Positions 1 through 64,000 of a stretch of DNA of 64,000 nucleotides are shown here, in pieces (positions within the stretch are counted from its first letter, which is position 1; each line of letters opens with the position of its first letter). This DNA is from a phage. The stretch is taken from the sequence record PV357172.2; one strand, 5' to 3'. The position numbers and the translations under genes were made by a program. The notes under the pieces are model-generated. The model did no database searches. It was not told where the DNA came from and was given only the letters and a program-made list of their open reading frames with translations.

Positions 1-627
1 TATTTCTAGGAAGTTAGTGAAAGTTGTAGCCACACAATGGTGAACTTCATCAACTATAACAGTACCGAATACTTTAGAAAGATTATTCGCATGTTTATTC
101 ACTGTTTGAATATTACTGACCACAATTGGTGGATCAATATTGTATTTCCCAGAACCTATGATACCCGGTTCAAACCCAAACCATTTACGAACTTCTGCCG
201 CCCACATTTCACGAATAGATGTGTTAGTACAAATTACTAAAGTTTTCTGGCCAAATTTATACGCAAGTGCAAGGGCTAGGATAGTTTTACCAAATCCAGG
301 TTTACCATTAATAATACAGGTATCATCGCATTCTTCGTATATTGGAAGCTGATCTTCTTCACGCAGTTTGAACTTAGGTTTTGGTATATCTACCGGAGCT
401 AGTGTGCGTTTATCAACTAATTCGTATTTTACTCCTTTAGCATCTAGTAAGTCTAGACGTGTAATAGGAATCCACTTAATCTCTTTGGCAACAACACCAC
501 TATTCTTATACATAATAGGGTATTTACTAGTCATTGTCTCAATGTGATAAGTAGTTTGCTTACTACAATAATCCCAAAGTTCATCATCGGGCTTGAAATA
601 GGCTTTATTAGATATAACAACCTTCAT
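1..627 (-). CDS. SF2 DNA helicase, N-terminal part (gene continues beyond window start)
   Basis: Minus-strand ATG at 627, open to position 1; translation has Walker A GKPGFGKT and DEVHH box; ATGA overlap with upstream ORF stop. Confidence 0.6.
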   Translation of the reverse strand, partial: MKVVISNKAYFKPDDELWDYCSKQTTYHIETMTSKYPIMYKNSGVVAKEIKWIPITRLDLLDAKGVKYELVDKRTLAPVDIPKPKFKLREEDQLPIYEECDDTCIINGKPGFGKTILALALAYKFGQKTLVICTNTSIREMWAAEVRKWFGFEPGIIGSGKYNIDPPIVVSNIQTVNKHANNLSKVFGTVIVDEVHHCVATTFTNFLEI

Positions 628-1121
628 AATTTTATTCTAAGTCTAGGAATTTCAGGCTCCTCTTGATGGACTTGATAAATAACAGGGCTATTATTTACCA
701 GAATATAGCTTATATAAGCTGGAACATAGGATAATACAAATGGATAAGGGACTTTAGCCACATAGCATTGGTATTTTCCGTTATAAATTCTAGCTGAATG
801 CAAAACTTTAGAGGTGACAACATCATAGAACGTAGTTTTCTTCCAGTTAATAAGATTTCCATCAGAATCTATAAATTGGCTACGCTTTGACCCAACTAAT
901 TGAGACAACATTGATATTCTGCCCCTAATAGGATAGAGCTTGTAGGGTAATTCCTTCCGTTTCTCAAATAGAATAAGCCTACGTTGAGAAAACGTGCCAG
1001 GCAACTTCCTGTTATCTAGCACATATTTATTATACCTTGTTGTAATTACGGAATAATCACCTTCTTGCTCAATTGATACAAACGCCCGTAAAGCATATAC
1101 GGGCAATTTGAAATCAAGCAC
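624..1121 (-). CDS. hypothetical protein (165 aa)
   Basis: ORF track; 8-nt overlap with polymerase gene end suggests translational coupling. Confidence 0.45.
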   Translation of the reverse strand: MLDFKLPVYALRAFVSIEQEGDYSVITTRYNKYVLDNRKLPGTFSQRRLILFEKRKELPYKLYPIRGRISMLSQLVGSKRSQFIDSDGNLINWKKTTFYDVVTSKVLHSARIYNGKYQCYVAKVPYPFVLSYVPAYISYILVNNSPVIYQVHQEEPEIPRLRIKL

Positions 1122-3681
1122 CGAGAATCCTTCTCACGTTATCCAAATCTTTACATACAGCAATAAACTTATCATCCTTGTATTTGCTATGATCTGGATG
1201 CTCTTTATCCATTGCAGCTAGTTTCTTATACTCGAATTCTGCATCAAGTAATACACCCTTGACATAACGAGTATATTCATCATCATCAATACAAGCGATT
1301 GATGGATGCTGCTTCTTCATCTTACCACAGGAGTAGTCACGAGAACCTCCAGCCTCAGAATCAGAATCAATACCAATCGGACAGCCAGGAATACTGATAC
1401 CACGGTCTTTCTGAATATTACGAATCAGGATTTCATTGTATTGGTCGATCAAATCCTCACGAACAATAGCAACTACGGAGTCATGAACCAGCATAACAAT
1501 CTTCATCTCGTGTTCTAAGCCAAGAGAAATGATCTCATTATCTGCATCTACAGCACCTAAAAGGAGACTATCAGAAGAAGCAGACTGAATGATTGCGTTA
1601 AATCCAGAACGAATTTCTTCACCCTGAACGCCACGGTCTTCGGAGTGGATATTATGCAGACGACGTTTACGACCAAAGTGACTATAGATAAATCCATGAT
1701 TCTTGATCTGATCGTGGCACTTATCAATCCAACGCTTAAGCTGTGGGAATTGACCAAAGTAAGTCTCAATGTACTCTTTAGCATCTGCAACAGTACATTC
1801 AACAAACGGTTCCCCCGTTTTGGCTGCTTGTTCGAGCAATGCTTCGTTAACAGAATGTGCTACTTTAGCCGGGCCAGAACCGTACAAAATACCAAAGGTA
1901 ATTGCCTTAGCTGCCTGACGCAGAGCTGGGAACAGCTTCTTAACATCACGAGGTTCACATTGCAATTTAAATACCATGTGGGCGATGTTAGAGTGGAAGT
2001 CAGGGTATTTATCAGGTTCATTTCTCATGTTGATAAATACTTGTTGCATATTTCTATCACCAGATAGAACAGCAGCATAATAAACTTCCGCAGTTGTTAA
2101 GTCCCATGCGATTACACGGTATCCAGGTGGTGCAACTACACAACCCTTAATGATAGATTCATCACGAGGTAACTGTTGCAGGTTCAGTTTACCAGAAGAA
2201 CTCAGACGACCAGAAGTAGTCATATGCTCATGGAAGCCAGTACGAATGCAACCATCAGCATCAATGCTCAGAAGAATCTTCTCAACGTAAGTAGAGATCA
2301 GCTTAGTCAGCTTACGAATCTCTAGTAGGGTCTTAGCAATTGGATGCTGCGTAGACAATTCGTTCAGAGCTTCTGCATCTGTAGAGTCCGCTCCAGTATC
2401 TGTCAATTTACCTGTTGGAGTTAACCCAACATAATCAAACAGAAGAACACGTAGCTGCTTAACAGAGTTTGGGTTAAACGCTTCGTTCTGGTCTTTCTCT
2501 AGCTGAACGACTTCTGGATAAGTATACAGTTTCTCACGAGCTTTATTCAGATTATGGGTTAACTGGTACTGAGCTTCTTTTAAACGATCAATAGAAATAG
2601 GTACACCACGATCCTCAACACGTTGCAGGAACACGCAACCAGGCATTAGAACATCATAATACAGACTGCAAAGTTTTTCATTCTTCTCAATTTTTGGTAA
2701 GAAGAAGTTGTGCAAACGTATGGTGGCATCGGTATCTTTTGCAGCGTAAGGCCACATAATATCAAACGGAATTAAATCATAGGTGAAATCTTCTTTCTTG
2801 ATTTTATGTGCTTTGCAATAATCCTCCTTGAACTTATCTAGTTCAAAATCATAGTCACCCATATCGGTATACTTCATTGCTAGAGATTTCAAGCCATGAG
2901 TACCACGACGCTCATCTAGAACATAATGCTGCAACATTGTATCATGGAGCCTGCGTTCTTTATGTGCTTTATCAAAAGTAAGTCCCAGATGGTACTTATA
3001 AAAGTGCATATCAAACTTCAGGTTGTGAAAAACAATAGTGTGGTTTTCACTATCCAGAATTTTCTGGAGATAATATACTGCAACCTCTGTGAGACAATCA
3101 GAATCGATATATACACCCTGATATTCTTGGTGAGACATAGAAACACCAAGCAGATAACCATCTCGACAGTATAGTGCTGAGGTTTCGGAGTCAAATGCTA
3201 CAGGTCCGATAACCATATTATACACCATCTTGATATATTCTTCCGCCTCGTCAGGGTCAGTAATAGGACGGTAATCACCAGCTTTTGCAATCTTCTCACG
3301 ACCATTGATAATATCGTGGATATTCTCTACTGTTGCATCGAAAACTGGTTTCATTTCAGGTTTAAAGTGTAACTGGGCTGGGCTGATGCTCGCAATCCAG
3401 TTAGCATATCCATTATGCTCTACACGTTTACCAGTATAGTCACCAATGCCTTTCTTACCAGCAAAGTACAGGAAAGGTTCGGCACCTACCAGTATAACAA
3501 AATCATAATCATTCGGATCAAATGGGTTTTCCGGAGTCCCGATAGTAATATGCTTTTTGAGCAAACGACCGGATAACTTCTCATTACACATATGGAATAC
3601 ATCAACTTCCTCGCCGTATAGCTGGAAATGTTTATCGTAACGAGTGTTATTTAGAGCTTTATCAACTACTGCGATTTTCAA
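1114..3681 (-). CDS. DNA polymerase, family A (PolI-like)
   Basis: 855-aa ORF; motif B-like RQAAKAITFGILYG and motif C-like LVHDS; apparent TTG start 8 nt after GAGGAG. Confidence 0.8.
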   Translation of the reverse strand: MKIAVVDKALNNTRYDKHFQLYGEEVDVFHMCNEKLSGRLLKKHITIGTPENPFDPNDYDFVILVGAEPFLYFAGKKGIGDYTGKRVEHNGYANWIASISPAQLHFKPEMKPVFDATVENIHDIINGREKIAKAGDYRPITDPDEAEEYIKMVYNMVIGPVAFDSETSALYCRDGYLLGVSMSHQEYQGVYIDSDCLTEVAVYYLQKILDSENHTIVFHNLKFDMHFYKYHLGLTFDKAHKERRLHDTMLQHYVLDERRGTHGLKSLAMKYTDMGDYDFELDKFKEDYCKAHKIKKEDFTYDLIPFDIMWPYAAKDTDATIRLHNFFLPKIEKNEKLCSLYYDVLMPGCVFLQRVEDRGVPISIDRLKEAQYQLTHNLNKAREKLYTYPEVVQLEKDQNEAFNPNSVKQLRVLLFDYVGLTPTGKLTDTGADSTDAEALNELSTQHPIAKTLLEIRKLTKLISTYVEKILLSIDADGCIRTGFHEHMTTSGRLSSSGKLNLQQLPRDESIIKGCVVAPPGYRVIAWDLTTAEVYYAAVLSGDRNMQQVFINMRNEPDKYPDFHSNIAHMVFKLQCEPRDVKKLFPALRQAAKAITFGILYGSGPAKVAHSVNEALLEQAAKTGEPFVECTVADAKEYIETYFGQFPQLKRWIDKCHDQIKNHGFIYSHFGRKRRLHNIHSEDRGVQGEEIRSGFNAIIQSASSDSLLLGAVDADNEIISLGLEHEMKIVMLVHDSVVAIVREDLIDQYNEILIRNIQKDRGISIPGCPIGIDSDSEAGGSRDYSCGKMKKQHPSIACIDDDEYTRYVKGVLLDAEFEYKKLAAMDKEHPDHSKYKDDKFIAVCKDLDNVRRILGA

Positions 3682-3743
3682 ATTTAATCTCCTCTTGGTA
3701 AGTAAGTATAACTTCAGTGTTTCTTCTCTAACTTACCAATATA

Positions 3744-4634
3744 TTATACCAAATCTTTAAGCGATTCAGCAACTAAAATTTCAATACGTTTTGCTAACAT
3801 ATCAATTTCATCTTTGTTTAAATCACCCGGATCTTTGCCTTCGGGCAGAAGAAAGTTAGCAACTACAGGTGTTAAACGCGTTTTTGTACGAATTAACTTG
3901 GCCAATGCTTGTGCAGCTTTATTACCAGAAGCATCATTATCTAGTAAGATAACAACAACTTTTACACCGGCAATAATATAAGGACTGAACTTATCTGCAA
4001 TGTTATCCGAAGTAAACTGATGTGTACCAAAGCAGCAAGAAGCATAGTCTATACCATTATCCTCTAGGTTCAGCATATCAAAGATACCTTCAACTAGAAT
4101 AAGAACTGGAGTATTATATCGTACAGGGAAAATCGGTGGTGAAACTTGTTTTGGTTTTACTAAGTATTTAGGAGGGGCAGAACTGTTTATAGAACGACCC
4201 AAAAATAGGATATTGCGTCCAACAGCATCTGTGATTGGGAATACAATTCTGCCTTCCCAGTCTGCTTGATGTTGGAAAGCAAAATATTTCTTCAAGGTCT
4301 TAGAACTTATACCTCGGAAATCACCTTCGAAAAGGCAAGCAGATTCAGGAATTGCAAGATTCGTTGATCCATTCCTAATCTCTGAAATCTTTTTACGTAC
4401 TTGCGATAGTCTTGGGGACTGTCGGTACTGAGTCTCATTAAAATAATGGTAAATGCTCGGTATACCTTTACCGAAGCCACAACTCAAGCAGTGCATAATA
4501 CCTGTTTCAGGATCAATACGCAAACTTGGGTGTTTATCGTCATGATCTGGATTGAGACAACAGATGAGGATGTCCCCACCTGTGTCTTTATATTCAATGC
4601 CTTTCAGATCAAGTAGTTCTGTTATTCTACTCAT
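3744..4634 (-). CDS. DNA primase (zinc-binding domain plus TOPRIM)
   Basis: N-terminal Cys/His cluster (CCLNPDHDDKHPS...HCLSCG); TOPRIM-like LVEGIFDMLNLEDNG. Confidence 0.65.
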   Translation of the reverse strand: MSRITELLDLKGIEYKDTGGDILICCLNPDHDDKHPSLRIDPETGIMHCLSCGFGKGIPSIYHYFNETQYRQSPRLSQVRKKISEIRNGSTNLAIPESACLFEGDFRGISSKTLKKYFAFQHQADWEGRIVFPITDAVGRNILFLGRSINSSAPPKYLVKPKQVSPPIFPVRYNTPVLILVEGIFDMLNLEDNGIDYASCCFGTHQFTSDNIADKFSPYIIAGVKVVVILLDNDASGNKAAQALAKLIRTKTRLTPVVANFLLPEGKDPGDLNKDEIDMLAKRIEILVAESLKDLV

Positions 4635-6103
4635 ATATCGCTGGCCTGTTCACCTGTTGAATTTTCAGCTTTGTCTTTCTTAGCACGTTTAGGTTGAGCC
4701 GGCTTATCCTTCTCAATAGGGATAACGAACTCAGCTTCCATTTGAGATATATCTTCCATTGCTAGGTTGGTAGTGTTATCCATCTGCAGGGTTTCCCAGT
4801 TCATCTTAGGCATAAACTTCACGCTATCAGAAGAACGGGTCTTAACGAAGTCAAACATAATAGCACCTTGACCATTATCAGCTTTTGCAGCATTAAGATT
4901 AGCAGCCATGTCTGCGGAATCAAGAATCCCCTTTGACATACGTGTTCTACCATCTTGATCGATCTGGTAAGGAGCTACTCCAGCCACGTTATGTTTCTGG
5001 CAGATGGATTTGAAAGATGAACTAACAACCATCTGTTCTTTCCAGTCATACATATCAATGGTCTTTGAATCTGGAAGTCTTGTTTGGTTAATATAGTCTA
5101 GAAGAGCTACAGTAACCTTATCACCATATTTAGCAACTAGTTTATTTAATTCTACGTCAACCGTCGTAATAGACAGTTCAGGATCGTAAACGATGATCAT
5201 AGGAGTGTGAAGCTCATAGCCTTCAAGGAGTTTACTTTCCATATCATAGAAGTCACTCATTTTAGCCATAGTGTATTGCTTAACGAAGTTATCGAAAAGC
5301 TCTTCACCACCATTAAACATTCTAGCCCTAGTTCTGGCTAATCTCAACAGAGCAGCACCTTCAAGAGTGTTATTACGCATTGCTAATGCAGATACTCCAG
5401 CTAACATAGCCAGATTACGTCTAAACACTTCGTGCTCTTTCATCTCAATTGAGAAATATGGAGCAATGTCTCCATTCAAATATTGCTGAACCTGTATGTT
5501 TGAACAGATAATGGATTTACCAGTACCACGCCAACCACCAAGCAGTAACGTTTCTGTGCGAGCTAAACCAATTTGAGCGTCGAACTCATTACAAATACCA
5601 AGAGCGATTAAGTTCAGTTTGGTATCTTCTTCTCTCTGGAAAATACGCATTGTGTCTGCGTTGAATACCTTTCCAGTATTCGTTACTTTCTCTTCTAATT
5701 TTAAGTGAAGGGAGGCAACTCGGTTGAGAATTTCTCCCTGATCCAGCATTGTTAAATCTTGAAGCACGTCTGTTTCTAGAAGCTTCAGGAATAAATCCTG
5801 TGTATATTCGGCCTCTAGGACTTCAAGTGCCTGTTCCATGCTAACTTCTGGAATTTGAGTGTTAGCTAAAACGACTAGAGCTTGAGAAAGGCGGGCGTTC
5901 CTATTAGCCTCAAGCATCAGTGCGTCAATGGATGGCATTGTGTTATATTTTTTATAATAATTCTGGACGGCTTGGTAAATTGAGGAGAAAGCGTCATTAA
6001 AATGATCTTTATGCAGTTTTGAGAATGTTTCCAATGCTATTTGCTTCTGTTCGGAAGCTAGAAGCATCTTCAACACTACAGCTTGCACGTTAAACAAGGT
6101 CAT
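4631..6103 (-). CDS. replicative helicase-like P-loop ATPase (DnaB/RecA fold)
   Basis: Walker A GGWRGTGKS; start moved to ATG at 6103 preceded by AAAGGAGA. Confidence 0.55.
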   Translation of the reverse strand: MTLFNVQAVVLKMLLASEQKQIALETFSKLHKDHFNDAFSSIYQAVQNYYKKYNTMPSIDALMLEANRNARLSQALVVLANTQIPEVSMEQALEVLEAEYTQDLFLKLLETDVLQDLTMLDQGEILNRVASLHLKLEEKVTNTGKVFNADTMRIFQREEDTKLNLIALGICNEFDAQIGLARTETLLLGGWRGTGKSIICSNIQVQQYLNGDIAPYFSIEMKEHEVFRRNLAMLAGVSALAMRNNTLEGAALLRLARTRARMFNGGEELFDNFVKQYTMAKMSDFYDMESKLLEGYELHTPMIIVYDPELSITTVDVELNKLVAKYGDKVTVALLDYINQTRLPDSKTIDMYDWKEQMVVSSSFKSICQKHNVAGVAPYQIDQDGRTRMSKGILDSADMAANLNAAKADNGQGAIMFDFVKTRSSDSVKFMPKMNWETLQMDNTTNLAMEDISQMEAEFVIPIEKDKPAQPKRAKKDKAENSTGEQASDI

Positions 6104-6134
6104 TCTCCTTTGCACGCTTTCGTGCCTTCTAAAT

Positions 6135-6168
6135 GCAAAAAGGGGAAGGAGCATAGCCCCCTCCCCTT
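6135..6168 (-). terminator. rho-independent terminator (minus strand)
   Basis: GC-rich hairpin GGGGAGGGGG...CCTTCCCC followed by TTTTTGCATTT on minus strand, just downstream of gene ending at 6186. Confidence 0.55.
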
Positions 6169-6185
6169 AGGTTTAATTTACCAGA

Positions 6186-6953
6186 TTATTCAGCAGCCGC
6201 AGCTTTTGCATCCAGTTTAGCACGCTTAGCGGCACCATCATAGTCCTTAGCAACCAGACCACGACGAGACAGCATAGATTTAACACCGCGCTCAGATTTA
6301 CCAGTTTTCTCAGCGATCTCAGCAACAGTCATGTTAACCAGATCCAGACCTTCTAACAGATCTTCACGAGTTTTAGCACTCGAGGTTTCCTGTACCGGCA
6401 TAGCGGCGATACGACCTTCACGAAGCAGACTCAGAGCTTTACCACGGATCTGCTTGATATTACGACCGAAGTGAGCAGCGATAGCTTCAATAGTAGCACC
6501 AGCAACAACCTGATTAACAAAATCAGTTTCTTCATCCGGAGTGAAGGAACGAACAGCAGCAGCTTTTTCAGTTGGTTTAACAGAAGCGGTCATTTCCAGA
6601 CTCAGGATCTTACCCTGTACCTGCTTAGCACCGAACTGACCACCAGCTACAGCAGCAGCGATTTCAGCATAGGTATACTGACCAGCATGAGCGTTCAGGA
6701 AATCAACCAGTTCAGCTTCCTGCTCAGGAGTCCACGGAGATTTCTGCACTTCGTTAGCTTTCTGTACTTCAAAACCTTCTTTACGCAGTTTAGAGCCAAC
6801 AGAGCGGGCAGTAACATCTTTGCCAGTTTCAGCAGCCAGTTCAGCAGCAATAGCAGCTACTTGTTCTTGAGAGATTACAGCAACACCCAGAGCAGTGGCT
6901 TTTGCTTTCAGAGACTCGGTTACACCTTCTACGTTCCAGTTCAGTTTAGACAT
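6186..6953 (-). CDS. DNA-binding protein with three HTH-like repeats
   Basis: Three internal repeats (TYAEIAAAVAGG, TIEAIAAHFGRN, TVAEIAEKTGKS); GC-rich, strongly E. coli-like codon bias suggesting high expression. Confidence 0.5.
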   Translation of the reverse strand: MSKLNWNVEGVTESLKAKATALGVAVISQEQVAAIAAELAAETGKDVTARSVGSKLRKEGFEVQKANEVQKSPWTPEQEAELVDFLNAHAGQYTYAEIAAAVAGGQFGAKQVQGKILSLEMTASVKPTEKAAAVRSFTPDEETDFVNQVVAGATIEAIAAHFGRNIKQIRGKALSLLREGRIAAMPVQETSSAKTREDLLEGLDLVNMTVAEIAEKTGKSERGVKSMLSRRGLVAKDYDGAAKRAKLDAKAAAAE

Positions 6954-7728
6954 TATTATTTTTCTCCAATAGTTCTTTAATCGACAGGATTTCTATCCCA
7001 TTCGTTTCGGCTTTCTTATAAGATGAGGAAGAACGTTTTGATTCATCCTCACAGATCAGGTATTTGACGTCTTTGGTAACGGATTTCTTAACCGTATATC
7101 CTAGACCTTCTAAATAGTTTGTTGCATCCGTTCTATTTGCAAAATCTTGCAAAGATCCGGTAATACATACCGTTATTCCGTTTGGTTGGGCTACTAGACC
7201 ATCAGTGATGATGACCTCAGCTTTAGCACCTTTAATACCAGTTGTGAATTTCCACGGTAATTCGATAACATCCTTGCCTTGTGGGGAATTTAGCCAGGCT
7301 TTATAATTTTCTCCAGCCTTGCCGTCAGCCTTCACATCATGGAAGCTAGTGCAATTTTGGGATAATTTCTTTGCTGCAACCTCTCCGATTAGAGGGATTC
7401 CTAAAGAACCGAGAACTGAACCAAAGTCAATGTCTCCGCGAACTTTAGTATTTAATTCGCTAATTAACTTAGCGGCAACCTTGCTACCCACGGCTCTAAC
7501 CAAATCTTCTTCGGTTAGGTAAAATAGTTCTGAAATCTTCGTCAGCTCCAGCTTCTCAATAGTTTTTGGACCAAAGCCCTTTAACTTCATTTTTGAACAG
7601 AAGTTCTCAATTAACTTACTTGATTGCGCTGGACAGTTGGACTTATTCCGACAAAATAATTGTCCGTTGACAAGATCTAGCTTAGAACCACAAGAGGGAC
7701 ATTGTGTTGGAATTTCGATTTTCATCAA
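6946..7728 (-). CDS. NAD-dependent DNA ligase, C-terminal subunit (Zn finger, HhH, BRCT)
   Basis: N-terminal CPSCGSKL...CRNKSNC zinc finger, HhH-like GFGPKTIEKL, BRCT-like C-terminus. Confidence 0.75.
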   Translation of the reverse strand: MMKIEIPTQCPSCGSKLDLVNGQLFCRNKSNCPAQSSKLIENFCSKMKLKGFGPKTIEKLELTKISELFYLTEEDLVRAVGSKVAAKLISELNTKVRGDIDFGSVLGSLGIPLIGEVAAKKLSQNCTSFHDVKADGKAGENYKAWLNSPQGKDVIELPWKFTTGIKGAKAEVIITDGLVAQPNGITVCITGSLQDFANRTDATNYLEGLGYTVKKSVTKDVKYLICEDESKRSSSSYKKAETNGIEILSIKELLEKNNNV

Positions 7729-7929
7729 ATTTCTTCCTTATCAATTTATATAAATATTATAGCAAGTATTTAAGCATTTAGCAACTACAATTTTAACTAA
7801 CTTTGCTTACCCTCGCCATAACTTTCTATCCCTCAACTGAATGATAATAGTATATACCTAAGCGGCGAAAATGTCAATAACCACTTTATAATTCCGATAT
7901 GGTAGATGGGTAGCAAAGGGTTACATATA

Positions 7930-8904
7930 TTAATCGTATACTCGCTCTACTATGCACGGGATTACACCACCAGCACGAATCACTCGAATCTGGCAACCGA
8001 TCTCTAGATCAAGAGAGTTAATATAATCAACGTTATTAAGAGTCGCTTTAACAATTGTAGCGTCATCAATAATTACCGGTTCGAAATATCCAACAGGAGT
8101 TACTTTACCAGAAGCCCCTACCTGCCACTCAACTTTGAGAAGAGTTGTAATTTCGCCTTCTTCATCTTGTTTAATTGCATAAGCACCGCGAGGATGTTTA
8201 TTCGTCCAACCTTCACGGAAGAATTTATTGTTGTCATTAATACGAACAACTTTACCATCCGTTGGATACCAGTTGAAGTAGTTTTTAATGTTCATTACAG
8301 TGATGAAATCTTCGTTAGCCAACCAAGACATATCATCTAAATAAGAACCTGTAATACCTACAGAATCTTCTGAACACTGAATACCATAAGCTACAAAGAT
8401 TAATCCACCTTCCGCAATACGTTCGATGAAATCATCTTCTTCTTTTAAGTTAATAGCACCTGAAGCGTAGTTACGTTTGTTTTCTACTTCTTTAGTGATA
8501 AGAACTTCACCCGTGATTTGAGTTGGTACTTTTTGGGAAATCTTTTTCGGGATGTTCAGCAATCTAACGTTGCTTGTGACATCATTCCCTAGAATACCAT
8601 TACCACGAGTTAACGCTTGAACAAACGTTCCGTCGATGTACAACAGAGAAATTGCGCAACCGTCTAGCTTATCAGTTTCTACGTCTTCAAGAGTAGTGAA
8701 GGGGGCTTTATCACCACGATCGAAGTAAACTTTTTGTAAAGAATACATACGATACAGATGTGGGATATCACCTTTCGGGCCGATAGCATCTTCCGCCGTT
8801 GGGAAACGTTTTAACAGACGGTCATATTCTTCATCAGATATTAAAGACATACCCTGATAATATGCTTCTTGACAGCGTTTAATAAAGTCTTTTACATTAG
8901 TCAT
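7930..8904 (-). CDS. NAD-dependent DNA ligase, N-terminal adenylation/OB subunit
   Basis: KxDG adenylation motif TDKLDGCAISLLY; 324-aa ORF directly upstream of the Zn-finger/BRCT subunit. Confidence 0.75.
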   Translation of the reverse strand: MTNVKDFIKRCQEAYYQGMSLISDEEYDRLLKRFPTAEDAIGPKGDIPHLYRMYSLQKVYFDRGDKAPFTTLEDVETDKLDGCAISLLYIDGTFVQALTRGNGILGNDVTSNVRLLNIPKKISQKVPTQITGEVLITKEVENKRNYASGAINLKEEDDFIERIAEGGLIFVAYGIQCSEDSVGITGSYLDDMSWLANEDFITVMNIKNYFNWYPTDGKVVRINDNNKFFREGWTNKHPRGAYAIKQDEEGEITTLLKVEWQVGASGKVTPVGYFEPVIIDDATIVKATLNNVDYINSLDLEIGCQIRVIRAGGVIPCIVERVYD

Positions 8905-9177
8905 TTATTCTGCCTCATAGTACGTGGGCTGTCTAGTGGACCCGTGCCATGTATAATTTTTGCAAAGATGCAAATATGTAGTTTTTACTAGCCTATCTGA
9001 CAACGGAGAGTATATTTCAGCTGTTAATACTTCTTTTTCGTAATGAAGTGAAATCAGCTTATACCCACTTCTAGTTTTAGTATACTTTTCTCCATTAATC
9101 TTCTCCTCCCACATAAGTATAAGAGGCTGTCCGATACATGGGAAAGGTTTAAGTGTACTTATATTTATCTTTTTCAC
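8905..9177 (-). CDS. hypothetical protein (90 aa)
   Basis: ORF track; abuts ligase subunit start; promoter-like module upstream on minus strand. Confidence 0.45.
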   Translation of the reverse strand: MKKINISTLKPFPCIGQPLILMWEEKINGEKYTKTRSGYKLISLHYEKEVLTAEIYSPLSDRLVKTTYLHLCKNYTWHGSTRQPTYYEAE

Positions 9178-9263
9178 TTTGCAACCCTCTCATTAATTTA
9201 TATAAATATTATATAACAAAACTGAGTTGAAAGCAAATACATTTATAAAGAAAAAGCCAAGAA

Positions 9264-9572
9264 CTAGGCATTCTTGGCTTTGAGTTCTTCAGCTCGTTTC
9301 TGTACTTCATGTAAAACCTCAGATTCGCTAAGAATCTGTGTAAACGCATAGAAAAGCTGTGATGTTGTTTCTAGAGTGTAAGGAAAAGAGAAGCCAGATT
9401 TCGTTGGAAACCATTCATCATTAATATCAAGAAGCCAGTAACGAATACCCATGTATAGATTCCCACGAAATTCAGATACTGTTAATCTTACTTGTTCTCC
9501 CTCCTTCTCCCAAAGTATGATGGACTGGTCATCAACGTGTCCTTCATAGTTTTGATTTACCTGTTCGCTCAT
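9264..9572 (-). CDS. hypothetical protein (102 aa)
   Basis: ORF track; compact operon context. Confidence 0.45.
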   Translation of the reverse strand: MSEQVNQNYEGHVDDQSIILWEKEGEQVRLTVSEFRGNLYMGIRYWLLDINDEWFPTKSGFSFPYTLETTSQLFYAFTQILSESEVLHEVQKRAEELKAKNA

Positions 9573-9622
9573 TTACATATCCCAAATACACAAAAAGCCC
9601 CATATAGGGGCTAATTGGTTTC

Positions 9623-9919
9623 TTATCGGCCTACTGGAGAAGCACGATCTAACTCTGATTGGAGGCTAGTCACACGACGGACTTTCTCGACAGGAATAAA
9701 ACGGAAGCTATCATTAGTGCGAGAGAAGACAAGGATTTCATCATCTTTCGCTTTACGAATACGTTCACGTTTAATACGCTCAGCTAGATATTTATCTTGG
9801 GCTGGGTCAAATTCCATCGTACCCTGAAGGTACGTGGTTCCTTTCTGACGAAGTTTCTCGTAATGAAGATAAAACTCACCAAATTTTTCACATTGTGCGA
9901 TAATTTCAGCTTTGGTCAT
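9623..9919 (-). CDS. hypothetical protein (98 aa)
   Basis: ORF track; antisense ORF 9615-9827 judged spurious. Confidence 0.45.
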   Translation of the reverse strand: MTKAEIIAQCEKFGEFYLHYEKLRQKGTTYLQGTMEFDPAQDKYLAERIKRERIRKAKDDEILVFSRTNDSFRFIPVEKVRRVTSLQSELDRASPVGR

Positions 9920-9955
9920 AACTGTGTTCCTTTTGTTGGTGGATTTATCTAAAAA

Positions 9956-10366
9956 TTACTTAGTGATAGCTCGGATTGCTTCTGCCAGATGAGCAGCCGC
10001 TTTACCGGTCAGTTTGTCGATAATTGCATCATCCAGAAAATCTGGTGCTAAGCCAGCGTCAGAGAATGCTGCGCGAAGGTCGGCATGGGCTTGAGCTTTG
10101 GAGGTACGAGAACCACCGGAAGCTTTTTCTCCAGTAGATGCGCTAGATTTAGAAGTAGAACCAGCAGCTTTCTTGATATACAAACCTGCTTTAGTCAGCT
10201 TCATACGAAAACCGTTCGGAGTTACACCATTTTCCTGGGCAATTTCGCTAACAATTTCCATGCTAACACCCGGACGTTCATCCTCTGGGAATTGCTCCAT
10301 ACGAGCAACATATTCGGAAGACATTTTTTCAAACAGTTCATCAGTCCACTGAGTTGGAGTAGTCAT
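9956..10366 (-). CDS. hypothetical protein (136 aa)
   Basis: ORF track; Ser/Ala/Lys-rich low-complexity middle. Confidence 0.45.
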   Translation of the reverse strand: MTTPTQWTDELFEKMSSEYVARMEQFPEDERPGVSMEIVSEIAQENGVTPNGFRMKLTKAGLYIKKAAGSTSKSSASTGEKASGGSRTSKAQAHADLRAAFSDAGLAPDFLDDAIIDKLTGKAAAHLAEAIRAITK

Positions 10367-10472
10367 ATTTTATATTTCCTTAATTAAGAATTAAACAGAA
10401 TAGTTCTTTCAAACTATGAGAATATTATATCAAGAATTATAGGATTAAGCAACTGAAATTTTTCGGTAACTG

Positions 10473-10709
10473 CTACACATCTAGCTCAACAATCTCCCAA
10501 TCATCCGCTAGAGCTTCGTCTAGAGTTAATTCAACCTCTTCATCACTAGGCAGCAGCGTAGTATCTGAAGGCATCCACACATATTGGCGTACAGTATTGC
10601 TGTCTACATCAAATTTCAATAGTACAGTATACTCTTTATTATTTTCCCAGCTATCCCGCTGGAGATACTTTACATCTCCATCTTTAAGCAAGTCTGTTAG
10701 CTTACTCAC
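10473..10709 (-). CDS. small acidic protein
   Basis: Probable GTG start at 10709 after AAGGAAA, overlapping upstream stop; acidic C-terminus DEEVELTLDEALADDWEIVELDV. Confidence 0.4.
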   Translation of the reverse strand: MSKLTDLLKDGDVKYLQRDSWENNKEYTVLLKFDVDSNTVRQYVWMPSDTTLLPSDEEVELTLDEALADDWEIVELDV

Positions 10710-11406
10710 GGCGTTTTCCTTTTTCTTTATCAAGTTTCAGGGCAGCCTTAACAGCTTCGTTAATCAACGAAATTACTTCTTCCCGGGTCCATTTATACCC
10801 TAGAGATTTTACATCAACCCCCAGCTTTTCCAGATGTTTAACAGAGGCCAACTCGTAATTCATATAATGGACGTTCTGTTGTTTGCCTTCTGATAGGAGC
10901 CATACACGGTAACAACCAACAGGATTATCCATTGCTTTTTTGATTTCACCGATACACTGGTATCCAGGAACCCAAACAAGTTCACCAACTGCAAATTCTT
11001 CTGCTACAGCATCATCAGGAATAATTGGAGGATTCAATGGATCTACAATATCGTTCAAACGAAGCAGAGCACCATATCGTTCCAGAACAGATTTAACCAT
11101 TGCTACAGAGCGGTAATTACGATCGGCAATTTCTTCAAAAGAATCACCAGATAAATACTGCTCAATAACGTTAGCTAACTCAATACCTTCAATGAGTGTG
11201 CCACGTTTCTTTTTCTTCATTTCGGCAACTTGAATCTGGCGGTCTTGCCATTCTTCAATCATCCTTTCCATAGTTGGATTGGATGATACGCCGAGCATTT
11301 CACATGCTGCTTTCTTAGTACCACCGTTCTCCAGATGCTCTATAACTTTTTTAAAGACTTCATCCGGGATTTCATGGATATGTTTCTTTCTGCGAGAACC
11401 AGCCAT
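10702..11406 (-). CDS. putative HTH DNA-binding protein (234 aa)
   Basis: N-terminal GGTKKAACEMLGVSSNPTMERMI resembles an HTH. Confidence 0.45.
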   Translation of the reverse strand: MAGSRRKKHIHEIPDEVFKKVIEHLENGGTKKAACEMLGVSSNPTMERMIEEWQDRQIQVAEMKKKKRGTLIEGIELANVIEQYLSGDSFEEIADRNYRSVAMVKSVLERYGALLRLNDIVDPLNPPIIPDDAVAEEFAVGELVWVPGYQCIGEIKKAMDNPVGCYRVWLLSEGKQQNVHYMNYELASVKHLEKLGVDVKSLGYKWTREEVISLINEAVKAALKLDKEKGKRRE

Positions 11407-11474
11407 ATTTAAACTCCTCTCTCAAATTTATGAATCTATTATACAGAAAAATTTTCCTGAAAGCAAATAAATTT

Positions 11475-11933
11475 TTAATTTGGATAGAGTTCGGACTTAA
11501 AATTAGCCCTAACTTTTTTAGCCTCTTCTATAGTATTGCACTGCTGGTACTTACGAATAGATCCTTTCTGCATTAGCACACAATATTTATCGCCCCTCAT
11601 GTAGATATTAGGCTCGCCCAACTTATTGTCTTTACGCACATTAATATTGTGCATTTGCTTAGATCTATTGGAGTCTTCTAAATTCTCTATAAAGTTGCAA
11701 TCTTTAATCCTGTTTTTGTGGTCTATCTCTTCTGGTATGTACCCCTTATGATATAAGAATACCAGCTGATGCTCTCCCCAGTGCCTACGCTTAAACCCTA
11801 TTCTTATATACCCTTTATGTTTACCCCCGGCAAACTTACCTACTAGACTCTTCTGTCTTGTTTTCTTCCATTTAAGATGGCCTGTTTCAGGATCATACTC
11901 AAAAGCCTCTCTAACCTCTTCCTGTGTTATCAT
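11475..11933 (-). CDS. HNH homing endonuclease
   Basis: HNH motif region HKGYIPEEIDHKNRIKDCNFIENL; paralog of five other HNH genes in window. Confidence 0.7.
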   Translation of the reverse strand: MITQEEVREAFEYDPETGHLKWKKTRQKSLVGKFAGGKHKGYIRIGFKRRHWGEHQLVFLYHKGYIPEEIDHKNRIKDCNFIENLEDSNRSKQMHNINVRKDNKLGEPNIYMRGDKYCVLMQKGSIRKYQQCNTIEEAKKVRANFKSELYPN

Positions 11934-12171
11934 TTTCTTTAATCAATTCTCCTAATTCTCTATAGATTTGATCTAACTCAAAAGATATACGTAGTGATAT
12001 GCTTTGCTTTCTCTGCTTTAGCAACCATGCGCCTATGCCATTTATGGATGCTAGTCTAGCAGGAACCACCCTACATAGCTTCTCCGAAGTATCATAAACA
12101 GGAACTTTGCGTTCTTTTACTGGAAACTTCCTTGTTTCCCATTTTTTATTCTTCACTGTCATTTCTAGCAC
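11911..12171 (-). CDS. hypothetical protein (86 aa)
   Basis: ORF track; overlaps neighbours by a few codons. Confidence 0.4.
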   Translation of the reverse strand: MLEMTVKNKKWETRKFPVKERKVPVYDTSEKLCRVVPARLASINGIGAWLLKQRKQSISLRISFELDQIYRELGELIKENDNTGRG

Positions 12172-15013
12172 CTAGCTCTGACATTGCTTCCTCGTGCATC
12201 TGACGTTCTTCCTCTGTCATGAATTTGAAAGGAATTGGCATACACTCGATTTTACAATAGGTTCTGTACCAGTCTACGATATTCTCCGTGTTCATATCTT
12301 TACCAATACCCATCATACCAAGATACATTCTAGCATATTTTGGGTTAGCACTCTGACCTGTTTTAAGGAAGAAATCTTTCTTCTTACCTTTCAGAGCTTC
12401 TATGAAAGGTTTGATAGTGACATTTGAACACTTCTTAATATCTTCCCAGAACATCTCATGCATCTTATGGAAGAATGCAGCTCGATCATTCGGCTTATCT
12501 TTGATATATTGTTCAACATGCTCAACGGTTACATCTTTAATAGACTCCAGATGATAATAGCGAACAAGAAGTAGTTTAGCTTCATACGCATCCGCATGAC
12601 GTGGAGCACAATAATCAGGAGTTGAGTGCAGAATAGCTTTGATTCGCTCTTCTGTATACTCTTTACCAGCACCTTCAATAGTTCCCCAGCTTTCACTGAA
12701 AATATCAATAGTTGCACCCTGATCAAGTAAGTAATAACGTAAAGTACTAGTATAGTTCCTAGATTCCAGCTCCCTGCGACGTGCGTATAATTGCTGTGCT
12801 AACTCCAGCCAACCCTCATCAATATTATATTGTTCAGAACCTGCGGAGAATCCACTAGTGGATTTATCAATAAAATAATAGATATTCTGAGCACCACGGT
12901 CGCGCCTGATTGCTTGGAAACGCATGTTTGGCGCTTGATTACTGGTTCTAGTAATAACAAATACGTTATCAAAATAGTTGAAGTCAACTCCACTCGTTAC
13001 GGATGGACTACATAATAAGCAATCAATTTGTTGATCAATTAGCTCATTAGTTGTATAATCCAGAATACGTCGAATATCCACATCTGAGGTAGAGTTTGAA
13101 TGGATTTCCTTAACTAACGCACCCGTATTACGACGCAGTGCCATACCCTTCTCATTCAGTTCATCCGGTCCACAGTCAGATACTAGGATAGATTTTTCAC
13201 CCATCTCTAGAGATGTCTGAAGTGCAACCCAAATACTGGATTCATCCGGGAACTCATAAGCATGAGCTTTTGATAGCATTTTACGGTGATGATTATAGAA
13301 TGCAACTGGTTTATCGAACTCAATCAAAGAACCATATGCTTCAATTGTTTCAGCACTAATATCACCATCTGATAGTATAATGATTTTTGCAGTTGCAAGA
13401 ATATCACGAAGAACCTGAATACACTCACGACGTTGTTTAACAACCGGGGCGAATAATAGGTCATTCATTACTGCATCACATTCATCGATAAAGATTGCAT
13501 CAATTTGACCAATAAAACTCTTGAACTTATGCAAAGAGTGAATAGTTGTGGACATACGGTCAATAGCACCACGCTTAAAATTAAGCATATCTACAGACTT
13601 ATCATATTGTCCTGCACTAAATTTCTTGGCATTTGAAGACACCAGTGCTCTAGTATTGGTAATTGCTAAGAAATTACCTTTAATAACTCCTGAATCCAGC
13701 CAACGAACAACAGCCGTTGTTTTACCTGTGCCTAGACTTGCTTTTACAAAAGTCATATAGCCTTCTGGTGGTACAGTATTTAATTTCAAGAAGTTGTCGG
13801 TCTCTAGTGAATTAGTTTCTAGCTTTTTAAGTGGAATACCTTTTAAAATATCCGGTATATCACGTTTAGAATTATTAACAAACGCTTTCAGAGCCTGCTT
13901 ACGACCGTTGTTAAAGTAATCTTGAATATTACGACTATTATCTTTAGTTGCAATATATTCTGATAAGGCTGGACGGATTTCTTTTTCTAGCCATGCGAAG
14001 TCAACACCATCCTCTAAAGCTCTGTGATAGAGTTTAGGTATGATACGTAGGTACACTCCATCCTCAGCTTCTTCTAGTTCGCTGATAGTTTCCTCTACTT
14101 TATCAGAGGCAGCTTTTTTACCTTTAATTTGATCGAGTAAAGAGTAAAACTCCTCTTTAAACTCACCTCTAGTTGTTTCATAATCAACTAGATTATTGGG
14201 TAAGTTTACCTTAGAACCCTTAACAAATACCAGACGTGAAGCACCCTCCGCTTTAAACGGATCTACTATACCATCATTAAATAACGGATCTGCAAAATAA
14301 TGGAGCTGTACGGAAGAGTAATAAGCTAAGTCGGCAATATCAAAGCCATACTTTTGTCTACTACTTTCGTTGATAGATGTAAATAAGAATTTGATTTGAC
14401 CCTGAGTCACTTTAATATTAGATTCTAGTATTAAGTGCATTCGGATACCTGGTTTTAGCCCGGCCGAAGACGATGCATGAGCGATAAACCCTGCATCAAG
14501 AGGAAACATATCCTCACTAATACTATTTAACATTCTAATAATATGTCGAGCCATGCCAACAAGATCAAACTTGTTACAACCACCTGTATCTACAATACCA
14601 TCCACGTCCATTGCGATTATATGACTTGGGTTAGATACATTAAAGTTGCCCTTCTTACGTCGCACATTATTTTTAGGTGCAAGACATCGACCTCGTACCG
14701 CAACGATATGAGGGTCAGACGTTAAACGTCTCATAAGAGGAAGCATTTCTACTAGGGTTTGAGGATCAACTTCATCAATTACATCAAACTTGAAGGGCAT
14801 TGAAGCTGGTTTACCTTCAGGATGCTTTGAGGAAAATCTTTTAGCAAAAAGATAATCTTCTGCTTTAACTTCTCGCCAATTACCTGTGGCTAAATCGCGA
14901 TGAAATCCTGCATGACCTTGTAGGATTGAGAACACAACAATACTCCTGTGTTGGAAATGAAATAAGTTTTCTTTAGGACTATTCAGAAAGAATAGAACAA
15001 CTGTTACTGTCAA
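12146..15013 (-). CDS. large helicase-like ATPase, candidate replication initiator (start uncertain)
   Basis: 955-aa ORF (track start is TTG); Walker A SLGTGKTT and Walker B-like FIDECD; adjacent to TCAC-repeat noncoding region. Confidence 0.55.
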   Translation of the reverse strand: MTVTVVLFFLNSPKENLFHFQHRSIVVFSILQGHAGFHRDLATGNWREVKAEDYLFAKRFSSKHPEGKPASMPFKFDVIDEVDPQTLVEMLPLMRRLTSDPHIVAVRGRCLAPKNNVRRKKGNFNVSNPSHIIAMDVDGIVDTGGCNKFDLVGMARHIIRMLNSISEDMFPLDAGFIAHASSSAGLKPGIRMHLILESNIKVTQGQIKFLFTSINESSRQKYGFDIADLAYYSSVQLHYFADPLFNDGIVDPFKAEGASRLVFVKGSKVNLPNNLVDYETTRGEFKEEFYSLLDQIKGKKAASDKVEETISELEEAEDGVYLRIIPKLYHRALEDGVDFAWLEKEIRPALSEYIATKDNSRNIQDYFNNGRKQALKAFVNNSKRDIPDILKGIPLKKLETNSLETDNFLKLNTVPPEGYMTFVKASLGTGKTTAVVRWLDSGVIKGNFLAITNTRALVSSNAKKFSAGQYDKSVDMLNFKRGAIDRMSTTIHSLHKFKSFIGQIDAIFIDECDAVMNDLLFAPVVKQRRECIQVLRDILATAKIIILSDGDISAETIEAYGSLIEFDKPVAFYNHHRKMLSKAHAYEFPDESSIWVALQTSLEMGEKSILVSDCGPDELNEKGMALRRNTGALVKEIHSNSTSDVDIRRILDYTTNELIDQQIDCLLCSPSVTSGVDFNYFDNVFVITRTSNQAPNMRFQAIRRDRGAQNIYYFIDKSTSGFSAGSEQYNIDEGWLELAQQLYARRRELESRNYTSTLRYYLLDQGATIDIFSESWGTIEGAGKEYTEERIKAILHSTPDYCAPRHADAYEAKLLLVRYYHLESIKDVTVEHVEQYIKDKPNDRAAFFHKMHEMFWEDIKKCSNVTIKPFIEALKGKKKDFFLKTGQSANPKYARMYLGMMGIGKDMNTENIVDWYRTYCKIECMPIPFKFMTEEERQMHEEAMSELGARNDSEE

Positions 15014-15029
15014 TTTCTCAACAAATTAA

Positions 15030-15250
15030 TCGCAAATACTGAAGTGGGGTGGCAACTTCCACTTTCACGCTACACTGCCGCTTCACTATACCGCACAAAT
15101 CCTTGAGGATGGCCGCTAAGCCAGATTTGCTCACCTAATGCTTCATGTACTAGCTCATACTAGATGCAGTATACCTTACGTCATCACTTCTCAGAGTTTT
15201 TCACTCTTCCCGTCTCACTTCACAACCACCTCACACTAGGTTGCTTCGAG
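15030..15250. promoter_or_regulatory. candidate replication origin or regulatory region with iteron-like TCAC/TTCAC repeats
   Basis: ORF-free, GC-richer than surroundings; at least 8 copies of TTCAC/TCACTTCAC-like motifs read in sequence. Confidence 0.35.
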
Positions 15251-15470
15251 GCCTTACCAGGGTTCCTACGGGGTGTAGATCGCTAAGTATTCTATTAACT
15301 ATTTGTTTAAAAACTAACACGTAACAGTTAAAACAACCCTTAATGGGGCAGCCTAACTGTTCCGTATCGCGGATTGTAAACAAGAAAAATTAGCAAAATC
15401 AGTTTTTACTAATGTCTCTCAATTATGGGAATATTATACTATAAAATAATACTCCCTTGCAAATGAAATT

Positions 15471-15923
15471 TTACTGGATTGATTCCCTACCGTATAATTG
15501 ACCTCTAAACATCTTGGCCATAGAACATGCAACCTCATAGTTATCATATGTTCCTTTAACTATACGTTTACGGTTAATAGTAAATACTACTTGCCAGTTC
15601 TTACTACCAGAAGGGTAAACATGCATTCCTTTCTTATACTTGATATTTCTTAGATTACCGGATACTGTCTGCTCTCTAAGATTTTCAATACGATCATCAC
15701 CTTTTACAGTATTCACATGATCTACTAAATCAGGTAAGTATCCGTGATGCATTAAGAAGATAGCTCTGTGTCGGAGCATAGTTCTACTCCCTAGAGAAAT
15801 ACGGTAATAACCATTTCCCGTTGAAACACAACATTCCTTGCCTGCATTTCTTCCTGTAGTTCTAAATAATTTTCCATCTTCATATCGGAAATTATCTAAA
15901 AGTTCCTGTTGTGTGAGCGACAT
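15471..15923 (-). CDS. HNH homing endonuclease
   Basis: HNH motif HHGYLPDLVDHVNTVKGDDRIENL; start set at ATG 15923 preceded by GGAGG. Confidence 0.7.
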   Translation of the reverse strand: MSLTQQELLDNFRYEDGKLFRTTGRNAGKECCVSTGNGYYRISLGSRTMLRHRAIFLMHHGYLPDLVDHVNTVKGDDRIENLREQTVSGNLRNIKYKKGMHVYPSGSKNWQVVFTINRKRIVKGTYDNYEVACSMAKMFRGQLYGRESIQ

Positions 15924-16062
15924 CTTTACCTCCAATACATATATTATTACATAATCCACCCAATTTGTCAATGACAATTTATTCATACTGTCAATTAACT
16001 GGAAAGATTATATAATAATCCGAGCCAAAATGACTCGGTAGTCAGAGTTCAGCTAATAAAAA

Positions 16063-16455
16063 TCATTCATCATTCAGACCTGGAACATAGATCCCAACAT
16101 GGTTTAACTGTTCTTTAGCTTCTTTGAGAATATCTGGAGTGTACTCCCAAATATCATCTTCCACCTGTAAAAGATGGGGCGAACAACCATCATCAGGCAT
16201 ACGACATATAGCCAAACCACGTGGATGGAACAAAGAGAAATTTAGGGCAACAATTAAACCCATAGCAGACAACTCATTCCAATCCAATTCCCATTCCCTA
16301 GCGTAGCCTGATAGGAAAACACCAATACAGGGATCGTCTATTTGCTGCTCCGGAAAAGTGAAGGAGGCTTGTCTTACCCCCAACCAACGTTGTAGCAGCT
16401 TCTCCGCACGCTTCACCAAACTAGGATCAATCTGACGCCAATATACTTGTTCCAT
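16063..16455 (-). CDS. hypothetical protein, tandem paralog A (130 aa)
   Basis: Shares PCIG...ELD...MGL..ALN..LF.P motifs with adjacent ORF. Confidence 0.5.
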   Translation of the reverse strand: MEQVYWRQIDPSLVKRAEKLLQRWLGVRQASFTFPEQQIDDPCIGVFLSGYAREWELDWNELSAMGLIVALNFSLFHPRGLAICRMPDDGCSPHLLQVEDDIWEYTPDILKEAKEQLNHVGIYVPGLNDE

Positions 16456-16464
16456 TCTGCCTCC

Positions 16465-16893
16465 TTAAGCAGTTAAATCTGGGATCATATACCCGAAACG
16501 TCGAAGTTTCTGAATCCCCTCATTTACTTCTTCCGGTGAATAAGACCAACCATAACGTTCATTAACCTGAAAACCAGGAGATTCACTAGTTTTATAGTTA
16601 ACAACTAGGCGATGCTTAGCAGGCATAAACAGCTTATAATTTAACGCAAAAACTAAGCCCATTTCATCTAACTCTTTCCAGCCTACAATCTCTTCAAGAC
16701 CCTCCTCTACCTGAACAATTAAACCAATACAGGGGGCCTCATCAATATCATCTTTAAAAGCAAAGGAGATTTCATTATTCTCACACCATATTTTCAAGGA
16801 GTTAATAGCCTCATTATACAGGCTAGCTGGGAGAGTACGCCAAAAGTTAATCAAAATTGGATTAGCTTCTTTAGAGAATACATTATTGAACAT
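16465..16893 (-). CDS. hypothetical protein, tandem paralog B (142 aa)
   Basis: Paralog of 16063-16455. Confidence 0.5.
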   Translation of the reverse strand: MFNNVFSKEANPILINFWRTLPASLYNEAINSLKIWCENNEISFAFKDDIDEAPCIGLIVQVEEGLEEIVGWKELDEMGLVFALNYKLFMPAKHRLVVNYKTSESPGFQVNERYGWSYSPEEVNEGIQKLRRFGYMIPDLTA

Positions 16894-16895
16894 AT

Positions 16896-17402
16896 TTACA
16901 CCTTAAATTGTTGTAAGGATTTACACATTTCAAGATCTGGGCTAAATTCTAGCATATAGCTAACAGCTTTTAAATCTTGAAGATTTATCCCAGTCCTACC
17001 GTTGACTATAACCGTTGGATACTGATACATCATAGCACCCGCATCATCAAGCACACACCAATGTTTGAGCTTATGCTTTTCAACGAAACGAAGAACAGAA
17101 TTACCCCTAGATAATCCACCCCCCGTAAAATCCGTTGTACCAAGAAAACGATCGATAAGACCTAATCCGGTCATAATCTGAACGTTCTCCATCTCATTTC
17201 TAACAGAGAACCAAGATGATACCCCAACAATCATTATCGGAGAAGGACGAATAAAATCCTGAAAAGCCTTGAGAAGCGGTTTGAAAACCCAGTCACTTCC
17301 AAAGAAAATCTTTTCATTATCAGGTGCATGATGGTGGGAGATGCTCGAATTGAGCACCCCATCAATATCTAGAAAAATAATTGGAGTATTACTTATTTCC
17401 AT
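16896..17402 (-). CDS. HAD-superfamily hydrolase-like protein (putative phosphatase/nucleotidase)
   Basis: HAD motif I IIFLDIDGVL near N-terminus. Confidence 0.5.
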   Translation of the reverse strand: MEISNTPIIFLDIDGVLNSSISHHHAPDNEKIFFGSDWVFKPLLKAFQDFIRPSPIMIVGVSSWFSVRNEMENVQIMTGLGLIDRFLGTTDFTGGGLSRGNSVLRFVEKHKLKHWCVLDDAGAMMYQYPTVIVNGRTGINLQDLKAVSYMLEFSPDLEMCKSLQQFKV

Positions 17403-17571
17403 TTTTGTTCCTTTCTAAGAACGTATCATACTCAACCGTATCAACATATATGACGCCATAGTCATCGGATTTATAGTCCATTTCCCATAACTCACATCGA
17501 TAGCACCAACTACCATCTGCCCATACAAATATATCATCGGGATGTGTATATACAGATTTAACTATGGACAT
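17389..17571 (-). CDS. hypothetical protein (60 aa)
   Basis: ORF track; overlaps flanking genes by 14 nt. Confidence 0.35.
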   Translation of the reverse strand: MSIVKSVYTHPDDIFVWADGSWCYRCELWEMDYKSDDYGVIYVDTVEYDTFLERNKNGNK

Positions 17572-18394
17572 ATCTGTTTACCTTGCTTCTCGACACATAA
17601 GGTCTACCCTCTAAATGAGCTTCTACACGAGCAATAAAATCAGGATCACTGAAAGCATCTACCGCACCTTTACTCCAGTAAGGGATACCACGTTCTTCCA
17701 GCTGGTACATCTCACTACGAGTCATACCTTGATAGCCCGGTTCTGCCGCTAGGCCACTATCATAGTAGTTAACAACCATAAGTTTCGCAGCAGTCAAATT
17801 AAGAACAGGAAATAATTCCCAGTAGAAGTTAATTACTTGGTTAGAGCAACCAACCACAATGATCATATCTTGACTGGTAATACCATCAAAAACATTATAC
17901 ATTTCTGCGTATGCAGGAGCATGTTCTCCAAAGAAGATTACATTAGGTTTAACCCATTTATAATCATCTGGATCAATAGAATTATACCCTACATCAATAA
18001 TCCGTTTATTGCTACTATTGTAGCTATCAGCTACAACAACCTCTTTTAAATATCCGTGAATGTGCAGAATGTCACTATGTGGAACACCAGCACGCTCAAT
18101 AAGGTCATCAACGTTGGTAGTCAAGTTTACTACTTGACCTGGGTATTGTTTATACCATTCACCAATACGCAAATGCGCAAGATTGGGTTCAACAGTTTTT
18201 AGCTCTTCACGACGCTTGTTGTAAAACATATGGGTTTTATGATAAAAATTACCACGAAAGGCATGAATATTACATACTTCTTCTAGATCATAATCATCCC
18301 ACAATGCTTTACCACTAGCAGTATCAGTACGGAAGGCTCGTACACCACTTTCAACGCTCAAACCTGCACCGCTAATAATAATTAATCTACGCAC
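17558..18394 (-). CDS. Sir2-family (sirtuin-like) NAD-binding protein
   Basis: Sirtuin motifs ISGAGLSVESGVRAFR, TTNVDDLIERAG, HIHGYL, FFGE, VVGCS; no obvious Cys4 zinc ribbon. Confidence 0.65.
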   Translation of the reverse strand: MRRLIIISGAGLSVESGVRAFRTDTASGKALWDDYDLEEVCNIHAFRGNFYHKTHMFYNKRREELKTVEPNLAHLRIGEWYKQYPGQVVNLTTNVDDLIERAGVPHSDILHIHGYLKEVVVADSYNSSNKRIIDVGYNSIDPDDYKWVKPNVIFFGEHAPAYAEMYNVFDGITSQDMIIVVGCSNQVINFYWELFPVLNLTAAKLMVVNYYDSGLAAEPGYQGMTRSEMYQLEERGIPYWSKGAVDAFSDPDFIARVEAHLEGRPYVSRSKVNRYVHS

Positions 18395-18588
18395 TATACG
18401 ATTCCTCGCTTAAATCCTTCGATAATATTTCGGAGTAAAATTGCTTCCTCCGGGCGTACCTTTTCTTGCTTAATAAGCATATCCAATCCAGCAATACAAC
18501 TAGTTACACCAGCATTATAACCAGAGTTCCATTGCTCAATGAGCATGTTTTCTAGATTACTTTTTAGATTCTGATTCAAGAAGTCCAT
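18394..18588 (-). CDS. hypothetical protein (64 aa)
   Basis: ORF track. Confidence 0.35.
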   Translation of the reverse strand: MDFLNQNLKSNLENMLIEQWNSGYNAGVTSCIAGLDMLIKQEKVRPEEAILLRNIIEGFKRGIV

Positions 18589-18760
18589 AAAGTCTCTCCT
18601 CTAATTCCATAATACGATTTTCATAAGAGGCACGCAACTTTTCAATTGCCAGCGCACGCACTGTAACCTCATTAGAGTTAATAGCTAATTGGGCCAGATC
18701 TTCTGTTTCCATACGTCCGTTGTAAATTAAGCGATATTTAAGATGTTTTACGTTTTTCAT
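18557..18760 (-). CDS. hypothetical protein (67 aa)
   Basis: ORF track. Confidence 0.35.
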   Translation of the reverse strand: MKNVKHLKYRLIYNGRMETEDLAQLAINSNEVTVRALAIEKLRASYENRIMELEERLYGLLESESKK

Positions 18761-18769
18761 TCTTGTTCC

Positions 18770-19051
18770 TTAGTTCTGTACTGTAAATTCATTCTTATCA
18801 CAGTGAGCGTAATAATACCCATACATGCGATAAATTTTCACAGCCTTAGTAGACCCCTTCGATTCTTCATAATCAATCCAGAGCCACTTGTCTTTACCTA
18901 CATAATGTACCCGAAACTTCTTAACTTTCTTATCATTCCATGTTGCAACAACACGACGATAATCAAATCCACCCAACCAATCTAGAGCCTTACGTTCTTC
19001 ACTAGGCCCTCCAAGATGGGAGACATCTACTTTAGGAAGCAACTCGCTCAT
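18770..19051 (-). CDS. hypothetical protein (93 aa)
   Basis: ORF track; promoter-like module upstream at 19052-19150 on minus strand. Confidence 0.45.
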   Translation of the reverse strand: MSELLPKVDVSHLGGPSEERKALDWLGGFDYRRVVATWNDKKVKKFRVHYVGKDKWLWIDYEESKGSTKAVKIYRMYGYYYAHCDKNEFTVQN

Positions 19052-19150
19052 AGCTTTCTCCTCTCAAATTTATAAATCAATTATACATAAATTTTTGGCT
19101 GAAAGCAAATAAAATAAAAGCCAGGTCGACTAGCAACCTGGCTGATTAGC

Positions 19151-20977
19151 TTACTTAAGATTTAAGTGTTTTACTCTACCAAGTACTTCTTTTTGTTTCC
19201 CAGAATTGAAAGGCCTACTGCCCGGGGATCCCAGGTACCCGCAAACCCTACGTGTAACCTCTATTTCTTCAGATCCACAACTCGGACATACAAACCCACG
19301 TTCAGAGGCAACAGATTCACCCATATACCCACAGTTGAAGCACTCATCAATTGGTATATTAACACCAATATAATGACTACATTCTAGTCCCTTATCTACT
19401 ACGTATTCAAGAGCTTTATGGAACTTTTTCATTTGTGGTAGTTCCACAAACGATATATTACCACCATTAGCTATTTTGGTGAAATGAGCTTCATACTCAA
19501 ATTTAGTATCCGGAGCTACCTTCTCCCTTACGTCCAAATGATGACTATTAGTGAGATAGCCTTTATCTGTTAGCCAAGAATACTCAGGGAACCTACGTTC
19601 CAGTAGTTTATTAAAGCGATTACATAGAGACTCACTAGGAGTAGCATACAAGCTAAACCCAAGATTAGTCTCATTAGCTTTAACTTCGCAACGATTTTTT
19701 AGGTGAGTAAGAACTTCCTCTGTAAATTCAATACAGTCCCTATGAGTCTGCGGTAAACTAAACATTATTTGGCACATCTCATAGACCCCAATATACCCAA
19801 GAGATACAGAAGATCTACCCTCAAAAATTGGCCATACATACTCTTCCCTATCTAAACGCACACCAAAACCACCGTGCATATAAAGAATAGGGGCTTGTTT
19901 AGCCTTCACTTTCTTAAGTCTATCCAAGAAAAAATCATGAGCTTCAAAAGCCTCATCCACATATTTGTCCAGAATATCCCAGAAATCTTCAAAAACCCCA
20001 TCTGCCTCAGCAGCAACCATAGGTAGATTAATAGACACTACACCTAAATTATTGCGCCCTGCAATTTCTCCGGAGGGGATAGCAGATAAAAAGCTACGAC
20101 AACCCATAGGGGCTTTAAAATCACCAGTAACAGCTATAACTTTCTCATAGCTTAAATAGTCTGGGTACATACGGGTAGCAGAACACTCAAGTGCTAGCTG
20201 TTTTATATCATAGTTAGGATCGCCTGGATTTTTATTTAACCCTTCTTTAACTGAGAATACTAGTTTAGGGAAGATAGGGGTTGACTCGGCAGCACCTAAA
20301 CCTTTAATACGATTTTGGAGGATGGCTTTCTGAATCATCCTTTCCTCCCACTCCTGACCTAATCCAAAGCCAAGCGTAACAAAAGGGGTCTGCCCGTTAG
20401 AGTTAAATAATGAATTAGTTTCATACTCTAGAGCTTGGAATGCATCATAACACTCTTTTTCAGTAAGCTCAGTAGCATACACAGCAGCTTTTCTTTCATC
20501 CTTGAGCCAACGTAGCCCACGACCCAGATGTTTATTGTAAGACTTTCTGACATACGGGGCTAGAACCTCGTCGATACGATCAATAGAGGTACCACCATAC
20601 TGAGCACCAGATACTTGGGCAATAATCTGAGCAGTGATTGCACATGCAGTAGTTATGGATTTAGGAGTTTCAATATTTGCATTACCGATTTTAGTACCAT
20701 TCTTCAGCATGCCCCCCAGATCTACTAAACAACAGTTGGTGTACCCTTGTGCTCTGTAGTCCATGTCATGAATGTGTATTTTACCTAGATTATGCGCGTC
20801 TAACAGGTGTTTAGGTAATTCTTGCGATACTAAATACTTGTTAATTTCCCCAGCTAATAAGTCCCTTTGAGTATGGAACATCTCACTAGGCTTATTAGCA
20901 TTATTATGTTGTAAGTCTTTATCCGCAGTTAGAGTGAGCAGACCTTTGCAATTTTCAATTAATTCATTCTCTGTCAT
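19151..20977 (-). CDS. nrdD: anaerobic ribonucleoside-triphosphate reductase (class III)
   Basis: 608-aa ORF; C-terminal glycyl radical motif RVCGYLGS; Cys cluster CFNCGY...CPSCG. Confidence 0.85.
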   Translation of the reverse strand: MTENELIENCKGLLTLTADKDLQHNNANKPSEMFHTQRDLLAGEINKYLVSQELPKHLLDAHNLGKIHIHDMDYRAQGYTNCCLVDLGGMLKNGTKIGNANIETPKSITTACAITAQIIAQVSGAQYGGTSIDRIDEVLAPYVRKSYNKHLGRGLRWLKDERKAAVYATELTEKECYDAFQALEYETNSLFNSNGQTPFVTLGFGLGQEWEERMIQKAILQNRIKGLGAAESTPIFPKLVFSVKEGLNKNPGDPNYDIKQLALECSATRMYPDYLSYEKVIAVTGDFKAPMGCRSFLSAIPSGEIAGRNNLGVVSINLPMVAAEADGVFEDFWDILDKYVDEAFEAHDFFLDRLKKVKAKQAPILYMHGGFGVRLDREEYVWPIFEGRSSVSLGYIGVYEMCQIMFSLPQTHRDCIEFTEEVLTHLKNRCEVKANETNLGFSLYATPSESLCNRFNKLLERRFPEYSWLTDKGYLTNSHHLDVREKVAPDTKFEYEAHFTKIANGGNISFVELPQMKKFHKALEYVVDKGLECSHYIGVNIPIDECFNCGYMGESVASERGFVCPSCGSEEIEVTRRVCGYLGSPGSRPFNSGKQKEVLGRVKHLNLK

Positions 20978-21635
20978 TGATTATTTCCTCGATAAACCTT
21001 GCTACTATTTCTGGCTCAATACTAAAAAATTCTGTAGCACCATCAAAATCTTTGTACTGACAATTATATTCCTTAAACTGTAAATGGGCCTCTCTTTCAA
21101 TACGCATAGCTTTTGATCTATCTGAAAAGCTATATTCCTTAAATATTTTTAAATCATGTATGTTAGAAGAAGTTTTAATATCTCTGAGTCTATCTTTAGT
21201 TCTGCTAGACACCCCTATTTTGGTTCCCACACTACTTATTAAAATATATACGTTAGTAGGATAATTATCCTTCTCTAATAAACATATAGGACAACCAGAA
21301 TTATGATTTCTAACACTATCAAGTGTAGACTCCCATCTATGATTATTCTCACAGCTGAACATAATTTTACTCTTAGAATTGATGTATTTACCTTCCATCT
21401 TTATTCCACGAGCAGCTAAGGATTCATTTACCTCTTTAAGATCTAAAGTACGACTAGCACAATAAGGGCAACCTCTCCCACCTTTTACATTATCTACTCT
21501 AGCCTCCCAGATATGTCCATTAGAGCACTTAAATACAGCATTGGATTTAGCTGATATATACGTGCTTAGCATAATTATTCCTCTGGGAGCAAGTGTTAAG
21601 TTCACATCTTCTGTAGTTATTTTCTTTCTTACCAT
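20964..21635 (-). CDS. T5orf172/GIY-YIG-like domain protein with tandem zinc-ribbon repeats
   Basis: Two N-terminal repeats (FKCSNGHIWEARVDNVKGGRGCPYC / FSCENNHRWESTLDSVRNHNSGCPIC); C-terminal VYILISSVGTKIGVS...R...E GIY-YIG-like core. Confidence 0.5.
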   Translation of the reverse strand: MVRKKITTEDVNLTLAPRGIIMLSTYISAKSNAVFKCSNGHIWEARVDNVKGGRGCPYCASRTLDLKEVNESLAARGIKMEGKYINSKSKIMFSCENNHRWESTLDSVRNHNSGCPICLLEKDNYPTNVYILISSVGTKIGVSSRTKDRLRDIKTSSNIHDLKIFKEYSFSDRSKAMRIEREAHLQFKEYNCQYKDFDGATEFFSIEPEIVARFIEEIINDRE

Positions 21636-21953
21636 TAAATTCTCCTTAATTCACATATTATACACAATTCCACCCCATAAGTCAACTACATTTTTCTAAT
21701 ACTATTTGACTTTTGATTTTTATCAATTTTTATTGATGCTATACAGCATAATATCTTTACATATAAATAAATGATTATCTAGTATCATATTTTTACCTTT
21801 ATAAGCAAGTAAATTTTTTACTTAAAAGCAATATCATAGGTTTATTTAAAATTATACTTGCTTTTTGCTGTAAACCTTGTTATAATATATTTGTAAGTTG
21901 ATAAACAAGATCTCTTTGTTGATCCTCTGTTAGAAGCGAAGTACACTATAGGA
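21636..21953. promoter_or_regulatory. divergent promoter region between leftward and rightward gene blocks
   Basis: AT-rich 318 bp; plus-strand TTGCTT...TGTTATAAT upstream of 21963 and reverse-complement TTGCT/TATAAT elements for the minus strand. Confidence 0.55.
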
Positions 21954-21962
21954 GTGTTATTT

Positions 21963-22715
21963 ATGGGAAAAGCACGTCAAAAAAGAGAGAACCGCAATGG
22001 TTCAAGAAAGCGTGGCAACAAATATGAGAATAACGTAATTCAGGCTGATTTTTCTAATGATTACGCTAACCCAGTTGCTAAATCCCTAGTAGGTAAAAAC
22101 CGCGAGCAAAAATCATATATCAATATGATCAAGAACAACACAGTGACTGTGGGTATCGGTGAGCCAGGTACTGGTAAAACCTTTATTCCGTCCGTTCTTG
22201 CAGCTCAGGAACTCGTAGACATTCACTCAGATATTGAGCAAGTGATTCTCGTACGTCCTAATGAACCTCTAGGTAAGTCTCTTGGTATGCTTCCTGGTGA
22301 TCTGGCGGAAAAGCTAGAGCCTTGGTTAGAGCCAATAGCTGATGGTATGAAATGGGCCATCGGCGATCATGCCTATAAGGGATATGTCGAACGTCAGAAA
22401 ATTAAATTTTTGGCTGTCGAACATGCTCGTGGCAGAACTTTCAACAACTCCTATGTAATTGTCGATGAAGCTCAGAATATTTCCGTTGAGGCAATGATTT
22501 GTCTCCTAACTCGTGTAGGGCAAGACTGCCGTTTAATTATCTGCGGAGATATAGCTCAGAAAGACATTAAAGGTGACTCAGGTCTAGCACTCCTTATGGA
22601 AGTCTATGAGAAATATGAAAATGCCCCATTCTCAATGATCGAATTGATTGATAACGTTCGTTCTGTTGAGTCTAAAGCATTCTATGATATTTTTAAAGAT
22701 ATGGGAAAGGTGTAA
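21963..22715 (+). CDS. phoH: PhoH-like ATPase
   Basis: Walker A GEPGTGKTF; ATG at 21963 after GGAGTG. Confidence 0.7.
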   Translation: MGKARQKRENRNGSRKRGNKYENNVIQADFSNDYANPVAKSLVGKNREQKSYINMIKNNTVTVGIGEPGTGKTFIPSVLAAQELVDIHSDIEQVILVRPNEPLGKSLGMLPGDLAEKLEPWLEPIADGMKWAIGDHAYKGYVERQKIKFLAVEHARGRTFNNSYVIVDEAQNISVEAMICLLTRVGQDCRLIICGDIAQKDIKGDSGLALLMEVYEKYENAPFSMIELIDNVRSVESKAFYDIFKDMGKV

Positions 22716-22716
22716 T

Positions 22717-22959
22717 ATGGGAAACGTCGTTCATCTGAGCCGTAAAACTAAAATACATCGTACTTCACTGAGTGCTGCTAATATGATTACACGTAAGGAA
22801 GGGGAAGAAAGTCCTAAGACAGCCCTAGCGTGGAAAATTGTAACCTCAAATCCAAATAAACCATTCAATTATAACGAGCTGAGCACCTCTATAGATATTC
22901 TATTAAAAGAAGTAGCTAGAGCTAAAGTAATTGAACAAGCTAAAAAGCTAGACTGGTAA
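22717..22959 (+). CDS. hypothetical protein (about 81 aa)
   Basis: ATG at 22717 after GGGAAAGGTG; track ORF begins at upstream TTG. Confidence 0.45.
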   Translation: MGNVVHLSRKTKIHRTSLSAANMITRKEGEESPKTALAWKIVTSNPNKPFNYNELSTSIDILLKEVARAKVIEQAKKLDW

Positions 22960-23080
22960 TATACAGGGCCTGGGTATGAAAATACTCGGGCCTTTTCTAT
23001 CAGAAAATTTTATTTGCCTAATGACAGATAATAAAGTAGAATATTCCTTAAATCCTGATAACTATAAAAAGGAAAGCCAA

Positions 23081-25411
23081 ATGAGCCATCGCATTGAAAA
23101 AGTAATTAAACGTGACGGTACTGTAGAAGACTTTGCTCCTGAAAAACTCAATGGTTGGGCAGAGTATGGTTGCAAAACAGTTGATGTAAGTTGGTCAGCC
23201 ATTACTATGGCTGCTCAAAAAACTCTGCCTAAGGGGGTTGTAGATTCCGACACTCTGATGGACGCATTAATTAAAGCTGCTGAAAGTCTTATCAAAGATA
23301 ACCCAGCATACGATGTGCCAGCAAAGGAATTACGTCTTGCGCAAATGCGTAAACGCCTTTACGACTCTTTCGAACCACCTTCTCTACGCTTCTTCCATGA
23401 CCATATGGTTAGCGTAGGTGCATGGGAAGACATGAGTGCATGGATTACCGATGAGCAGTTCGAAGCTCTGAATCAGGTTATCGACCATGATCGTGACCGT
23501 CTTTTTACTAGTGGTGGACTGAAACAGTTCTTTGATAAGTATTCCCGTCGTAACATAGCCACTGGTGAAATTTATGAAACTCCGCAGTTTGCCTACATGG
23601 GTATGGCAATGGCGATGTTATCTCAACCTAACTGGACAATTCTAGATGCAATCGACCTCTACAACGCAATGTCACTCCACAAAATCAACGTTCCTACGCC
23701 GCCACTGGTTGGTCTGCGCTCTAGTGACCGTGGATTTGCTAGTTGCTGCCTCGTGGATTCCACTGACACGTTGGATTCAATCGACACCGCCGAGCACATC
23801 GTCTTCAAAATGGTCGCAGCCAGAGCGGGAATCGGGTATCATCTTGAAAGCCGATCAATTGCTGATCCGGTGCGAAATGGGGCATTCCCGCATTCCGGAA
23901 AACTGCCATATTATCGACACATTGACCGCTCAGTAAAGGCCAATACTCAGCAAACTCGTGGTGGTTCTGCCACAGTGTCTTATCCGTACTTCGACCCTGA
24001 AATCATTCAATTGATGCAGGTTAAGCAACAACGTGCTACAGATGAGAATAAAATCGATAAGATGGATTATTCTCTGAGCTTCAACAATCTTTTGTTAAAA
24101 CGTTATCTGAAAAATGAAGATATTACGCTAATGTCATACTTCTATGCTCCAGAAGTTCATGAAGCGTTTTATAGTGATGACGAGGCTAAATTTGAAGAAA
24201 TCTATGTGGCAGCGGAGAAACGTGTGGCATCTCTTACAAAGATCGACCATGAAGGAAAAACAGTTCCAGCAGCTCCTAAAGTCTCTGCAAAAGAAATCCT
24301 AGATACTTGGCTACGTATCCGAATGGAAACAGGACGTATGTATGCCCACCACATCGGGGAATCTAATCGTCACGGTAACTTCCTTGATCCGATCCGTATG
24401 ACAAACCTTTGTGTTGAAATTACTCAGCCTACGCGCCCGTTCCACCACATTACAGAGTTGTATAAGACAAAAGAACAACTTGATCAAATGAAGCCGGAGG
24501 ATATTGGTGAAGTATCTCTGTGTAACTTAGGTGGTGTTGTACTTGGACGCATGGAATCTCTGGCTGAGTGGGAAAAAACTTGCTACATCCTCCTGAAATT
24601 CGTTGATACAATTATTGAAATTCAGGATTACCCATTCCCAACTATGGAATATACGGCTAAGAAACGTCGTAATGTTGGTATTGGTCTGATGAACGCAGCA
24701 GGTGCAATGGCAGCAGAAGGTCTGGCTTACGAAGGTATTGAAGCACGTAACTGGATTCATCGTGAAGCTGAAAAATTGTCCTACTTCCTGCATAAAGCCT
24801 CTGTACGTCTAGCCAAAGAGCAAGGTGCATGTGAGTGGTTTGATCGTACTAAACCATCTAAAGGAATTCTGGTAATCGACACGTACAAGAAAACTGTTGA
24901 TGAACTGGTATCCGTAGGTCTAGAAATGGATTGGGAGTCTCTGCGTGCAGATATTCTGAAATACGGTATGCGTAACTCTGTTCTGACTGCGCAGATGCCG
25001 GGAGAAAGTTCTTCCGTTCTATTAGGGGTTACTAACTCTATTGAACCACCTCGTAAGATTGTATCTATCAAGGGTAGTGCAGTGAATAAAGTAATTGCAA
25101 TTGCTCCAGGTGCAACCGACTGGGAAACGTTAATGAGCTATAAACTGGCTTATGATATTGATCGCACTGAGTGGATCAAGTGGAATGCCGTTTACCAAAA
25201 ATTCTTGAGTCAGTCATCAAGTTTCCAGATGTATTATGATTACTCTAAATTCGAGAATGAAATCATCCCTGGCCCAGTAGTAATTCGTGATTTTATGACT
25301 GCGGTTAAGTATGGCATAAAAACCTGGTATTATGCTAACTTTAACACTGCGAATGGTGGAGGAGCTGGTGAGGAAGCAGCGGGTTGTGCTTCTGGTGGTT
25401 GCCAGTTATAA
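23081..25411 (+). CDS. nrdA: ribonucleotide reductase class Ia large subunit
   Basis: ATP-cone-like N-terminus; catalytic region NLCVEIT; ATG at 23081 after AAAAGGAAAG. Confidence 0.85.
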   Translation: MSHRIEKVIKRDGTVEDFAPEKLNGWAEYGCKTVDVSWSAITMAAQKTLPKGVVDSDTLMDALIKAAESLIKDNPAYDVPAKELRLAQMRKRLYDSFEPPSLRFFHDHMVSVGAWEDMSAWITDEQFEALNQVIDHDRDRLFTSGGLKQFFDKYSRRNIATGEIYETPQFAYMGMAMAMLSQPNWTILDAIDLYNAMSLHKINVPTPPLVGLRSSDRGFASCCLVDSTDTLDSIDTAEHIVFKMVAARAGIGYHLESRSIADPVRNGAFPHSGKLPYYRHIDRSVKANTQQTRGGSATVSYPYFDPEIIQLMQVKQQRATDENKIDKMDYSLSFNNLLLKRYLKNEDITLMSYFYAPEVHEAFYSDDEAKFEEIYVAAEKRVASLTKIDHEGKTVPAAPKVSAKEILDTWLRIRMETGRMYAHHIGESNRHGNFLDPIRMTNLCVEITQPTRPFHHITELYKTKEQLDQMKPEDIGEVSLCNLGGVVLGRMESLAEWEKTCYILLKFVDTIIEIQDYPFPTMEYTAKKRRNVGIGLMNAAGAMAAEGLAYEGIEARNWIHREAEKLSYFLHKASVRLAKEQGACEWFDRTKPSKGILVIDTYKKTVDELVSVGLEMDWESLRADILKYGMRNSVLTAQMPGESSSVLLGVTNSIEPPRKIVSIKGSAVNKVIAIAPGATDWETLMSYKLAYDIDRTEWIKWNAVYQKFLSQSSSFQMYYDYSKFENEIIPGPVVIRDFMTAVKYGIKTWYYANFNTANGGGAGEEAAGCASGGCQL

Positions 25412-25492
25412 TAAAAACAAGGAGATCTTCGGGTCTCCTTTTTCTTTGAAATTTTACTTGCTAATCGCTACCTGATTTGCTATAATATCTAT

Positions 25493-25990
25493 ATGAAATT
25501 AACACAGAGTAGATTAAAAGAGCTAATCTCCTATGACCCTGAAACTGGCGAATTTACCTGGCTCCCAAGAAAAACTTTAGCAAAGCATTTATGGAATGCT
25601 AAAGCAGGAACCTACGATAAATTAGGGTATCTTCGTATAAAAGTTGAAGGAGTTCAATATTTAGCTCATCGCCTAGCCTTCTTGTATATGACTGGAGAAA
25701 TACCGGAAGGAAAAATCGACCATAAAGATACTAATCCGTCTAATTGTGCCTGGGATAATCTCCGTGAAGCCACGAGTTCTCAAAATTCTATGAACTCGTG
25801 TGCAAGATCGGATAACCAGCTTGGAATGAAAAATATTCGTGTAAAAGGCACTTCATTTCAGGTTAGGATAGGCAAAGACGGCAAATCTTATACAAAAACT
25901 TTTAAAACCCTAGAAGAAGCTATAGAATGGAGAGACACCAAACTACTAGAACTTCATGGGGACTTTGCAAACAACGGAGAAGCTAAATGA
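25493..25990 (+). CDS. HNH homing endonuclease (between nrdA and nrdB)
   Basis: HNH motif GEIPEGKIDHKDTNPSNCAWDNL; own promoter-like element upstream. Confidence 0.7.
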   Translation: MKLTQSRLKELISYDPETGEFTWLPRKTLAKHLWNAKAGTYDKLGYLRIKVEGVQYLAHRLAFLYMTGEIPEGKIDHKDTNPSNCAWDNLREATSSQNSMNSCARSDNQLGMKNIRVKGTSFQVRIGKDGKSYTKTFKTLEEAIEWRDTKLLELHGDFANNGEAK

Positions 25991-27132
25991 CTACTTTACT
26001 TAACTTAGAATGGGATCATACTAACGCTGACCTTTTCCTGGGAGATTCTCTTGGTATCGCAGACTATGTTCGTGTTGCTCATCCCGAGCTAGAACGACTC
26101 GCCCTACTGCAGAGGAGCCAGTTTTGGACTGAGACAGAAATCAGTTTAGAAGCTGATAAAAAGCAGTGGGGTAATCTCCCGCGTGAAATTCAGGAAATTA
26201 CACTCCTGAACTTAGCATGGCAAACTCAAACTGATTCCTTTATCAGTCGTGCTCCTGAAGCAGCTATTATGCCACTTGTAAGTCGCCCAGAATTGGAAGG
26301 TATGCTCAAGCAGTGGAGCTACTTCGAAGATCTGCATAGCCGTGCATATAGTAATATTATTCGTAATGTGCTGACTGATCCAGCAGAATTTATTGATTCT
26401 GTAACCAAAAACCAGGAAGCATTCGCACGCATCGCTGATTCTGTTGAGCTATTTGATGAGCTATATCAGTTAGGTCAGTATTTCCTAGCAGTACGTGATC
26501 ATCGTGGCGATAATACTTACCCAGAAACCGAGTTTCCTGAAGTTAAACGTGAAACTCAGGCTAAGCTATTAGACGCTTACTTTGCAATCTACGGTCTGGA
26601 AGCAATGCAGTTTTACGCATCCTTTGCATGTACCTTTGCATTAGCGGAGAACGATATTCTGCAAGGTATTGCTAAAAACCTGCAATTAATCGCTAAAGAT
26701 GAAGCTCTGCACACTCAGATGTCCAAAGCAATCATCCAGATTATGTTTCAGCAATTTGACAAAGATCTGGTAGATGAAGCAGTGGCTAAAGCACCAGCAC
26801 AGCTCCTGAAAACTCTGAAAACTGAAATTGAATGGGGTCATTTCATTTTCAAAGGTCGTAGTCTGATTGGTTTAAATGCAGAACTTCTAGAAGAATATCT
26901 GTATTTTGTGGGACGTAATGCATTTATGCACATCGGTGTAGAATGGCCTAGTCATTTACCAGTAATCACCAAAAACCCTATTCCGTGGATCATGAACTGG
27001 TTGGATACCACTTCTTTACAGCCTGCTCCACAAGAAATCCAGATTGGTGCAGCATATCGTGTAGGTCAAGTCACCGAAACCTCTACTGATACTCTGAAAG
27101 ATCTGGGTAATGAATTTGGAGATTTCTTATGA
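25987..27132 (+). CDS. nrdB: ribonucleotide reductase class Ia small subunit
   Basis: 381-aa ORF following nrdA; helical ferritin-like sequence with conserved E/H positions. Confidence 0.75.
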   Translation: MTTLLNLEWDHTNADLFLGDSLGIADYVRVAHPELERLALLQRSQFWTETEISLEADKKQWGNLPREIQEITLLNLAWQTQTDSFISRAPEAAIMPLVSRPELEGMLKQWSYFEDLHSRAYSNIIRNVLTDPAEFIDSVTKNQEAFARIADSVELFDELYQLGQYFLAVRDHRGDNTYPETEFPEVKRETQAKLLDAYFAIYGLEAMQFYASFACTFALAENDILQGIAKNLQLIAKDEALHTQMSKAIIQIMFQQFDKDLVDEAVAKAPAQLLKTLKTEIEWGHFIFKGRSLIGLNAELLEEYLYFVGRNAFMHIGVEWPSHLPVITKNPIPWIMNWLDTTSLQPAPQEIQIGAAYRVGQVTETSTDTLKDLGNEFGDFL

Positions 27133-27662
27133 TTACAGCAATGTATGCAGTTGGGCCGAATGGGGAGTTCGGCCTCCGCGGTAAACTTCCATGGGGTTCC
27201 TTCAAAGAAGAACTAGATGCTTTCTATTCTCAACTGGACGTGTTGAATCCAGATAACATCATCATTGGTGCGGGTACTTATTTAGCACTTCCAGAAGTTG
27301 TTCGGCAACGTATGATTGGAGAATCAGACCTCTTTATTCGTGCGGATCGTCCTCTGCCTGATGATATTAAACAGGGTATCTATACCCCAATTTCAAAGAT
27401 TGGGGATACATTACCTACATTCTTAAAAGATCAGCAAACAGTAGTTCTAGGCGGTGCAACATTACTGTACGAAATGTATATTCATGGGCATATTGAAAGC
27501 GCTTTTGTATCCACAATCTTTAGTAATCAAAAACTAGAGGCAGATGTACATCTGGATAATACGATTCTAGATTACAACTATGAATCTACTCGTTTAGTTT
27601 ACGCAACTGGCGCAAACAGTGATAACAGCCTGCGATTTGTACAGGAATTGGTTACTTATTAA
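27129..27662 (+). CDS. frd: dihydrofolate reductase
   Basis: N-terminal [22 protein letters not shown] motif. Confidence 0.75.
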
Positions 27663-28516
27663 TGGATCAGTATATCGAAGTTGGAAAACGTATTCTATCA
27701 GAGGGTCAGTGGGTAACGAATCCCAGAACAGGGGTTCGTTGCCTCACCATTATTAACGCAGATTTTACTTTTAATGTAGGTGCAGGTGAATTTCCACTTA
27801 TTACTACCCGTAAGGCGTTTGCAAAACAAGCAATAATGGAAATGATTGGGTATCTACGTGGGTATGATTCAGCAGCACAATTCCGCGCTATTGGTGTTAA
27901 CACATGGAATGCTAATGCAAATGAAAACTTAGCTTGGCTAGACAATCCATACCGTAAAGGTGAGGATGATATGGGACGAGTCTATGGTGTTCAAGGACGT
28001 CAGTGGACTAATTCCGATGGTCTTATGTTTGACCAACTAGCCAAGATTTATCATAACCTGAAGAAGGGCATTGATGATCGTGGGGAAATTCTAACGTTCT
28101 GGAATCCTGGAGAGTTCTCGAAAGGTTGCTTACGTCCATGTATGCACACTCATCAGTTCTCTATTTTGGGGGATACATTATACCTGAACTCTTTCCAGAG
28201 ATCTAATGACTTCCTGTTAGGCCAAGTATTTAACATGGTTCAGTGCTACACGCTTCTAGCATTAATGGCACAGATTACAGGCCTTAAACCAGGGATTGCA
28301 CGCCAGAAGATTATCAATCTTCATATCTATGAGGATCAGTATAATGTTTTGATGGAGCATAAGCAATTCGATCGTGAACCTTTTGCACCTCCTACTCTAG
28401 AAATCAACCCAAATATCCGAACTCTAGAGGATGTATTGACCTGGGTAAGCAAGGATGACTTTACTGTTCGTGGTTACGAGCACCACCCTGCTATTGCATA
28501 TCCATTCACTGTGTAA
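27662..28516 (+). CDS. thyA: thymidylate synthase
   Basis: Catalytic region [10 protein letters not shown] and QRSNDF motifs. Confidence 0.85.
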
Positions 28517-28595
28517 TTCAAATAAAATATTACTTGCTTGATGTCTAAATTTATAATATAATATTTCCTATATGTATATTATAGGGGATTTACTT

Positions 28596-29150
28596 ATGAT
28601 TATAAAAGAAGGATGGACAAAAGAGTCCGCACGAGCTAGATTTATATACAACCCTGATACAGGGGAGATTTTTAACAGAGTAAATAGCGGACGTGCTAGA
28701 AAAGGAGAATTAGCCGGGTATATTGATAAATCTACGGGGTATGTTAGACTAGTATTATCTGGTAAAAGGATTAAAGGACATCAGCTAGCCTTCTTATATA
28801 TGGAAGGCTATATACCTGATACCATAGACCATATTAATAGAATAAAATCAGATAATAAATGGACTAATCTAAGGGAATCATCGGCTCAAGAAAATGCTAG
28901 AAATATTAGGGCAAGAAGTAAATCGGGCTATTTAGGTGTTGGTTGGTATAAGCCAACCCAAAACTGGTGTGTTTATACTAAGGATAAAGATGGAGTCCAA
29001 GTTAACGGAGGCTACTTTGCATACAAAGAACTAGAGTTAGCAGTTCAAAAGGCTAATGAACTTCGCTTACAGTTACATGGAGAAAACGCTGTTATAGAAG
29101 CTTTTGATTCCACAAAACCACTTCCCACATTAGAGGATCTTAATAAATGA
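28596..29150 (+). CDS. HNH homing endonuclease (between thyA and RNase H)
   Basis: HNH motif EGYIPDTIDHINRIKSDNKWTNL; start at ATG 28596 after AGGGGA. Confidence 0.7.
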   Translation: MIIKEGWTKESARARFIYNPDTGEIFNRVNSGRARKGELAGYIDKSTGYVRLVLSGKRIKGHQLAFLYMEGYIPDTIDHINRIKSDNKWTNLRESSAQENARNIRARSKSGYLGVGWYKPTQNWCVYTKDKDGVQVNGGYFAYKELELAVQKANELRLQLHGENAVIEAFDSTKPLPTLEDLNK

Positions 29151-29626
29151 GTACATTCCACGTTTACACAGATGGTGCTTGTAAGTCTAATCCGGGTTTA
29201 GGTGCTTGGGGATTTATTGTCTATGATGATAATGATGATCGTTTAGGTTCTAAATCTGGCTATAACCCTAAAACCACAAATAACGAGATGGAACTCACGG
29301 CTATTGTAGAGGCTCTTCGCTGGTCTGTTAAAAAAGATAATAGACCAATTGCTATCTATACTGATTCTGCTTATTGCAAAAATGGTATGGAAAGTTGGAT
29401 GTTTTCTTGGCAAAGGAAAGGCTGGAAGAAAGCAGATGGTGAAGTTCCTCTTAATCTAGAACTTTGGCAGGAAGCATTTAAATTAACACAGCAGTATATC
29501 AACTTTCATAATACTAATCCTACCTTTATTAAGGTTAAAGGACATTCTGGTATTAGTGGTAATGAAGCTGTAGACGCCTTATGTAATACAGTTATTACTG
29601 AAGCTGAAATGGCTGAGATGTTATAA
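29147..29626 (+). CDS. rnh: ribonuclease H
   Basis: RNase HI signature VYTDGACKSNPGLGAWGF...ELTAIVEAL...IYTDSAYC. Confidence 0.8.
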   Translation: MSTFHVYTDGACKSNPGLGAWGFIVYDDNDDRLGSKSGYNPKTTNNEMELTAIVEALRWSVKKDNRPIAIYTDSAYCKNGMESWMFSWQRKGWKKADGEVPLNLELWQEAFKLTQQYINFHNTNPTFIKVKGHSGISGNEAVDALCNTVITEAEMAEML

Positions 29627-29699
29627 ATAAATTAAAAATTTTCTTGCTTAAAGCCCTCTAATTTAGTATAATATTCGTATTGAAAGTGAGGAGGGCTTT

Positions 29700-29978
29700 A
29701 TGCGAATTTATAACTCAAATTCATTAGGATTTAAACCATTGAGAAAACGTGCACAATCACCTCGTCAAATAAGAAAGGCTAATATTGGTGAGCCAGAGAC
29801 ACGCCTTCCACCTCCTCCAGAACAACGTTTAGTTTATCTGGACGAAGAATTAGCTGAACGCGAAAGAAAAGCTCAAGAAGAGATTGAGCGTAAGAAAATG
29901 TGTACTGCTCCAGCGTATAATAAAGGGGCGTATCAATACGTCTCAGATGCCGAACAAGCTAAGATGGTTGGTAGATAA
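29700..29978 (+). CDS. hypothetical protein (92 aa)
   Basis: ORF track; GAGGAGGG RBS; promoter module upstream. Confidence 0.5.
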   Translation: MRIYNSNSLGFKPLRKRAQSPRQIRKANIGEPETRLPPPPEQRLVYLDEELAERERKAQEEIERKKMCTAPAYNKGAYQYVSDAEQAKMVGR

Positions 29979-29984
29979 TTTTTA

Positions 29985-30030
29985 AAAAATTCATTTGCTA
30001 AACGCTTCAAATTCTTGTATAATATACTTC
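29985..30030 (+). promoter_or_regulatory. sigma70-like strong early promoter
   Basis: TTGCTA at 29995-30000, 17-nt spacer, TGTATAAT at 30016-30023, A/T-rich upstream. Confidence 0.6.
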
Positions 30031-30061
30031 ATAAATTGATAAACAAAAAGGAAAACAAATA

Positions 30062-30577
30062 ATGGCTAAGCAGAAAAACGCAAAAACTCAAGCAGCTCCG
30101 GCAGTTAAAACTTTCCCGAAGACTGAGGCTAATCGCAAAGCTCGGCTGGAACGTCACCTGCGTAAGCATCCTACCGATGCTCAGGCTGCGCAAGCACTGA
30201 ATAATCCGGCTCCGATTCGTAAGAAGCCTAAAGCTAAAAATGCCACCCGTAAATCCTACAAAATGGTTATGTATGTAGAAAATTACGGCCACAAATCTGT
30301 CCCAGTTTCCCTGAGCTTCAACGCTGGAGCTGAATTGTTCTCTCGTAATGGTATGTCTATGAAAGACTATGAGAAGGCAGTTAACCAGAAGCGTAAACCA
30401 ACAGCAGATGTATTGCGTGATACTCGTGGACAGTTTGGTTCTGTTAAGCCAAATATCTTTGGCGTAGAGTATAGTAAAGATAATGTTCGTGCTCTGTGTT
30501 ACGGTGTAGGCATTAAGTTCACGGGTGATTCTGCTCGTAAATCTGCTAAACCAGCTCGTAAACGTAAAGCGAAGTAA
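30062..30577 (+). CDS. basic Lys/Arg/Ala-rich protein, possibly nucleic-acid binding
   Basis: 171-aa ORF; strong codon bias; basic termini. Confidence 0.5.
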   Translation: MAKQKNAKTQAAPAVKTFPKTEANRKARLERHLRKHPTDAQAAQALNNPAPIRKKPKAKNATRKSYKMVMYVENYGHKSVPVSLSFNAGAELFSRNGMSMKDYEKAVNQKRKPTADVLRDTRGQFGSVKPNIFGVEYSKDNVRALCYGVGIKFTGDSARKSAKPARKRKAK

Positions 30578-30641
30578 TAGATAAATAGGGGCAGAAGCCC
30601 CTACAATCTACTAATTCTCTAACTAATCAAGGATATTTTTT

Positions 30642-30857
30642 ATGTTCTCTAAGAAACCACGTTCCGTTACTGAAATCGTTGCTTCCTTTACCACTATCAC
30701 TGATGAGCTTCAAGCTCGTATTGAGGCTGATCAAAAAATTGCGGCGGATATTCAGAAACAGCAGGAAGAACTCGCTTTAAAGTTGGCTGAAACCAACAAG
30801 AGTGAAAAATCTGCCCAAACTATTATGGAAAATATTCTTAAACTGCTGGGCGAGTAA
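30642..30857 (+). CDS. hypothetical protein (71 aa)
   Basis: ORF track; flanked by GC hairpins. Confidence 0.45.
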   Translation: MFSKKPRSVTEIVASFTTITDELQARIEADQKIAADIQKQQEELALKLAETNKSEKSAQTIMENILKLLGE

Positions 30858-30899
30858 TTTAAGTTAGGGGGCGAAAGCCCCTCTTAGTTTGGAGAAACT

Positions 30900-31136
30900 A
30901 TGCGTAATTTTGTAGCAAAGAATGATTTTAACCGTGCTAGCACTCATAAGTCCGCTAGAGATTATACACGACTTTCTAGTCACGAGGTAATGGATACCTG
31001 TTATGAAGAGCTGGAAGGTAGCTGGGATGAATGGCCCGACTTCTCTATGGAAGAGAACTGGGATGTCAGTGAGGATATGCTTCCTGGTTTTAAAGACCCC
31101 AAGAAGTGGGAGTCTATTAAAGAGACAGCTCTTTAA
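30900..31136 (+). CDS. hypothetical protein (78 aa)
   Basis: ORF track; GGAGAAACT RBS. Confidence 0.45.
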   Translation: MRNFVAKNDFNRASTHKSARDYTRLSSHEVMDTCYEELEGSWDEWPDFSMEENWDVSEDMLPGFKDPKKWESIKETAL

Positions 31137-31164
31137 TAGTTTTCTACACAGTAAAGGATAAGTT

Positions 31165-31866
31165 ATGAAAGTAAAACCATTTGGTATGCTAGATATTGAA
31201 TCTCTAGGAACTCCAGGAGATTGTGGTACTACTCATATCGTAATGCCTTCTTTCGCTTTTGTGGCTATGCATGGGGTTGATAAAGACCCTGATCTAGTAT
31301 TTGTTACTTTGGATGTGCAGGATCAGCTTAATTCTGGTGCCAAAGTTACAGCATCTACTCTAGCATTCTGGATGGATCAAGCTAAAAATAGCCCGTCTGC
31401 TATCCACATTATGGAAGCTATGAAGGAACGTAATCCAAAACTGATTGCCTTCCAAAATGGTAAACATCATTGCACTAATAAATTAGGCTCAAACTATGCT
31501 GCCTTCTCTATGGCTCAAAATATTATGGAGTTGGCTCTAGGCGAAAATGCTTTGTATTATGGCAATGGCCCAGAGTTTGATATGACTATCTACTCTGCAA
31601 ATACGTTCCATGCTGGAACCAATGAAGAGGTAGTTCCGTGGAAATTCTGGAATTTGGGCAATGTTCGATCTCTTCGTAATCTCTGGATGCAAGCTGGATA
31701 CAGTTATAAGGCTCTAGAGACCGAAGGTATTAGCTGGGCAATAGCTAAAATGGAGAAGATGGACACTATTCGTTATGGGATATATCCGGTTAAGCACGAC
31801 CCAGCATTCGATGCCTTAGTTGAGAGCTATTGTGTTGCGGCTATGATCGAAAAAATGAAAATTTGA
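31165..31866 (+). CDS. putative DEDDh-family 3'-5' exonuclease
   Basis: Exo I-like MLDIESLG and Exo III-like HDPAFDALVESY motifs. Confidence 0.5.
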   Translation: MKVKPFGMLDIESLGTPGDCGTTHIVMPSFAFVAMHGVDKDPDLVFVTLDVQDQLNSGAKVTASTLAFWMDQAKNSPSAIHIMEAMKERNPKLIAFQNGKHHCTNKLGSNYAAFSMAQNIMELALGENALYYGNGPEFDMTIYSANTFHAGTNEEVVPWKFWNLGNVRSLRNLWMQAGYSYKALETEGISWAIAKMEKMDTIRYGIYPVKHDPAFDALVESYCVAAMIEKMKI

Positions 31867-31936
31867 TTTGCTTCCGGCTCCAAAATTCTGTATAATATAT
31901 TCATAAATTTGAGAAAACAATAAAAGGAAAACAAAT

Positions 31937-32119
31937 ATGCCAGTATCTAAAAATGTTCGTAAAAATGGTAAGAAAGCTACTCGTAATCTGGGTATCCGTC
32001 GTATGGCTGAACGTCAATCAGGTATCCAGAAAATCTTTGATCTGTTAAATCGTGCTAATCCTAAAATTGATAACAGTAAAGATACTGTTCTGCGTACCTT
32101 ACTGGCAATGGGTCTGTAA
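31937..32119 (+). CDS. small basic protein (60 aa)
   Basis: ORF track; promoter module and AAAAGGAAAACAAAT leader upstream. Confidence 0.45.
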   Translation: MPVSKNVRKNGKKATRNLGIRRMAERQSGIQKIFDLLNRANPKIDNSKDTVLRTLLAMGL

Positions 32120-32171
32120 TAGACCAACTTTAAACAAATTCAAATCTTAAACTTCATATAAGGAAGAAACA

Positions 32172-32810
32172 ATGACTACTCGTATTTCTAAAACTCGCGA
32201 TCTGGCAACTATCAAATCTCTGGAAGCTAAAATCCGTAAAGCTACTGAACAACAGCTTCTGATCGCTGTTGGTGAAGGTAAGGATAAAAATAAGGTTGTA
32301 GTTGGCGCTGCAATCGAAGTAGACGATCTGTCTGCTCGTATTAAGGCAGATTTCCAATCTCTCCTAGATATGATGTCCCAGCGTGATCGTATCAAAGCTG
32401 CTCTGATTAAGAGCAATGCGGAAACAGTAGTTGAGATTGGTTCTCGTAAAATGACTGTTGCAGAAGCAATTGAAGCTAAGCGTTCTATGGAGCTTAAAGC
32501 TCAGTTGCTGGCTAATATGCGTAAGCAGTTCCATGCCGCTACGGTTAAGTTTAATACGCAGAAAGCACAGTTTGATGCTAAATATGAGCGTTTGCAGGAT
32601 AGCATGGCTACCCGCGATAAGAAAACTTCCGAAGATGAAGTTAAAATGCAGCTCAACCTGCTGGAACTCAAGAATACTCCATTCTTGATTGATCCGCTGG
32701 AGCTGGAGAAGCTGATCAAGCAGCACGACGAAGAATATCAGGACTTTGCAACTAATGTTGACTTTGTTCTGTCTGAGTCTAATGCCTCTACTTTCATTGA
32801 AGTAGAGTAA
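32172..32810 (+). CDS. coiled-coil protein of unknown function (212 aa)
   Basis: ORF track; strong codon bias; heptad-like sequence. Confidence 0.5.
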   Translation: MTTRISKTRDLATIKSLEAKIRKATEQQLLIAVGEGKDKNKVVVGAAIEVDDLSARIKADFQSLLDMMSQRDRIKAALIKSNAETVVEIGSRKMTVAEAIEAKRSMELKAQLLANMRKQFHAATVKFNTQKAQFDAKYERLQDSMATRDKKTSEDEVKMQLNLLELKNTPFLIDPLELEKLIKQHDEEYQDFATNVDFVLSESNASTFIEVE

Positions 32811-33252
32811 TAATTTAAAAGCTAGTAAATCGGTAGACGAAAGCCCAAGCATCTTACCTCGCAGCAGCGGTTGAAATACGAGGTTAAATAAGACCGCTGA
32901 CCATACTATAAAGTATAATCTATTGGAGATTATGTTTATTACATCAGACATTTAATCTGACACGTAAAAACAAAGAGTCGTTGATATTACCGACACAACT
33001 TCAAAGATCAACATTTAAGTATGAAAGCTGAAAAGTTTAAAGAACTCAAACTTCTAAACTTCTAAAGCTAAAAGATGCAAAGTATTCGTTGATGATTCAA
33101 ACCCTAGATCAAAGGTACATGGCTCATAAGATATGGCCTGTGGCGCCTCTAGGCTGTTTATCGGTTTACTAGTTTCACAATTTAAAAATGTATTTGCTAA
33201 TCTACTAAATTATATGTATAATATATTTTTAAATTGATGAAACGAGGCTATT

Positions 33253-34074
33253 ATGGGTAAATTACAAAAACAAATACTACCACATATAGATTATATTCGA
33301 GAAATTATAGAGTATAATCCTTATACTGGTAAATTATTTTATAAGCCTAATAAATACAAGAATAAAACTTGGCACACCCTATATGCTGGGAGAGAAATAT
33401 GTAGTAAGAACTCTGATGGGTATATCAGAGTTAGTTTGCTCTTAGATAATAAACCCACAATTATTTATGGACACCGAATAGCGTGGTTGCTCCATTATGG
33501 TGAAGAGCCTCCTTATATGATCGACCATATAAATACCATACCGTGGGATAACAGAATTGTTAATCTAAGAGAGACAAATTTTAAGTTAAATAGGATTAAT
33601 ACTAATAAAACCGTAGGTGTAGAACTCCTCCCCGAGGGTTTTGTGTATAGCATTACATTAGGTGGAAAGTTTTTCGTATCTCCTGGCTTCACCACTTTCG
33701 AACAAGCTAAAGGGGAAAGAGAAAAACTAGTAAATGGTTTATGTAATGCAGAAATTGGGAAGCAGACCAATATTCTAATAGACGATGTTAGAGATCTACC
33801 TGAAATGTCCATTATTTGTCGTACAGTTATAGGTGCGCTGGAACTATCAGATATGTTTAGTTTTACTGGTTCCTACCTATTTATGGACTCAGATCTAGGA
33901 GACCCAGAAGTACAAGGAAAAGACTTATTAGATTATATACTCTTTTTAGGTCAAAGACCTTTGAAAGTAGTTCTAGTAACATCCAACCCTGTTGACGCAG
34001 AGTACATGAGAGGTACTCTTACGTCTTATGGTTATCGAGAAAATCCCAATAGGTTAGAATATGACCTATTTTAA
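33253..34074 (+). CDS. HNH endonuclease with C-terminal extension
   Basis: HNH motif YGHRIAWLLHYGEEPPYMIDHINTIPWDNRIVNL in N-terminal half. Confidence 0.65.
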   Translation: MGKLQKQILPHIDYIREIIEYNPYTGKLFYKPNKYKNKTWHTLYAGREICSKNSDGYIRVSLLLDNKPTIIYGHRIAWLLHYGEEPPYMIDHINTIPWDNRIVNLRETNFKLNRINTNKTVGVELLPEGFVYSITLGGKFFVSPGFTTFEQAKGEREKLVNGLCNAEIGKQTNILIDDVRDLPEMSIICRTVIGALELSDMFSFTGSYLFMDSDLGDPEVQGKDLLDYILFLGQRPLKVVLVTSNPVDAEYMRGTLTSYGYRENPNRLEYDLF

Positions 34075-34086
34075 GGAGTAAAAAGA

Positions 34087-34536
34087 ATGAAGGCAGCTTT
34101 GCTTTTAGTAGCTGCCCTTACCTTCAGCTTTAGTAGTCAGGCATCGCACGATGCAAAAGAAATAGATTGCATTGCTAAAAATATCTATTTTGAAAGTCGT
34201 GGTGAGGGCATAAATGGAATGATGGCGATTGCACATGTTACTAAAAACCGTGTAAACTCCGGTAAATTCCCAGATTCCTACTGTAAAGTAGTATATCAGT
34301 CTACCCAGTTCTCTTGGGTATCTAAGAGACCAAAAGTTGATAAAACGGATGAGGCTTGGCAAACCGCTAAGAATTTAGCTAGAGTGATATACTACGTTGA
34401 TTTACCACAAGATCCAACACATGGAGCACTATACTTCCATAGTGGTAAAGATAAACCTTACTGGACAAAGAAGTTTAAGAAAACAACGAAGATTCAAGGC
34501 CATACGTTCTACAAGCCTGCGGTCACTAAAACTTAA
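34087..34536 (+). CDS. secreted SleB-like cell wall hydrolase
   Basis: Signal peptide MKAALLLVAALTFSFSSQA; motif NIYFESRGEG...AIAHVTKNR typical of the SleB/Hydrolase_2 family. Confidence 0.55.
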   Translation: MKAALLLVAALTFSFSSQASHDAKEIDCIAKNIYFESRGEGINGMMAIAHVTKNRVNSGKFPDSYCKVVYQSTQFSWVSKRPKVDKTDEAWQTAKNLARVIYYVDLPQDPTHGALYFHSGKDKPYWTKKFKKTTKIQGHTFYKPAVTKT

Positions 34537-34605
34537 AAATTTATTTGCTTAAATACTTAAACTTCTGTATAATACTTTCATAAATTAATGAGAGGAAGCG
34601 AAATA

Positions 34606-34776
34606 TGAAGAACTTGATCGTCATTGGTGTTAACACTCGCGGTATTCGTACTACGAAAACTATTAAAACTTCTAACGTTGCTGAAATCACTACGAACCCT
34701 AAAAAGTTTGATTTCGCCAAAGTCTCAGCAGTTATGACGGAGCAATCTTTTAACCAAGCGTTAGGACTGAAATAAT
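34606..34776 (+). CDS. small protein (about 56 aa)
   Basis: Below track threshold; ATG at 34606 directly after promoter module and GAGAGGAAG RBS. Confidence 0.4.
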
Positions 34777-35218
34777 GGAAGAGAATATTTTAGATGTTTT
34801 GCGTAGAGCTTTGCAGGATTCTAAGTTTAATGGTTCTGATAAAGAAGTCGCTAAAAGCTATCAGACCATAATCGGGGATCTTCAGCGTATTGATAAAGAT
34901 TTCATCACTTCTGAACAATTTGTGTCTTATCTCAAAGCTCAACTAAAAAGCATTAACCAGATGAAAGCTAAACTTCATGGTCAAGATCTTGATAGTTATA
35001 GCTTGCAGTCCGCTCAGTATGAATACATTCTAAATAAGTGGTTGCAGGAGTATCTGCCTCCTCAGTTATCTGATACTGAGATTCGTAAATACTTTGCAGA
35101 ATTAGTTAAGCTAAACCCTGGAATTACAAAAGGTATGCTGATGAAAGCGATTAAGGAAGAATTTCCTGGGCGTTATGATGGTGGTACTGCTGCTCAGATT
35201 GCTGGCGAATTTAATTAA
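34775..35218 (+). CDS. hypothetical protein (147 aa)
   Basis: ORF track; ATGA start-stop overlap with preceding small ORF. Confidence 0.5.
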   Translation: MEENILDVLRRALQDSKFNGSDKEVAKSYQTIIGDLQRIDKDFITSEQFVSYLKAQLKSINQMKAKLHGQDLDSYSLQSAQYEYILNKWLQEYLPPQLSDTEIRKYFAELVKLNPGITKGMLMKAIKEEFPGRYDGGTAAQIAGEFN

Positions 35219-35478
35219 AAATTTACTTGCTAAATGCTTATAAATTCTGTATAATATATTCATAAATTAGGGAACAGCGAGCCGATTACGCTGAGTGCAG
35301 AATCCCAACCGGAGCGCATTGAATAGAGTCGGTGGGTTAGTTGTAAAACTAGTACACAGGGGGCGGCAATCCCGGTTAGTGGCTAGAACGTGTAAAATGA
35401 GGCGTCTGAAACCTCTCCCCTAAACTCTTCTCTAATTTATAAATAGTGGGGTGTGGAAATCACTTATGTAGTAACACT

Positions 35479-35550
35479 GCCGTCCTAGTATAATTGGTAT
35501 TATCAAGCCGTAACTGGTGGAAGATGTAGGTTCGAATCCTACGGTCGGTA
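35479..35550 (+). tRNA. tRNA-like element (possibly degenerate; anticodon not resolved)
   Basis: T-arm GTAGG-TTCGAAT-CCTAC and a 7-bp acceptor with one mismatch; anticodon stem does not fold cleanly. Confidence 0.3.
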
Positions 35551-36052
35551 AGAACTGGATAACTGATGCTTTTAACGTAAAAGCTTCCGAGGTTAGTTGC
35601 GCACTGCCTAAACCACGCGGTAGTTGGTTCCAGACTAACCAACCAGTCTGCTGAATAGTTTTATTACGATTTAACTATGCCCAGGCTAAAGAAGAACTTT
35701 AGAAGGTATTCTAGGATAGTGAAGTTCTTTCTCCATATCGGAGTAGTTTTTCAAGCTATCCACAAAGTGGGAAATGCTGACATGAGAGATGTCACTAATG
35801 GTGCACAATAGCACAGGTAATTCGCGATAACCCCTGTTGAGTAGCAGCAAAAGGCGGGAAGTCATGACCCCAAGCCTAACCGAGTCCTCAATATACCGCA
35901 GGACATAACCACTAAGTCCCCCTGACTTAAACTGGAAAATAATAGACGTTACTGTATTTTGTCTTGAAATACTTAATGAGTGAGACTTATGACTCTCCCG
36001 GTATCGTCTGTATTTTTAAGAGTTTTTACGAGAGTTCTTAAAAATACTTAAA

Positions 36053-36127
36053 CGGGGTGTAGTCTAAGGGAGAGGCAGGAGTCTTCTAAATTCCTTTATG
36101 CAGGTTCGAATCCTGTCACCTCGGCCA
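36053..36127 (+). tRNA. tRNA-Arg (anticodon TCT)
   Basis: Hand-folded cloverleaf: acceptor CGGGGTG/CACCTCG, anticodon loop CTTCTAA, T-arm GCAGG-TTCGAAT-CCTGT, encoded CCA. Confidence 0.65.
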
Positions 36128-36161
36128 ATTTTATTAACTGTAGCTAAAACAAAGGAAATAT

Positions 36162-37109
36162 ATGTTTAATACTAAAAATATGAAAGAACTGACTTCTGAG
36201 CAGAAAGTAATTCGTACTATTAAACGTTGGGGTATTGGTGCTGTAGTTGGTTTAGCAGGTTTAATCCTAGCTTTTAATTCATATACTGTTGTTCAAGACG
36301 GTACTGTTAAAACCCAGACTTTCCTGGGTAAAGTTGACCCTAGCCCAGTATTACCCGGCTTTCATATTGTAAATCCTTTTGCTTCTTTCGATACTTTTAG
36401 TACTAAAGATATTGCCCTAAAATTAGATAAACTTCAGGTTCCTAGCCAGGATAAGTTTAAATCCACTGTTGACCTGACTGTTATGTTGCAGTTTGATGGT
36501 TCTAAGGCACCAATTAACCGTATTAACGCAGGTACTCAGGATCAGGCGTTAGACAAGTATGTAACTGAAAAATTACTGTCTACTATTCGTGAGTTTGGTA
36601 AGTCTGTACCTAAAGCACAAGATTTGTTTGATGCTAAAATTCAGGCTCAATTGCAAACTGCAATTCAACAGGAAGTTGAAGAGTATGCACGCCCATATGG
36701 TTACACAGTTAAGCAGGTATTCCTTCAGGATATTACTTTGCCACCGGTAATCATGGAACAGGTACAGAATACCAAAGTTCGTGAAGAGCAAGTTAATGCT
36801 GCGAAAGCTGAACTGGCCCGCGTTGAACAAGAAGCGCAGCAAAAGGTTAAACAAGCAGAAGCAGACCGTGAAGCTCGCAACAACCAAGCTATTGCTAATG
36901 AACGTGACGCAGATGCTAAACTGTACGCAGCTAAGAAAGAAGCTGAAGCTAACGCCGCATTGCAACGTACCATTACTCCTGAGATGATTCGCTGGAAGCA
37001 ACTGGAAGTTGAAATGCTTCGTGCTGAAAAATACCAAGGTGGTGTACCGCAAACAGTAGTGGGAACTGGTTACGATGGCCAGATGATCATGGATATGCGT
37101 AATAAGTAA
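36162..37109 (+). CDS. SPFH/band-7 (prohibitin/HflK-like) membrane protein
   Basis: N-terminal TM segment, SPFH-like core, Ala/Glu/Gln-rich coiled-coil tail. Confidence 0.55.
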   Translation: MFNTKNMKELTSEQKVIRTIKRWGIGAVVGLAGLILAFNSYTVVQDGTVKTQTFLGKVDPSPVLPGFHIVNPFASFDTFSTKDIALKLDKLQVPSQDKFKSTVDLTVMLQFDGSKAPINRINAGTQDQALDKYVTEKLLSTIREFGKSVPKAQDLFDAKIQAQLQTAIQQEVEEYARPYGYTVKQVFLQDITLPPVIMEQVQNTKVREEQVNAAKAELARVEQEAQQKVKQAEADREARNNQAIANERDADAKLYAAKKEAEANAALQRTITPEMIRWKQLEVEMLRAEKYQGGVPQTVVGTGYDGQMIMDMRNK

Positions 37110-37145
37110 TATCCGCATGTAATCTCTGAAGTAAGCCCTGTGTTC

Positions 37146-37175
37146 CCTGGAGAGCGCAGGGCTTTTCTGTATTTA
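37146..37175 (+). terminator. rho-independent terminator
   Basis: Hairpin CCCTG-GAGAGCG-CAGGG followed by CTTTTCTGTATTT. Confidence 0.55.
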
Positions 37176-37299
37176 AGGCAAAAGAAAAAGCCCATAAGTT
37201 ATTCAACTAAGGTCTTTAGTATTTAATTCTTTAGAATCATATAATATTATTGCAGCAACAACGTGCTAACCTTAAGTGCCCTGCAATTTTCCTCTAAAA

Positions 37300-37350
37300 A
37301 GTTAAAAAATTCGATTGCTTGAATGCTAAATTCTCTGTATAATATATTTA
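37300..37350 (+). promoter_or_regulatory. sigma70-like strong early promoter
   Basis: TTGCTT at 37315-37320, 17-nt spacer, TGTATAAT ending at 37343. Confidence 0.6.
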
Positions 37351-37373
37351 TAAATTTGAGAGAGGAATCAAAT

Positions 37374-38429
37374 ATGATTAAGACTGGTCTAGTAATTGGT
37401 AAGTTCGCACCATTAACGCGTGGTCATATTAACCTAATAAACACAGCAGCAACTATGTGTGAACGAGTTATTGTTGTAGTTAGTCATGATAATCGTTGGC
37501 TGGATAAGCAGAACACACGTGATCAGGAAGTATTACAGTTAAAGAATCGACTTCGTTGGTTAGAACAAACTTACGCGGATATTGAGCACATTTCGGTAGA
37601 GTACATTATTGAAGATGATATTCCTGAATATCCGAATGGTTGGCCGGAATATGCTAGAATCCTTAATGAAAATTACGGACATTTGCCTGAGATCACCGTT
37701 TTCTCTAGCGAACTAGACTATGATGCAGAATATAAGAAATATCTGCCGAAGTTTGGTCATTATATTGTAGATTCTGATCGGACTCGTGTTCCAATCTCAG
37801 CTACAATGATTCGTAATGATCTTATGAAGTATTGGGAGTTTCTTCCTAGCTTAGTTCGTAAAGATTACGTGCGTAAGGTTGTAATCATTGGGACTGAAAG
37901 CTCGGGAAAGACTACTTTAACAAAATACCTTGCGAAGCTATACAACACTTCGTGGGTAGAAGAATATGGCCGAACGTATTGTGAAGTTGATCTAGTTGGT
38001 AACGAAAATCTACTTACCAGTGAAGATTACAGTAAAATTGCGTTCAGACACAAAGAGCTAGAGTTTGAAGCAGAACGTACTGCAAATAAGATCATGTTTG
38101 TGGATACAAATGCTTTTATTACTGAGTTCTACCACAGACTTTATGAACATAGTAAGAACCCTGTGGTTACAGCAATTGCAAAAGTAGAACATTACGATTT
38201 AGTAATTGTTCTAGCGCCTACTGTCAAGTGGGTAGATGATGATTTACGTATTAACTCCGATCGTTCAATTACTTCTGAACTGTTCGAGCAGATGAAGAAA
38301 GAATTTCCAAATCAGTTCCCTGAAGGGCGTACTGTTTACATCGACTCTCCGGACTACAAAGTTCGTATGGACGAAGCAGTAAACGCAGTAGACTGGCTGA
38401 TTCATCACTTTAACGTTGGAGAGTTTTAA
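37374..38429 (+). CDS. NadR-like bifunctional NMN adenylyltransferase / ribosylnicotinamide kinase
   Basis: N-terminal nucleotidyltransferase motif GKFAPLTRGHINLI; C-terminal P-loop IIGTESSGKTTL. Confidence 0.65.
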   Translation: MIKTGLVIGKFAPLTRGHINLINTAATMCERVIVVVSHDNRWLDKQNTRDQEVLQLKNRLRWLEQTYADIEHISVEYIIEDDIPEYPNGWPEYARILNENYGHLPEITVFSSELDYDAEYKKYLPKFGHYIVDSDRTRVPISATMIRNDLMKYWEFLPSLVRKDYVRKVVIIGTESSGKTTLTKYLAKLYNTSWVEEYGRTYCEVDLVGNENLLTSEDYSKIAFRHKELEFEAERTANKIMFVDTNAFITEFYHRLYEHSKNPVVTAIAKVEHYDLVIVLAPTVKWVDDDLRINSDRSITSELFEQMKKEFPNQFPEGRTVYIDSPDYKVRMDEAVNAVDWLIHHFNVGEF

Positions 38430-38430
38430 T

Positions 38431-39108
38431 ATGACTAACTATCTCGTAAATGACTTTAAAAACTGGAAACCTCTGGAATATCTGTGGCTGCTCATAGCGG
38501 TTGTCTTCATTAGTTTAGCAAACTATAATGGTACAGCTCTAGATTGGGCTACTGCAATAACCAATGTGGTTTGTGTTATTCTGGTTGCAAAAGGACGTGT
38601 TTCCAACTATATTTGGGGCTTAGTGGGTGTTCTTACATATGGTATTACAGCTTTAAACGCAGATCTTTATGGTAACGCTGCACTAAACCTGCTATACTAC
38701 GTTCCTATGCAGTTTTATGGAATGTACTTATGGCATAAAAATAAACCAAGTAATCTGCCAGACGTTCCAACTAAGGTTCTGACTAAAGCTCAGGCTTTAT
38801 TAACTCTTGGGATTCTAGCAGTAGCTACTCTAGGCTATGGCAGCTTCCTCGCTACCACAGCAGATCCGTTCCCAATGCTCGATGCATTTACTGCGGTTGG
38901 TAGTGTAATTGCTATGTGGCTTATGGTCAAGCAGTATGCTGAACAATGGCTAATCTGGATTGCCATTAATATTGGTACTGTATACATTTGGTTTGTAACT
39001 GCTCAGTCTACAGGTGCTTCTTATGCAATCCTAGCAATGTGGCTGGTATTCTTTGGTAACTCTGTACTTGGAGCCTATAAAGGGTACTTTGTACGCGTTA
39101 ACAAATAA
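38431..39108 (+). CDS. PnuC-like nicotinamide riboside transporter
   Basis: Multi-TM protein immediately downstream of NadR-like gene; ATG at 38431 after GGAGAG. Confidence 0.55.
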   Translation: MTNYLVNDFKNWKPLEYLWLLIAVVFISLANYNGTALDWATAITNVVCVILVAKGRVSNYIWGLVGVLTYGITALNADLYGNAALNLLYYVPMQFYGMYLWHKNKPSNLPDVPTKVLTKAQALLTLGILAVATLGYGSFLATTADPFPMLDAFTAVGSVIAMWLMVKQYAEQWLIWIAINIGTVYIWFVTAQSTGASYAILAMWLVFFGNSVLGAYKGYFVRVNK

Positions 39109-39116
39109 AATAGTTA

Positions 39117-39150
39117 TAGCCCTCAAAGCGAGGGCTATTATCCAGAAAAT
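39117..39150 (+). terminator. rho-independent terminator (weak U-tract)
   Basis: Hairpin AGCCCTC-AAAGC-GAGGGCT followed by ATTATCC. Confidence 0.4.
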
Positions 39151-39151
39151 T

Positions 39152-39192
39152 TCACTTGCTAAATGCCGAGATTTTCTGTATAATATATTTAT
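39152..39192 (+). promoter_or_regulatory. sigma70-like promoter driving tRNA transcription
   Basis: TTGCTA at 39156-39161, 17-nt spacer, TGTATAAT ending at 39184; tRNA-Ser begins about 15 nt downstream. Confidence 0.6.
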
Positions 39193-39198
39193 AAATTC

Positions 39199-39290
39199 GG
39201 AAGATTAACCCTAATTGGTAAGGGAGCATCTTGCTAAGTTGCCAGTAGCTGTGGAAACACGGTGTATCGGTTCAAGTCCGATATCTTCCT
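39199..39290 (+). tRNA. tRNA-Ser (anticodon GCT), long variable arm
   Basis: Perfect acceptor GGAAGAT/ATCTTCC, anticodon loop TTGCTAA, variable-arm hairpin, T-arm ATCGG-TTCAAGT-CCGAT, encoded CCA. Confidence 0.7.
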
Positions 39291-39298
39291 CCAAATTT

Positions 39299-39373
39299 GG
39301 TTCTCAAGCTCATTTGGTATGAGCCGTCGCCTCATAAGCGAAAGGTAGGTAGGTTCGAATCCTCCGGGAGCCA
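39299..39373 (+). tRNA. tRNA with CAT anticodon (Met or Ile2)
   Basis: Acceptor GGTTCTC/GGGAGCC with G-U pairs, D-stem GCTC/GAGC, anticodon loop CTCATAA, T-loop TTCGAAT, encoded CCA. Confidence 0.65.
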
Positions 39374-39393
39374 CCAGATAACTAGGAGACTTT

Positions 39394-39582
39394 ATGTCAC
39401 GCTTTCACGAAATTAAGCAAGAACTGGAAGAACTCGCCTGTCCTGAATGCTTTGGGACAGGTGAATGGAATGATGCTGAACCCGGGGATACGCGGTTTAA
39501 CACTTACGTTTGCACTCACTGTGAAGGTACTGGTGTAAACCCTCTTTACACTATTTCTCTTTTTGTAGGGGTTGCTAAATAA
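39394..39582 (+). CDS. small zinc-ribbon protein (62 aa)
   Basis: CPECFGTGEW...CTHCEGTG DnaJ-like Cys motifs. Confidence 0.45.
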   Translation: MSRFHEIKQELEELACPECFGTGEWNDAEPGDTRFNTYVCTHCEGTGVNPLYTISLFVGVAK

Positions 39583-39588
39583 TGCACT

Positions 39589-39936
39589 TTGAAGATGATG
39601 AAAAAAGAAGCGTTCTACACTGTCCCAGCAATTAATCTGCTCGGTACTGTACTATTTCAGATTAAGTTCTACCTGCGAGACGACTACACTGAAGTGGTAA
39701 ACGCTATTGTACCTGAGTTCTTCGTAAATAATTTCCAAAAGGACTTTAAGTTCTTTATTGATGATGTTTACGATGGTGTGGTTGATCCGGCAGTAGCTCC
39801 AGCTATATACAATGTATTTAATTCTCTGCCAGATCTAGATTTTGATCTAGGACTTATTGAGTCTGGTGAGATTATCTGGGCACTTAATGTTCCAGTGACT
39901 GGATTCCCTGGTTGGCTGCAAGGTTACGAACTCTAA
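39589..39936 (+). CDS. hypothetical protein (115 aa)
   Basis: ORF track. Confidence 0.45.
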   Translation: MKMMKKEAFYTVPAINLLGTVLFQIKFYLRDDYTEVVNAIVPEFFVNNFQKDFKFFIDDVYDGVVDPAVAPAIYNVFNSLPDLDFDLGLIESGEIIWALNVPVTGFPGWLQGYEL

Positions 39937-39944
39937 CAAAATTT

Positions 39945-40027
39945 GGATCTGTGGTGGAATTGGCAATACACACCATGCTTAAAACGTGGCGCTTAAATGA
40001 TTGAGGGTTCGAGCCCCTCCAGATCCA
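39945..40027 (+). tRNA. tRNA-Leu (anticodon TAA), long variable arm
   Basis: Perfect acceptor GGATCTG/CAGATCC, anticodon arm CCATG-CTTAAAA-CGTGG, T-arm GAGGG-TTCGAGC-CCCTC, encoded CCA. Confidence 0.7.
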
Positions 40028-40182
40028 CCAAATTAAGGAAGTAAAAATGAAATCTATTAAGAAAGCACTGCGTAAATTTATGTATTGTCGTTTTCATAGC
40101 ATCAAGGCTTCAACTAATGGTACTACTTACGATCGCTATGATCCTAAGTTTGGCTTACATTCTAAATAACTGGAGAAAACAA

Positions 40183-40389
40183 ATGGCTAATCCTGAAATT
40201 ACGGCACAACGCTTTATGCTGAAAGGAATTATTGCTGAAGCAGGCATGACAGAAGAAGTTGCAGATTTTCAAAAGCAATTCCTCAATATTCTCACTCAAG
40301 CCAAAGAGCTAGGAGAGAAAGAACATGGCGCGGCTATTATGGCAATCACATTGGTTGGGCTTGATCTGGCTGAAGAATCAGGAGTTTAA
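40183..40389 (+). CDS. hypothetical protein (about 68 aa)
   Basis: ATG at 40183 after GGAGAAAACAA; track ORF starts upstream. Confidence 0.45.
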   Translation: MANPEITAQRFMLKGIIAEAGMTEEVADFQKQFLNILTQAKELGEKEHGAAIMAITLVGLDLAEESGV

Positions 40390-40478
40390 CTCCTCCAAGC
40401 AGAAATTTTAAAAATGTACTTGCTTTTTACTTAAGATTTCTGCTATAATAGTTATATAAGTTGATGAGAGGAATCAGA

Positions 40479-40754
40479 ATGTTAAAACGTTTTGCAGCAA
40501 CTGGTATTGAAAGCTCAGTATGTAAATCCTGGGGTGGTTGGGAAGGTGAGATCGAGTGGCTTTATTTCTACAATGTAGAACTTCTTCCAGAGATCAAAGC
40601 TCAATGTATTGAGGCTGGTATGGCTCCTGATGCTACGGCTGATGTTGAAATCAGCATGAATAAGCTAGAGGGTCGAGTAGTCACTGTTACTGATGAAGGT
40701 GAAGAGGTATTCGAACTTCCATTCACTTTGAAAGTCACTCCTTCATTTGATTAA
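40479..40754 (+). CDS. hypothetical protein (about 91 aa)
   Basis: ATG at 40479 after promoter module and GAGAGG. Confidence 0.5.
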   Translation: MLKRFAATGIESSVCKSWGGWEGEIEWLYFYNVELLPEIKAQCIEAGMAPDATADVEISMNKLEGRVVTVTDEGEEVFELPFTLKVTPSFD

Positions 40755-40882
40755 CTGATACAGCACTGAGCAAGTTCTTTAAAATTTGACTTGCTCAGTA
40801 CCTTAAAACTTGGTATAATAGTTATCTAATTTGGAAACATATTTAAAAGTATTCAAATACTAGTTTAAACACTTTTAAATGT

Positions 40883-40966
40883 ACATCGTTGGCAGAATGG
40901 CTATTGTAGCGGTCTGTAAATCCGTGCCCTTCGGGATTGGTGGTTCGAATCTTACACGGCCCGCCA
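40883..40966 (+). tRNA. tRNA-Tyr-like element (GTA anticodon loop), possibly degenerate
   Basis: D-arm and anticodon arm (loop CTGTAAA) fold, variable-arm hairpin GCCC-TTC-GGG, TTCGAAT T-loop, CCA present; T-stem and acceptor pair poorly in my reading. Confidence 0.3.
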
Positions 40967-41068
40967 AATTCTGTGTAGAGTTAAGTAAACCGGTAGCCAA
41001 CCAGCTATCATTGCTGACATCGAATTCAGCCACAGATACCATTTTCATTAATAACTGAGGAAATAGAT

Positions 41069-41254
41069 ATGACAACTCGTGCAATTGCTCGACTAGAAGC
41101 TGATCGTGATAATCTGATTAATAATATTAAGGTTCGTGGTAATATTATTAAGGCTCTGAAAGCTGAACTTCTTGAAGAACTTCAAGGTCAAGTAGAGCGT
41201 CGTGAAGCTCTAAAAGAGGTTGAGGAAGCTATCGAAAAACTCAAAGCTGAGTAA
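41069..41254 (+). CDS. small coiled-coil protein (61 aa)
   Basis: ORF track; GAGGAAATAGAT RBS. Confidence 0.45.
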   Translation: MTTRAIARLEADRDNLINNIKVRGNIIKALKAELLEELQGQVERREALKEVEEAIEKLKAE

Positions 41255-41257
41255 ATT

Positions 41258-41839
41258 ATGCACGGAATATCCTTACCAATTCCAGGGTTTGAGGAGTACT
41301 TAGTAAGTTTGGATGGGTTAGTATTTAGTATCAAATCAAACAAAATACTAACCCCAATAACCAGTAATTACGGATACTTATCTATACGTCTCCATAAAAA
41401 TGGTCAACAGAGAAATACCGGTGTACATAGGATTTTAGCATGTGCATTTAAGAAATTACCAAGTCTAGACTCTGAACTAGAAGTTGACCATATTAACACA
41501 GACATTACTTATTGGGGTCTTAATAACTTACAAGTGCTCACAAAAGAGCAGCATCTAGAAAAGACTTTAAAAGATAAAGGATTTAGTAAACTAAACCATG
41601 ATAATTGTTGTAAGGATTGTGGTAAAGCTATTTCTTTAAAAGCTGAAAAATGTCAGGAGTGCTCTTCACATAAACCAAAAGATATCTCTATAACTAAAGA
41701 AATAATCGAGGTTACAGTAAGAGAGCTAGGCTGGTCAGGTGCAGGGAGAAAGTTAAGTTATTCAGATAATGGGTTGCGTAAAAGATACACTTCTTTAGGA
41801 GGCAATCCTAAAGAACTTAAAAAGTTAAAGGTACTATAG
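41258..41839 (+). CDS. HNH endonuclease with zinc finger and C-terminal HTH
   Basis: HNH region ELEVDHINTDITYWGLNNLQVLTKEQH; CKDCG...CQEC zinc finger; paralog of 43929-44513. Confidence 0.65.
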   Translation: MHGISLPIPGFEEYLVSLDGLVFSIKSNKILTPITSNYGYLSIRLHKNGQQRNTGVHRILACAFKKLPSLDSELEVDHINTDITYWGLNNLQVLTKEQHLEKTLKDKGFSKLNHDNCCKDCGKAISLKAEKCQECSSHKPKDISITKEIIEVTVRELGWSGAGRKLSYSDNGLRKRYTSLGGNPKELKKLKVL

Positions 41840-41901
41840 TCTAACGGTTAGGATACTCCCCTGTCACGGGAGAGGTAGGGTTTCGATTACCCTTAGTACC
41901 G
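41830..41901 (+). tRNA. tRNA-Asp (anticodon GTC)
   Basis: Perfect acceptor GGTACTA/TAGTACC, anticodon arm CTCCC-CTGTCAC-GGGAG, T-arm AGGGT-TTCGATT-ACCCT, CCA; 5' end overlaps HNH stop codon. Confidence 0.7.
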
Positions 41902-41910
41902 CCAAATTAT

Positions 41911-41984
41911 ACATCCATAGCTCAATTGGTTAGAGCTACCGCCTCTTAAGCGGTAGGTTCTAGGTTCAAGTCCTAGTGGGTGTA
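41911..41984 (+). tRNA. tRNA-Lys (anticodon CTT)
   Basis: Acceptor ACATCCA/TGGGTGT, D-stem GCTC/GAGC, anticodon arm ACCGC-CTCTTAA-GCGGT, T-arm CTAGG-TTCAAGT-CCTAG, CCA. Confidence 0.7.
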
Positions 41985-41987
41985 CCA

Positions 41988-42200
41988 AACATCAGAGCAG
42001 CGTGATGTACTGCAAAGACCCAAAGTCCGGGGTGGACTTCTTGATTCAAAGGAGCAGGCACTAATTATCATTCTAGCGTGGTGGAGAGGGGACACCAGCT
42101 TGCCGAGGGTAGAAGCTCGTTCGATTCGAGTGAAAGAATGGTTCTCGTAAATCCGCACAAGTGATAGCAGGTTCAAGTCCTGCCTAGATTGACTTATTAT
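41988..42200 (+). ncRNA. structured noncoding segment with two orphan T-arm-like hairpins (pseudo-tRNAs or small RNA)
   Basis: GCTCG-TTCGATT-CGAGT and GCAGG-TTCAAGT-CCTGC T-arm-like elements with no pairing acceptor stems found; no credible ORF. Confidence 0.3.
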
Positions 42201-42271
42201 GCGTTCGTAGTTAAAAGGTATAATTTTTGGTTGCCAACCAGAAGTTGAGGGTTCGATTCCCTCCGACCGCA
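42201..42271 (+). tRNA. tRNA-Gly (anticodon GCC)
   Basis: Acceptor GCGTTCG/CGACCGC (one mismatch), anticodon arm TTTGG-TTGCCAA-CCAGA, T-arm GAGGG-TTCGATT-CCCTC, CCA. Confidence 0.65.
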
Positions 42272-42587
42272 CCAAATTTAGGTTTCTGCTTCCTAGAGAA
42301 CGGACTCCTAGATAAACAAGGCGATGAGTTTCCGGCCGGTTCTAGTCGCTGAAAATCCTCCCGACCAGGTAGGTGTAAGTAAATGAAAGTTTACTTATTG
42401 AGTAGGTTCCGATAGACCGGCGGGTCTATTCTGGCATTTAAGAGAGGTCTCGCAAACTTCTTTGTCAGCCGTGGGGTTGGTAGCCTCCAGGTGGCCTACA
42501 CAATAAGTAAATTTATTAAAAATTCATTTGCTATTCTGCTTAATTCTCTGTATAATATATTTTATAAAGTGAGTTAACAAAAATTAA

Positions 42588-42660
42588 CAGTGCGTAGCGC
42601 AGTTGGTAGCGTGGGAGCCTTGGGTGCTTCGGGTCGCAGGTTCGAGTCCTGCCGCACTGA
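42588..42660 (+). tRNA. tRNA-Pro (anticodon TGG)
   Basis: Perfect acceptor CAGTGCG/CGCACTG, anticodon arm GGAGC-CTTGGGT-GCTTC, T-arm GCAGG-TTCGAGT-CCTGC, CCA; directly after promoter module. Confidence 0.7.
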
Positions 42661-42669
42661 CCAAACAAT

Positions 42670-42744
42670 TGCGGGTTAGATCTCTGGTAGAGATCGCTAG
42701 TCTCATAAGCTAGAAAGAGGTAGGTTCGATTCCTGCACCCGCTT
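42670..42744 (+). tRNA. tRNA with CAT anticodon (Met/fMet or Ile2)
   Basis: Anticodon loop CTCATAA, T-arm GTAGG-TTCGATT-CCTGC, CCA; position 1-72 appears unpaired (U-U) in my fold. Confidence 0.6.
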
Positions 42745-42767
42745 CCATTTTAATAGAGGATTTCGAA

Positions 42768-42931
42768 ATGAAAGTATTTCGATTAGTAGTAAGTGACAAA
42801 CGGTTAGGTAAGAATACATCAAAATCCTTACTTGCTCATTATGGTAAAAATTGGGATGAAGTAATGGCAGAGTTTAATACTAATCACCCTTACTTGAAAG
42901 TTCACTCTATTAAGGAAGTTTATGCTTATTA
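42768..42931 (+). CDS. small protein (about 54 aa)
   Basis: Below track threshold; ATG at 42768 after AGAGGA; overlaps start of next gene. Confidence 0.35.
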
Positions 42932-43395
42932 ACAGGGTGCTTCAAGCTCTAGATCTTCCAGAGCTCTTTACTATTACCGACCCCTTAATACATCGGTATA
43001 TGGAAAAGTATAATGAAATCTCTGGTAAAAAAGGGAAACTAAAATCCTCAGAATTTAAGTTCTGTTATAGAATGGCAGCATTAAACCTCTTAAAGTACAA
43101 GAGGGAGCATAAAATCCCTATAACAGAAGGATTTGTCTATGTAATAGGTAGTCCAGCATGGCCTGGACTATATAAGATAGGTATGACAGTAGATGTGAAT
43201 GAAAGACTGTCTAGTTATCAAACATATTCGCCTTATCGTGATTACAAGTTATACCATTTCAGATTCTCCTCGGACAAGAGAAGAACTGAAAAAGCATTAC
43301 ATAACCTTCTGAAGGACTACAAAGTATCAGGAGAATGGTTTGAAGTACCTCTGTTAGACGCCTTCAAACTATTAGTAGAAAATTTGGATTGCTAA
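42922..43395 (+). CDS. T5orf172/GIY-YIG-like domain protein
   Basis: Motif GFVYVIGSPAWPGLYKIGMT...R...E; AAGGAAG RBS. Confidence 0.5.
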   Translation: MLINRVLQALDLPELFTITDPLIHRYMEKYNEISGKKGKLKSSEFKFCYRMAALNLLKYKREHKIPITEGFVYVIGSPAWPGLYKIGMTVDVNERLSSYQTYSPYRDYKLYHFRFSSDKRRTEKALHNLLKDYKVSGEWFEVPLLDAFKLLVENLDC

Positions 43396-43460
43396 CTCAA
43401 CTGGATAAGAGTACCGGACCTTTAATCCGTCAGTTCTGGGTTCGAATCCCAGGCAATCCA
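43386..43460 (+). tRNA. tRNA-Lys (anticodon TTT)
   Basis: Perfect acceptor GGATTGC/GCAATCC, anticodon loop CCTTTAA, T-arm CTGGG-TTCGAAT-CCCAG, CCA; 5' end overlaps last codons of upstream CDS. Confidence 0.65.
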
Positions 43461-43748
43461 CCAATTTCAAGAAAAACTCAGTTGCTTGATGCTTAATTTC
43501 TTGTTATAATATTTATATAAATTGATGAGGAGAAATCCTCATCATAGTTCACTAAGGTATTAGCTCGACCTAGGACTGGCTGCCAAAAAGCACGATCCCT
43601 ACGATTTGGGAGAAGTTCTAGATTAGTCCACTAGATTCAGCGGCAACTGAATAGTGTATCGGTTTTGCGAGATGACGCGGTTCCTTCCGCTCGAAGCGAA
43701 GGTGCTGTAGTTACGCCGAGCTAATAGCCTTAGTAAACTAAGGAATTT

Positions 43749-43819
43749 GGGGATATAGTTTAATGGTAGAACATCTGCTTTGCACGCAGAAGACGAGGGT
43801 TCAACTCCCTCTTTCTCCA
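43749..43819 (+). tRNA. tRNA-Ala (anticodon TGC)
   Basis: Acceptor GGGGATA/TTTCTCC (one mismatch), anticodon arm TCTGC-TTTGCAC-GCAGA, T-arm GAGGG-TTCAACT-CCCTC, CCA. Confidence 0.65.
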
Positions 43820-43827
43820 CCAAATTT

Positions 43828-43909
43828 GGGGCTATGCTGGAACTGGTAGACAATACGGCCTTAGATTCCGTAGCTTAAATGCGTGGGAGTTCGAGTCTCC
43901 CTAGCCCCA
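43828..43909 (+). tRNA. tRNA-Leu (anticodon TAG), long variable arm
   Basis: Perfect acceptor GGGGCTA/TAGCCCC, anticodon loop CTTAGAT, T-arm GGGAG-TTCGAGT-CTCCC, CCA. Confidence 0.65.
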
Positions 43910-43928
43910 CCAACTTATAGGGTAATGT

Positions 43929-44513
43929 ATGCAGTTTGTACCAATAAAAGATGCACCAGGGTATTTAGTAAATGAAACAGGGGATGTGTTATCTACATTT
44001 ACTAATAAAATCTTATCAAGATATATAGTTGATGGGTACCCTGCTGTAAAATTACAGATAAATGGTAAGCAAACTTCGGTACTTATACACCGAATTATTT
44101 CTCATGTATTTGGGGACTTATATAATCTATTTGACCCTGAATTAGAAGTAGATCACAAGGATAGAGATAGGCTGAATCTATCTAAAGATAATCTTCAAGT
44201 TTTATCAAAAATAGAACATCAGAAGAAAACTAATAAAGATAATGGATGGTCTGATAGTAGAGTACCTTGCCCCTTATGTGGAAATCTAATGCTTCAGAGA
44301 TCAGTAACATGTACAAATTGTAAGCCAAAACCTACAGGAAAGTTAATAAAACCAGAATTGTCCTTAGAAGACATAACTGAAAAGGTTTTATTAATGGGGT
44401 GGGTTAAGGCAGCTAAAGATCTAGAAGTATCAGAGTCCACTTTACGTAGACGATATACTAAACTAACCGGATTAAGCCCGAAAGTATTAACAGAACAACG
44501 GAAAAGCAAATAG
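43929..44513 (+). CDS. HNH endonuclease with zinc finger and C-terminal HTH
   Basis: HNH region ELEVDHKDRDRLNLSKDNLQVL; CPLCG...CTNC zinc finger; paralog of 41258-41839. Confidence 0.65.
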   Translation: MQFVPIKDAPGYLVNETGDVLSTFTNKILSRYIVDGYPAVKLQINGKQTSVLIHRIISHVFGDLYNLFDPELEVDHKDRDRLNLSKDNLQVLSKIEHQKKTNKDNGWSDSRVPCPLCGNLMLQRSVTCTNCKPKPTGKLIKPELSLEDITEKVLLMGWVKAAKDLEVSESTLRRRYTKLTGLSPKVLTEQRKSK

Positions 44514-44590
44514 ACTGGTGACTAAACCCGATTGGAAATCGGTTGAGTGGTAGCAATACCGCCTTATGGGTTCAACTCCCATCTTTTCCG
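44500..44590 (+). tRNA. tRNA-Ser (anticodon GGA), long variable arm
   Basis: Perfect acceptor GGAAAAG/CTTTTCC, anticodon loop TTGGAAA, T-arm ATGGG-TTCAACT-CCCAT, CCA; 5' end lies inside last codons of HNH gene. Confidence 0.6.
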
Positions 44591-44605
44591 CCAAACAATT
44601 TATAT

Positions 44606-44697
44606 GGTAGGTCAATCCAATGGCTGGCGCTGGACTCCGACTTGAAATCGGTTGATCGTAGTGATACGGTGTAAGGGTTCGATCCCCTTACCTACCT
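44606..44697 (+). tRNA. tRNA-Ser (anticodon TGA), long variable arm
   Basis: Perfect acceptor GGTAGGT/ACCTACC, anticodon loop CTTGAAA, T-arm AAGGG-TTCGATC-CCCTT, CCA. Confidence 0.65.
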
Positions 44698-44955
44698 CCA
44701 AATCTTGAAGTATGCCGGAATCGGTAGACGGGGCTGCCTAAAAGGTTTATAGGGAACATCCACTCCCTGCAACATACCTCATAAAGCGGCTGAGATAAAT
44801 GGTCTATCTCGTGAAGGTTCAAGTCCTTCTGCTTCTTGATACATCTATGGCTCAAAGTGTAACGGTGCTATTTGATGCTCTTGGTAAGACTTCCCCGACA
44901 TGCGTTCGGGAGTAAGCTGCTAAGACTAGAGTAGAAGAGTTTCTGAGAGCCGCCA

Positions 44956-45070
44956 CAATTGAAAATTCGTACTCGTCTTGAGCTGCGTGCAATAGGAGAT
45001 AACTTGATTAGTATTCTAGAACATGCTAATTGAGGATGGTTTCGCTAACCCTGCGAGTTTTCAATTGTGG
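44956..45070. repeat. 14-bp perfect inverted repeat GCCACAATTGAAAA / TTTTCAATTGTGGC separated by about 88 nt
   Basis: Read directly; distal arm overlaps the 5' acceptor of tRNA-His. Confidence 0.5.
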
Positions 45071-45140
45071 CTATATCATAATTGGTTAATGATCCTGATT
45101 GTGAATCAGGCCTATGTGGATTCGAATTCCACTAGCCACC
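45067..45140 (+). tRNA. tRNA-His (anticodon GTG)
   Basis: Perfect acceptor GTGGCTA/TAGCCAC, anticodon arm CCTGA-TTGTGAA-TCAGG, T-arm GTGGA-TTCGAAT-TCCAC, C discriminator, CCA. Confidence 0.65.
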
Positions 45141-45168
45141 CCAAATTAACTTAAATAGGAAATAAAAT

Positions 45169-45369
45169 ATGGCTGATTTCTGCAAGCAATGCTCCCTTGA
45201 TATGTGGGGCAGAGATACTGGTGACTTATCTGGTCTGATTACAGAAGCCGAAGTCAAAGAAGGTTATAGTGCAGTTGTGATTTGTGAAGGCTGCGGTGTT
45301 ATCCGTGTAGACCACACCGGTAAGCGTTTGGAAGAACCAGTTCCAATTGCGCAAGTTCCTGTAGAATAA
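45169..45369 (+). CDS. hypothetical protein (66 aa)
   Basis: ORF track; Cys pairs CKQC...CEGC suggest a zinc ribbon. Confidence 0.45.
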   Translation: MADFCKQCSLDMWGRDTGDLSGLITEAEVKEGYSAVVICEGCGVIRVDHTGKRLEEPVPIAQVPVE

Positions 45370-45377
45370 AAAATTAT

Positions 45378-45450
45378 TGGAGTGTAGCTCAACTGGCAGA
45401 GCGACGGTTTCTGACACCGTAGGTTTCTAGTTCGATCCTAGACATTCCAG
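45378..45450 (+). tRNA. tRNA-Gln (anticodon CTG)
   Basis: Acceptor TGGAGTG/CATTCCA, D-stem GCTC/GAGC, anticodon arm ACGGT-TTCTGAC-ACCGT, T-arm TCTAG-TTCGATC-CTAGA, CCA. Confidence 0.65.
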
Positions 45451-45459
45451 CCAAACAAT

Positions 45460-45534
45460 TGGGGATTAGCTTAGCTTGGCCTAAAGCTTCGGCCTTTGAA
45501 GTCGAGATCATTGGTTCAAATCCAATATCCCCTG
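45460..45534 (+). tRNA. tRNA-Gln (anticodon TTG)
   Basis: Anticodon arm TCGGC-CTTTGAA-GTCGA, T-arm ATTGG-TTCAAAT-CCAAT, CCA; first acceptor pair mismatched in my fold. Confidence 0.6.
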
Positions 45535-45545
45535 CCAAACAATAA

Positions 45546-45618
45546 GCGATTAAGCACACGGGTTGTGCCGCAGGCCTTCCAAGCCCCGCTGAGTAGGGTT
45601 CGATTCCCTCTAGCCGCT
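45546..45618 (+). tRNA. tRNA, anticodon uncertain (possibly TCC, Gly)
   Basis: T-arm with TTCGATT loop, acceptor with one mismatch, CCA; anticodon stem weak in my fold. Confidence 0.4.
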
Positions 45619-45638
45619 CCAACTTTAAGGAAACATTT

Positions 45639-45860
45639 ATGCACGTTTTTGAGTTTCGTGATAAAAGTAACAATAAACGAGTTATTGTTATTGGAGAAAC
45701 ATACCTAGCATACGAACAAACTGATGGCTCTGTTATCTTGAATGATGAGAAAGCAAATTTTAGCTTTTATCCAGAAGAACCTTATGAAGAGTTTCGTACT
45801 AAGTTTCTTTTACCAGACTGGCTAGCAGTAGCCGAGCAACGAGAATCCGAAGATGGCTGA
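45639..45860 (+). CDS. hypothetical protein (73 aa)
   Basis: ORF track; AAGGAAACATTT RBS. Confidence 0.45.
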   Translation: MHVFEFRDKSNNKRVIVIGETYLAYEQTDGSVILNDEKANFSFYPEEPYEEFRTKFLLPDWLAVAEQRESEDG

Positions 45861-46014
45861 TAACCTAAAATTAAGGGTTGACAAACAAAAGAAATACGTT
45901 GAGGTTGAATTAGGCGAAGAACGCTTAAAGCTAACTTTCGAGTTTCTTCAGCAGTTGGCTATGACAGTCATGACTGATAAGTCTCCTGTTATTGAAAAAG
46001 AAATCCCGTTGAAA
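45853..46014 (+). CDS. small protein (about 53 aa)
   Basis: Below track threshold; ATG overlaps upstream stop (ATGGCTGA). Confidence 0.35.
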
Positions 46015-46025
46015 TAGGAAGCAAC

Positions 46026-46418
46026 ATGGAGTTTACTTGTTTAAATTGCGGAATCACAAAACCTAAAAGTAGGGGTTCCGCAGGTAAGTATTGTGGTGCT
46101 GCTTGTCAGCAGGAGTACCAGACAAAGCAAAAAGTATTAAAGTGGCTGGCAGGTGAAGAACCTGGTTATACTGGTAAAGCTGCACAATTAAAACCTTTTG
46201 TTAGGAAGTGGCTGTGGGATACTCGTGGTACTGCTTGTGAAGTATGTGGTTGGGATGGGAAACATCCAATTGACGGAGCAGTTTTAACTGAGGTAGATCA
46301 TATAGATGGAGATGCAACTAACTGTTCTCCAGAAAATCTAAAGATTCTCTGCCCTAACTGTCACTCTATGACACCTACGCATAGGGCCAGAAATAGAGTT
46401 TCAACAAGACAACGATAG
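46026..46418 (+). CDS. small HNH endonuclease (130 aa)
   Basis: HNH/zinc motifs TEVDHIDGDATNCSPENLKILCPNCH. Confidence 0.6.
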   Translation: MEFTCLNCGITKPKSRGSAGKYCGAACQQEYQTKQKVLKWLAGEEPGYTGKAAQLKPFVRKWLWDTRGTACEVCGWDGKHPIDGAVLTEVDHIDGDATNCSPENLKILCPNCHSMTPTHRARNRVSTRQR

Positions 46419-46489
46419 CTCTTAAAGCATTGCTGGCGATGCAACGGTCTTGTAAACCGTGGAACCGGGTTCGATTCCTGGTGGGAGCA
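46418..46489 (+). tRNA. tRNA-Thr (anticodon TGT)
   Basis: Acceptor GCTCTTA/TGGGAGC, D-stem GCAT/ATGC, anticodon arm ACGGT-CTTGTAA-ACCGT, T-arm CCGGG-TTCGATT-CCTGG, CCA; first base is last base of HNH stop codon. Confidence 0.7.
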
Positions 46490-46567
46490 CCAAAATTAAA
46501 AAATTCATTTGCCTTCTCTCTTATTTCTTGTTATAATATTTATATAAATTAATGAGAGGGAAACCAA

Positions 46568-46861
46568 ATGAAACGTTATCTTTCTGTCGTGTTCCAAACT
46601 GGTGGTCAACGCTACACTTATGAATTTCCTGAGTCCTGGAAAATTAAAGAAGGTGATCAAGTTGTTGTATTAACACCTCGTGAAGGCTTCAAAGTAGTAA
46701 CGGTTAAACAAGTATTTCCAAAAGATCACGAACCATCTAAGGCTATTCAGTACAAGATGATTCATGGTCTGGTACGAAAAGTACCTAGAACAGAAGTCGA
46801 AGTAGATAAAACTGGGGAAGCTAAATACCAGTATACCTCTTACTTAGATGAAATGATGTAA
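46568..46861 (+). CDS. hypothetical protein (97 aa)
   Basis: ORF track; promoter module and GAGAGGGAAACC RBS upstream. Confidence 0.5.
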   Translation: MKRYLSVVFQTGGQRYTYEFPESWKIKEGDQVVVLTPREGFKVVTVKQVFPKDHEPSKAIQYKMIHGLVRKVPRTEVEVDKTGEAKYQYTSYLDEMM

Positions 46862-46862
46862 T

Positions 46863-46935
46863 GCTCTGATAGTTCAACAGGTTAGAACAGACGACCGATA
46901 ATCGTCAAATCTTGGTTCGATCCCAAGTCGGAGTA
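46863..46935 (+). tRNA. tRNA-Ile (anticodon GAT)
   Basis: Acceptor GCTCTGA/TCGGAGT, D-stem GTTC/GAAC, anticodon arm GACGA-CCGATAA-TCGTC, T-arm CTTGG-TTCGATC-CCAAG, CCA. Confidence 0.7.
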
Positions 46936-46944
46936 CCAAATTAT

Positions 46945-47017
46945 AGTTAGTTGGCAGAGTGGTTATGCACCTCCTTCATACGGAGCGACTACAGTGGTTC
47001 AAATCCACTACTAACTA
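46945..47017 (+). tRNA. tRNA with CAT anticodon (Met or Ile2)
   Basis: Perfect acceptor AGTTAGT/ACTAACT, anticodon loop TTCATAC, T-arm AGTGG-TTCAAAT-CCACT, CCA. Confidence 0.6.
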
Positions 47018-47023
47018 CCAAAC

Positions 47024-47062
47024 AGAGGATCTGGTCATTGTACCAGATCTCTGTGTTTATTA
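47024..47062 (+). terminator. rho-independent terminator closing the tRNA cluster
   Basis: Hairpin GATCTGGT-CATTGT-ACCAGATC followed by TCTGTGTTTATT. Confidence 0.55.
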
Positions 47063-47203
47063 AACTGAATGGGACTATCAATCCACAAGCCGGACTACGA
47101 GCGATTATCGGGTATTCACTTAATAAACAGCCTGCCCCCCAGTTTTTATCTTGCTTCTGGGTTAACAAAAAGCTGAGCCAAATTCTAATATCAGGGAGAT
47201 CTA

Positions 47204-47572
47204 ATGAAAGCATATCAAAATCTTAAATCCGGCGTAATTAACCTTGTTCATGAAAATCAGATCATTCAGCTATACTCTAAAGACGGTGAACTTAAACAGA
47301 AAGTTCTAGTTGAAGATCTAGAAGGTATCACACCTCACTTTGACCCTGAAGCCTTTCGCATTGTAGATGTGGAAGTGGTTCCCCAAGTCGAGGGTGGTCA
47401 GCACCTAAATGTCAATGTGTTAAGCCGTGATCAGCTTTTAGATGCACAGAAACATCCTGAAAAATATCCTCAGTTGACCATCCGTGTCTCTGGCTATGCT
47501 GTTCGATTTAACGCATTGACGCGTGAACAACAGAACGACGTTATTAGTCGTACATTTACTCAGGCGATATAA
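47204..47572 (+). CDS. autonomous glycyl radical cofactor (GrcA/YfiD-like)
   Basis: C-terminal glycyl radical signature [29 protein letters not shown]; size 122 aa. Confidence 0.65.
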
Positions 47573-47653
47573 TGGGGTTTGGATACGATTTCTCCCAGCT
47601 ACGCAAGGTAGTCGAGCAAACTCCGTTTATCTCCCAAGTTTTAGGAGAAATGT

Positions 47654-47968
47654 GTGGATCGAGCATTAAGACGCCATCACCGGCAACGTGTGAAGAACAA
47701 CCGCAAGAAGTATTGGACAGTCTTTCCACATGAAGAAAGCCCTAAGCGATTAGGTATTATCACTACTACTCCTTGCATCTGTTCTTGCTGGATGTGTGGG
47801 AACCCTCGCAAATATTATAAGAATAGTAAAGCAGGTATGAAAACCTCGGAGATCAGGAAAATGGGAGCAATGATTATGGGCATCTCAAATGATGAATTTG
47901 ATGGCTTTGTAGGATTCGGAGAAGGAACTAGCTCAGGCTGTTTCGAATATGAACTCCCCGATCTGTGA
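47654..47968 (+). CDS. Cys-rich hypothetical protein (104 aa)
   Basis: ORF track (GTG start); my reading differs from the track by 2 nt here, so boundaries follow the track. Confidence 0.4.
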   Translation: MDRALRRHHRQRVKNNRKKYWTVFPHEESPKRLGIITTTPCICSCWMCGNPRKYYKNSKAGMKTSEIRKMGAMIMGISNDEFDGFVGFGEGTSSGCFEYELPDL

Positions 47969-48089
47969 TTAACAACAAACCCCAGCTATGGAATAAGTAG
48001 TCTGGGGTTTTTCTATATACAGGTAAATAATTTATGTATAATAAAATTCACCCACATTAGGTTAATTCAAAAGACTTAATGGAGGTAAT

Positions 48090-48437
48090 ATGAGCCGTAC
48101 TTATCGTAGACAAACTGGTGATCAGTGGTGGAAGTCTAAAGCTAATTACACCCAGGGGTATACTTTCCTCAAAGCAAGTGGCTACTGGATTCGTGTTATT
48201 TATGCTAAATCCTGGGATGATGTAGAACAGGAAATGAAGGAAGCAACTGTTCGTAATGAGAAAAAGGATGGTTATAACTGGAATTCTATTAGTAAGAATG
48301 TTAAGTGGCATTCTAATAAAATGGTTCGTCAAGGGAATCGTCAAGAACTCCACCGCGTGATGAAAGATCCAGAAAATTATGATTATAATCGCGATCATGA
48401 CATGCGTAAGCGTGGATTATGGTGGTGCTATGACTAA
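48090..48437 (+). CDS. hypothetical protein (115 aa)
   Basis: ATG at 48090 after GGAGGTAAT. Confidence 0.5.
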   Translation: MSRTYRRQTGDQWWKSKANYTQGYTFLKASGYWIRVIYAKSWDDVEQEMKEATVRNEKKDGYNWNSISKNVKWHSNKMVRQGNRQELHRVMKDPENYDYNRDHDMRKRGLWWCYD

Positions 48438-48513
48438 ATTCTGAAATAATTCATTTGCTAAACCTCTCTTTTCTTGCTATAATATATTTATAAATTGATG
48501 AGAGAGGTTTGAA

Positions 48514-48795
48514 ATGAAAACTCGTCTAGACTGTGCTGTTCATGTTCTTGAACATGATGTTGTGGGAACCTGTATGTCTTACCACGAAGCAGGTCGTTTA
48601 ATTAAAGAACGTGTGGCAGATGTGTGCGGATTGAAGATTACTGCTGAGGAAGCTGATGATCTTTTAGGTCAAGCACTAGAGAAAACCGAAATGTTTCTCT
48701 GCGATTCTTGTTCTTGGTGGTGTGAAGCTCACGAACGTTCTTTCAACGATTATGATGTATGTCGTGATTGTAGTGGGGAGGATGAAGATGAATAA
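48514..48795 (+). CDS. Cys-rich small protein with acidic tail (93 aa)
   Basis: Promoter module upstream; CDSCSWWC...CRDC motifs; tail GEDEDE. Confidence 0.5.
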   Translation: MKTRLDCAVHVLEHDVVGTCMSYHEAGRLIKERVADVCGLKITAEEADDLLGQALEKTEMFLCDSCSWWCEAHERSFNDYDVCRDCSGEDEDE

Positions 48796-49087
48796 GTTTA
48801 TTATTGCACTGATGATCTCCGCAGTTAGTTTCGGTTCTCTGGCATCTACCAAAGTTTCTATGAAAAATGGTAATGTTAAAGTCCAACAGAACGGCATTAT
48901 TACTGAGTATGGTAAAGTTCGTGATGTTAAGGAACGTAACGGCAGAGTAGAAATATATACTAATAAAAACTTCTCTACTCCGGCTGTTACTGTTAGCAAA
49001 CGTGGTGAGATAACTACTCAACGTACTAATAGCTCTAGTTCTTTTACTTGTCGTTATGATTGCGACTTTGAAGGTGAAGATGAATAA
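48782..49087 (+). CDS. secreted small protein (about 101 aa)
   Basis: ATG after GGGGAGG; signal-peptide-like MKMNKFIIALMISAVSFGSLAS; tail FEGEDE. Confidence 0.45.
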   Translation: MKMNKFIIALMISAVSFGSLASTKVSMKNGNVKVQQNGIITEYGKVRDVKERNGRVEIYTNKNFSTPAVTVSKRGEITTQRTNSSSSFTCRYDCDFEGEDE

Positions 49088-49475
49088 TTTAGATCCTAGA
49101 ATTAAATTTGCAATTACAGAAATCCAAGATCAAATTGATGAGGATTTCACTGTTTGGTCAAGGTCTGGTAATGGAGAATATTGCCAGCTTTATAGCATGA
49201 AAATGGGTATCTCAATTGAGCTTAATATCAACTCTGAAGGTAGAGTAGAAGCCCAACCCATGTTCAGTGTTCCAGGCTTCTCTGGGTTTGTTGCGGGTAT
49301 GAAATTATGCCTACCAAATAACCATCTTCATCGAGTTATTTGTCAGCTAGAGACTATTAAGCATTTCTTGCCAGAAGATAATATTAATGACTACTATCAT
49401 GAAGTTGTAGCAGCTCATATGATGAAAGAATGCAAACGTCGGAGAGAAGAGCGTGAAAAAGCTAAACATCAATAG
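49080..49475 (+). CDS. hypothetical protein (about 131 aa)
   Basis: ATG at 49080 after GAAGGTGAAG; overlaps upstream stop. Confidence 0.45.
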   Translation: MNNLDPRIKFAITEIQDQIDEDFTVWSRSGNGEYCQLYSMKMGISIELNINSEGRVEAQPMFSVPGFSGFVAGMKLCLPNNHLHRVICQLETIKHFLPEDNINDYYHEVVAAHMMKECKRRREEREKAKHQ

Positions 49476-49749
49476 CACAGTGCAGATTCCAGCAACTAAG
49501 GACATCTTAACATTCCTGCGTAGTGAGAATGCACAATTTTGGCATGATCATGTTACAAAGAATGGTAGCACTCCAGATGTAGTTGCCTTTGCTAAAAAAC
49601 GTATCGAGGAGTATAAAGATCCAGAGATTAAAGATGGCATGATTACTATGCAGTTGTGGGTAGCTATGCAAACTTTTGGCCCCACCATGTGTTTAGGAAA
49701 TACTCCATTATTTACAAATATTTTAATTAATGAAAAGGATCTGAAATGA
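49453..49749 (+). CDS. hypothetical protein (98 aa)
   Basis: GTG start after GGAGAGAAGAGC. Confidence 0.4.
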   Translation: MKKLNINSTVQIPATKDILTFLRSENAQFWHDHVTKNGSTPDVVAFAKKRIEEYKDPEIKDGMITMQLWVAMQTFGPTMCLGNTPLFTNILINEKDLK

Positions 49750-50030
49750 TTGTTTCTCCATTTGCTCTTTGGTTCGTCATTGGATCTGTGGTTGCTATTT
49801 ACAGTCTAATAGATGATTTATTCATCTCCAAGAATAAAGATGTAATATTATACGTTATACATAAAACTCGACCGTTAGATCTGCCACCTCTTGATGACAA
49901 AACATTACTCAGATGTGCTAGATCTGTGATATTTATTGTGGATATTCTTCTAGGCCCAACATCTGTGTTTTTCTTTTATAGAAAAACTCGTAATATGAAA
50001 AAATTTAAAGCTGAAATGCAGAATACTTAA
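49746..50030 (+). CDS. small membrane protein (94 aa)
   Basis: Hydrophobic N-terminus; ATGA overlap with upstream gene. Confidence 0.45.
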   Translation: MIVSPFALWFVIGSVVAIYSLIDDLFISKNKDVILYVIHKTRPLDLPPLDDKTLLRCARSVIFIVDILLGPTSVFFFYRKTRNMKKFKAEMQNT

Positions 50031-50140
50031 AGAACTCGCGTAGGACCGAGTTGCGTCACCTGCAACTGTTACGGATAAGGGAGTCGTGCCCCTTAGTGCG
50101 GTAAGTGGTGAGGTGGCTGCTAGCCCTAACTGGAGATAAT

Positions 50141-50485
50141 ATGACTATATTACTAATTCTTGTTACAACTTGGTTTTTAATCGGTGCTGGATATGCAATA
50201 GCTATTATTAGACATTTGGATGAACATTCTGCTGAATGGTTTGTTAAATATCTACGCATTGATGATCAAGAACAGAAGTTTAAAGATGAAAAGCAGAAAA
50301 AAGCAGTAAATAATATGACAGCCAAAGAATGCTTGTTCTACATGCGTATTGTAGGGTTCTTTGGACTATTAGTTGCTGGCCCAATTGGTTCTACCATTGC
50401 TCCATATAAAGAAACAGTTGCTGACATCAAGTTGTGGAGAAATGCAGGGGTACTACGCAAAGCTAGAGAAACTAATATTACATAA
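50141..50485 (+). CDS. small membrane protein (about 114 aa)
   Basis: ATG at 50141 after CTGGAGATAAT; predicted TM helices. Confidence 0.45.
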   Translation: MTILLILVTTWFLIGAGYAIAIIRHLDEHSAEWFVKYLRIDDQEQKFKDEKQKKAVNNMTAKECLFYMRIVGFFGLLVAGPIGSTIAPYKETVADIKLWRNAGVLRKARETNIT

Positions 50486-50527
50486 GATTGACACTAAGTC
50501 AGCTTACTAGCAAAAGCAAATAATGAC

Positions 50528-50570
50528 AAAGCCCAGCCTGCACTTTTGCGACTGGGCTATTTTTATAATA
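50528..50570 (+). terminator. rho-independent terminator
   Basis: Hairpin GCCCAGCC...GACTGGGC followed by TATTTTTA. Confidence 0.45.
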
Positions 50571-50639
50571 AAATTTTAGTTGCTTAGATGCCCAAACTTT
50601 TGTATAATATGTTTATAGATTGAGGCAAGAGGATTAAAT

Positions 50640-51338
50640 ATGAGGATTATTTCTAAGTTCGCCGATGTGTATGATTTGCAGAACAGTTTGTTCGACCCAG
50701 ATCGTGTGTGGGAACGTAAAACTGAGGAGTTGCTGGTTAAAGTAACCGATGATGCAGAAAAGAATATTGTGCATACTCGCCAGGTATTTCGTGATGGTTC
50801 GCTATCTTTCCGTGGTGATTTCGAATACTTCGTAAACCCCCTATTTGTTGCAGGTGAAGTTTACTGGTTACATGAGCTGTACTGCTGGCATCCAGCATTT
50901 AGCTTCAAAACGTTCGACCTCGACACTATGTTCGATAAAATGGAAGAGATGGGATTGCATGCTCGCTCTTACTTAATGGATAAGAGTCGTGGAGATGTTC
51001 GTGAAACAATGCGTGATCTGCTCGCTGAAGCAAAACCTAAAGCAGAACGTATCTTATCCGAACTGCGTGTACCGATTGCATATGTGAAAGGTATTAAAAA
51101 GAACGATAACGATGATGTTCGTAACTTCGTAATTCAGACTAACATTCGTTTCCATCAGTCCGGTATTCCGTGGCAGGAAATTGAAAGTAACTTATACCGT
51201 TTACACCAAGTTCTCGAACAGTATATCTTCGGTGTACTAGGAACTGGTGAGCCTGATATGATTAAAGTATCAGATAAAGACAGGTTAGCAGCGCATGGAT
51301 TTGATACAAAAACTTCTTTCAGGAATATGGCACGGTAA
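50640..51338 (+). CDS. hypothetical protein (232 aa)
   Basis: Promoter module and GAGGATTAAAT leader upstream. Confidence 0.5.
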   Translation: MRIISKFADVYDLQNSLFDPDRVWERKTEELLVKVTDDAEKNIVHTRQVFRDGSLSFRGDFEYFVNPLFVAGEVYWLHELYCWHPAFSFKTFDLDTMFDKMEEMGLHARSYLMDKSRGDVRETMRDLLAEAKPKAERILSELRVPIAYVKGIKKNDNDDVRNFVIQTNIRFHQSGIPWQEIESNLYRLHQVLEQYIFGVLGTGEPDMIKVSDKDRLAAHGFDTKTSFRNMAR

Positions 51339-51744
51339 GTGGTATATCCTGGGAGCAGGTCTAGCGATAGGCATCGGGTTCGGTGCTTATCACTTAGTAG
51401 ATAAAGTGGAGACTTTAGCAGGAGATCTTGCGGTAGCTACTAAAAAGATTTCTTCTCTAGAGACTTCCCTCAATAAGGTGAAAGCTGAAAGCGAACTTCG
51501 TGAGACTAGAATGAATCAGTATTTCACAATGAATAATATTTTGCAAGCAGATCTAGACAAAAAGATTAAGCAGTTAGACAAAGCTCTTAGTCGCCAAGAT
51601 ATTATAGCTGCAAAGCCTGGATTGGTAACATTAATTGCTAAAAAGCAGAGTAAAGAGTTCGAGGAAAGATTAGCGTGTTTAACTGGAAACTTGGAATACT
51701 GCTCGCAGCCGCAATCACAATCACAGGCTGTGCAGAAGAAATAA
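51295..51744 (+). CDS. putative i-spanin (inner-membrane spanin component)
   Basis: N-terminal TM WYILGAGLAIGIGFGAYHLV followed by coiled coil; overlaps downstream lipoprotein gene; start uncertain. Confidence 0.45.
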   Translation: MDLIQKLLSGIWHGKWYILGAGLAIGIGFGAYHLVDKVETLAGDLAVATKKISSLETSLNKVKAESELRETRMNQYFTMNNILQADLDKKIKQLDKALSRQDIIAAKPGLVTLIAKKQSKEFEERLACLTGNLEYCSQPQSQSQAVQKK

Positions 51745-52028
51745 AACCAGAGCCATCTCATGAGTTAAAGCAAGCTCATGTAGACTGGCCTAAAGGACTT
51801 CAGCCTTGTAGCTTTGATTTCAAATTCGAAAAGAAATTAGCTACAAATGGCGAAGATGGCGTAGTAGTTGTTGTACCATATAAAGATTGGAATGCAAAAG
51901 CAAAATGTGAGGAAGCAGTTTACTCTTACATTTCACGACTGACTGGTATGGTCTGCTTCTATCGTCAAGATTTACAAGAAAAACGTTGCTTAGTTTACTA
52001 TCCACCCATTACAAATAGGAAAGATTAA
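51675..52028 (+). CDS. putative o-spanin (outer-membrane lipoprotein)
   Basis: Signal peptide with lipobox ITGC (LLAAAITITGCAEE); overlaps 3' end of preceding gene in another frame. Confidence 0.5.
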   Translation: MFNWKLGILLAAAITITGCAEEIKPEPSHELKQAHVDWPKGLQPCSFDFKFEKKLATNGEDGVVVVVPYKDWNAKAKCEEAVYSYISRLTGMVCFYRQDLQEKRCLVYYPPITNRKD

Positions 52029-52699
52029 TGTCAGTATTAGTCGGTTTACATGGTGAAGCTGGTTCGGGAAAAGATACCGTTGCAAAATTAATTATCGATT
52101 GGTGTAATGACACGTATCCAACGTGTTTACCCCGTCGTTACAGTTTTGCTAAGCCCGTTTATGAACTTGCATCCGTAATCCTCGGTGTAACTCCAGAGTT
52201 TCTAGGAGAGCGCAGGGGAAAAGAGATTGATCAATGGTTTACGGTCACACAATCTCAATTGGAGCGAGCCAGAGATGTGTGGTTTAAGTACGGTATCGAT
52301 AAGTTTGAAGACTTCTCGTACGTTTGGCCTATTTTTGAGGAAAAATATCTTAATCCCCAACAACTTATCTCAGAGAGTAAAGAAGACGGACTTTATAGTT
52401 TATTTATTTCTCCGAGAAAAATGTTACAGCTCGTAGGAACAGAGCTAGGAAGGCAGCTGGTGCATGAACGCATTTGGCTCATAATTCTGGAGCAATCCAT
52501 CGCTAAAGACGACCCAGACGTCGCCGTAATAACAGATGTTAGATTCCCCAATGAAGGAAAGCTACTCAGAGAAACAAACCATTTAGATATGGATTCTTTG
52601 ATAGTAAATGTAGTACCGCTGAGCAGAAGTTTACTATTAAATCAGATCATCCATCTGAAAGTGGTATTCCTGCAAATATATTACTCACGAATTAGTTAA
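52028..52699 (+). CDS. deoxynucleoside monophosphate kinase-like P-loop kinase
   Basis: N-terminal P-loop GLHGEAGSGKDTVAKL. Confidence 0.55.
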   Translation: MSVLVGLHGEAGSGKDTVAKLIIDWCNDTYPTCLPRRYSFAKPVYELASVILGVTPEFLGERRGKEIDQWFTVTQSQLERARDVWFKYGIDKFEDFSYVWPIFEEKYLNPQQLISESKEDGLYSLFISPRKMLQLVGTELGRQLVHERIWLIILEQSIAKDDPDVAVITDVRFPNEGKLLRETNHLDMDSLIVNVVPLSRSLLLNQIIHLKVVFLQIYYSRIS

Positions 52700-52790
52700 T
52701 AAATTCGATGGTATCAATAACCTTAAACTAGAAGTTTATAACTTCTGTGACTTAGAGCTAGAACCACTAGTTGGATAATCAAGGATCGCT

Positions 52791-53390
52791 ATGACTAATA
52801 AAAAAGAAGAAAAGACTAACCTGTTTCACTCCATTCGCCAATCTAACGAGTATACCTTTTTCTTTGATGAAGAGTTAGGCCCGCCGGATGAATACCGTGA
52901 TTTATCAATGGTACTTATGCAGGCACATGAGGACGACGAAATTAATCTGATGATTAATGGCCCGGGTGGTTATGTTGATACTGCTGCACAGTTATCTAAC
53001 TTAATTGCTAATTGCCGTGGAACAGTTATAGGACACCTGATTGGTCCTAGTGCTTCTGCTTACTGCACAATTTTCCTATCCTGTCATGGATGGGTAGTAC
53101 ATCCACATGCTACGCTAATGGGACACACGTTCTCTGGCGGATTCTGTGAGAAGGGTCAAGAAATCAAGAAAGCCTATGAATCTTACAACAAGTTCGTAGA
53201 AGATATGATGCTAGATGTCTACTATCCGTTCTTCTCAATAGACGAAATCGACGAGATGGTAAAAGACAACAAAAATATCTATCTAGATAGCAAAGAAATC
53301 CATAAGCGTATTGAAATCTTGGCAAAATATCGATCTGAGCAATATAATAAAGCCCAGTTACCTCAATCAGAGGAGCATAACGAAGAGTAA
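52791..53390 (+). CDS. ClpP-like (S14 family) serine peptidase
   Basis: ClpP-like core INGPGGYVDTA...IGPSASAYCTIF...HPHATLMGH. Confidence 0.45.
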   Translation: MTNKKEEKTNLFHSIRQSNEYTFFFDEELGPPDEYRDLSMVLMQAHEDDEINLMINGPGGYVDTAAQLSNLIANCRGTVIGHLIGPSASAYCTIFLSCHGWVVHPHATLMGHTFSGGFCEKGQEIKKAYESYNKFVEDMMLDVYYPFFSIDEIDEMVKDNKNIYLDSKEIHKRIEILAKYRSEQYNKAQLPQSEEHNEE

Positions 53391-53401
53391 GTAATTTTAA
53401 G

Positions 53402-53436
53402 CCAGGGTTTAACGACCCTGGCTTTTCTTTTATCTA
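53402..53436 (+). terminator. rho-independent terminator
   Basis: Hairpin GCCAGGGTT-TAACGA-CCCTGGC followed by TTTTCTTTT. Confidence 0.6.
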
Positions 53437-53546
53437 AAATTCTTCTTGACAACGACAAAATTTTATGCTCCAGAAGTGATCTTTAAAAACACATTGTAAT
53501 TTTCCTCCAAAATTAGTATAATGGTACTGGTTAGAGGAGGTTACAA

Positions 53547-54203
53547 TTGGAAAAGTTCTTACAATTATTAACGGTACTGCTCCAAGAAGCGAAAGATCCA
53601 GCATCGCTTCTTAAACGTCTGCTAACTATCTTAGTTGCTGTCATTATTTTCTTATTTGTTAGTAATACTAGCGAGGTGATGTCATTCTTAAAGACTTTCT
53701 CCACGTCTGCGGTTCTACAGGATGTTCAAACTCAAAGGATAGATAACTTTCCTAATGTAGCTAGAGAAAAGAGCATGGTACTTTTTTCTCAAACGGGTGC
53801 GGATGCTGTTTTTGTCGTCAAGTATAAACCAGATGCTATTAATGATTATTCTAACATTATTGCATGGGAAAGCAATGCGCAATTAGATAGGGCTGACTTG
53901 GCCGATAAAGCGGTAAATAAAACGTCTGAGCTATATAGACGTCACTTGGAGGGCTTTAACTACGCATCGGATTTAAGTGTAAAAGTAAATAAATACATGG
54001 GGTTAAATATACCTGCGTTTAAGAACGTTACTTTTAATTACATATACACTTGTCCGTATTTCAATCTAAACAATATCTATGCTGGATATATTGGTATTGC
54101 TTGGAAAGATAACCCTGTAGATGCAGCCGATTCTGAGAAATTTAAGGAATATTTAACAAAGCTCTGTTCACCACAACAGAGATCTTTAGGTAGATCAATA
54201 TGA
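53547..54203 (+). CDS. putative T-type holin (single N-terminal TM, large periplasmic domain)
   Basis: 218 aa, one TM (LLTILVAVIIFLFV); TTG start after GAGGAGGT; immediately precedes endolysin with ATGA overlap. Confidence 0.5.
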   Translation: MEKFLQLLTVLLQEAKDPASLLKRLLTILVAVIIFLFVSNTSEVMSFLKTFSTSAVLQDVQTQRIDNFPNVAREKSMVLFSQTGADAVFVVKYKPDAINDYSNIIAWESNAQLDRADLADKAVNKTSELYRRHLEGFNYASDLSVKVNKYMGLNIPAFKNVTFNYIYTCPYFNLNNIYAGYIGIAWKDNPVDAADSEKFKEYLTKLCSPQQRSLGRSI

Positions 54204-54613
54204 GTTTTAAATTTGGTAAAAATAGCGAAAAACAATTAGCTACCGTTAAGCCAGAGCTACAAAAAGTAGCTCGTAGAGCTTTAGAATTATCTCCATATGA
54301 TTTCACGATCGTACAAGGTATTCGTACAGTAGCACAAAGTGCCCAGAATATTGCTAATGGTACTTCATTTTTAAAAGATCCTAGTAAAAGTAAGCATATT
54401 ACTGGGGATGCCCTTGATTTTGCTCCATACATTAATGGCAAAATTGATTGGAATGACTTAGAAGCATTTTGGGCAGTTAAAAAGGCTTTTGAACAGGCCG
54501 GTAAAGAACTAGGCGTTAAACTTCGTTTTGGTGCTGATTGGAATGCTTCGGGAGATTATCACGATGAAATAAAACGTGGTACCTATGATGGCGGTCATGT
54601 CGAACTAGTTTAA
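54200..54613 (+). CDS. endolysin, zinc L-alanyl-D-glutamate peptidase (M15 family)
   Basis: 137 aa; metal-binding motifs SKHITGDALDF and DGGHVE. Confidence 0.7.
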   Translation: MSFKFGKNSEKQLATVKPELQKVARRALELSPYDFTIVQGIRTVAQSAQNIANGTSFLKDPSKSKHITGDALDFAPYINGKIDWNDLEAFWAVKKAFEQAGKELGVKLRFGADWNASGDYHDEIKRGTYDGGHVELV

Positions 54614-54623
54614 TTAATAACTG

Positions 54624-54648
54624 AGGCGGGAATACTCCCGCCTTTTTA
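54624..54648 (+). terminator. rho-independent terminator
   Basis: Hairpin GGCGGGA-ATAC-TCCCGCC followed by TTTTT. Confidence 0.65.
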
Positions 54649-54690
54649 GGCAAAGGGGGCTTTAATAATTTTTAAAGATAGGAGAAAGCC

Positions 54691-55107
54691 ATGTTTGCAG
54701 AACTATTCACTATGATGCTGCTAGGTATCTGGAAAATAAGTCTAGTAGTATTCGTTTTAATGATAGTCTTTACTATCCTTGCATTAACTACCCGAAATAG
54801 CTTATTAATAAAGGTTATTCACGGACTAGAGTATATAATTATGGGTTCATTCGGCGTTTGTAAATGCAATTGCCATAGAGATACGAAATATTGTTGGTTA
54901 TGGATGGAACTAGAGAATCCTATATCCATAGCTTTGGCTGTTTCATTCGGTATGATTCTTATGGCCCTTACTCTAGCATTAATACCTTTGATGTTAGCTG
55001 GGGGAGTTACAGCGTATTTCACCCTTTTCTCCCCGATACTTATGTACTCAATTTACCCAATAACTATGTATCTAGTTAGGAAAAGATTTATACATGCAGT
55101 AGATTAA
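54691..55107 (+). CDS. multi-pass membrane protein (138 aa)
   Basis: ATG after AGGAGAAAGCC; three to four hydrophobic segments. Confidence 0.45.
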   Translation: MFAELFTMMLLGIWKISLVVFVLMIVFTILALTTRNSLLIKVIHGLEYIIMGSFGVCKCNCHRDTKYCWLWMELENPISIALAVSFGMILMALTLALIPLMLAGGVTAYFTLFSPILMYSIYPITMYLVRKRFIHAVD

Positions 55108-55182
55108 GATAAAAAAGTAGTTGACTTTTAGCCCTAGTTATTATATAATATATACATAAATTAGTTAAGAGAGGTATATATT

Positions 55183-55614
55183 ATGTCTGATCGTTTCTAT
55201 ACTCAAATGGCGGAACATTTTCGTATACCACATTACGAGCTAAACATTGCACTCCGTGATCATGACTCTCCTGAGTACAAAAAGCTCGAAAAGAAAGCGG
55301 AAAAATCTATTGATACAAAGGTAGGTGCATCTATGTCTAAGGGCAAAAAGTTAACTCGTCTTGATCTTAATAAAATTTTAACTGAACTTTTGGGTACTGA
55401 TATTGAAGGTGCTAAATTACCGCTTCTTGTACTAGAGACTATGATTAAAAAGGTCAAAAATAAAGAGTATAAAAAGGTAGAAGTCCCAGAAGGCAGATTG
55501 AAAGCTCCTTATCAGGAGGCATTAACCGAGTGTTTGGGTGTAAATCTTGATCTAAGCACCGCAACCGTAAAAACTATGAGAAACTTCTTAGAGGCCATTA
55601 ATAACTATGAGTAA
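55183..55614 (+). CDS. hypothetical protein (143 aa)
   Basis: TTGACT/TATAAT promoter upstream; GAGAGG RBS. Confidence 0.5.
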   Translation: MSDRFYTQMAEHFRIPHYELNIALRDHDSPEYKKLEKKAEKSIDTKVGASMSKGKKLTRLDLNKILTELLGTDIEGAKLPLLVLETMIKKVKNKEYKKVEVPEGRLKAPYQEALTECLGVNLDLSTATVKTMRNFLEAINNYE

Positions 55615-55897
55615 ATTAGTATATCTATTAAAAGGTTCCACCTGTAACCCGTGTAAACTTTTCGAGCCAGTATTTGATAAAGTAGTCAATGAATATAATT
55701 TGGAAGTCCATAAAGAGACTGATAATACAGAATTAATGCAGAAATTTGGCGTACGCCAAGTTCCTGTAGTAGTTCTGGCGGATCGCTTACCTAATGGTCG
55801 AGTAGAAGCTAATCATATTTTGATTGGACGTCAGCTTCGTAAAGAAACTATGCACGAAGCTATTAAAAATTTCCTGGATGATAATCCAGAGGATTAA
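55607..55897 (+). CDS. thioredoxin/glutaredoxin-like redoxin
   Basis: CxxC active-site-like CNPC near N-terminus; 96 aa. Confidence 0.5.
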   Translation: MSKLVYLLKGSTCNPCKLFEPVFDKVVNEYNLEVHKETDNTELMQKFGVRQVPVVVLADRLPNGRVEANHILIGRQLRKETMHEAIKNFLDDNPED

Positions 55898-55928
55898 TAA
55901 ACCAAGCCTGATCTTAGCGGATCAGGCT
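55894..55928 (+). terminator. rho-independent terminator
   Basis: Hairpin AAGCCTGATC-TTAGCG-GATCAGGCTT followed by TTATTTT. Confidence 0.6.
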
Positions 55929-55994
55929 TTTATTTTACTTGCTTTCAGCTAAAAATTTTGGTATAATACTTATATAAATTGATAGGAGGATTAA

Positions 55995-56240
55995 ATGTTA
56001 GCGGAACAAGCAAAACGTTTAGCTAGGATAAATAGAGCCGCGTCCCTCAAGAGCCGAAAGAAAACGTATAGATGGGTTAAGCGGAGGATAGTATCTTCTG
56101 TCGAGATTGGAGGTTCTTTTGTACAGCTTAATCGTGACGAAATTAGTTATGAAGCTATAAAAGCCCTCAATAAAGAGGGTTATACTCTCAAACTATCAAA
56201 TAATTATGGTACAACTATTTTAAATGTTATTTGGGAATAA
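55995..56240 (+). CDS. hypothetical protein (81 aa)
   Basis: Promoter module upstream; GGAGGATTAA RBS. Confidence 0.45.
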   Translation: MLAEQAKRLARINRAASLKSRKKTYRWVKRRIVSSVEIGGSFVQLNRDEISYEAIKALNKEGYTLKLSNNYGTTILNVIWE

Positions 56241-56242
56241 TT

Positions 56243-57106
56243 ATGAAAAAAGAATTTAATGTGCATAAAACACTAGTAGTACCTGATGATGTTAACTTAT
56301 TCTTTGTTGGTGATATTCATGGATGCAACGATTTACTAGAAGATGCACTACAATTAGCTGGCTATAACGGCAAGAAAGATTGCGTTGTATGCGTGGGAGA
56401 TTTAATTGATCGAGGCACGCAGAACCTACAAGTTTTAGCCAAATTCCTGTATAATCCACGCTTTATCAGTGTACGTGGTAATCATGACCAATTTATGATT
56501 GTGGGAGATTGGGCTAACTGGATGTATAACGGTGGTATGTGGGCCATGAATGAACTAGATGCAGATACCATTAAAAATATTGCTGAAGACATGGCTGAAA
56601 AAATGCCAGTATTTCTGACTGTATTGCATCGTGGTAAAAAGTATGGTGTTGTTCATGGTGGTGTACCTTTTACGTACAAAGAATGCGGTAACGAAGTAGA
56701 AACCCCAGTATGGGATAGCCTTATTGCACAAGTAGAAGCAGCTAAGGAAGACCCACATGACCATCCTGGATACCATGTTGAGCCATACTTATGGGATCGA
56801 GATGTAATCCAAGAAATAGGTTTTCACTTAGCTAAAAATGGTGAAGAACACTCACATTTCCAGCGTTATGCAGGGTTTAAAGAGAAATACATGGTAGAAG
56901 TACCTCCGGTTAATGGAGTAGACTTTGTATTTCATGGGCATACCGGAGTACCTTACCCGATTTTATACCAGAACCGTGTTTACCTAGATACTGGCGGTGT
57001 TTTCAACGGGCAGTTGACGGTTGCGCAGGTTAACGATGAAACTGGCAAAATCACCACATTTACCACAGACAAAAATGATAGCTGCGGTGTACAGAGGATC
57101 CTTTAA
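56243..57106 (+). CDS. Ser/Thr protein phosphatase (calcineurin-like metallophosphoesterase)
   Basis: Motifs GDIHG, GDLIDRG, GNHD; ATG at 56243. Confidence 0.7.
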   Translation: MKKEFNVHKTLVVPDDVNLFFVGDIHGCNDLLEDALQLAGYNGKKDCVVCVGDLIDRGTQNLQVLAKFLYNPRFISVRGNHDQFMIVGDWANWMYNGGMWAMNELDADTIKNIAEDMAEKMPVFLTVLHRGKKYGVVHGGVPFTYKECGNEVETPVWDSLIAQVEAAKEDPHDHPGYHVEPYLWDRDVIQEIGFHLAKNGEEHSHFQRYAGFKEKYMVEVPPVNGVDFVFHGHTGVPYPILYQNRVYLDTGGVFNGQLTVAQVNDETGKITTFTTDKNDSCGVQRIL

Positions 57107-57393
57107 TGAATGATAGAATGAAAGAAGTACAAGAAGAATTACGAGCAATGCGTATTGATGCCCTTCGTTGGAGGGCATTAGTTAATGCTTTCGTCAAAGG
57201 AGATACCGGAGTAATATATTCTGGAATAGCAGTCAATTTTTGTTTTAATTCTCCTGCTGAAATAGAGATAGAAACAAGGCTTACTACCTACCTTAATGAG
57301 GTAGACCTTAAGGAAGGAGAGACTCCCGAGGAGTTTAAAACTAGAGTATTAACTACCTGGGTTGATAATTTAATACAAAAAAGGAGTAAGTGA
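57106..57393 (+). CDS. hypothetical protein (95 aa)
   Basis: ORF track; start and stop overlaps with neighbours. Confidence 0.4.
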   Translation: MNDRMKEVQEELRAMRIDALRWRALVNAFVKGDTGVIYSGIAVNFCFNSPAEIEIETRLTTYLNEVDLKEGETPEEFKTRVLTTWVDNLIQKRSK

Positions 57394-57983
57394 TGAAGGT
57401 TAAATTCTGGTCAGACTTGCACTTAGACCACCCTGGAGCACTACGTTTCCGTCCGTGGTTTAAGAACATGAAAGAGCACGATGAGTATATTCTAGATACT
57501 TTGTCCAAGCATATTGGTAAACGAACAAAACTTATTTTGCTAGGAGATATTGCAGTAGGTCGTGAAGGTCTGGCCAAATTAAAGTCGGTTATCCACAATG
57601 TCCCTAATCAACTCATTATGGGTAATCATGATGCGGAGCGTCAAGGACTGAGTATTAGGGACTTAGCGGAAGTTTATGATGATATTCAGGCTCTAGGTAA
57701 ACAGACTGGAGGTGGCAAAAAGTTTTGGCTATCTCACTGCCCTTTGCATCCCAATGAACTTCGTGGCAAACTAAATATTCATGGACACGTACATACTACT
57801 TCTCTACGTGATCCACGTTATATCAATGTTTCATTTGAAATGAGTAAAACTCCAATTCCTCTAGAGGATATTGTGTCTGGTAAGTTTACTAGCTATGATA
57901 AAGTAGTTAATTGTACTACCGGCGAGGTATTACAAATAGGGGAAGACGTAGCTGCTGTATTACGTGGGGATATAAATGTCTGA
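57393..57983 (+). CDS. calcineurin-like metallophosphoesterase (second copy)
   Basis: Motifs DLHLDHP, GDIAVG, GNHD, GHVH; ATG at 57393 after AAGGAG. Confidence 0.6.
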   Translation: MKVKFWSDLHLDHPGALRFRPWFKNMKEHDEYILDTLSKHIGKRTKLILLGDIAVGREGLAKLKSVIHNVPNQLIMGNHDAERQGLSIRDLAEVYDDIQALGKQTGGGKKFWLSHCPLHPNELRGKLNIHGHVHTTSLRDPRYINVSFEMSKTPIPLEDIVSGKFTSYDKVVNCTTGEVLQIGEDVAAVLRGDINV

Positions 57984-58150
57984 GTATATAGCTGAGGCTA
58001 TTATTAAACGAATCATACAAGCGATAGCAATACTTATAATCATTTGTATTGCTATTGGTACAGGATTAGGCATTTTAATTAAAAGTTTTATTTGCTAAAA
58101 TGCTTAAGTTTCTGTATAATTACTTTATAAATTGATGAGAAGGAATCAAA

Positions 58151-58582
58151 ATGAACAAAGTTGATAAAGCTCTAGTTTTCGCAGCAGCAGATAAGTTTGA
58201 ACAAGTTAAGGCAACTTTCCGAACCTTGTTCCAGTCTTACGTTCAGGATAAGTCTAATCCTATCTCTGAACGTTTGATGGTCTGGGAATGTCATGCTTGC
58301 AATGCCCTATTAATTGCGGATTATCGTAGCGATATAGATAAAGATCTGTGCGAAATTCTTATCGCTGAGGAGGCAGAACGTTATCAGTTAATCTCTTTCC
58401 AAGATTTGGCGGAGCATATCATTCCTGATGATCTTTGGGATAAATACTACGGTGATCCTGAGGACGAAGGATTGACTCCAGAAGCCTGTATTGAGCTAAT
58501 CTGCAAAGATCATCCTGAAATTGCAGAGAAATTTGAAAAAGTTTTTGCTTCTGAGTTCTCCGGCGTTGTTAACGATTGGTAA
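58151..58582 (+). CDS. hypothetical acidic protein (143 aa)
   Basis: Promoter module and GAGAAGGAATC leader upstream. Confidence 0.5.
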   Translation: MNKVDKALVFAAADKFEQVKATFRTLFQSYVQDKSNPISERLMVWECHACNALLIADYRSDIDKDLCEILIAEEAERYQLISFQDLAEHIIPDDLWDKYYGDPEDEGLTPEACIELICKDHPEIAEKFEKVFASEFSGVVNDW

Positions 58583-58660
58583 GTAATTAAAAAATTCAGT
58601 TGCTTTAAGCCTTAAAATTCTGTATAATAAGTTCATAAATTAATGAGAGAGGAAATTCTA

Positions 58661-58939
58661 ATGGAAAACATGACTAAAGACTTCGACGCCTCTAACCTTA
58701 CCAAGACTGAAATGGCCAATGTATTAGCAATTCTCCTCGACATGCAAGGATTTGAGGGGCAACTGATGAAAATGTCTATTCCGGCGATGAAGAAGATGTA
58801 TGATTCTCTTAACAAGAACGCTATGGCCTTTAACTTAGCAAAACAAGAGGCACGCTTTGCTAAGGAGCATCAAGCAGTGGCAGAACGCCGAGCAGCTAGC
58901 TTTGAGCGTGAAGTCAAGCAATTAAAGAAAAAATGCTAA
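58661..58939 (+). CDS. hypothetical protein (about 92 aa)
   Basis: ATG at 58661 after GAGAGAGGAAATTCT. Confidence 0.45.
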   Translation: MENMTKDFDASNLTKTEMANVLAILLDMQGFEGQLMKMSIPAMKKMYDSLNKNAMAFNLAKQEARFAKEHQAVAERRAASFEREVKQLKKKC

Positions 58940-59466
58940 CACAAGAAAGATTAAAAGAGTTATTTGAATACCGCCCGGAAACGGGCGAGTTTATAAGGAA
59001 AGTCAGTAGAGGACGAGGTAAAGCAGGTAGTATTGCTGGTAGTCCTGATAGGGATGGTTATATATTTATTGGGATAAATAGAAAAAGATATGCAGCCCAT
59101 AGGTTAGCCTTTTTGTACATGGAGGGGTATATTCCAAATCTAGTACACCACTTAAATAATATAAGAAAAGATAATAGATGGTGTAATTTAAAAGATTGTA
59201 CGTCCCAAGAAAATAATCGTAGCAAAATCGCTCAATCTAATTCGGGGTACTTAGGAGTTACCTGGAAAAAGATCGACAACAATGGAGAGTCCAGGCCAGA
59301 AGCGCCGAAAGCATTACAGTACACGGAGGCTATTTTAGGTATCTAGATTTAGAGTTGGCAGTTCAAAGAGCTAATGAACTACGTTTAGAACTACATGGGC
59401 CTAATGCTGTTATAGAAACTTTTGATCATACAAAACCCTTACCTACTTTAGAGGACTTAAATAAAT
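58933..59466 (+). pseudogene. HNH homing endonuclease, frameshifted
   Basis: Residues 1-113 match the HNH paralogs in one frame; the conserved C-terminus GGYF..LELAVQ.ANELRL.LHG.NAVIE.F..TKPLPTLEDLNK continues in a different frame from about 59290 to 59463. Confidence 0.55.
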
Positions 59467-59746
59467 GATTACAGAAATTCTCATTGGATTGCTAGTTCTT
59501 ACTACACTAGTAGCGATTGGCGGAGTTATTGGGATTGTGAATGCACGAAAAAGCATGGAAAATATGCTTATTACTAATGATGGACTACACCACCGTTTGC
59601 TAGAGCAAGAGCAGGATATTGAATTAGCACAAAGACGCTCGGATATTCTTAAGGAAAAATTAAATAATATAGAAGCAATAGTTGGGAATAATAAATTACC
59701 TGCTAAAGTAATGCGTACCCAGATAATCACGGAGATTAAAAAATGA
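59465..59746 (+). CDS. small membrane protein (93 aa)
   Basis: N-terminal TM; coiled-coil C-terminus. Confidence 0.4.
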   Translation: MITEILIGLLVLTTLVAIGGVIGIVNARKSMENMLITNDGLHHRLLEQEQDIELAQRRSDILKEKLNNIEAIVGNNKLPAKVMRTQIITEIKK

Positions 59747-59988
59747 TGATGTTTATTCTAGCACTTTACCTAATCGTGGTGGGAGTTCTAGTTACTAAGT
59801 ATCACACATGGACACCAAAGAATATAGCTAAGGTAGCATTATTTGTTATTCCAGTACCACTTATTATCTTTTCTATGTTACTGGTGATGTTAATTGGTAG
59901 AGTAACAAAGACCGATGTTAAGCGCATTGCTGACGAATTGCAACAGTCCTGTGATATGATTGAGGATATTATTAAAGATGAAACTTAA
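59743..59988 (+). CDS. small membrane protein (81 aa)
   Basis: Two hydrophobic segments; ATGA overlap. Confidence 0.4.
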   Translation: MMMFILALYLIVVGVLVTKYHTWTPKNIAKVALFVIPVPLIIFSMLLVMLIGRVTKTDVKRIADELQQSCDMIEDIIKDET

Positions 59989-60304
59989 TTTCAATGAGTT
60001 AAATACTTTGCATGAGCTGTTACAGTTTGTAAATAATAATATTAGTATTCCAGATGATACACTAGAAGTTCTCATGTTAATCGAGAAAAAGGTAGGGGTT
60101 GAAATTGAGGATTCTTGGAAACCACTTTCTACATTAACACCTCTTAATATGAAAGTGATTGTTAAAAATATTCATACTGGTGAAGAGTATGAAATGACTC
60201 GTAAAGAATTAGCTAACAGCTATTCACCAGAGTCTGTAGTGATGCACCATAGTGATACCCCTACGGTTCTACAGACAGCTAATTACGTATGGCGTCTCCC
60301 ATGA
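59978..60304 (+). CDS. hypothetical protein (about 108 aa)
   Basis: ATG at 59978 overlapping upstream stop. Confidence 0.4.
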   Translation: MKLNFNELNTLHELLQFVNNNISIPDDTLEVLMLIEKKVGVEIEDSWKPLSTLTPLNMKVIVKNIHTGEEYEMTRKELANSYSPESVVMHHSDTPTVLQTANYVWRLP

Positions 60305-60403
60305 TTGATTTAGTACCAATTACTGCGGGGCTAATAGCACTATTAGTGCTCACAGTTTTCATTATTGTGGAGCAGGCCAAAGTAATAAGGAGACTTAAAA
60401 ACA

Positions 60404-60604
60404 ATGATAAAACGTCTTGTTTATCAGGCACCAAAGATTGTAACTGAGTATTTTGTATTACTGCCTCAGATTGTATTTCTAACAGCGTTATTTAACATAC
60501 TTTTTCGACATCTAGGAATAACGGAAAATATATTCTATACTTCTGGGTTACTTCCTTTTATGTATGAAGGCATTATCATGGCAATTAACGGGGTTCGTAA
60601 ATGA
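60404..60604 (+). CDS. small membrane protein (66 aa)
   Basis: ORF track; AAGGAGACTTAAAAACA RBS. Confidence 0.4.
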   Translation: MIKRLVYQAPKIVTEYFVLLPQIVFLTALFNILFRHLGITENIFYTSGLLPFMYEGIIMAINGVRK

Positions 60605-61062
60605 CAGCACTACAACAACTACAGAATTACTGGTTTGATAACCAATTTAACGATCTTTTCATCCAGTTGTTTGTCGAAACGAACGGACGCTTCAACTACC
60701 GATTCTTTAATAAGTTTCATGAAACAAAATTCTCACATACGGAAATTAACGCAGCGATCCAAGACCTAACTGGTTCTAAAGTAGTTCAATATCGCGAAGT
60801 AGACTTTACTCCAGATTGTTTTGGATTTGAATTGTTTAAGAAAGCATATAAATTTGGTAAGTTTGAAGATGCTCGTCAATGGGTTCACGATTTTTGGTAT
60901 AACACCGATATTGTTCCTAGTCGCGTGCTGATTCTTAACTGGATTGCTAAGCAACATCCACCTAAAACGCAATCATCCTTCTTACCGACTGACACAGGAA
61001 ACCTCTACCATGACAGAAAAGAAAAATCCATTATTGGAGCAGATGAAGGAGTGGGAGAGTAA
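60601..61062 (+). CDS. hypothetical protein (153 aa)
   Basis: ATGA overlap with upstream gene. Confidence 0.45.
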   Translation: MTALQQLQNYWFDNQFNDLFIQLFVETNGRFNYRFFNKFHETKFSHTEINAAIQDLTGSKVVQYREVDFTPDCFGFELFKKAYKFGKFEDARQWVHDFWYNTDIVPSRVLILNWIAKQHPPKTQSSFLPTDTGNLYHDRKEKSIIGADEGVGE

Positions 61063-61381
61063 TATTGAAACTGGTCTAATAGACGGTGAAGATATTGTCA
61101 ACTCCATGCTAGAAGTAACAGTAGATAATATTAATCCTATTTTGGCCGGAGAAACCTCAGATCTTATAGGACTCTCTAGCACATTTGATTCTTTGGCTAA
61201 ATTAGCTTTAGACGATGAAGAGATAACCAAAGAAGATCTCGCTACAGCTATGAATATGGCTATTAATGCTTACATCAGTAAACGTACTGATGAACTTGGT
61301 AAACAGATCAATAAGCGTGATGCTACGCTAGGTCTTATGGAAACGGCCACTATGTTAAGAAGTGGTAAACAACTTCATTAA
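61010..61381 (+). CDS. hypothetical protein (about 123 aa)
   Basis: ATG at 61010 after AGGAAACC; overlaps previous gene in another frame. Confidence 0.4.
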   Translation: MTEKKNPLLEQMKEWESNIETGLIDGEDIVNSMLEVTVDNINPILAGETSDLIGLSSTFDSLAKLALDDEEITKEDLATAMNMAINAYISKRTDELGKQINKRDATLGLMETATMLRSGKQLH

Positions 61382-61388
61382 TTTTAGG

Positions 61389-61425
61389 AGGCCAGGACTT
61401 ATTTGTTCTGGCCTTTTATGTTTTC
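61389..61425 (+). terminator. rho-independent terminator
   Basis: Hairpin GGCCAGGAC-TTATTTGTT-CTGGCC followed by TTTTATGTTTT. Confidence 0.55.
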
Positions 61426-61437
61426 AAGGAACTTCAA

Positions 61438-61641
61438 ATGCAAGTATATGTCCTTACCAGAGATATAAATGAGTATAATCAGGATGGTGAGTATTTTGTA
61501 AAAGTATTCGCTGAAAAGCCAAGTAAACAACAGTTATTAGATGCTGGAGTACCGGAAGACCAAGCTAAGTGTTTACTACAAGATAAAGAGTTTACTGGAG
61601 ATGCTTACGAATGCTTCTACCTTAACTGTGAGACTATTTAA
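61438..61641 (+). CDS. hypothetical protein (67 aa)
   Basis: ORF track; AAGGAACTTCAA RBS. Confidence 0.45.
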   Translation: MQVYVLTRDINEYNQDGEYFVKVFAEKPSKQQLLDAGVPEDQAKCLLQDKEFTGDAYECFYLNCETI

Positions 61642-61642
61642 T

Positions 61643-62089
61643 ATGAGAGAGAAAGTAAATGAATTATTAATCGAGGAAGCTAACAACTTTCCAATAAATA
61701 GGTTCATTAAATCGGATGGTTCTATTAATAGAACTAAGATTAAGCAGCTACATCCCGACTTTCAACAAGAAGCGCTAAACCTTATATTTATCAAGAAAGC
61801 TGTTGCAGCTCATGGGGCTTTCTTCGGGTATGAGCGTGTAAATTATAAGACAATGCAACAGCAAGTCGAGATCTATTGTCCAGACCATGATGGCTATTAC
61901 TGGCAAACTGCTAGATCTCATTTAGAAGGGCATGGTTGTCGACTGTGTGCACACAAGGTTGTGCAGCGTGTCACGGATTATGGAACTTATACCGTACCAG
62001 CATGTTACCATAAATTTGTAATTGACGATAATCACATAGTTTGGTATAATAAGTTTTCAAAGCTAAGAATGGAGATAAGTAGTGAGTAG
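61643..62089 (+). CDS. zinc-finger protein (about 148 aa)
   Basis: ATG at 61643; Cys/His cluster CPDHDGYYWQTARSHLEGHGCRLCAHK. Confidence 0.45.
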   Translation: MREKVNELLIEEANNFPINRFIKSDGSINRTKIKQLHPDFQQEALNLIFIKKAVAAHGAFFGYERVNYKTMQQQVEIYCPDHDGYYWQTARSHLEGHGCRLCAHKVVQRVTDYGTYTVPACYHKFVIDDNHIVWYNKFSKLRMEISSE

Positions 62090-62372
62090 CTATATTATAT
62101 GGTCAAATCCATTAGCAGCACTTAGTAACAAACTATTTAAAACAACGTGGGGGTATAATGAAATAGACTTAGGTAGTCGCCCAATACCAAACAAACACCC
62201 CTTAGTTCCAGAGCTGTATAGGGTAGTAATAAATGACACAGAGTATTTGGTTGATAAATTTGACAGAAAACGTTTACTAGAGGGTATCTACGATAATTCT
62301 ATATCGATAAATGAATTAGTAGAACATGCCCAAATATACGATAAGAGCTGGATGTTAATATGGAGATCATAG
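62082..62372 (+). CDS. hypothetical protein (96 aa)
   Basis: ORF track. Confidence 0.4.
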   Translation: MSSYIIWSNPLAALSNKLFKTTWGYNEIDLGSRPIPNKHPLVPELYRVVINDTEYLVDKFDRKRLLEGIYDNSISINELVEHAQIYDKSWMLIWRS

Positions 62373-62593
62373 TAATTATTTTAGCAGTTATGTTATTTAT
62401 TGTAACATTAGTATCGTTTGCTATTATGCGCAGAGCTAAAGAACTAGCGGAAGATCTAACAAAATTACGCGGTGAGTTAGCTGCTCTTAAATTACAGCGT
62501 GAGGCTTTAAAGTTGTTTGTGGTTCAGGGTAGCGTAGAACATACAACGGAAGACTTCATCACGTATCTCAAACGTTACATGGGAATTAAATAA
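62360..62593 (+). CDS. small membrane protein (77 aa)
   Basis: N-terminal TM IVIILAVMLFIVTLVSFAIM. Confidence 0.4.
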   Translation: MEIIVIILAVMLFIVTLVSFAIMRRAKELAEDLTKLRGELAALKLQREALKLFVVQGSVEHTTEDFITYLKRYMGIK

Positions 62594-62778
62594 TGGAAAC
62601 TCTTTTTCTTTTAATGCTAGTAGGTTCCTTGCTAGTTATATTAGCACTTCTACTGATCTGCAATATTCTTAATAATAAGAATCTAGAGCTAAAGTGTGAA
62701 AACCAAATCCTTAATCGTGAACTTAAACAATATAACATAGCAGCGCACAAGCTACTAGACAAATTGGAGAATAAGTAA
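62593..62778 (+). CDS. small membrane protein (61 aa)
   Basis: N-terminal TM LFLLMLVGSLLVILALLLI; ATGA overlap. Confidence 0.4.
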   Translation: METLFLLMLVGSLLVILALLLICNILNNKNLELKCENQILNRELKQYNIAAHKLLDKLENK

Positions 62779-63383
62779 TGACTTTATATGCACAACAACC
62801 TGTTCAAGTAGTACCAGACCATGAATTAAATACATGGGATTATGATTTTAAAGACTTAACTGCCACTGTACAGTTCAAATCTATGAAATTAACCTTTGCG
62901 CACACTGATATTAAAGCCTGTAAAGATCTTGAGCATAAATTAAAAGAAGCTCGTAAGATCTTTGGCAAGGCTCGGATTCCAGCTGATAACCTTATTAACG
63001 CATTAATAGATGCTGGTTATAAACTCGTAAAGACTGAGGTGAACCGCCCTAGTACTCCTGTGACTGTTGGAGGTTCCTGGACCAAAAGTGGTATCGCATT
63101 TAATCCTAAAATAACGTCGGATTTGCACAATGTTCCATGTGGTGGCGTTATAGAAAATAATTCCTCATATCGAGTTGGTGAAGATTACGGCCCTTCTGTA
63201 CAGTTGCAACATACTCAAGAAGCTTTTGAATCTGATATGCGAAGCGTAGCACCTGTGGATACTGAAGGTTTTAGAAGTCCCAGCTATGTTACTCACTTTA
63301 ATAATCTTAGGCCTGGGAGTATAAATGATACTATCCTTGAGGCGTTGGGAGCTGCTCTTAACGAAGATAAGAGAGGTAGTTAA
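62778..63383 (+). CDS. hypothetical protein (201 aa)
   Basis: ORF track; ATGA overlap with previous gene. Confidence 0.45.
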   Translation: MTLYAQQPVQVVPDHELNTWDYDFKDLTATVQFKSMKLTFAHTDIKACKDLEHKLKEARKIFGKARIPADNLINALIDAGYKLVKTEVNRPSTPVTVGGSWTKSGIAFNPKITSDLHNVPCGGVIENNSSYRVGEDYGPSVQLQHTQEAFESDMRSVAPVDTEGFRSPSYVTHFNNLRPGSINDTILEALGAALNEDKRGS

Positions 63384-63460
63384 TCCTCTAATACATGAGC
63401 CTCTACAGAGGCTCTAAAATAAAAAGAAGGTCGTCCAGACCTTAAAAACGGGAGATAATA

Positions 63461-64000
63461 ATGTATAACTTTAAAGATAAACTAAGACAAAATGCTGGTA
63501 AAACAAAACCTAAAGAGAACAATAATGTTCCTAATGCCAAAGTATTACCATTTCCAGAACTATCCCAAGAAGAAAAAGATAAGTTAGCATTTATGTTTGA
63601 TGCACTTATAGGGCTAAATGGACGTTTATATTCCTCTCTCAATATTAATGAGAAACGTTTAGTAGAGATGTTTTGTAAACGTTACCAAGTTACTTCAAAG
63701 GGCAATTCTTATAAAGAAGGTGAGAAAGCATTTACAGTCTTAAAGATTAGCGCATATGCACATCGTTTCTTAGTTTATGGGTTGCAAATGGAATACTTTA
63801 CTATCCCATCATTTAGCTCTTTCCATATCTTTGAAGATGAACGAATGAATATTGATGATCTCTACGGGGATACATACAAATACTCAGGAAGTCCATTCCA
63901 CGATGCATTAAGGAGTTACCCATCTAACTATTTACCCATTAGAGCATCTCAAGGTAAAGCTAGCATCTTTGCTGTATACTCAGGATCTAAAGCATCGGAT
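63461..64000 (+). CDS. hypothetical protein, 5' part (continues beyond window end)
   Basis: ATG at 63461 after GGGAGATAAT; open frame with no stop to position 64000. Confidence 0.45.
   Translation, partial: MYNFKDKLRQNAGKTKPKENNNVPNAKVLPFPELSQEEKDKLAFMFDALIGLNGRLYSSLNINEKRLVEMFCKRYQVTSKGNSYKEGEKAFTVLKISAYAHRFLVYGLQMEYFTIPSFSSFHIFEDERMNIDDLYGDTYKYSGSPFHDALRSYPSNYLPIRASQGKASIFAVYSGSKASD

What the first reader, a model, noticed from the sequence alone, without database searches (positions are those of the whole stretch)
19151..47572. Glycyl-radical toolkit: anaerobic RNR NrdD plus a separate GrcA-like cofactor
NrdD (19151-20977) carries the RVCGY glycyl radical motif, and a 122-aa ORF (47204-47572) ends in an RVSGYAV glycyl radical domain like the autonomous spare-part protein GrcA. 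This suggests the phage protects or repairs host or phage glycyl-radical enzymes under oxygen stress, beyond the class Ia NrdAB it also encodes.
Basis: partly seen in the sequence, partly recalled or inferred. Interest (0 to 1): 0.45.

Follow-up and report, generated by a model that had tools for sequence, protein, structure and literature searches.

The report
Phage anaerobic reductase plus PFL spare part
This T5-like phage carries an oxygen-sensitive anaerobic ribonucleotide reductase and a small "spare-part" protein of the kind already shown in phage T4 to repair the host's oxygen-damaged pyruvate formate-lyase. Both genes are real, but both are already known and annotated in hundreds of related phages.

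Summary
Both observations are confirmed. NrdD lies at 19151-20977 on the minus strand (608 aa, RVCGY, Gly580). It passes the curated NrdD thresholds and keeps every catalytic residue I checked. The 122-aa ORF at 47204-47572 (+) has a PFL-type glycyl-radical domain (RVSGYAV, Gly97). It is about 79% identical over its last 58 residues to E. coli GrcA and 78% to PflB. It aligns full-length (about 51% identity) with T4 Vs.6/Y06I, which has been shown experimentally to rescue oxygen-cleaved PFL.

The window is a T5-like phage (Markadamsvirinae). [quoted passage not shown] It is under strong purifying selection (dN/dS 0.04-0.17).

The small protein shows no similarity to NrdD, so it should serve host PFL, not the phage reductase. 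Neither the window nor a complete relative genome encodes a radical-SAM activase, so both proteins must rely on host NrdG and PflA.

One added point: in Rak2-like jumbo phages, Aeromonas phage 65 and a KVP40-like Vibrio phage, the grcA-like gene sits inside or directly beside RNR operons. This hints at a PFL-formate-NrdD coupling.

Verdict: already known, low interest.

The parts
19151..20977 (-). nrdD: class III (anaerobic) ribonucleoside-triphosphate reductase, 608 aa, without an ATP-cone. The radical Gly580 codon is at 19240..19238.
   Evidence: Pfam NRDD 1.4e-157. NCBIfam equivalogs above cutoff. PDB T4 NrdD 1h78 at 1.6e-177. It is 53% identical to E. coli NrdD. C82, M291, C293, N310, the Zn cysteines 546/549/564/567 and G580 are all conserved.
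47204..47572 (+). grcA-like gene (the T5-like counterpart of T4 vs.6/Y06I): a 122-aa autonomous glycyl-radical protein. The Gly97 codon is at 47492..47494.
   Evidence: Pfam Gly_radical 4.5e-18. PDB 6owr 2.4e-29 and PFL residues 698-758 at 1.7e-26. phrog_1209 matches full length at 4.6e-47. About 51% identical to T4 vs.6 over the full length. Foldseek top hits are YfiD and PFL. dN/dS is 0.04-0.17.
47194..47199 (+). Shine-Dalgarno-like GGGAGA, 4 nt upstream of the grcA-like ATG
   Evidence: Read directly from the sequence.
   Evidence: Pfam Ribonuc_red_lgC 2.7e-117.
25987..27132 (+). nrdB: class Ia RNR small subunit (context)
   Evidence: Pfam Ribonuc_red_sm 5.1e-36.

Best explanation
These are two independent, already known auxiliary genes of a T5-like (Markadamsvirinae) phage. 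(1) NrdD is a T4/E. coli-type class III ribonucleotide reductase. By inference it uses formate as reductant and makes dNTPs for phage DNA synthesis when oxygen is absent. The phage encodes no NrdG, so the glycyl radical on Gly580 must be installed by the host activase NrdG. (2) The 122-aa protein is a phage-type autonomous glycyl radical cofactor. Host PflA would put a radical on Gly97. The C-terminal domain would then dock into host pyruvate formate-lyase whose own Gly734 loop has been cut by oxygen, and restore acetyl-CoA and formate production. T5 shuts off host gene expression and degrades host DNA, so the host cannot induce its own grcA after infection. A phage-encoded copy would fill that gap. 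What is shown here: gene identity, conservation of catalytic residues, absence of a phage activase, and purifying selection. What is inferred: activation by host enzymes, rescue of PFL, use of formate, and the host shut-off rationale.
For: Identity of both proteins. Full-length homology of the small protein to T4 vs.6/Y06I, which together with E. coli YfiD is one of the two biochemically validated PFL spare parts and is activated by PFL-AE (PMC8683613). The last 58 residues are 79% identical to E. coli GrcA and 78% to PflB. All 33 invariant family columns are kept. Both halves are under purifying selection across 27 T5-like alleles, including T5 itself. No NrdG or PflA homolog, and no radical-SAM-like CxxxCxxC ORF, in the window or in the whole genome of the relative CitS1; positive controls worked. 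Dwivedi et al. 2013 note that many phages carry nrdD with nrdAB but no nrdG, and describe the nrdD-phoH-nrdAB arrangement for T5, SPC35 and EPS7 (PMC3653736). The 30 residues around the NrdD radical glycine match E. coli NrdD at 24/30 positions, against 18/30 for T4, which brings its own NrdG (hand count on the alignment). Formate is the reductant of the E. coli, L. lactis and T4 NrdD enzymes (PMC4493059).
Against: No experiment exists for any T5-like protein. The score against the NCBIfam GrcA equivalog (TIGR04365) is 118 bits, below the 170-bit cutoff, because only the C-terminal half matches. The N-terminal half is only 17-39% identical to homologs outside the T5-like group, both other phages and bacteria. 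In E. coli YfiD that half matters for binding cleaved PFL and for activation. The validated T4 protein has a C-terminal half that is 97.7% nucleotide-identical to E. coli grcA. The experiment therefore tested what is essentially the host's radical domain, not a diverged phage-type one. Whether host NrdG can activate a NrdD that is 53% identical to its own has not been tested.
Confidence: 0.75

Rival explanations
1. The small protein is a spare glycyl-radical domain for the phage's own NrdD. It would replace the NrdD C-terminus after oxygen cleavage and be activated by NrdG.
For: In jumbo phages the grcA-like gene lies between nrdD and nrdG (PHA46, K64-1, Serratia BF, a 104-kb Logan contig). 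In Aeromonas phage 65 it follows nrdA-nrdB-nrdD-nrdG. PMC8683613 speculates that spare parts may exist for other glycyl radical enzymes.
Against: BLASTP finds no similarity to NrdD (E=4.4). The radical loop and its flanks ([28 protein letters not shown]) are PFL-type and invariant, even in the copies embedded in an operon. The NrdD glycine loop (RVCGYLGSP..RPFN) sits behind a Zn ribbon that the small protein lacks.
Confidence: 0.04
2. The protein is a takeover tool rather than a repair tool. It would titrate host PflA or occupy PFL, shutting down or redirecting pyruvate flux.
For: It needs the same activase and the same docking site as the host proteins (inference). Many early phage genes are host-takeover factors.
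Against: The radical glycine and all catalytically relevant flanking residues are strictly conserved and under purifying selection. A decoy would not need that. The T4 homolog restores PFL activity rather than inhibiting it.
Confidence: 0.06
3. The small ORF is a non-functional captured fragment of the host pflB or grcA 3' end.
For: The domain equals the last ~60 residues of PflB. T4 shows that host-phage recombination can occur at this gene.
Against: It is an intact ORF with a Shine-Dalgarno sequence. It is conserved in hundreds of T5-like genomes. dN/dS is 0.04-0.17 in both halves at dS up to 0.76. Third-position identity to the E. coli genes is only about 50%, so the capture is old. The N-terminal half is shared with other phage lineages.
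Confidence: 0.02

Closest known systems
Bacteriophage T4 Vs.6 / Y06I (autonomous glycyl radical cofactor; Wagner et al. 2001 BBRC 285:456)
   Same: A stand-alone ~120-aa protein. The first five residues (MKAYQ) are identical. It aligns full-length at about 51% identity. Both belong to phrog_1209. It has the same RVSGYAV radical loop and comes from a virulent enterobacterial phage that also encodes NrdD and NrdAB.
   Different: T4's last 58 codons are 97.7% nucleotide-identical to E. coli grcA, a recent host-derived segment. The window's gene is only 71% identical there and carries phage-typical residues (DAQ, VISRTFT) shared with jumbo-phage copies. The N-terminal halves are only 38% identical. 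T4 also encodes its own NrdG; the T5-like phage encodes no activase.
E. coli GrcA/YfiD (PDB 6OWR)
   Same: The C-terminal glycyl-radical domain is 79% identical. Gly97 corresponds to Gly102. Foldseek gives TM 0.76 over the structured YfiD domain.
   Different: The N-terminal half is about 20-30% identical. The protein falls below the NCBIfam GrcA equivalog cutoff. AlphaFold2 predicts a confident beta-sheet N-terminal half, whereas residues 1-60 of YfiD are reported disordered in solution.
T4 NrdD (PDB 1H78) and E. coli NrdD
   Same: Class III RNR fold, radical Gly580 (the same residue number as in T4), thiyl Cys, Met-x-Cys, Zn ribbon. Like T4, it has no ATP-cone. Identity is about 50% to T4 and 53% to E. 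coli.
   Different: There is no adjacent or distant nrdG, unlike T4 and E. coli. There is no intron. This is a minority allele, only 60% identical to the usual Markadamsvirinae NrdD, and it is linked to a T5orf172 endonuclease-like ORF.

Membership tests
Autonomous glycyl radical cofactor (GrcA/YfiD/Y06I) | Small stand-alone protein (~120-130 aa), not the C-terminus of a full-length glycyl radical enzyme | tested here: met
   122-aa ORF bounded by stops. The upstream neighbour is a tRNA-Met gene, and no PFL core lies nearby.
Autonomous glycyl radical cofactor (GrcA/YfiD/Y06I) | C-terminal PFL-type glycyl-radical domain with an RVSGYAV loop, homologous to PflB residues ~698-759 | tested here: met
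   Pfam PF01228 at 4.5e-18. PDB PFL 698-758 at 1.7e-26 and GrcA at 2.4e-29. All 33 invariant columns are kept.
Autonomous glycyl radical cofactor (GrcA/YfiD/Y06I) | Score above the curated NCBIfam equivalog threshold (TIGR04365, 170 bits) | tested here: not met
   118.4 bits, with only residues 54-121 matching. This is a membership test for the bacterial equivalog. The phage-type family phrog_1209 matches full length.
Autonomous glycyl radical cofactor (GrcA/YfiD/Y06I) | Full-length homology to an experimentally validated member | tested here: met
   About 51% identity over 100% of the length to T4 vs.6/Y06I. Validation of Y06I is cited in PMC8683613.
Autonomous glycyl radical cofactor (GrcA/YfiD/Y06I) | Radical installed by PFL-activating enzyme; restores activity to O2-cleaved PFL | not testable with these tools
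   This needs EPR and enzyme assays.
Class III ribonucleotide reductase (NrdD) | NrdD catalytic core plus C-terminal glycyl-radical domain, above curated thresholds | tested here: met
   NF006732 at 794 bits against a cutoff of 657; TIGR02487 at 536 against 326; Pfam NRDD and Gly_radical.
Class III ribonucleotide reductase (NrdD) | Conserved thiyl Cys, second active-site Cys, Met-x-Cys, four Zn-ribbon Cys, radical Gly | tested here: met
   C82, M291, C293, C546/549/564/567 and G580 align with E. coli C175, M382, C384, C644/647/662/665 and G681. The residue roles come from my own knowledge of the E. coli and T4 literature.
Class III ribonucleotide reductase (NrdD) | Cognate radical-SAM activase NrdG encoded with it | tested here: not met
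   No tblastn hit at E<0.1 for E. coli or T4 NrdG or for PflA. No radical-SAM-like CxxxCxxC ORF in the window or in the complete CitS1 genome (only small Cys-rich/Zn-ribbon-like ORFs carry the motif). Controls were positive. This does not exclude membership, because host NrdG can supply the function. nrdD without nrdG is common in phages (PMC3653736).
Class III ribonucleotide reductase (NrdD) | Formate as reductant (the E. coli/T4/L. lactis type) | not testable with these tools
   Inferred from 50-53% identity and the shared active-site pattern with the formate-using enzymes.

The most novel reading that the evidence does not exclude
The phage GrcA-like protein may be functionally part of the phage's deoxynucleotide-supply module. 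By keeping host PFL alive after host shut-off, it would keep formate flowing. Formate is the obligatory reductant of NrdD, so anaerobic phage DNA synthesis would depend on a PFL-formate-NrdD relay of glycyl-radical enzymes. Gene neighbourhoods in at least three or four other phage lineages support a link. The arrangements are nrdD-grcA-nrdG in Rak2-like jumbo phages; nrdA-nrdB-nrdD-nrdG-vs.6 in Aeromonas phage 65; nrdA-nrdB-grcA in a KVP40-like Vibrio phage; and nrdD..nrdG..grcA within 4 kb on a 330-kb metagenomic contig. I found no paper in the searchable library that makes this connection for phages. In the window itself the genes are unlinked.
Probability: 0.35. Interest if true: 0.45.

Novelty: already known. 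Interest (0 to 1): 0.2.

Why it matters
For this window it matters little. Both genes are standard, already annotated parts of T5-like genomes, and the spare-part function was shown for the T4 homolog in 2001. The finding is useful mainly as a correct annotation, since records variously label the small protein 'pyruvate formate-lyase', 'acetyltransferase' or 'ribonucleotide reductase subunit'. If the RNR/formate coupling suggested by gene order in other phages is real, it would explain why virulent phages of facultative anaerobes keep a PFL repair protein. It would also predict oxygen-transition phenotypes relevant to phage replication in the gut.

Tried and rejected
(1) I tested whether the 53-aa ORF directly downstream (47572-47733) is the counterpart of T4 vs.5, which would indicate a transferred two-gene cassette. 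There is no similarity.

(2) I tested whether the small protein resembles the phage NrdD C-terminus. It does not.

(3) I searched for any phage activase using tblastn with E. coli NrdG, T4 NrdG and E. coli PflA, plus a CxxxCxxC scan. I covered the window and the whole CitS1 genome and found nothing. The only CxxxCxxC ORFs are small Cys-rich or Zn-ribbon-like ORFs.

(4) I looked for host FNR boxes as a sign of oxygen-responsive control. The only perfect TTGAT-N4-ATCAA in the window lies upstream of the endonuclease-nrdD unit (21713-21726; 0.12 expected per window). It is absent from CitS1 and from phage R2, whose NrdD is 99.5% identical. It also sits about 70 nt upstream of a near-consensus sigma-70 promoter. 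I do not rely on it. There is no box upstream of the grcA-like gene.

(5) A literature search for T5-like plus formate-lyase returned no papers. The Mulliez 1995 paper (PMC41046) is not held, so I cite it only through PMC4493059.

(6) Foldseek found no significant PDB match for the predicted N-terminal beta domain.
Full report
**Observation.** Both ORFs are present exactly where stated.
- The 608-aa ORF at 19151..20977 is on the minus strand and contains RVCGY with the glycine at residue 580.
- It matches Pfam NRDD (E=1.4e-157) and Gly_radical (7.9e-14). It exceeds the curated cut-offs of two NCBIfam NrdD equivalogs: 794 against 657 bits, and 536 against 326 bits.
- The 122-aa ORF at 47204..47572 (+) contains RVSGYAV with the glycine at residue 97.
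- It matches Pfam Gly_radical (4.5e-18, residues 62-103), the solved structure of E. coli YfiD/GrcA (6owr, 2.4e-29, residues 50-121) and E. coli PFL residues 698-758 (1.7e-26).
- NrdA (22976..25411) and NrdB (25987..27132) are also there.

The 28-kb span is not a unit, however. It is two genes on opposite strands separated by 26 kb of other early genes and 19 tRNA genes.

**What the window is.** The DNA is about 94% identical to Citrobacter phage CitS1 and other Epseptimavirus/Markadamsvirinae (T5-like, Demerecviridae) genomes.
- The small protein is 99% identical to proteins of other T5-like phages. A 121,750-bp IMG/VR contig that matches the T5 genome in length (identity not verified) carries it with 8 amino-acid differences.
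- tblastn finds relatives in 1,584-1,590 phage records.
- Some records already call it 'autonomous glycyl radical cofactor (GrcA)'. Others mislabel it 'pyruvate formate-lyase', 'acetyltransferase-like' or 'ribonucleotide reductase subunit'.

**The small protein.**
- It aligns over its whole length with T4 Vs.6 (UniProt name Y06I) at about 51% identity, starting with the same MKAYQ. It matches phrog_1209 end to end.
- Y06I and E. coli YfiD are the two spare-part proteins shown biochemically to receive a glycyl radical from PFL-activating enzyme and to restore activity to oxygen-cleaved PFL (Wagner et al. 2001, as described in PMC8683613).
- The last 58 residues are 79% identical to E. coli GrcA and 78% to PflB. 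All 33 columns that are invariant in a 55-sequence alignment of phage and bacterial homologs are kept.
- The N-terminal half is much more divergent: 17-39% identity to homologs outside the T5-like group. This is why the protein scores 118 bits against the bacterial GrcA equivalog TIGR04365, whose cut-off is 170.
- MAFFT nevertheless aligns the N-terminal halves of phage and bacterial proteins to a common pattern.
- An AlphaFold2 model (mean pLDDT 78.5) predicts a confident beta-sheet for residues 1-54 and the helix / Gly-hairpin / helix of the radical domain. Foldseek's best PDB matches are YfiD and PFL, with nothing significant for the N-terminal part.
- Against 27 distinct T5-like alleles, dN/dS is 0.04-0.17. 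Both halves are constrained, at dS up to 0.76. Third-position identity to the E. coli genes is only about 50%.

It is therefore an old, functional phage gene, not a recent host fragment.

**NrdD.**
- It is 53% identical to E. coli NrdD over 596 residues and lacks the N-terminal ATP-cone, like T4 NrdD. It is about 50% identical to T4 NrdD.
- The residues that align with E. coli C175, M382, C384, the four Zn-ribbon cysteines and G681 are all conserved.
- The E. coli, L. lactis and T4 enzymes use formate as reductant (PMC4493059; PMC4390871). By homology I infer the same here.

**No activase.**
- tblastn with E. coli NrdG, T4 NrdG and E. coli PflA finds nothing (E<0.1) in the window or in the complete genome of CitS1. 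No radical-SAM-like ORF carries CxxxCxxC; the only motif-bearing ORFs are small Cys-rich or Zn-ribbon-like ones.
- The same queries hit the E. coli control locus, and PflA cross-detects NrdG at 7e-8.
- Dwivedi et al. 2013 already noted that many phages carry nrdD with nrdAB but no nrdG. They also described the nrdD-phoH-nrdAB arrangement for T5, SPC35 and EPS7 (PMC3653736).
- Both glycyl-radical proteins must therefore be activated by host enzymes (inference).
- Consistent with this, the 30 residues around the radical glycine of the T5-like NrdD match E. coli NrdD at 24 positions. T4 NrdD, which comes with its own NrdG, matches at 18 (counted by hand on the alignment; T4 locus).

**Interpretation.** 'Host or phage glycyl-radical enzymes' is not supported for the phage enzyme. 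The small protein has no detectable similarity to NrdD, and its radical loop is strictly PFL-type. The most likely mechanism is the one established for YfiD/Y06I, acting on host PflB. A plausible reason for a phage copy is that T5 shuts off host expression, so the host cannot induce its own grcA or replace damaged PFL. That reasoning rests on general knowledge of T5 biology.

**An added observation.** In other phage lineages the grcA-like gene sits in or beside RNR operons:

| Phage or contig | Arrangement |
|---|---|
| Salmonella jumbo phage PHA46 | nrdD / grcA-like / nrdG, 12-nt gap and 4-nt overlap |
| Klebsiella phage K64-1 | nrdD / grcA-like / DUF4326 / nrdG |
| Serratia phage BF | nrdD / 3 ORFs / grcA-like / 1 ORF / nrdG |
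| 104-kb Logan contig | nrdD / grcA-like / nrdG |
| 330-kb ENA contig | nrdD..nrdG..grcA-like within 4 kb |
| Aeromonas phage 65 | nrdA-nrdB-nrdD-nrdG-vs.6, contiguous |
| Vibrio phage D479 | nrdA-nrdB-grcA-like |

- In a survey of 80 IMG/VR loci with 10-kb flanks, the 29 T5-like loci and most T4-like loci showed no nrd gene nearby. The linkage is therefore lineage-specific and is not seen in this window.
- PFL makes formate and class III RNR consumes it, a connection already noted for cells (PMC4390871). The simplest reading is that the spare part protects the reductant supply of NrdD.
- I found no paper in the searchable library that says this for phages. I treat it as a hypothesis (probability about 0.35), not as a result.

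**A caveat on the experimental precedent.** The last 58 codons of T4 vs.6 are 97.7% identical in nucleotides to E. coli K-12 grcA, with 96.6% identity at third positions. The validated T4 protein therefore carries essentially the host's radical domain. The diverged phage-type domain found here and in jumbo phages has never been tested.

**Verdict.** The features are real, correctly recognised and already known. The small protein should be annotated as a phage-type autonomous glycyl radical cofactor (Vs.6/Y06I family) and the large one as NrdD dependent on a host activase. Interest is low (0.2). The RNR-linkage lead deserves a modest follow-up.

Noticed in passing
window 19151-21635 (minus strand): The window's NrdD is only 60% identical in amino acids to the NrdD of CitS1, although the flanking DNA is about 94% identical. 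This allele is found at 95% identity or more in only 51 phage records, against 414 records with the usual allele at 60-80%. It comes with a 223-aa T5orf172/DUF4379 (treble-clef Zn finger) endonuclease-like ORF (20964-21635), whose stop overlaps the nrdD start by 14 nt. This looks like an allele swap linked to a homing endonuclease.
   Followed up: partly
L003 4187-4360 (T4 vs.6) versus L005 (E. coli grcA): The last 58 codons of T4 vs.6 are 97.7% nucleotide-identical to E. coli K-12 grcA (96.6% at third positions), while the N-terminal half is phage-type. This implies recent recombination between T4 and the host gene. It also means the 2001 biochemical validation tested a host-like radical domain.
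   Followed up: partly
L011 3183-5830; L012 3185-6163; L010 2116-6287; L016 4185-6830; L065 about 6300-10234; L013 4656-8372: In Rak2-like jumbo phages, Aeromonas phage 65 and a KVP40-like Vibrio phage, grcA-like genes lie inside or directly next to RNR operons (nrdD-grcA-nrdG; nrdABDG-vs.6; nrdAB-grcA). This is not so in T5-like or most T4-like genomes.
   Followed up: partly
window 21713-21726: The only perfect FNR-type box (TTGATTTTTATCAA) in the 64-kb window lies in the intergenic region upstream of the endonuclease-nrdD unit (0.12 expected per window). It is about 70 nt upstream of the start site predicted from an 11/12 sigma-70 promoter (-35 at 21685-21680, -10 at 21662-21657, minus strand). 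It is not conserved in CitS1 or in phage R2, whose NrdD is 99.5% identical, so it may be chance.
   Followed up: partly
window 25493-25990 and 28572-29150 (+): Two free-standing HNH_3 endonuclease ORFs: one between nrdA and nrdB, and one after thyA. Together with the T5orf172 ORF, they show that the nucleotide-metabolism block is a hotspot for mobile endonucleases.
   Followed up: no
window 47204-47365 (residues 1-54 of the small protein): AlphaFold2 predicts the N-terminal half as a confident four-to-five-strand beta-sheet (pLDDT about 86-91). The corresponding half of E. coli YfiD is reported as disordered in solution. This half is under purifying selection (dN/dS 0.06-0.18) and has no PDB fold match.
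   Followed up: partly
window 47654-47968 (+): A 104-aa ORF two genes downstream of the grcA-like gene has a Cys-rich CICSCWMC motif. It matches phrog_4499 (unknown function), has no Pfam hit, and is conserved in CitS1.
   Followed up: no
window 27129-27662 (+): The ORF syntenic with the gene annotated as dihydrofolate reductase in CitS1 gives no Pfam hit at E<=0.001. It is either a very divergent DHFR or an annotation carried over by synteny.
   Followed up: no
window 36053-47020 (+): A cluster of 19 tRNA genes interspersed with small ORFs. The grcA-like gene starts 184 nt after the last tRNA-Met, following a terminator-like hairpin at 47027-47050.
   Followed up: no

What the first reader, a model, noticed from the sequence alone, without database searches (positions are those of the whole stretch)
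25441..58660. About 20 copies of a conserved 60-70 bp promoter-leader module
The module is A/T-rich upstream, then TTGCT(A/T), a 16-17 nt spacer, TGTATAAT, then ATAAATTGATGAGAGG-like leader ending at the ATG. It precedes most plus-strand transcription units and, reverse-complemented, several minus-strand ones (for example upstream of 9177, 7728, 11406, 19051). The conserved leader beyond the -10 suggests shared translational or RNA-level control, and the copies are potential recombination substrates.
Basis: seen in the sequence. Interest (0 to 1): 0.4.

Follow-up and report, generated by a model that had tools for sequence, protein, structure and literature searches.

The report
Phage T5-type early promoters, already known
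The repeated 64-bp module is the well-known strong early promoter of phage T5 and its relatives (one copy is the P-N25 promoter, widely used as a model of transcription initiation), joined to a short ribosome-binding leader, so the finding is real but ordinary.

Summary
The window is the early region of a T5-like phage (Demerecviridae). It holds 29 copies of a ~64-bp module: 22 on the + strand (21846-58651) and 7 on the - strand (3720-19120).

The module reads AAAAaTTtA, TTGCTt, a 17-bp (three times 18-bp) spacer, TATAAT, ATaTtt, ATAAATT, then gatGAGAGG. The strict core gives 13 hits against 0.05 expected. ATAAATT lies 6 nt after TATAAT at 19 of 102 hexamers against 0.4 expected.

Every copy sits at the place of a promoter annotated in phage T5 (AY543070), 25 of them with clear sequence matches. 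These include P-N25 (identical over 66 nt), P-N26, P-K28a, P-H207, P-D/E33, P16-17, P15a-c, P14a, P13a/b and P11.

The conserved "leader" has two parts. ATAAATT is the start of the transcript; it also occurs in copies that drive tRNAs. GAGAGG is a ribosome-binding site found almost only before proteins, with the ATG 21-27 nt (twice 32-34) after +1.

The leaders are unstructured and match no Rfam family. The recombination idea is not supported.

Verdict: already known, low interest. Side note: three HNH endonuclease genes abut modules, and one has its ATG at the predicted +1.

The parts
21846..21909 (+). Early promoter module; counterpart of T5 promoter 53638-53712. Drives the PhoH-like gene (ATG 21963, 70-nt leader).
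25446..25509 (+). Early promoter module; counterpart of T5 50061-50135. The consensus transcript start is replaced: an HNH ORF has its ATG (25493) at the predicted +1.
28522..28585 (+). Early promoter module with a degenerate transcript start (positional counterpart of T5 46937-47011). Followed by an HNH ORF, ATG 28596.
29632..29695 (+). Early promoter module; counterpart of T5 46337-46411. ORF ATG 29700.
29983..30046 (+). Early promoter module; counterpart of T5 P-H207. ORF ATG 30062.
31856..31919 (+). Early promoter module; counterpart of T5 44393-44467. ORF ATG 31937.
33182..33245 (+). Early promoter module; counterpart of T5 43067-43141. ORF ATG 33253.
34533..34596 (+). Early promoter module; counterpart of T5 P-D/E33. 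ORF ATG 34605.
35215..35278 (+). Early promoter module; counterpart of T5 P16-17. Drives a non-coding RNA/tRNA stretch; ATAAATT kept, no SD.
37303..37366 (+). Early promoter module; counterpart of T5 P15a. Drives a NadR-like ORF, ATG 37374.
39144..39207 (+). Early promoter module; positional counterpart of T5 P15b. tRNA-Ser starts 8 nt after +1; ATAAATT kept, no SD.
40408..40472 (+). Early promoter module with an 18-bp spacer; counterpart of T5 P15c. ORF ATG 40479.
40779..40842 (+). Early promoter module (TTGCTC -35); counterpart of T5 P14a. No SD-preceded ORF of at least 40 aa starts within 200 nt.
42516..42579 (+). Early promoter module; counterpart of T5 P13a. tRNA-Pro starts at 42588.
43470..43533 (+). 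Early promoter module; counterpart of T5 P13b. Drives an RNA2H-like stretch and tRNA-Ala. A hairpin (GATGAGGA-GAAA-TCCTCATC) starts at +8.
46497..46560 (+). Early promoter module (TTGCCT -35); counterpart of T5 P11. ORF ATG 46568.
48443..48506 (+). Early promoter module; counterpart of T5 26722-26796. ORF ATG 48514.
50568..50631 (+). Early promoter module; counterpart of T5 24443-24517. ORF ATG 50640.
55109..55172 (+). Early promoter module with a TTGACT -35, found only by the PWM scan; counterpart of T5 19368-19442. ORF ATG 55183.
55927..55990 (+). Early promoter module abutting the terminator hairpin at 55904-55929, whose T-run replaces the A-tract; counterpart of T5 18550-18624. ORF ATG 55995.
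58080..58143 (+). Early promoter module; positional counterpart of T5 P-F30. ORF ATG 58151.
58588..58651 (+). Early promoter module; near-identical to T5 16245-16319 (local alignment score 70 of 75). ORF ATG 58661.
19057..19120 (-). Early promoter module abutting an upstream hairpin + T-run (read by eye); counterpart of T5 55708-55782, which a terminator overlaps in the T5 record. ORF ATG 19051.
15410..15474 (-). Weaker module (TTGCAA, 18-bp spacer, ATAATTG start); positional counterpart of T5 58999-59073, upstream of the origin-binding-protein gene.
11415..11478 (-). Promoter P-N25, identical to T5 over 66 nt. +1 is at 11431; drives the D2 gene, ATG 11406.
10401..10464 (-). Promoter P-N26 counterpart; drives the D3 gene, ATG 10366 (51-nt leader).
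9185..9248 (-). Early promoter module; counterpart of T5 65284-65358. 90-aa ORF (GTG 9177), then ligase subunit A.
7733..7796 (-). Promoter P-K28a counterpart; drives ligase subunit B, TTG 7728.
3720..3784 (-). Module with an 18-bp spacer (TTGCTG); counterpart of T5 70987-71061. Drives the 855-aa ORF (TTG 3681) that stands where T5 has its DNA polymerase gene.
60601..61062 (+). Context, not part of the repeat: homologue (152/153 aa identical) of T5 gp026, the RNA polymerase-binding protein reported to weaken polymerase contacts with the -5/+2 segment of such promoters.

Best explanation
The 29 copies are the host-sigma-70-dependent early promoters of a T5-like phage, each joined to a short standard leader. 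They are the counterparts of the T5 promoters P-N25, P-N26, P-K28a, P-H207, P-D/E33, P16-17, P15a-c, P14a, P13a/b, P11 and others.

**How it most likely works**
- E. coli or Salmonella RNA polymerase with sigma-70 binds a near-optimal core: TTGCTt, a 17-bp spacer and a perfect TATAAT.
- An A-tract at -46..-37 probably helps as an UP-like contact for the alpha subunit.
- The A/T-rich discriminator (ATaTtt) and the A/T-rich start of the transcript (ATAAATT, +1..+7) favour stable open complexes and fast promoter escape.
- In copies before protein genes, GAGAGG at about +11..+16 is the ribosome-binding site, and the start codon follows 21-27 nt (twice 32-34 nt) after +1 on an unstructured leader.
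- Copies before tRNAs or stable RNAs have the core, and most keep the first 7 transcribed bases, but not the ribosome-binding site.

One strong promoter about every 1.7 kb gives massive, simultaneous early expression.

**Shown here:** the sequence anatomy, the statistics, and the positional and sequence correspondence to annotated T5 promoters.

**Taken from the literature:** the transcript start of P-N25 and the role of its initial transcribed sequence.

**Inferred:** activity of each individual copy in this phage, and the alpha-subunit contact.
For: **Origin of the window**
- It is T5-like, about 95% identical to Tequintavirus/Epseptimavirus genomes.

**Statistics**
- Enrichment over shuffles.
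- The conserved block is bounded at -47..+17.
- ATAAATT (at most 1 mismatch) sits 6 nt after 19 of 102 TATAAT hexamers against 0.41 expected, and all 19 are module copies.

**Correspondence to T5**
- AY543070 annotates 'promoter P-N 25' at the place homologous to window 11415-11478, and about 40 further promoter features, nearly all 75 bp, across its early region.
- All 29 window copies sit at the place of one of them. In 25 the best-scoring T5 promoter is that positional counterpart (48-70 of 75); four are assigned by position only.
- T5's own promoters show the same consensus.

**Literature**
- Klimuk 2020 (PMC7472727): T5 uses host sigma-70 RNA polymerase. TATAATAGATTCAT is -12..+2 of N25. 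Primer extension confirmed 11 of 19 promoters tested. All early promoters share ATATT in the discriminator, and an UP element is marked in their alignment.
- Hsu & Han 2025 (PMC12464699): N25 is limited at the escape step, and replacing +3..+20 lowers full-length RNA about 10-fold.

**Splitting transcript start from ribosome-binding site:**

**Leader length:** 21-27 nt in 17 of 19 short-leader protein copies, 32 and 34 nt in the other two.

**Spread:** the same module occurs in many viral contigs of T5-like size, 104-128 kb.
Against: - No transcript data exist for this particular phage.
- A few copies are degenerate (15410-15474, 28522-28585, 25446-25509) and may be weaker or differently regulated.
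- The papers that first described the conserved -43 and +7 regions (Gentz & Bujard 1985; Kammerer et al. 1986) could not be read here. That attribution rests on my memory and on citations.
- The UP-element role is inferred from sequence only.
Confidence: 0.95

Rival explanations
1. An added layer rather than a replacement: the shared discriminator plus transcript start (ATaTtt/ATAAATT) is a class mark. Through it, phage factors such as gp026-modified RNA polymerase switch all early promoters down together at the early-to-late transition.
For: - Klimuk 2020 reports that gp026 lowers RNA polymerase binding to the -12/+2 N25 non-template oligonucleotide 8-fold.
- The same paper reports that early and late T5 promoters differ mainly in the discriminator, and that a gp026 mutant makes more early and fewer late transcripts.
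- The window encodes a gp026 that is 99% identical.
- The discriminator and +1..+7 together hold about 11 bits of conservation.
Against: - The effects of gp026 on transcription in vitro were two-fold or less.
- Conservation of the transcript start is already explained by promoter escape.
- No late promoters lie in this window, so no contrast could be made here.
Confidence: 0.3
2. The conserved leader acts at the RNA level. The A/U-rich 5' end (AUAAAUU) upstream of the ribosome-binding site would be a translational enhancer (for example a ribosomal protein S1 contact), or the target of a shared RNA-binding regulator.
For: - Leaders are short (21-27 nt in 17 of 19, 32-34 in two), A/U-rich and unstructured, with a uniform GAGAGG site.
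- From general knowledge, this layout favours efficient initiation.
Against: - ATAAATT is also present in copies that drive tRNAs or stable RNAs, where nothing is translated (3 of 5 in register).
- There is no conserved structure (mean z -0.39) and no Rfam family match.
- No candidate binding partner was identified.
Confidence: 0.15
3. The copies are mobile or recombinogenic promoter cassettes that spread, and that shuffle gene modules, by recombination between copies (in the manner of the promoter/stem-loop cassettes of T4-type phages).
For: - Homology breakpoints against IMG/VR relatives fall inside modules 11 times out of 152, against 5.4 expected (p=0.02).
- A few pairs of copies share 27-29 identical bases.
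- Three HNH genes abut modules.
Against: - Measured against gene junctions in general there is no excess: 19/28 with a module against 45/86 without, p=0.19.
- The median shared exact stretch is 9 bp, and flanks outside -47..+17 are not conserved.
- 25 of 29 copies resemble their positional T5 counterpart (48-70 of 75) more than any other annotated T5 promoter (runner-up 25-46).
- The T5 st0 deletion is annotated at a 10-bp repeat inside ORFs.
Confidence: 0.05

Closest known systems
Phage T5 early promoters (P-N25, P-N26, P-K28a, P-H207, P-D/E33 and others), as annotated in GenBank AY543070/AY692264
   Same: - Same genomic places and the same consensus: A-tract, TTGCTt, 17 bp, TATAAT, ATATT discriminator, ATAAATT.
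- The P-N25 copy is identical over 66 nt.
   Different: - This is another member of the T5 group, about 95% identical to its nearest database relatives.
- T5's P12 and P14b were not the best match of any window copy.
- Different genes follow some promoters. For example, a NadR-like gene follows P15a where T5 has T5.076.
Other strong phage early sigma-70 promoters (T7 A1, lambda PL)
   Same: They are recognised by unmodified host RNA polymerase, and output depends on the initial transcribed sequence.
   Different: Those occur as a few promoters at one genome end. Here about 30 near-identical promoters are spread through 55 kb, each with its own short leader.
Promoter/stem-loop cassettes of T4-type phages (recalled from memory: Arbiol et al. 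2010)
   Same: A repeated early promoter unit at the borders of small gene modules in a large lytic phage.
   Different: - No stem-loop follows the promoter here.
- There is no significant link to mosaic borders once gene junctions are the baseline.
Intergenic repeats that carry promoters in halovirus HF2 (PMC8707807, seen)
   Same: Many copies of a repeat tens of bases long (58 and 29 bp in HF2), several of which were cloned upstream of a reporter gene to test for promoter activity.
   Different: An archaeal transcription system with unrelated sequence. It is an analogy only.

Membership tests
T5-type early sigma-70 promoters | TTGCTW-type -35 and TATAAT -10 hexamers separated by 17 (+/-1) bp | tested here: met
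   29 copies: 26 with a 17-bp spacer and 3 with 18 bp.
T5-type early sigma-70 promoters | A-rich block centred near -43 | tested here: met
   AAAAaTTtA holds 10.0 bits over -47..-36. It is replaced by a terminator T-run in two copies (55927, 19120).
T5-type early sigma-70 promoters | ATATT-type discriminator shared by early promoters (Klimuk 2020) | tested here: met
   Consensus A-T-a-T-t-t, 4.3 bits; literature.
T5-type early sigma-70 promoters | Conserved initial transcribed sequence, as in P-N25 (ATAAATT...) | tested here: met
   19 of 29 copies have at most 1 mismatch in register, against 0.41 expected among 102 TATAAT hexamers. Two more are shifted by 1 nt, one an exact ATAAATT (30018) and one with a further mismatch (42551).
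T5-type early sigma-70 promoters | Same genomic place and sequence as a mapped or annotated T5 promoter | tested here: met
   All 29 are placed. In 25 the best-scoring T5 promoter is the positional counterpart (48-70 of 75); four are placed by position only.
T5-type early sigma-70 promoters | Initiation by host sigma-70 RNA polymerase with early kinetics | not testable with these tools
   Known for T5 itself. There are no RNA data for this phage.
UP element (alpha-subunit contact) | A/T-rich tract at about -46..-38 resembling the proximal subsite (consensus recalled from memory) | tested here: inconclusive
   The sequence fits, and Klimuk's Figure S5 marks an UP element. Binding was not tested.
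Extended -10 promoters | TG at -15/-14 (TGnTATAAT) | tested here: not met
   G is at -13 in 16 of 25 copies (TGTATAAT, one base out of register). G is at -14 in only 9 of 25, so at most about a third of copies can carry TGn.
Structured cis-regulatory leader RNA (riboswitch, attenuator) | Conserved secondary structure or an Rfam family match | tested here: not met
   Rfam finds only tRNAs. Leaders have mean MFE -3.2 kcal/mol and mean z -0.39.
Mobile promoter cassettes (T4-type) | Promoter followed by a stem-loop, and copies marking mosaic borders | tested here: not met
   There is no stem-loop. Breakpoint frequency is 19/28 against 45/86 junctions, p=0.19.

The most novel reading that the evidence does not exclude
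The invariant discriminator plus first seven transcribed bases (ATaTtt/ATAAATT) is not only an escape-optimised sequence. It would be the cis-acting class mark through which phage proteins, such as the RNA polymerase-binding gp026 encoded at 60601-61062, shut down all ~30 early promoters together. The discriminator part has already been proposed for T5; extending the mark to +1..+7 would be a modest step beyond that.
Probability: 0.2. Interest if true: 0.4.

Novelty: already known. Interest (0 to 1): 0.08.

Why it matters
It matters little as a discovery. These promoters have been studied since the 1980s, and P-N25 is a standard model for transcription initiation and promoter escape. The GenBank records of T5 already annotate them one by one.

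The value here is annotation. The window can be labelled as the early region of a T5-like phage, with 29 transcription starts placed to the base. The shared 'leader' can be read as two stacked signals, a transcript start and a ribosome-binding site, rather than as a new regulatory RNA.

How T5 turns these promoters off late in infection is still open. The conserved discriminator and transcript start are the obvious place to look.

Tried and rejected
- **Generic sigma-70 scan.** The consensus scan was uninformative: 59 sites against 62.4 expected. Only the specific module stands out.
- **RNA element.** Rfam gave only tRNAs, and folding the leaders showed no structure. I rejected a structured RNA element.
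- **Recombination substrate.** I tested this four ways. The raw two-fold excess of breakpoints inside modules (p=0.02) disappears when gene junctions are the baseline (p=0.19).
- **Chance or low complexity.** Rejected on the shuffles.
- **Literature.** Gentz & Bujard 1985 and Kammerer et al. 1986 are not held. A search for T5 transcript-start or transcriptome data found nothing relevant.
- **Technical.** Loci L002 and L005 (T5 9001-34000) never reached the Python sandbox. I brought those T5 promoters in through DNA alignment instead.
- **Circularity.** PWM scores of the training copies are circular. Only the copies outside the training set (55144, 40444, 3748) and the offset test count as independent support.

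Full report
**What the window is.** BLAST of 28000-40000 and of 1-25000 against GenBank phages finds several hundred T5-like phages of Salmonella, Escherichia and related hosts. The best are about 95% identical. The relatives checked belong to Demerecviridae, genera Tequintavirus and Epseptimavirus.
- The layout is that of the T5 early region.
- Replication genes lie on the - strand up to about 21.6 kb.
- From 21.9 kb on, + strand genes for nucleotide metabolism, 19-20 tRNAs and many small ORFs follow.

- The strict pattern TTGCTW-N15-18-TGTATAAT occurs 13 times against 0.05 expected. A looser form occurs 17 times against 1.27.
- A hexamer scan allowing one mismatch, followed by a position-weight-matrix scan, gives 29 copies. 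The best score in 20 randomised windows was 0.6 bits. Copies not used to build the matrix scored 8.6-30.6 bits.
Seven are on the - strand (3720-19120).

**Where the conservation lies.** It is sharply bounded. The information content after small-sample correction is:

| Segment | Bits |
|---|---|
| A/T block -47..-36 | 10.0 |
| Spacer | 7.7 |
| Discriminator | 4.3 |
| +1..+7 | 6.6 |
| +8..+17 | 4.6 |
| Flanking columns | 0.05-0.12 per column |

The module is therefore about 64 bp. Among all 102 TATAAT hexamers of the window, 19 have ATAAATT (at most 1 mismatch) exactly 6 nt downstream, against 0.41 expected, and all 19 are module copies.

**What it is.** The copy at 11415-11478 (-) is promoter P-N25 of phage T5.
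- T5 record AY543070 annotates 'promoter P-N 25' at the homologous place. The two sequences are identical over 66 nt.
- The same record annotates about 40 promoters across the T5 early region, nearly all as 75-bp features. Their alignment gives the same consensus.
- Each of the 29 window copies sits at the place of one of them. In 25 the best-scoring T5 promoter is that positional counterpart (48-70 of 75). Four (28557, 39179, 58115, 15438) are assigned by position only.
- Named counterparts are P-N26 (10401-10464), P-K28a (7733-7796), P-H207 (29983-30046), P-D/E33 (34533-34596), P16-17 (35215-35278), P15a/b/c (37303, 39144, 40408), P14a (40779), P13a/b (42516, 43470), P11 (46497) and P-F30 (58080).
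In those loci 239 distinct core-matching sites again show the same flanking consensus.

**How it works.** Three points come from the literature.
- T5 has no RNA polymerase of its own. All classes of genes are read by host polymerase with sigma-70 (PMC7472727).
- That paper gives TATAATAGATTCAT as -12..+2 of N25, which places +1 at the A of ATAAATT. It reports primer-extension support for 11 of 19 previously mapped promoters. It states that all early promoters share ATATT in the discriminator, and its Figure S5 also marks an UP element.
- Hsu & Han 2025 (PMC12464699) summarise that N25 binds polymerase extremely well and is limited at promoter escape. They also report that replacing +3..+20 (the 'antiDSR' variant of Kammerer et al. 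1986) lowers full-length RNA about ten-fold.

The conserved sequence beyond the -10 is thus a known functional part of the promoter.

**My own dissection separates two signals.**
- ATAAATT (+1..+7) is kept exactly in 3 of the 5 copies that drive tRNAs or stable RNAs. A fourth has a near-match (ATAAAGT) shifted by 1 nt.
- A Shine-Dalgarno-like GAGG/GGAG within +8..+19 is present in 16 of 19 short-leader protein copies. It is present in only one RNA-leading copy, where it forms the stem of a hairpin.
- In the protein-leading copies the start codon lies 21-27 nt after +1 in 17 of 19, and 32 and 34 nt in the other two. This is why the conserved block seems to 'end at the ATG'.
- The leaders are unstructured, with mean MFE -3.2 kcal/mol and mean z -0.39 against shuffles. 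Rfam reports nothing but tRNAs.
- The TG before the -10 is one base out of register for a canonical extended -10 in most copies: G is at -13 in 16 of 25 and at -14 in 9 of 25.

**The recombination idea.**
- Paralogous copies share a median of 9 and at most 29 identical bases.
- Sequence outside -47..+17 is not shared.
- 25 of the 29 copies resemble their positional T5 counterpart more than any other annotated T5 promoter. This argues against homogenisation between copies.
- The classical T5 st0 deletion is annotated at a 10-bp repeat inside two ORFs, not in promoters.
- I compared the window with the IMG/VR loci and clustered 419 internal alignment ends into 152 breakpoints. Eleven fall in modules against 5.4 expected (p=0.02).
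- Breakpoints cluster at gene junctions in general (90 of 152). Junctions with a module are not significantly richer than those without: 19/28 against 45/86, p=0.19.

The idea is not supported, although this test is coarse.

**Comparison with what is known, and novelty.** This is the T5 early promoter class. It is already annotated in the T5 GenBank records and has been studied for decades. P-N25 is a standard model promoter for transcription initiation and escape.
- All sequence-level defining features are met.
- Only transcription in this particular phage could not be tested.
- The one open question it touches is how early promoters are shut off. Klimuk et al. point to the discriminator and to gp026, and the window encodes a 99% identical gp026 at 60601-61062.

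**Seen in passing.** Three HNH_3 endonuclease genes abut modules.
- **ORF 25493-25990.** It begins 6 nt after the TATAAT of module 25446-25509, so its ATG is at the predicted +1. There is no ribosome-binding site, and a terminator-like hairpin lies just upstream.
- **Homology break at this site.** Of 393 phage records that match this stretch, only 29 continue through the junction. In 9 of the 12 listed rows the match stops at window 25488, two bases after the -10 hexamer. A four-way alignment shows an invariant promoter followed by three different downstream sequences: the nrdB leader, T5 hegH with its own ribosome-binding site, and this leaderless form.
- **ORF 28596-29150.** This second HNH gene follows the module with the most degenerate transcript start.
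- **ORF 11475-11933 (-).** This third HNH gene ends at the upstream edge of P-N25, exactly where homology to T5 begins.

**Verdict.** The feature is already known, and interest is low.

Noticed in passing
window 25481-25990 (+): An HNH_3 endonuclease ORF (165 aa, 42% identical to T5 hegH) has its ATG at 25493, exactly the predicted +1 of the promoter (TATAAT at 25481-25486). It has no ribosome-binding site, and a terminator-like hairpin lies at about 25421-25445. This may be a leaderless mRNA. Only 29 of 393 matching phage records continue through the junction, and in 9 of the 12 listed rows homology stops at 25488. Phage SB13 annotates the same start codon.
   Followed up: partly
window 28522-29155 (+): A second HNH_3 ORF (ATG 28596, 184 aa) sits between a module with a degenerate transcript start and the RNase H gene. 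Its 3' end (29155) is a breakpoint shared by nine alignment ends, so it looks like an inserted cassette.
   Followed up: partly
window 11475-11933 (-): A third HNH_3 ORF ends at the 5' edge of the P-N25 module. Most relatives, T5 included, align only from 11477 downstream.
   Followed up: partly
window 55904-55929 (+); by eye also upstream of the modules at 19120 (-) and 25446 (+): Terminator hairpins directly abut the next promoter. In two of them (55904-55929 and the one before 19120) the T-run takes the place of the promoter's A-tract. T5 annotates the same overlaps.
   Followed up: partly
window 60601-61062 (+): Homologue of T5 gp026 (152/153 aa identical), the RNA polymerase-binding protein reported to affect contacts with the discriminator of these promoters.
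   Followed up: yes
window 37374-38429 (+): A NadR-like gene (cytidylyltransferase-like + AAA_28 domains) follows the P15a counterpart. T5 has T5.076 there, a gene that lies in the region the BF23 paper (PMC10644984) reports as deleted in BF23 and as holding the anti-retron gene Rad. So there is different cargo behind the same promoter.
   Followed up: no
window 35479-35550 (+): Rfam reports a tRNA-like match (35.5 bits) that ARAGORN does not call. It lies in the stretch that corresponds to T5's 'RNAX' stable RNA downstream of P16-17.
   Followed up: no
window 43524-43543 (+): A perfect 8-bp hairpin with a GAAA loop (GATGAGGA-GAAA-TCCTCATC) begins at +8 of the P13b counterpart, at the 5' end of the RNA2H-like stable-RNA region.
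   Followed up: no
window 62022-62050 and 53494-53522 (+): Promoter-like sites of a different type, without ATAAATT. TTGACG-17-TATAAT with TGn resembles T5 promoter 13212-13286 (same TTGACG -35; correspondence by eye, not aligned). TTGTAA-17-TATAAT lies upstream of ORF 53547-54203, the size of T5's putative holin gene, where T5 annotates promoter 20998-21071.
   Followed up: no

What the first reader, a model, noticed from the sequence alone, without database searches (positions are those of the whole stretch)
32811..33180. 370-bp ORF-free region with short direct repeats between the coiled-coil gene and an HNH gene
No credible ORF is present (the antisense ORF overlaps the upstream gene). The region contains tandem AACTTCTAA repeats and a hairpin-rich segment (GCAGCAGCGG...GACCGCTGACC). 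It could encode a small RNA or be a recombination hotspot flanking the HNH insertion.
Basis: seen in the sequence. Interest (0 to 1): 0.35.

Follow-up and report, generated by a model that had tools for sequence, protein, structure and literature searches.

The report
Unannotated structured RNA in phage T5
The "empty" 370 bp is a strongly conserved, intricately folded RNA of about 357 nt that always follows one particular gene of unknown function, in T5-like and many other large phages and in many Bacillales chromosomes, and it matches no described RNA family.

Summary
In detail: 32811-33180 has no credible ORF, carries a short tandem repeat and the cited hairpin arms. It is not a spacer. It is a ~357-nt structured RNA on the + strand (32819-33175).

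Parts, 5' to 3':
- a 21-bp closing helix joining its two ends
- an H-type pseudoknot
- variable hairpins
- an A-rich single-stranded array with ~7-nt periodic AAG
- a conserved 3' domain ending in GGCUG

Evidence:
- It is more conserved than the flanking genes across T5-like phages.
- It folds far better than shuffles (z = -6.7).
- Its helices show heavy compensatory variation across about 40 divergent homologues.

The RNA lies directly after a ~210-aa protein gene (T5.085 family; no Pfam or PDB relative) in every locus I inspected closely. These include T5-like, Vequintavirinae, Herelleviridae and jumbo phages. In Bacillales and Clostridia chromosomes, promoter, gene, RNA and terminator form a self-contained unit.

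No Rfam 15 family matches it, and two T5 GenBank annotations leave it blank. The RNA is present whether or not the neighbouring HNH is, so it is not an HNH appendage. Related HNH genes have, however, inserted just downstream of it twice.

Best guess, inferred only: an RNA-protein particle in which copies of the co-encoded protein dock on the periodic array.

The parts
32172..32810 (+). Partner gene: T5.085-family protein, 212 aa, predicted helical bundle with small beta elements. Its stop codon lies 9 nt before the RNA.
   Evidence: ORF. 97-100% identical in T5-like phages and 29-45% in distant relatives. AF2 model pLDDT 84. No Pfam, NCBIfam, PADLOC or PDB relative. 2,493 clusters at E<=1e-10.
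32819..33175 (+). The structured RNA element as a whole, bounded by closing helix P1.
   Evidence: z = -6.67 on the + strand against -3.29 on the - strand. 10.8% polymorphic columns against 27% in the adjacent CDS. Four helices on a raw full-length alignment: 85% of cells paired against 60.6% shuffled, and 24 of 30 pairs with double changes.
32819..32839 (+). P1, 5' arm (AAGCUAGUAAAUCGGUAGACG). It pairs with 33155-33175.
   Evidence: Across 37 distinct sequences: 95.1% paired against 58.2% shuffled and about 32% slid, 13 of 15 pairs with compensatory changes, terminal G.U kept in 36 of 37.
32840..32856 (+). Junction J (AAAGCCCAAGCAUCUUA). The family consensus, starting from the last two P1 bases, is CGAAAACYnUAAACUUAC. 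CAUCUU 32850-32855 may pair with AAGAUG 33072-33077 (tentative long-range helix).
   Evidence: Conserved motif. Tentative helix: one compensatory U-A to C-G change in the T5 group. Cognate J/array duplexes are better than non-cognate ones, permutation p about 0.002, not corrected for relatedness.
32857..32899 (+). H-type pseudoknot. S1 is 32857-32861 / 32879-32883 (CCUCG / CGAGG). S2 is 32865-32871 / 32893-32899 (CAGCGGU / ACCGCUG).
   Evidence: Same topology at the same place in most of 39 homologues, with finder score 25.7 against 10.2 for shuffles. Raw MAFFT alignment: 77% paired against 54%, all 7 S2 pairs with double changes. CM-based alignment of 29 distinct sequences: S2 84.6% against 46.6%, covariation 0.866 against 0.218. 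The T5 group has longer loops and is not hit by that CM.
32944..32960 (+). Variable-region hairpin (UCAGA CAUUUAA UCUGA).
   Evidence: Compensatory A32948C + T32956G among close T5-like phages. Several pair types in the T5-group alignment.
32980..32994 (+). Variable-region hairpin (GUUGA UAUUA CCGAC). Support is modest.
32996..33100 (+). A-rich array, presumably single-stranded, of degenerate 7-8-nt units (consensus about GYUNAAA, so AAG recurs every ~7 nt). It contains the tandem AAACUUCU x 2.4 at 33048-33066.
   Evidence: AAG-to-AAG spacings in 44 RNAs peak at 7 nt (54 observed against 2.9 expected), 6, 8 and 14 nt (52 against 2.5). Composition A 41%, U 32%, G 14%, C 13%. The array is visible in every homologue read. 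TRF result.
33103..33153 (+). 3' domain. P5 is 33103-33107 / 33149-33153 (CCUAG / CUAGG) and encloses Pb 33113-33116 / 33145-33148 and hairpin Pc 33121-33123 / 33136-33138, which has a 12-nt loop. It is preceded by the conserved UUCAAACC (family consensus UCGAUAAAAUCC).
   Evidence: P5 in 35 sequences: CG 35; CG 31 / UA 4; UA 19 / AU 12 / CG 3; UA 13 / AU 10 / GC 7 / CG 4; GC 31, and 100% paired. Covariation of Pb and Pc in the T5 group; Pc across the family.
33152..33156 (+). Invariant GGCUG linking P5 to the 3' arm of P1.
33155..33175 (+). P1, 3' arm (UGUUUAUCGGUUUACUAGUUU).
   Evidence: In distant phages a tRNA gene starts a few nt after this arm. In bacteria an intrinsic terminator follows it.
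33174..33175 (.). Insertion point of a 538-bp free-standing HNH homing-endonuclease gene in phages bobsandoy and 1586.
33194..33222 (+). T5-type early promoter for the downstream genes (TTGCTA-17-TATAAT). Not part of the RNA.
   Evidence: Annotated as a promoter in T5, AKFV33 and T5 ATCC 11303-B5.
33253..34074 (+). HNH_3 homing endonuclease (aa 1 to about 170) fused in frame to a cREC_REC domain (aa 173-257). Neighbour only, not part of the element.
   Evidence: Pfam. The cREC part is 51% identical to the 105-aa T5.084. The HNH-less form is found in T5, Elw and most relatives.

Best explanation
The segment is the gene for a ~357-nt structured RNA read from the + strand.

Transcription and release: the RNA is made as the 3' part of the transcript of the upstream T5.085-family gene. 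It is probably released as a stable RNA. Its 5' and 3' ends form a 21-bp stalk (P1), and in relatives the 3' end abuts a tRNA gene or an intrinsic terminator.

Fold: a rigid scaffold displays about 100 nt of A-rich single strand in which AAG recurs every ~7 nt. The scaffold is P1 stacked on the P5/Pb/Pc 3' domain, plus a 5' H-type pseudoknot.

Proposed function: gene and RNA are inherited together as one unit in unrelated large phages and in bacterial chromosomes. I therefore propose that the RNA works with the protein it follows. Several copies of the ~210-aa helical protein would dock side by side on the periodic AAG array, as TRAP and HutP oligomers read evenly spaced NAG triplets. The result would be a defined RNA-protein particle.

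What is shown and what is inferred:
- Shown: conservation, fold, strand, architecture and gene-RNA linkage.
- Inferred: release from the mRNA, protein binding, stoichiometry.
- Unknown: what the particle does in infection or in the cell.
For: Conservation:
- The intergenic block is present at 90% identity or more in about 426 of 470 phage records.
- It has 42 polymorphic columns in 390 against 171 in 630 in the adjacent CDS.

Fold: MFE -98.4 kcal/mol, z = -6.67, with MFE and centroid structures nearly identical.

Covariation:
- P1: 95% paired against 58%, 13 of 15 pairs compensatory.
- P5.
- Pseudoknot S2: 84.6% against 46.6%.
- All helices together on a raw alignment: 85% against 60.6%, 0 of 500 shuffles reaching it.
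- Pb, Pc and hairpin 32944-32960 within the T5 group.

Strand: 86 G.U against 6 A.C in P1.

Periodic array: spacing peaks at 7 and 14 nt, about 20-fold over shuffles.

Linkage to the gene:
- Hidden Markov model (HMM) or helix-descriptor searches find the element directly 3' of the gene, on the same strand, in 125 of 147 loci. None is found elsewhere in those loci, and the descriptor fires in 5 of 282 control segments.
- 10 of the 22 automated misses were confirmed by eye or alignment.
- Across bacterial genera only this gene is shared among the neighbours.
- In Tepidibacter and Lysinibacillus the order is promoter, gene, RNA, terminator.
- The same pair occurs in Herelleviridae, Vequintavirinae and Agricanvirus phages.
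Against: - No transcript, processing or binding data were available. Everything about RNA-protein contact is inference from co-inheritance.
- The protein is not basic. I counted roughly equal numbers of K+R and D+E residues by hand, not with a tool. It has no recognisable RNA-binding domain or structural relative.
- The number and regularity of AAG units vary: median 7 AAG per array, range 0-11, and the longest regular run has a median of 4.5. This fits a fixed-stoichiometry ring poorly.
- Strict 3' adjacency would equally fit a purely cis role for the RNA in the fate of the gene's mRNA.
- In T5 a promoter, not a terminator, follows the RNA, so its 3' end there is undefined.
Confidence: 0.5

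Rival explanations
1. Cis-acting 3' UTR. The RNA never acts apart from the mRNA. It would stabilise, localise or autoregulate the T5.085-family message, for example as an exonuclease block or as a sink that titrates the protein.
For: The RNA starts within about 10-70 nt of the stop codon on the same strand, with no promoter or terminator between. Gene and RNA are never seen apart in the sampled loci.
Against: A 260-460-nt RNA with four or five covarying helices, a pseudoknot and a periodic array is far more than known 3' stabilisers need. The end-to-end stalk P1 (21 bp in T5) looks like a processing or excision stalk. In many phages the RNA sits among tRNA genes that are cut out by RNase P. 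The RNA is more conserved than the coding sequence it would serve.
Confidence: 0.2
2. Protein-independent decoy or sponge. The structured ends protect an A-rich, AAG-periodic single strand that soaks up a host factor: an endoribonuclease toxin or defence nuclease with an A-rich cleavage motif, RNase E/Y, S1 or Hfq.
For: The array is single-stranded, 41% A, repetitive and flanked by stable structure. Phages are known to use RNA mimics against RNA-based toxin systems; this comes from my own knowledge of the pseudo-ToxI case. The neighbourhood in T5 is rich in RNA-repair and tRNA functions (cREC, Rv2179c-like exoribonuclease, YqeY, tRNAs).
Against: It does not explain the obligate linkage to one protein family in hosts as different as E. 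coli, Vibrio, Bacillus and Clostridia. It also does not explain the stand-alone copies in non-prophage bacterial chromosome contexts, present across many Lysinibacillus, Solibacillus and Sporosarcina species.
Confidence: 0.15
3. A toxin-antitoxin-like or abortive-infection-like pair, in which the RNA neutralises the co-encoded protein (type III logic). The weak structural echoes of ClyA-family pore-formers hint at a membrane-active protein.
For: A self-contained two-part module with its own promoter and terminator, in varied genomic contexts. The RNA is repetitive. Several low-scoring Foldseek hits are ClyA-type toxins.
Against: Repeat units are 7 nt, not about 35-45 nt. The gene order is the reverse of ToxIN, and there is no terminator between the two parts. 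No ToxN/AbiQ-type or PADLOC match. Foldseek hits are non-significant (E > 0.2, TM <= 0.3). The near-universal presence in Lysinibacillus, Solibacillus and Sporosarcina looks vertical rather than patchy.
Confidence: 0.08
4. A DNA-level element: a replication origin, a nick site, or a recombination or homing target linked to the HNH gene.
For: Two HNH genes have inserted next to it. The region is AT-rich and repetitive.
Against: A covarying helix joins sites about 320 nt apart. The strong G.U over A.C asymmetry (86 to 6) only makes sense for a + strand transcript. The T5 major nick 3 is annotated about 3.4 kb away, at record positions 39660-39667. The element is present with or without HNH.
Confidence: 0.03
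5. Missed small protein-coding genes, for example the 7-codon ORF 32932-32955 with GGAG upstream.
For: A Shine-Dalgarno-like GGAG and an ATG are present.
Against: Substitutions among relatives are non-synonymous and instead pair up in a hairpin. The mini-ORF is absent from L213 and L129. Stop codons are dense in all frames.
Confidence: 0.02

Closest known systems
TRAP / trp leader and HutP / hut leader: oligomeric proteins reading evenly spaced NAG triplets
   Same: A single-stranded run of purine-rich triplets (AAG here) at a regular spacing. The 7-nt period equals HutP's NAG + 4-nt spacer pattern, which I cite from my own knowledge. About 7-12 units per RNA.
   Different: The protein here is unrelated (no TrpBP or HutP Pfam match). 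The array lies 3' of the gene inside a large closed scaffold, not in a 5' leader competing with a terminator. The units are more degenerate.
T4 gene 32 mRNA operator (5' pseudoknot followed by unstructured UUAAA/UAAA repeats that gp32 coats cooperatively)
   Same: An H-type pseudoknot followed by an A/U-rich repetitive single strand. A site size of about 7 nt is typical of phage ssDNA-binding proteins (own knowledge).
   Different: Located after the gene rather than at its ribosome-binding site. It has extra closing helices and a 3' domain. It is found in bacteria too, and the partner is not an OB-fold SSB.
Large ornate bacterial and phage ncRNAs of unknown function (OLE with OapA/B/C; GOLLD and ROOL, often in phages near tRNA genes; raiA; skipping-rope)
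   Same: Size class (260-460 nt), multi-helix covarying architecture, frequent position beside phage tRNA genes, and an unknown job. OLE shows that such RNAs can have dedicated protein partners.
   Different: No Rfam 15 model matches at gathering score or at E <= 5-10. The strict one-to-one linkage to a single upstream gene and the periodic array are not features of those families.
Type III toxin-antitoxin systems (ToxIN, CptIN, TenpIN)
   Same: A protein gene plus a repetitive RNA as a self-contained two-part module, present in both bacteria and phages.
   Different: Here the repeat unit is 7 nt, against about 35-45 nt. The gene order is reversed and there is no terminator between the parts. 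The protein is not a ToxN-like endoribonuclease.
tmRNA
   Same: About 360 nt, 5' and 3' ends paired, a pseudoknot soon after the 5' arm, then an A-rich open stretch.
   Different: ARAGORN and Rfam find no tmRNA here. There is no acceptor/T-arm module and no tag reading frame (stops in all frames).

Membership tests
Any Rfam 15 family (including tmRNA, RNase P RNA, group I/II introns, HEARO, OLE, GOLLD, ROOL, raiA, skipping-rope, 6S, Y RNA-like) | Score at or above the family's gathering threshold with its covariance model | tested here: not met
   The window at gathering score returns only tRNAs. 32600-33400 at E<=10 returns only noise of 17 bits or less. Ten bacterial loci show nothing on the element. 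L145 and L089 elements at E<=5 return only noise.
tmRNA | tRNA-like acceptor/T-arm domain and a tag-peptide reading frame, as detected by ARAGORN | tested here: not met
   ARAGORN reports 19 tRNAs and no tmRNA in the window. The array has stop codons in all frames.
HNH-associated RNAs (HEARO / IscB omega-RNA) or intron-borne homing endonuclease | The RNA co-occurs with the HNH gene; for an intron, it interrupts a host gene | tested here: not met
   The RNA is present in 437 records while the HNH form is in about 27. T5 has the RNA without HNH. The flanking genes are complete.
Type III toxin-antitoxin RNA (ToxI-like) | Tandem ~35-45-nt repeats upstream of, and separated by a terminator from, a ToxN/AbiQ-type endoribonuclease gene | tested here: not met
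   Units are about 7 nt. The RNA lies downstream of the gene with no intervening terminator. No Pfam or PADLOC match.
TRAP / HutP-type triplet-repeat operator | Regularly spaced NAG triplets in single-stranded RNA | tested here: met
   AAG spacing peaks at 7 nt (54 against 2.9 expected) and 14 nt (52 against 2.5) in 44 RNAs.
TRAP / HutP-type triplet-repeat operator | Cognate protein of the TrpBP (TRAP) or HutP family, and a 5'-leader position controlling a terminator | tested here: not met
   No Pfam hit for the partner protein. The RNA is 3' of its gene.
T5 early promoter (consensus TTGCTT-N17-18-TATAATA) | Consensus hexamers and spacing upstream of an early gene; annotated in T5 | tested here: met
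   This applies only to 33194-33222, outside the RNA: TTGCTA-17-TATAAT, annotated as a promoter at the homologous place.
T5 single-strand nick site | Coincides with a mapped major nick | tested here: not met
   Major nick 3 (32.6%) is annotated at 39660-39667 of AY587007. The element lies at about 43059-43425 of that record.
New family proposed here (T5.085-associated RNA) | Closing helix with inner ...CGA / GGCUG-U ends, 5' H-type pseudoknot, AAG-periodic A-rich array, AAAUCC-P5-GGCUG 3' domain, position directly 3' of a T5.085-family gene | tested here: met
   All features are present in the window and in the homologues.

The most novel reading that the evidence does not exclude
This is a previously unrecognised and very widespread class of RNA-protein particle. 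The partner protein family has about 2,500 clusters at 50% identity. Family genes occur in 733 cultured large phages, including the 70-year-old model T5, and in many Bacillales and Clostridia. In this reading a helical-bundle protein with no known relatives assembles in multiple copies on a 7-nt-periodic AAG track. The track is displayed by a pseudoknotted, end-closed RNA scaffold encoded immediately after the protein's own gene. The particle would have a function of its own (RNA metabolism, tRNA economy or host takeover), shared by phages and spore-forming bacteria.
Probability: 0.4. Interest if true: 0.9.

Novelty: categorically new. Interest (0 to 1): 0.85.

Why it matters
- T5 has been studied and sequenced several times, yet this block is blank in both T5 annotations I read. 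In phage BC-VP it is covered by a probably spurious antisense CDS.
- A ~350-nt RNA with strong covariation, no Rfam match, and an obligate partner gene lacking any Pfam, NCBIfam or PDB relative points to a whole functional system that has escaped description.
- The system is shared between large lytic phages of Gram-negative and Gram-positive hosts and the chromosomes of many Bacillales.
- The pair is directly testable in E. coli/T5. It would also correct the widespread 'tail fiber protein' label on the partner gene.
- For annotation pipelines, it is a case where an intergenic gap is the most conserved sequence in the neighbourhood.

Tried and rejected
- Rfam scans of the window, the region and homologous bacterial and phage elements: nothing.
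- ARAGORN: no tRNA or tmRNA in the region.
- Protein annotation by Pfam, PHROGs, NCBIfam, PADLOC, PDB sequence search and Foldseek against PDB and BFVD. Results: only a 'tail fiber' PHROG label, uncharacterised phage homologues and non-significant helical-bundle hits.
- T5 nick-site idea: rejected, because nick 3 lies elsewhere.
- Mini-ORF 32932-32955: rejected.
- Resemblances I noticed by eye between P1 and the E. coli RNase P RNA terminal helix, between the central UUCUUU motif and boxA, and between GUUCAAA units and tRNA T-loops. They are leads recalled from memory, not supported by any model hit, and I did not pursue them.
- A full-length covariance model could not be built, because calibration time limits models to roughly 190 positions or fewer. 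I used domain models and raw alignments instead.
- The pseudoknot CM (R1) does not hit the T5 group, whose loops are expanded.
- The iterated sequence HMM of the 3' domain drifted to the Lysinibacillus group and lost the T5 group.
- A strict helix descriptor misses bacterial copies with a mismatch in P1.
- Literature searches for T5 transcriptomics or ncRNAs, Breaker-lab motif surveys and the 10,006 viral csRNA catalogue found no description. The catalogue's supplementary tables were not available, so overlap with one of its unnamed candidates cannot be excluded.
- The T5 anti-retron protein Rad is a different gene.
Full report
**What is at the coordinates**

The window is a T5-like phage (Tequintavirus), 96-97% identical to Shivani, H8 and SHSML-45 over this stretch. 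Positions 32811-33252 lie between two genes.
- Upstream is the homologue of T5.085 (32172-32810, 212 aa).
- Downstream is a 273-aa gene (33253-34074) that Pfam splits into an N-terminal HNH_3 nuclease and a C-terminal cREC_REC domain.

There is no + strand ORF of 30 aa or more inside 32811-33132. The long antisense ORF overlaps the upstream gene. TRF finds AAACTTCT x 2.4 at 33048-33066. The last 75 bp (33180-33252) are a separate feature: a T5-type early promoter, TTGCTA-17-TATAAT at 33194-33222, annotated as such in T5 and AKFV33.

**Not linked to the HNH gene**

- A 481-bp query spanning the gap matches 470 phage records. 437 of them match over at least 80% of its length, mostly at 90-99% identity.
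- Only 27 records carry the HNH-containing downstream gene.
- T5 itself, Elw and most others have a 105-aa HNH-less cREC gene behind the same intergenic block.

The HNH story is nevertheless real as a side issue. The window's HNH domain is fused at the start codon of the cREC gene. Its cREC part is only 51% identical to T5.084, although the flanks are about 98% identical in DNA. A related HNH gene (37% identity) sits free-standing in bobsandoy and 1586, inserted at window 33174/33175.

**The gap is the most conserved sequence in the neighbourhood**

Among 29 distinct close relatives, 42 of 390 columns are polymorphic in 32802-33191, against 171 of 630 in the upstream CDS. 32802-32921 has 5 variable columns in 120. 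The few changes include a compensatory pair, A32948C with T32956G, in a hairpin.

**It folds, on the + strand**

- The + strand of 32811-33185 has an MFE of -98.4 kcal/mol against -67.9 +/- 4.6 for shuffles (z = -6.67). MFE and centroid structures are nearly identical.
- The - strand gives z = -3.29.
- The fold is closed by a 21-bp helix between 32819-32839 and 33155-33175 that contains G.U pairs.

**Distant homologues and covariation**

Searching IMG/VR with the upstream protein, and then with an alignment of its relatives, gave 57 loci at 28-42% protein identity. All of these that I read have an ORF-free gap after the gene with the same layout.

1. *Closing helix P1.* Its sequence differs in nearly every lineage, but it stays complementary, with conserved inner ends ...CGA and GGCUG-U. 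On a gap-free alignment of 37 distinct arm pairs, 95.1% of cells pair, against 58.2% after shuffling and about 32% when slid. 13 of 15 pairs show changes on both sides. The covariation score is 0.958 against 0.224, with 0 of 500 shuffles reaching it.
2. *Junction and pseudoknot.* A junction (CGAAAACYnUAAACUUAC) is followed by an H-type pseudoknot. On a raw MAFFT alignment, 77% of cells pair against 54%, and all 7 pairs of stem 2 have double changes. On a covariance-model alignment of 29 distinct hits, stem 2 is 84.6% paired against 46.6%, with covariation 0.866 against 0.218. A topology-constrained search scores 25.7 on real sequences against 10.2 on shuffles.
3. *Variable hairpins.*
4. *A-rich array.* AAG recurs every ~7 nt. 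Pooled over 44 RNAs, AAG-to-AAG distances of 7 and 14 nt occur 54 and 52 times, against 2.9 and 2.5 expected.
5. *3' domain.* UCGAUAAAAUCC is followed by helix P5, whose middle pairs are UA / AU / GC / CG in turn. P5 encloses Pb and hairpin Pc with a 12-nt loop, then the invariant GGCUG.

I also counted P1, stem 2, P5 and Pc together on a raw full-length alignment of 16 diverse RNAs, including the window and two bacterial copies.
- 85.0% of cells pair, against 60.6% when shuffled and 45.6% or less when slid.
- 24 of 30 pairs have double changes.
- No shuffle out of 500 reaches the observed value on any measure.

Wobble pairs settle the strand. P1 has 86 G.U against 6 A.C, and stem 2 has 16 against 6. 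The functional molecule is therefore an RNA read in the direction of the upstream gene. A further long-range pairing, 32850-32855 with 33072-33077, is possible but weakly supported.

**Window coordinates of the parts**

| Part | Coordinates |
|---|---|
| P1 | 32819-32839 / 33155-33175 |
| Junction | 32840-32856 |
| Pseudoknot S1 | 32857-32861 / 32879-32883 |
| Pseudoknot S2 | 32865-32871 / 32893-32899 |
| Hairpins | 32944-32960 and 32980-32994 |
| Array | about 32996-33100 |
| P5 | 33103-33107 / 33149-33153 |
| Pb | 33113-33116 / 33145-33148 |
| Pc | 33121-33123 / 33136-33138 |
| GGCUG | 33152-33156 |

In the T5 group the pseudoknot has longer loops than elsewhere, which is why the domain model built on other clades does not hit it. 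The T5-group alignment itself supports the same stems.

**The RNA travels with one gene**

The partner protein family is large.
- 245 hits came from a word-indexed search.
- 3,191 clusters at 50% identity have E<=1e-3, and 2,493 have E<=1e-10. Nearly all the listed proteins are 200-220 aa.

Among cultured phages the gene occurs once per genome in 733 of 50,697 records. The listed ones are all about 98 kb or larger: T5-likes and phages of Pseudomonas, Vibrio, Bacillus, Klebsiella, Erwinia, Lactococcus, Brevibacillus and C. difficile. In Bacillus phage BC-VP, Klebsiella phage KB57 and Erwinia jumbo phage Ea35-70 the gene is followed by the same RNA. It is unannotated there, and usually lies beside tRNA genes.

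A scan of GTDB species genomes found 113 hits. Most are Lysinibacillus, Solibacillus, Sporosarcina, Brevibacillus, Paenibacillus, Bacillus, Domibacillus and some Clostridia.
- In Tepidibacter hydrothermalis and Solibacillus silvestris the gene lies among unrelated housekeeping genes.
- Across genera the only shared neighbour is the gene itself.
- In Tepidibacter and Lysinibacillus the unit reads promoter, gene, RNA, intrinsic terminator.

Automated detection (sequence HMM or a strict helix descriptor) finds the RNA directly 3' of the gene in 125 of 147 loci. There are no hits on the other strand or elsewhere in those loci, and the descriptor fires in 5 of 282 control segments. Of the 22 misses, 10 were confirmed by eye or alignment. 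The rest are close relatives of positives. I found no family gene with enough downstream sequence that clearly lacks the RNA.

**The partner protein**

AlphaFold2 with a 28-sequence alignment gives a confident model (pLDDT 84, pTM 0.76) of long helices with small beta elements.
- It has no Pfam, NCBIfam or PADLOC match.
- It has no PDB relative by sequence or fold. The best Foldseek E-value is 0.2 and TM-scores are 0.3 or less. Several of these weak hits are ClyA-type helical toxins, which I treat as noise.
- In BFVD it matches only uncharacterised phage homologues.
- The common label 'tail fiber protein' comes from PHROG 1491. I found nothing to support it: the gene lies in the T5 early region and in bacterial chromosomes.

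**Comparison with what is known**

No Rfam 15 family matches the window element or its bacterial and phage homologues. ARAGORN finds no tmRNA. Both T5 GenBank annotations I read leave the segment blank, and the mapped nick 3 lies about 3.4 kb away. Literature searches found no description. I could not check the unnamed candidates of the IMG/VR csRNA catalogue.

In working principle, the nearest analogues are these.
- The evenly spaced NAG triplets read by TRAP and HutP oligomers. HutP's period is also 7 nt.
- The T4 gene 32 operator, a pseudoknot followed by A/U-rich repeats.

In kind, the RNA resembles the large ornate ncRNAs of unknown function (OLE with its Oap proteins; GOLLD and ROOL near phage tRNAs). 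It fails the defining tests of each of these families (see the membership table).

**Mechanism**

*Shown:*
- a conserved, structured + strand RNA
- obligate 3' linkage to one gene
- one transcription unit in bacteria

*Inferred:*
- The RNA is cut out of the transcript. The grounds are the end-to-end stalk, the tRNA genes abutting its 3' end in phages, and the terminator in bacteria.
- Several copies of the co-encoded protein bind the periodic AAG track, forming a defined particle.

I put about 0.9 on the RNA being a real functional structured RNA. I put about 0.7 on a functional coupling with the upstream gene, and about 0.35-0.4 on the specific multi-copy docking model. The overall figure of 0.5 reflects the coupled statement.

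Rivals are a purely cis 3'-UTR role (0.2), a protein-independent decoy for a host RNA-binding factor or nuclease (0.15), a toxin-antitoxin-like pair (0.08), a DNA-level element (0.03) and hidden small ORFs (0.02).

Points against the favoured model:
- the protein is not basic and has no known RNA-binding fold
- the AAG units vary in number and regularity
- no expression data were available

**Verdict**

The first-stage observation is confirmed. Its 'small RNA' guess is right in spirit, and its HNH-hotspot reading is not the explanation. What is there is an unannotated, widely distributed structured RNA with a dedicated partner gene. It matches no described family, and it sits in one of the oldest model phages.

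Noticed in passing
window 33253-34074: The 'HNH gene' is an in-frame fusion of an HNH_3 homing endonuclease (aa 1 to about 170) to the cREC_REC gene (the T5.084 homologue). The cREC part is only 51% identical to T5.084, although the flanking DNA is about 98% identical. The Bas33 (HildyBeyeler) record annotates the HNH part as an 'intein', which looks doubtful.
   Followed up: partly
window 33174/33175; L006 1887-2424: Phages bobsandoy and 1586 carry a 538-bp insertion with a free-standing HNH gene (37% identical to the window's HNH domain). It sits exactly after the RNA's 3' arm and before the promoter, so this is a second, independent HNH landing within 80 bp.
   Followed up: partly
window ~35300-36050 (tRNA-like hit 35479-35550): This is the homologue of T5 'RNAX', a 719-nt 'stable RNA with unknown functions' annotated upstream of tRNA-Arg in NC_005859. 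Rfam scores a tRNA at 35479-35550 (35.5 bits) that ARAGORN does not call. AY587007 annotates a pseudo-tRNA at the corresponding position. This is another uncharacterised RNA in the same window.
   Followed up: no
window 31165-31866: The T5.087 homologue matches the Rv2179c-like 3'-5' exoribonuclease domain (Pfam PF16473, E = 1e-7) but is annotated 'metallopeptidase' in many records. Together with cREC, YqeY (34775-35218) and the tRNA cluster, it makes the neighbourhood RNA-centred.
   Followed up: no
window 32172-32810 and its homologues: The widespread label 'tail fiber protein' (PHROG 1491) for this family appears unfounded. The gene is in the T5 early region and also occurs as a stand-alone chromosomal gene in many Bacillales.
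   Followed up: partly
L132 5019-5147 (Paenibacillus xylaniclasticus): A skipping-rope RNA (RF02924, 54 bits) lies about 80 nt downstream of the element in this bacterium.
   Followed up: no
L219 (Erwinia phage Ea35-70), about 100-175 nt after the gene's stop codon: The variable region of this phage's copy of the RNA contains sequence that looks like tRNA pieces (a GGTTCGATTCC T-arm and an AGCTCAGTCGGTTAGAGC D-arm). This suggests an inserted or nested tRNA-like module.
   Followed up: no
L217 1642-1875 (Bacillus phage BC-VP): A 77-aa antisense 'hypothetical protein' is annotated on top of the RNA in this record. It is probably a spurious gene call.
   Followed up: no
phage records OR848534 and OR847212; protein P0010: Short 'Listeria phage' records are 97% identical to this T5-like DNA. 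A partial 'Enterococcus faecalis' protein is 98% identical to the T5.085 homologue. Both are probably contamination or mislabelling. MAG hits labelled Bathyarchaeia (L175, nearly the Brevibacillus arrangement) and Pacearchaeota (L188) may also be mis-binned.
   Followed up: no
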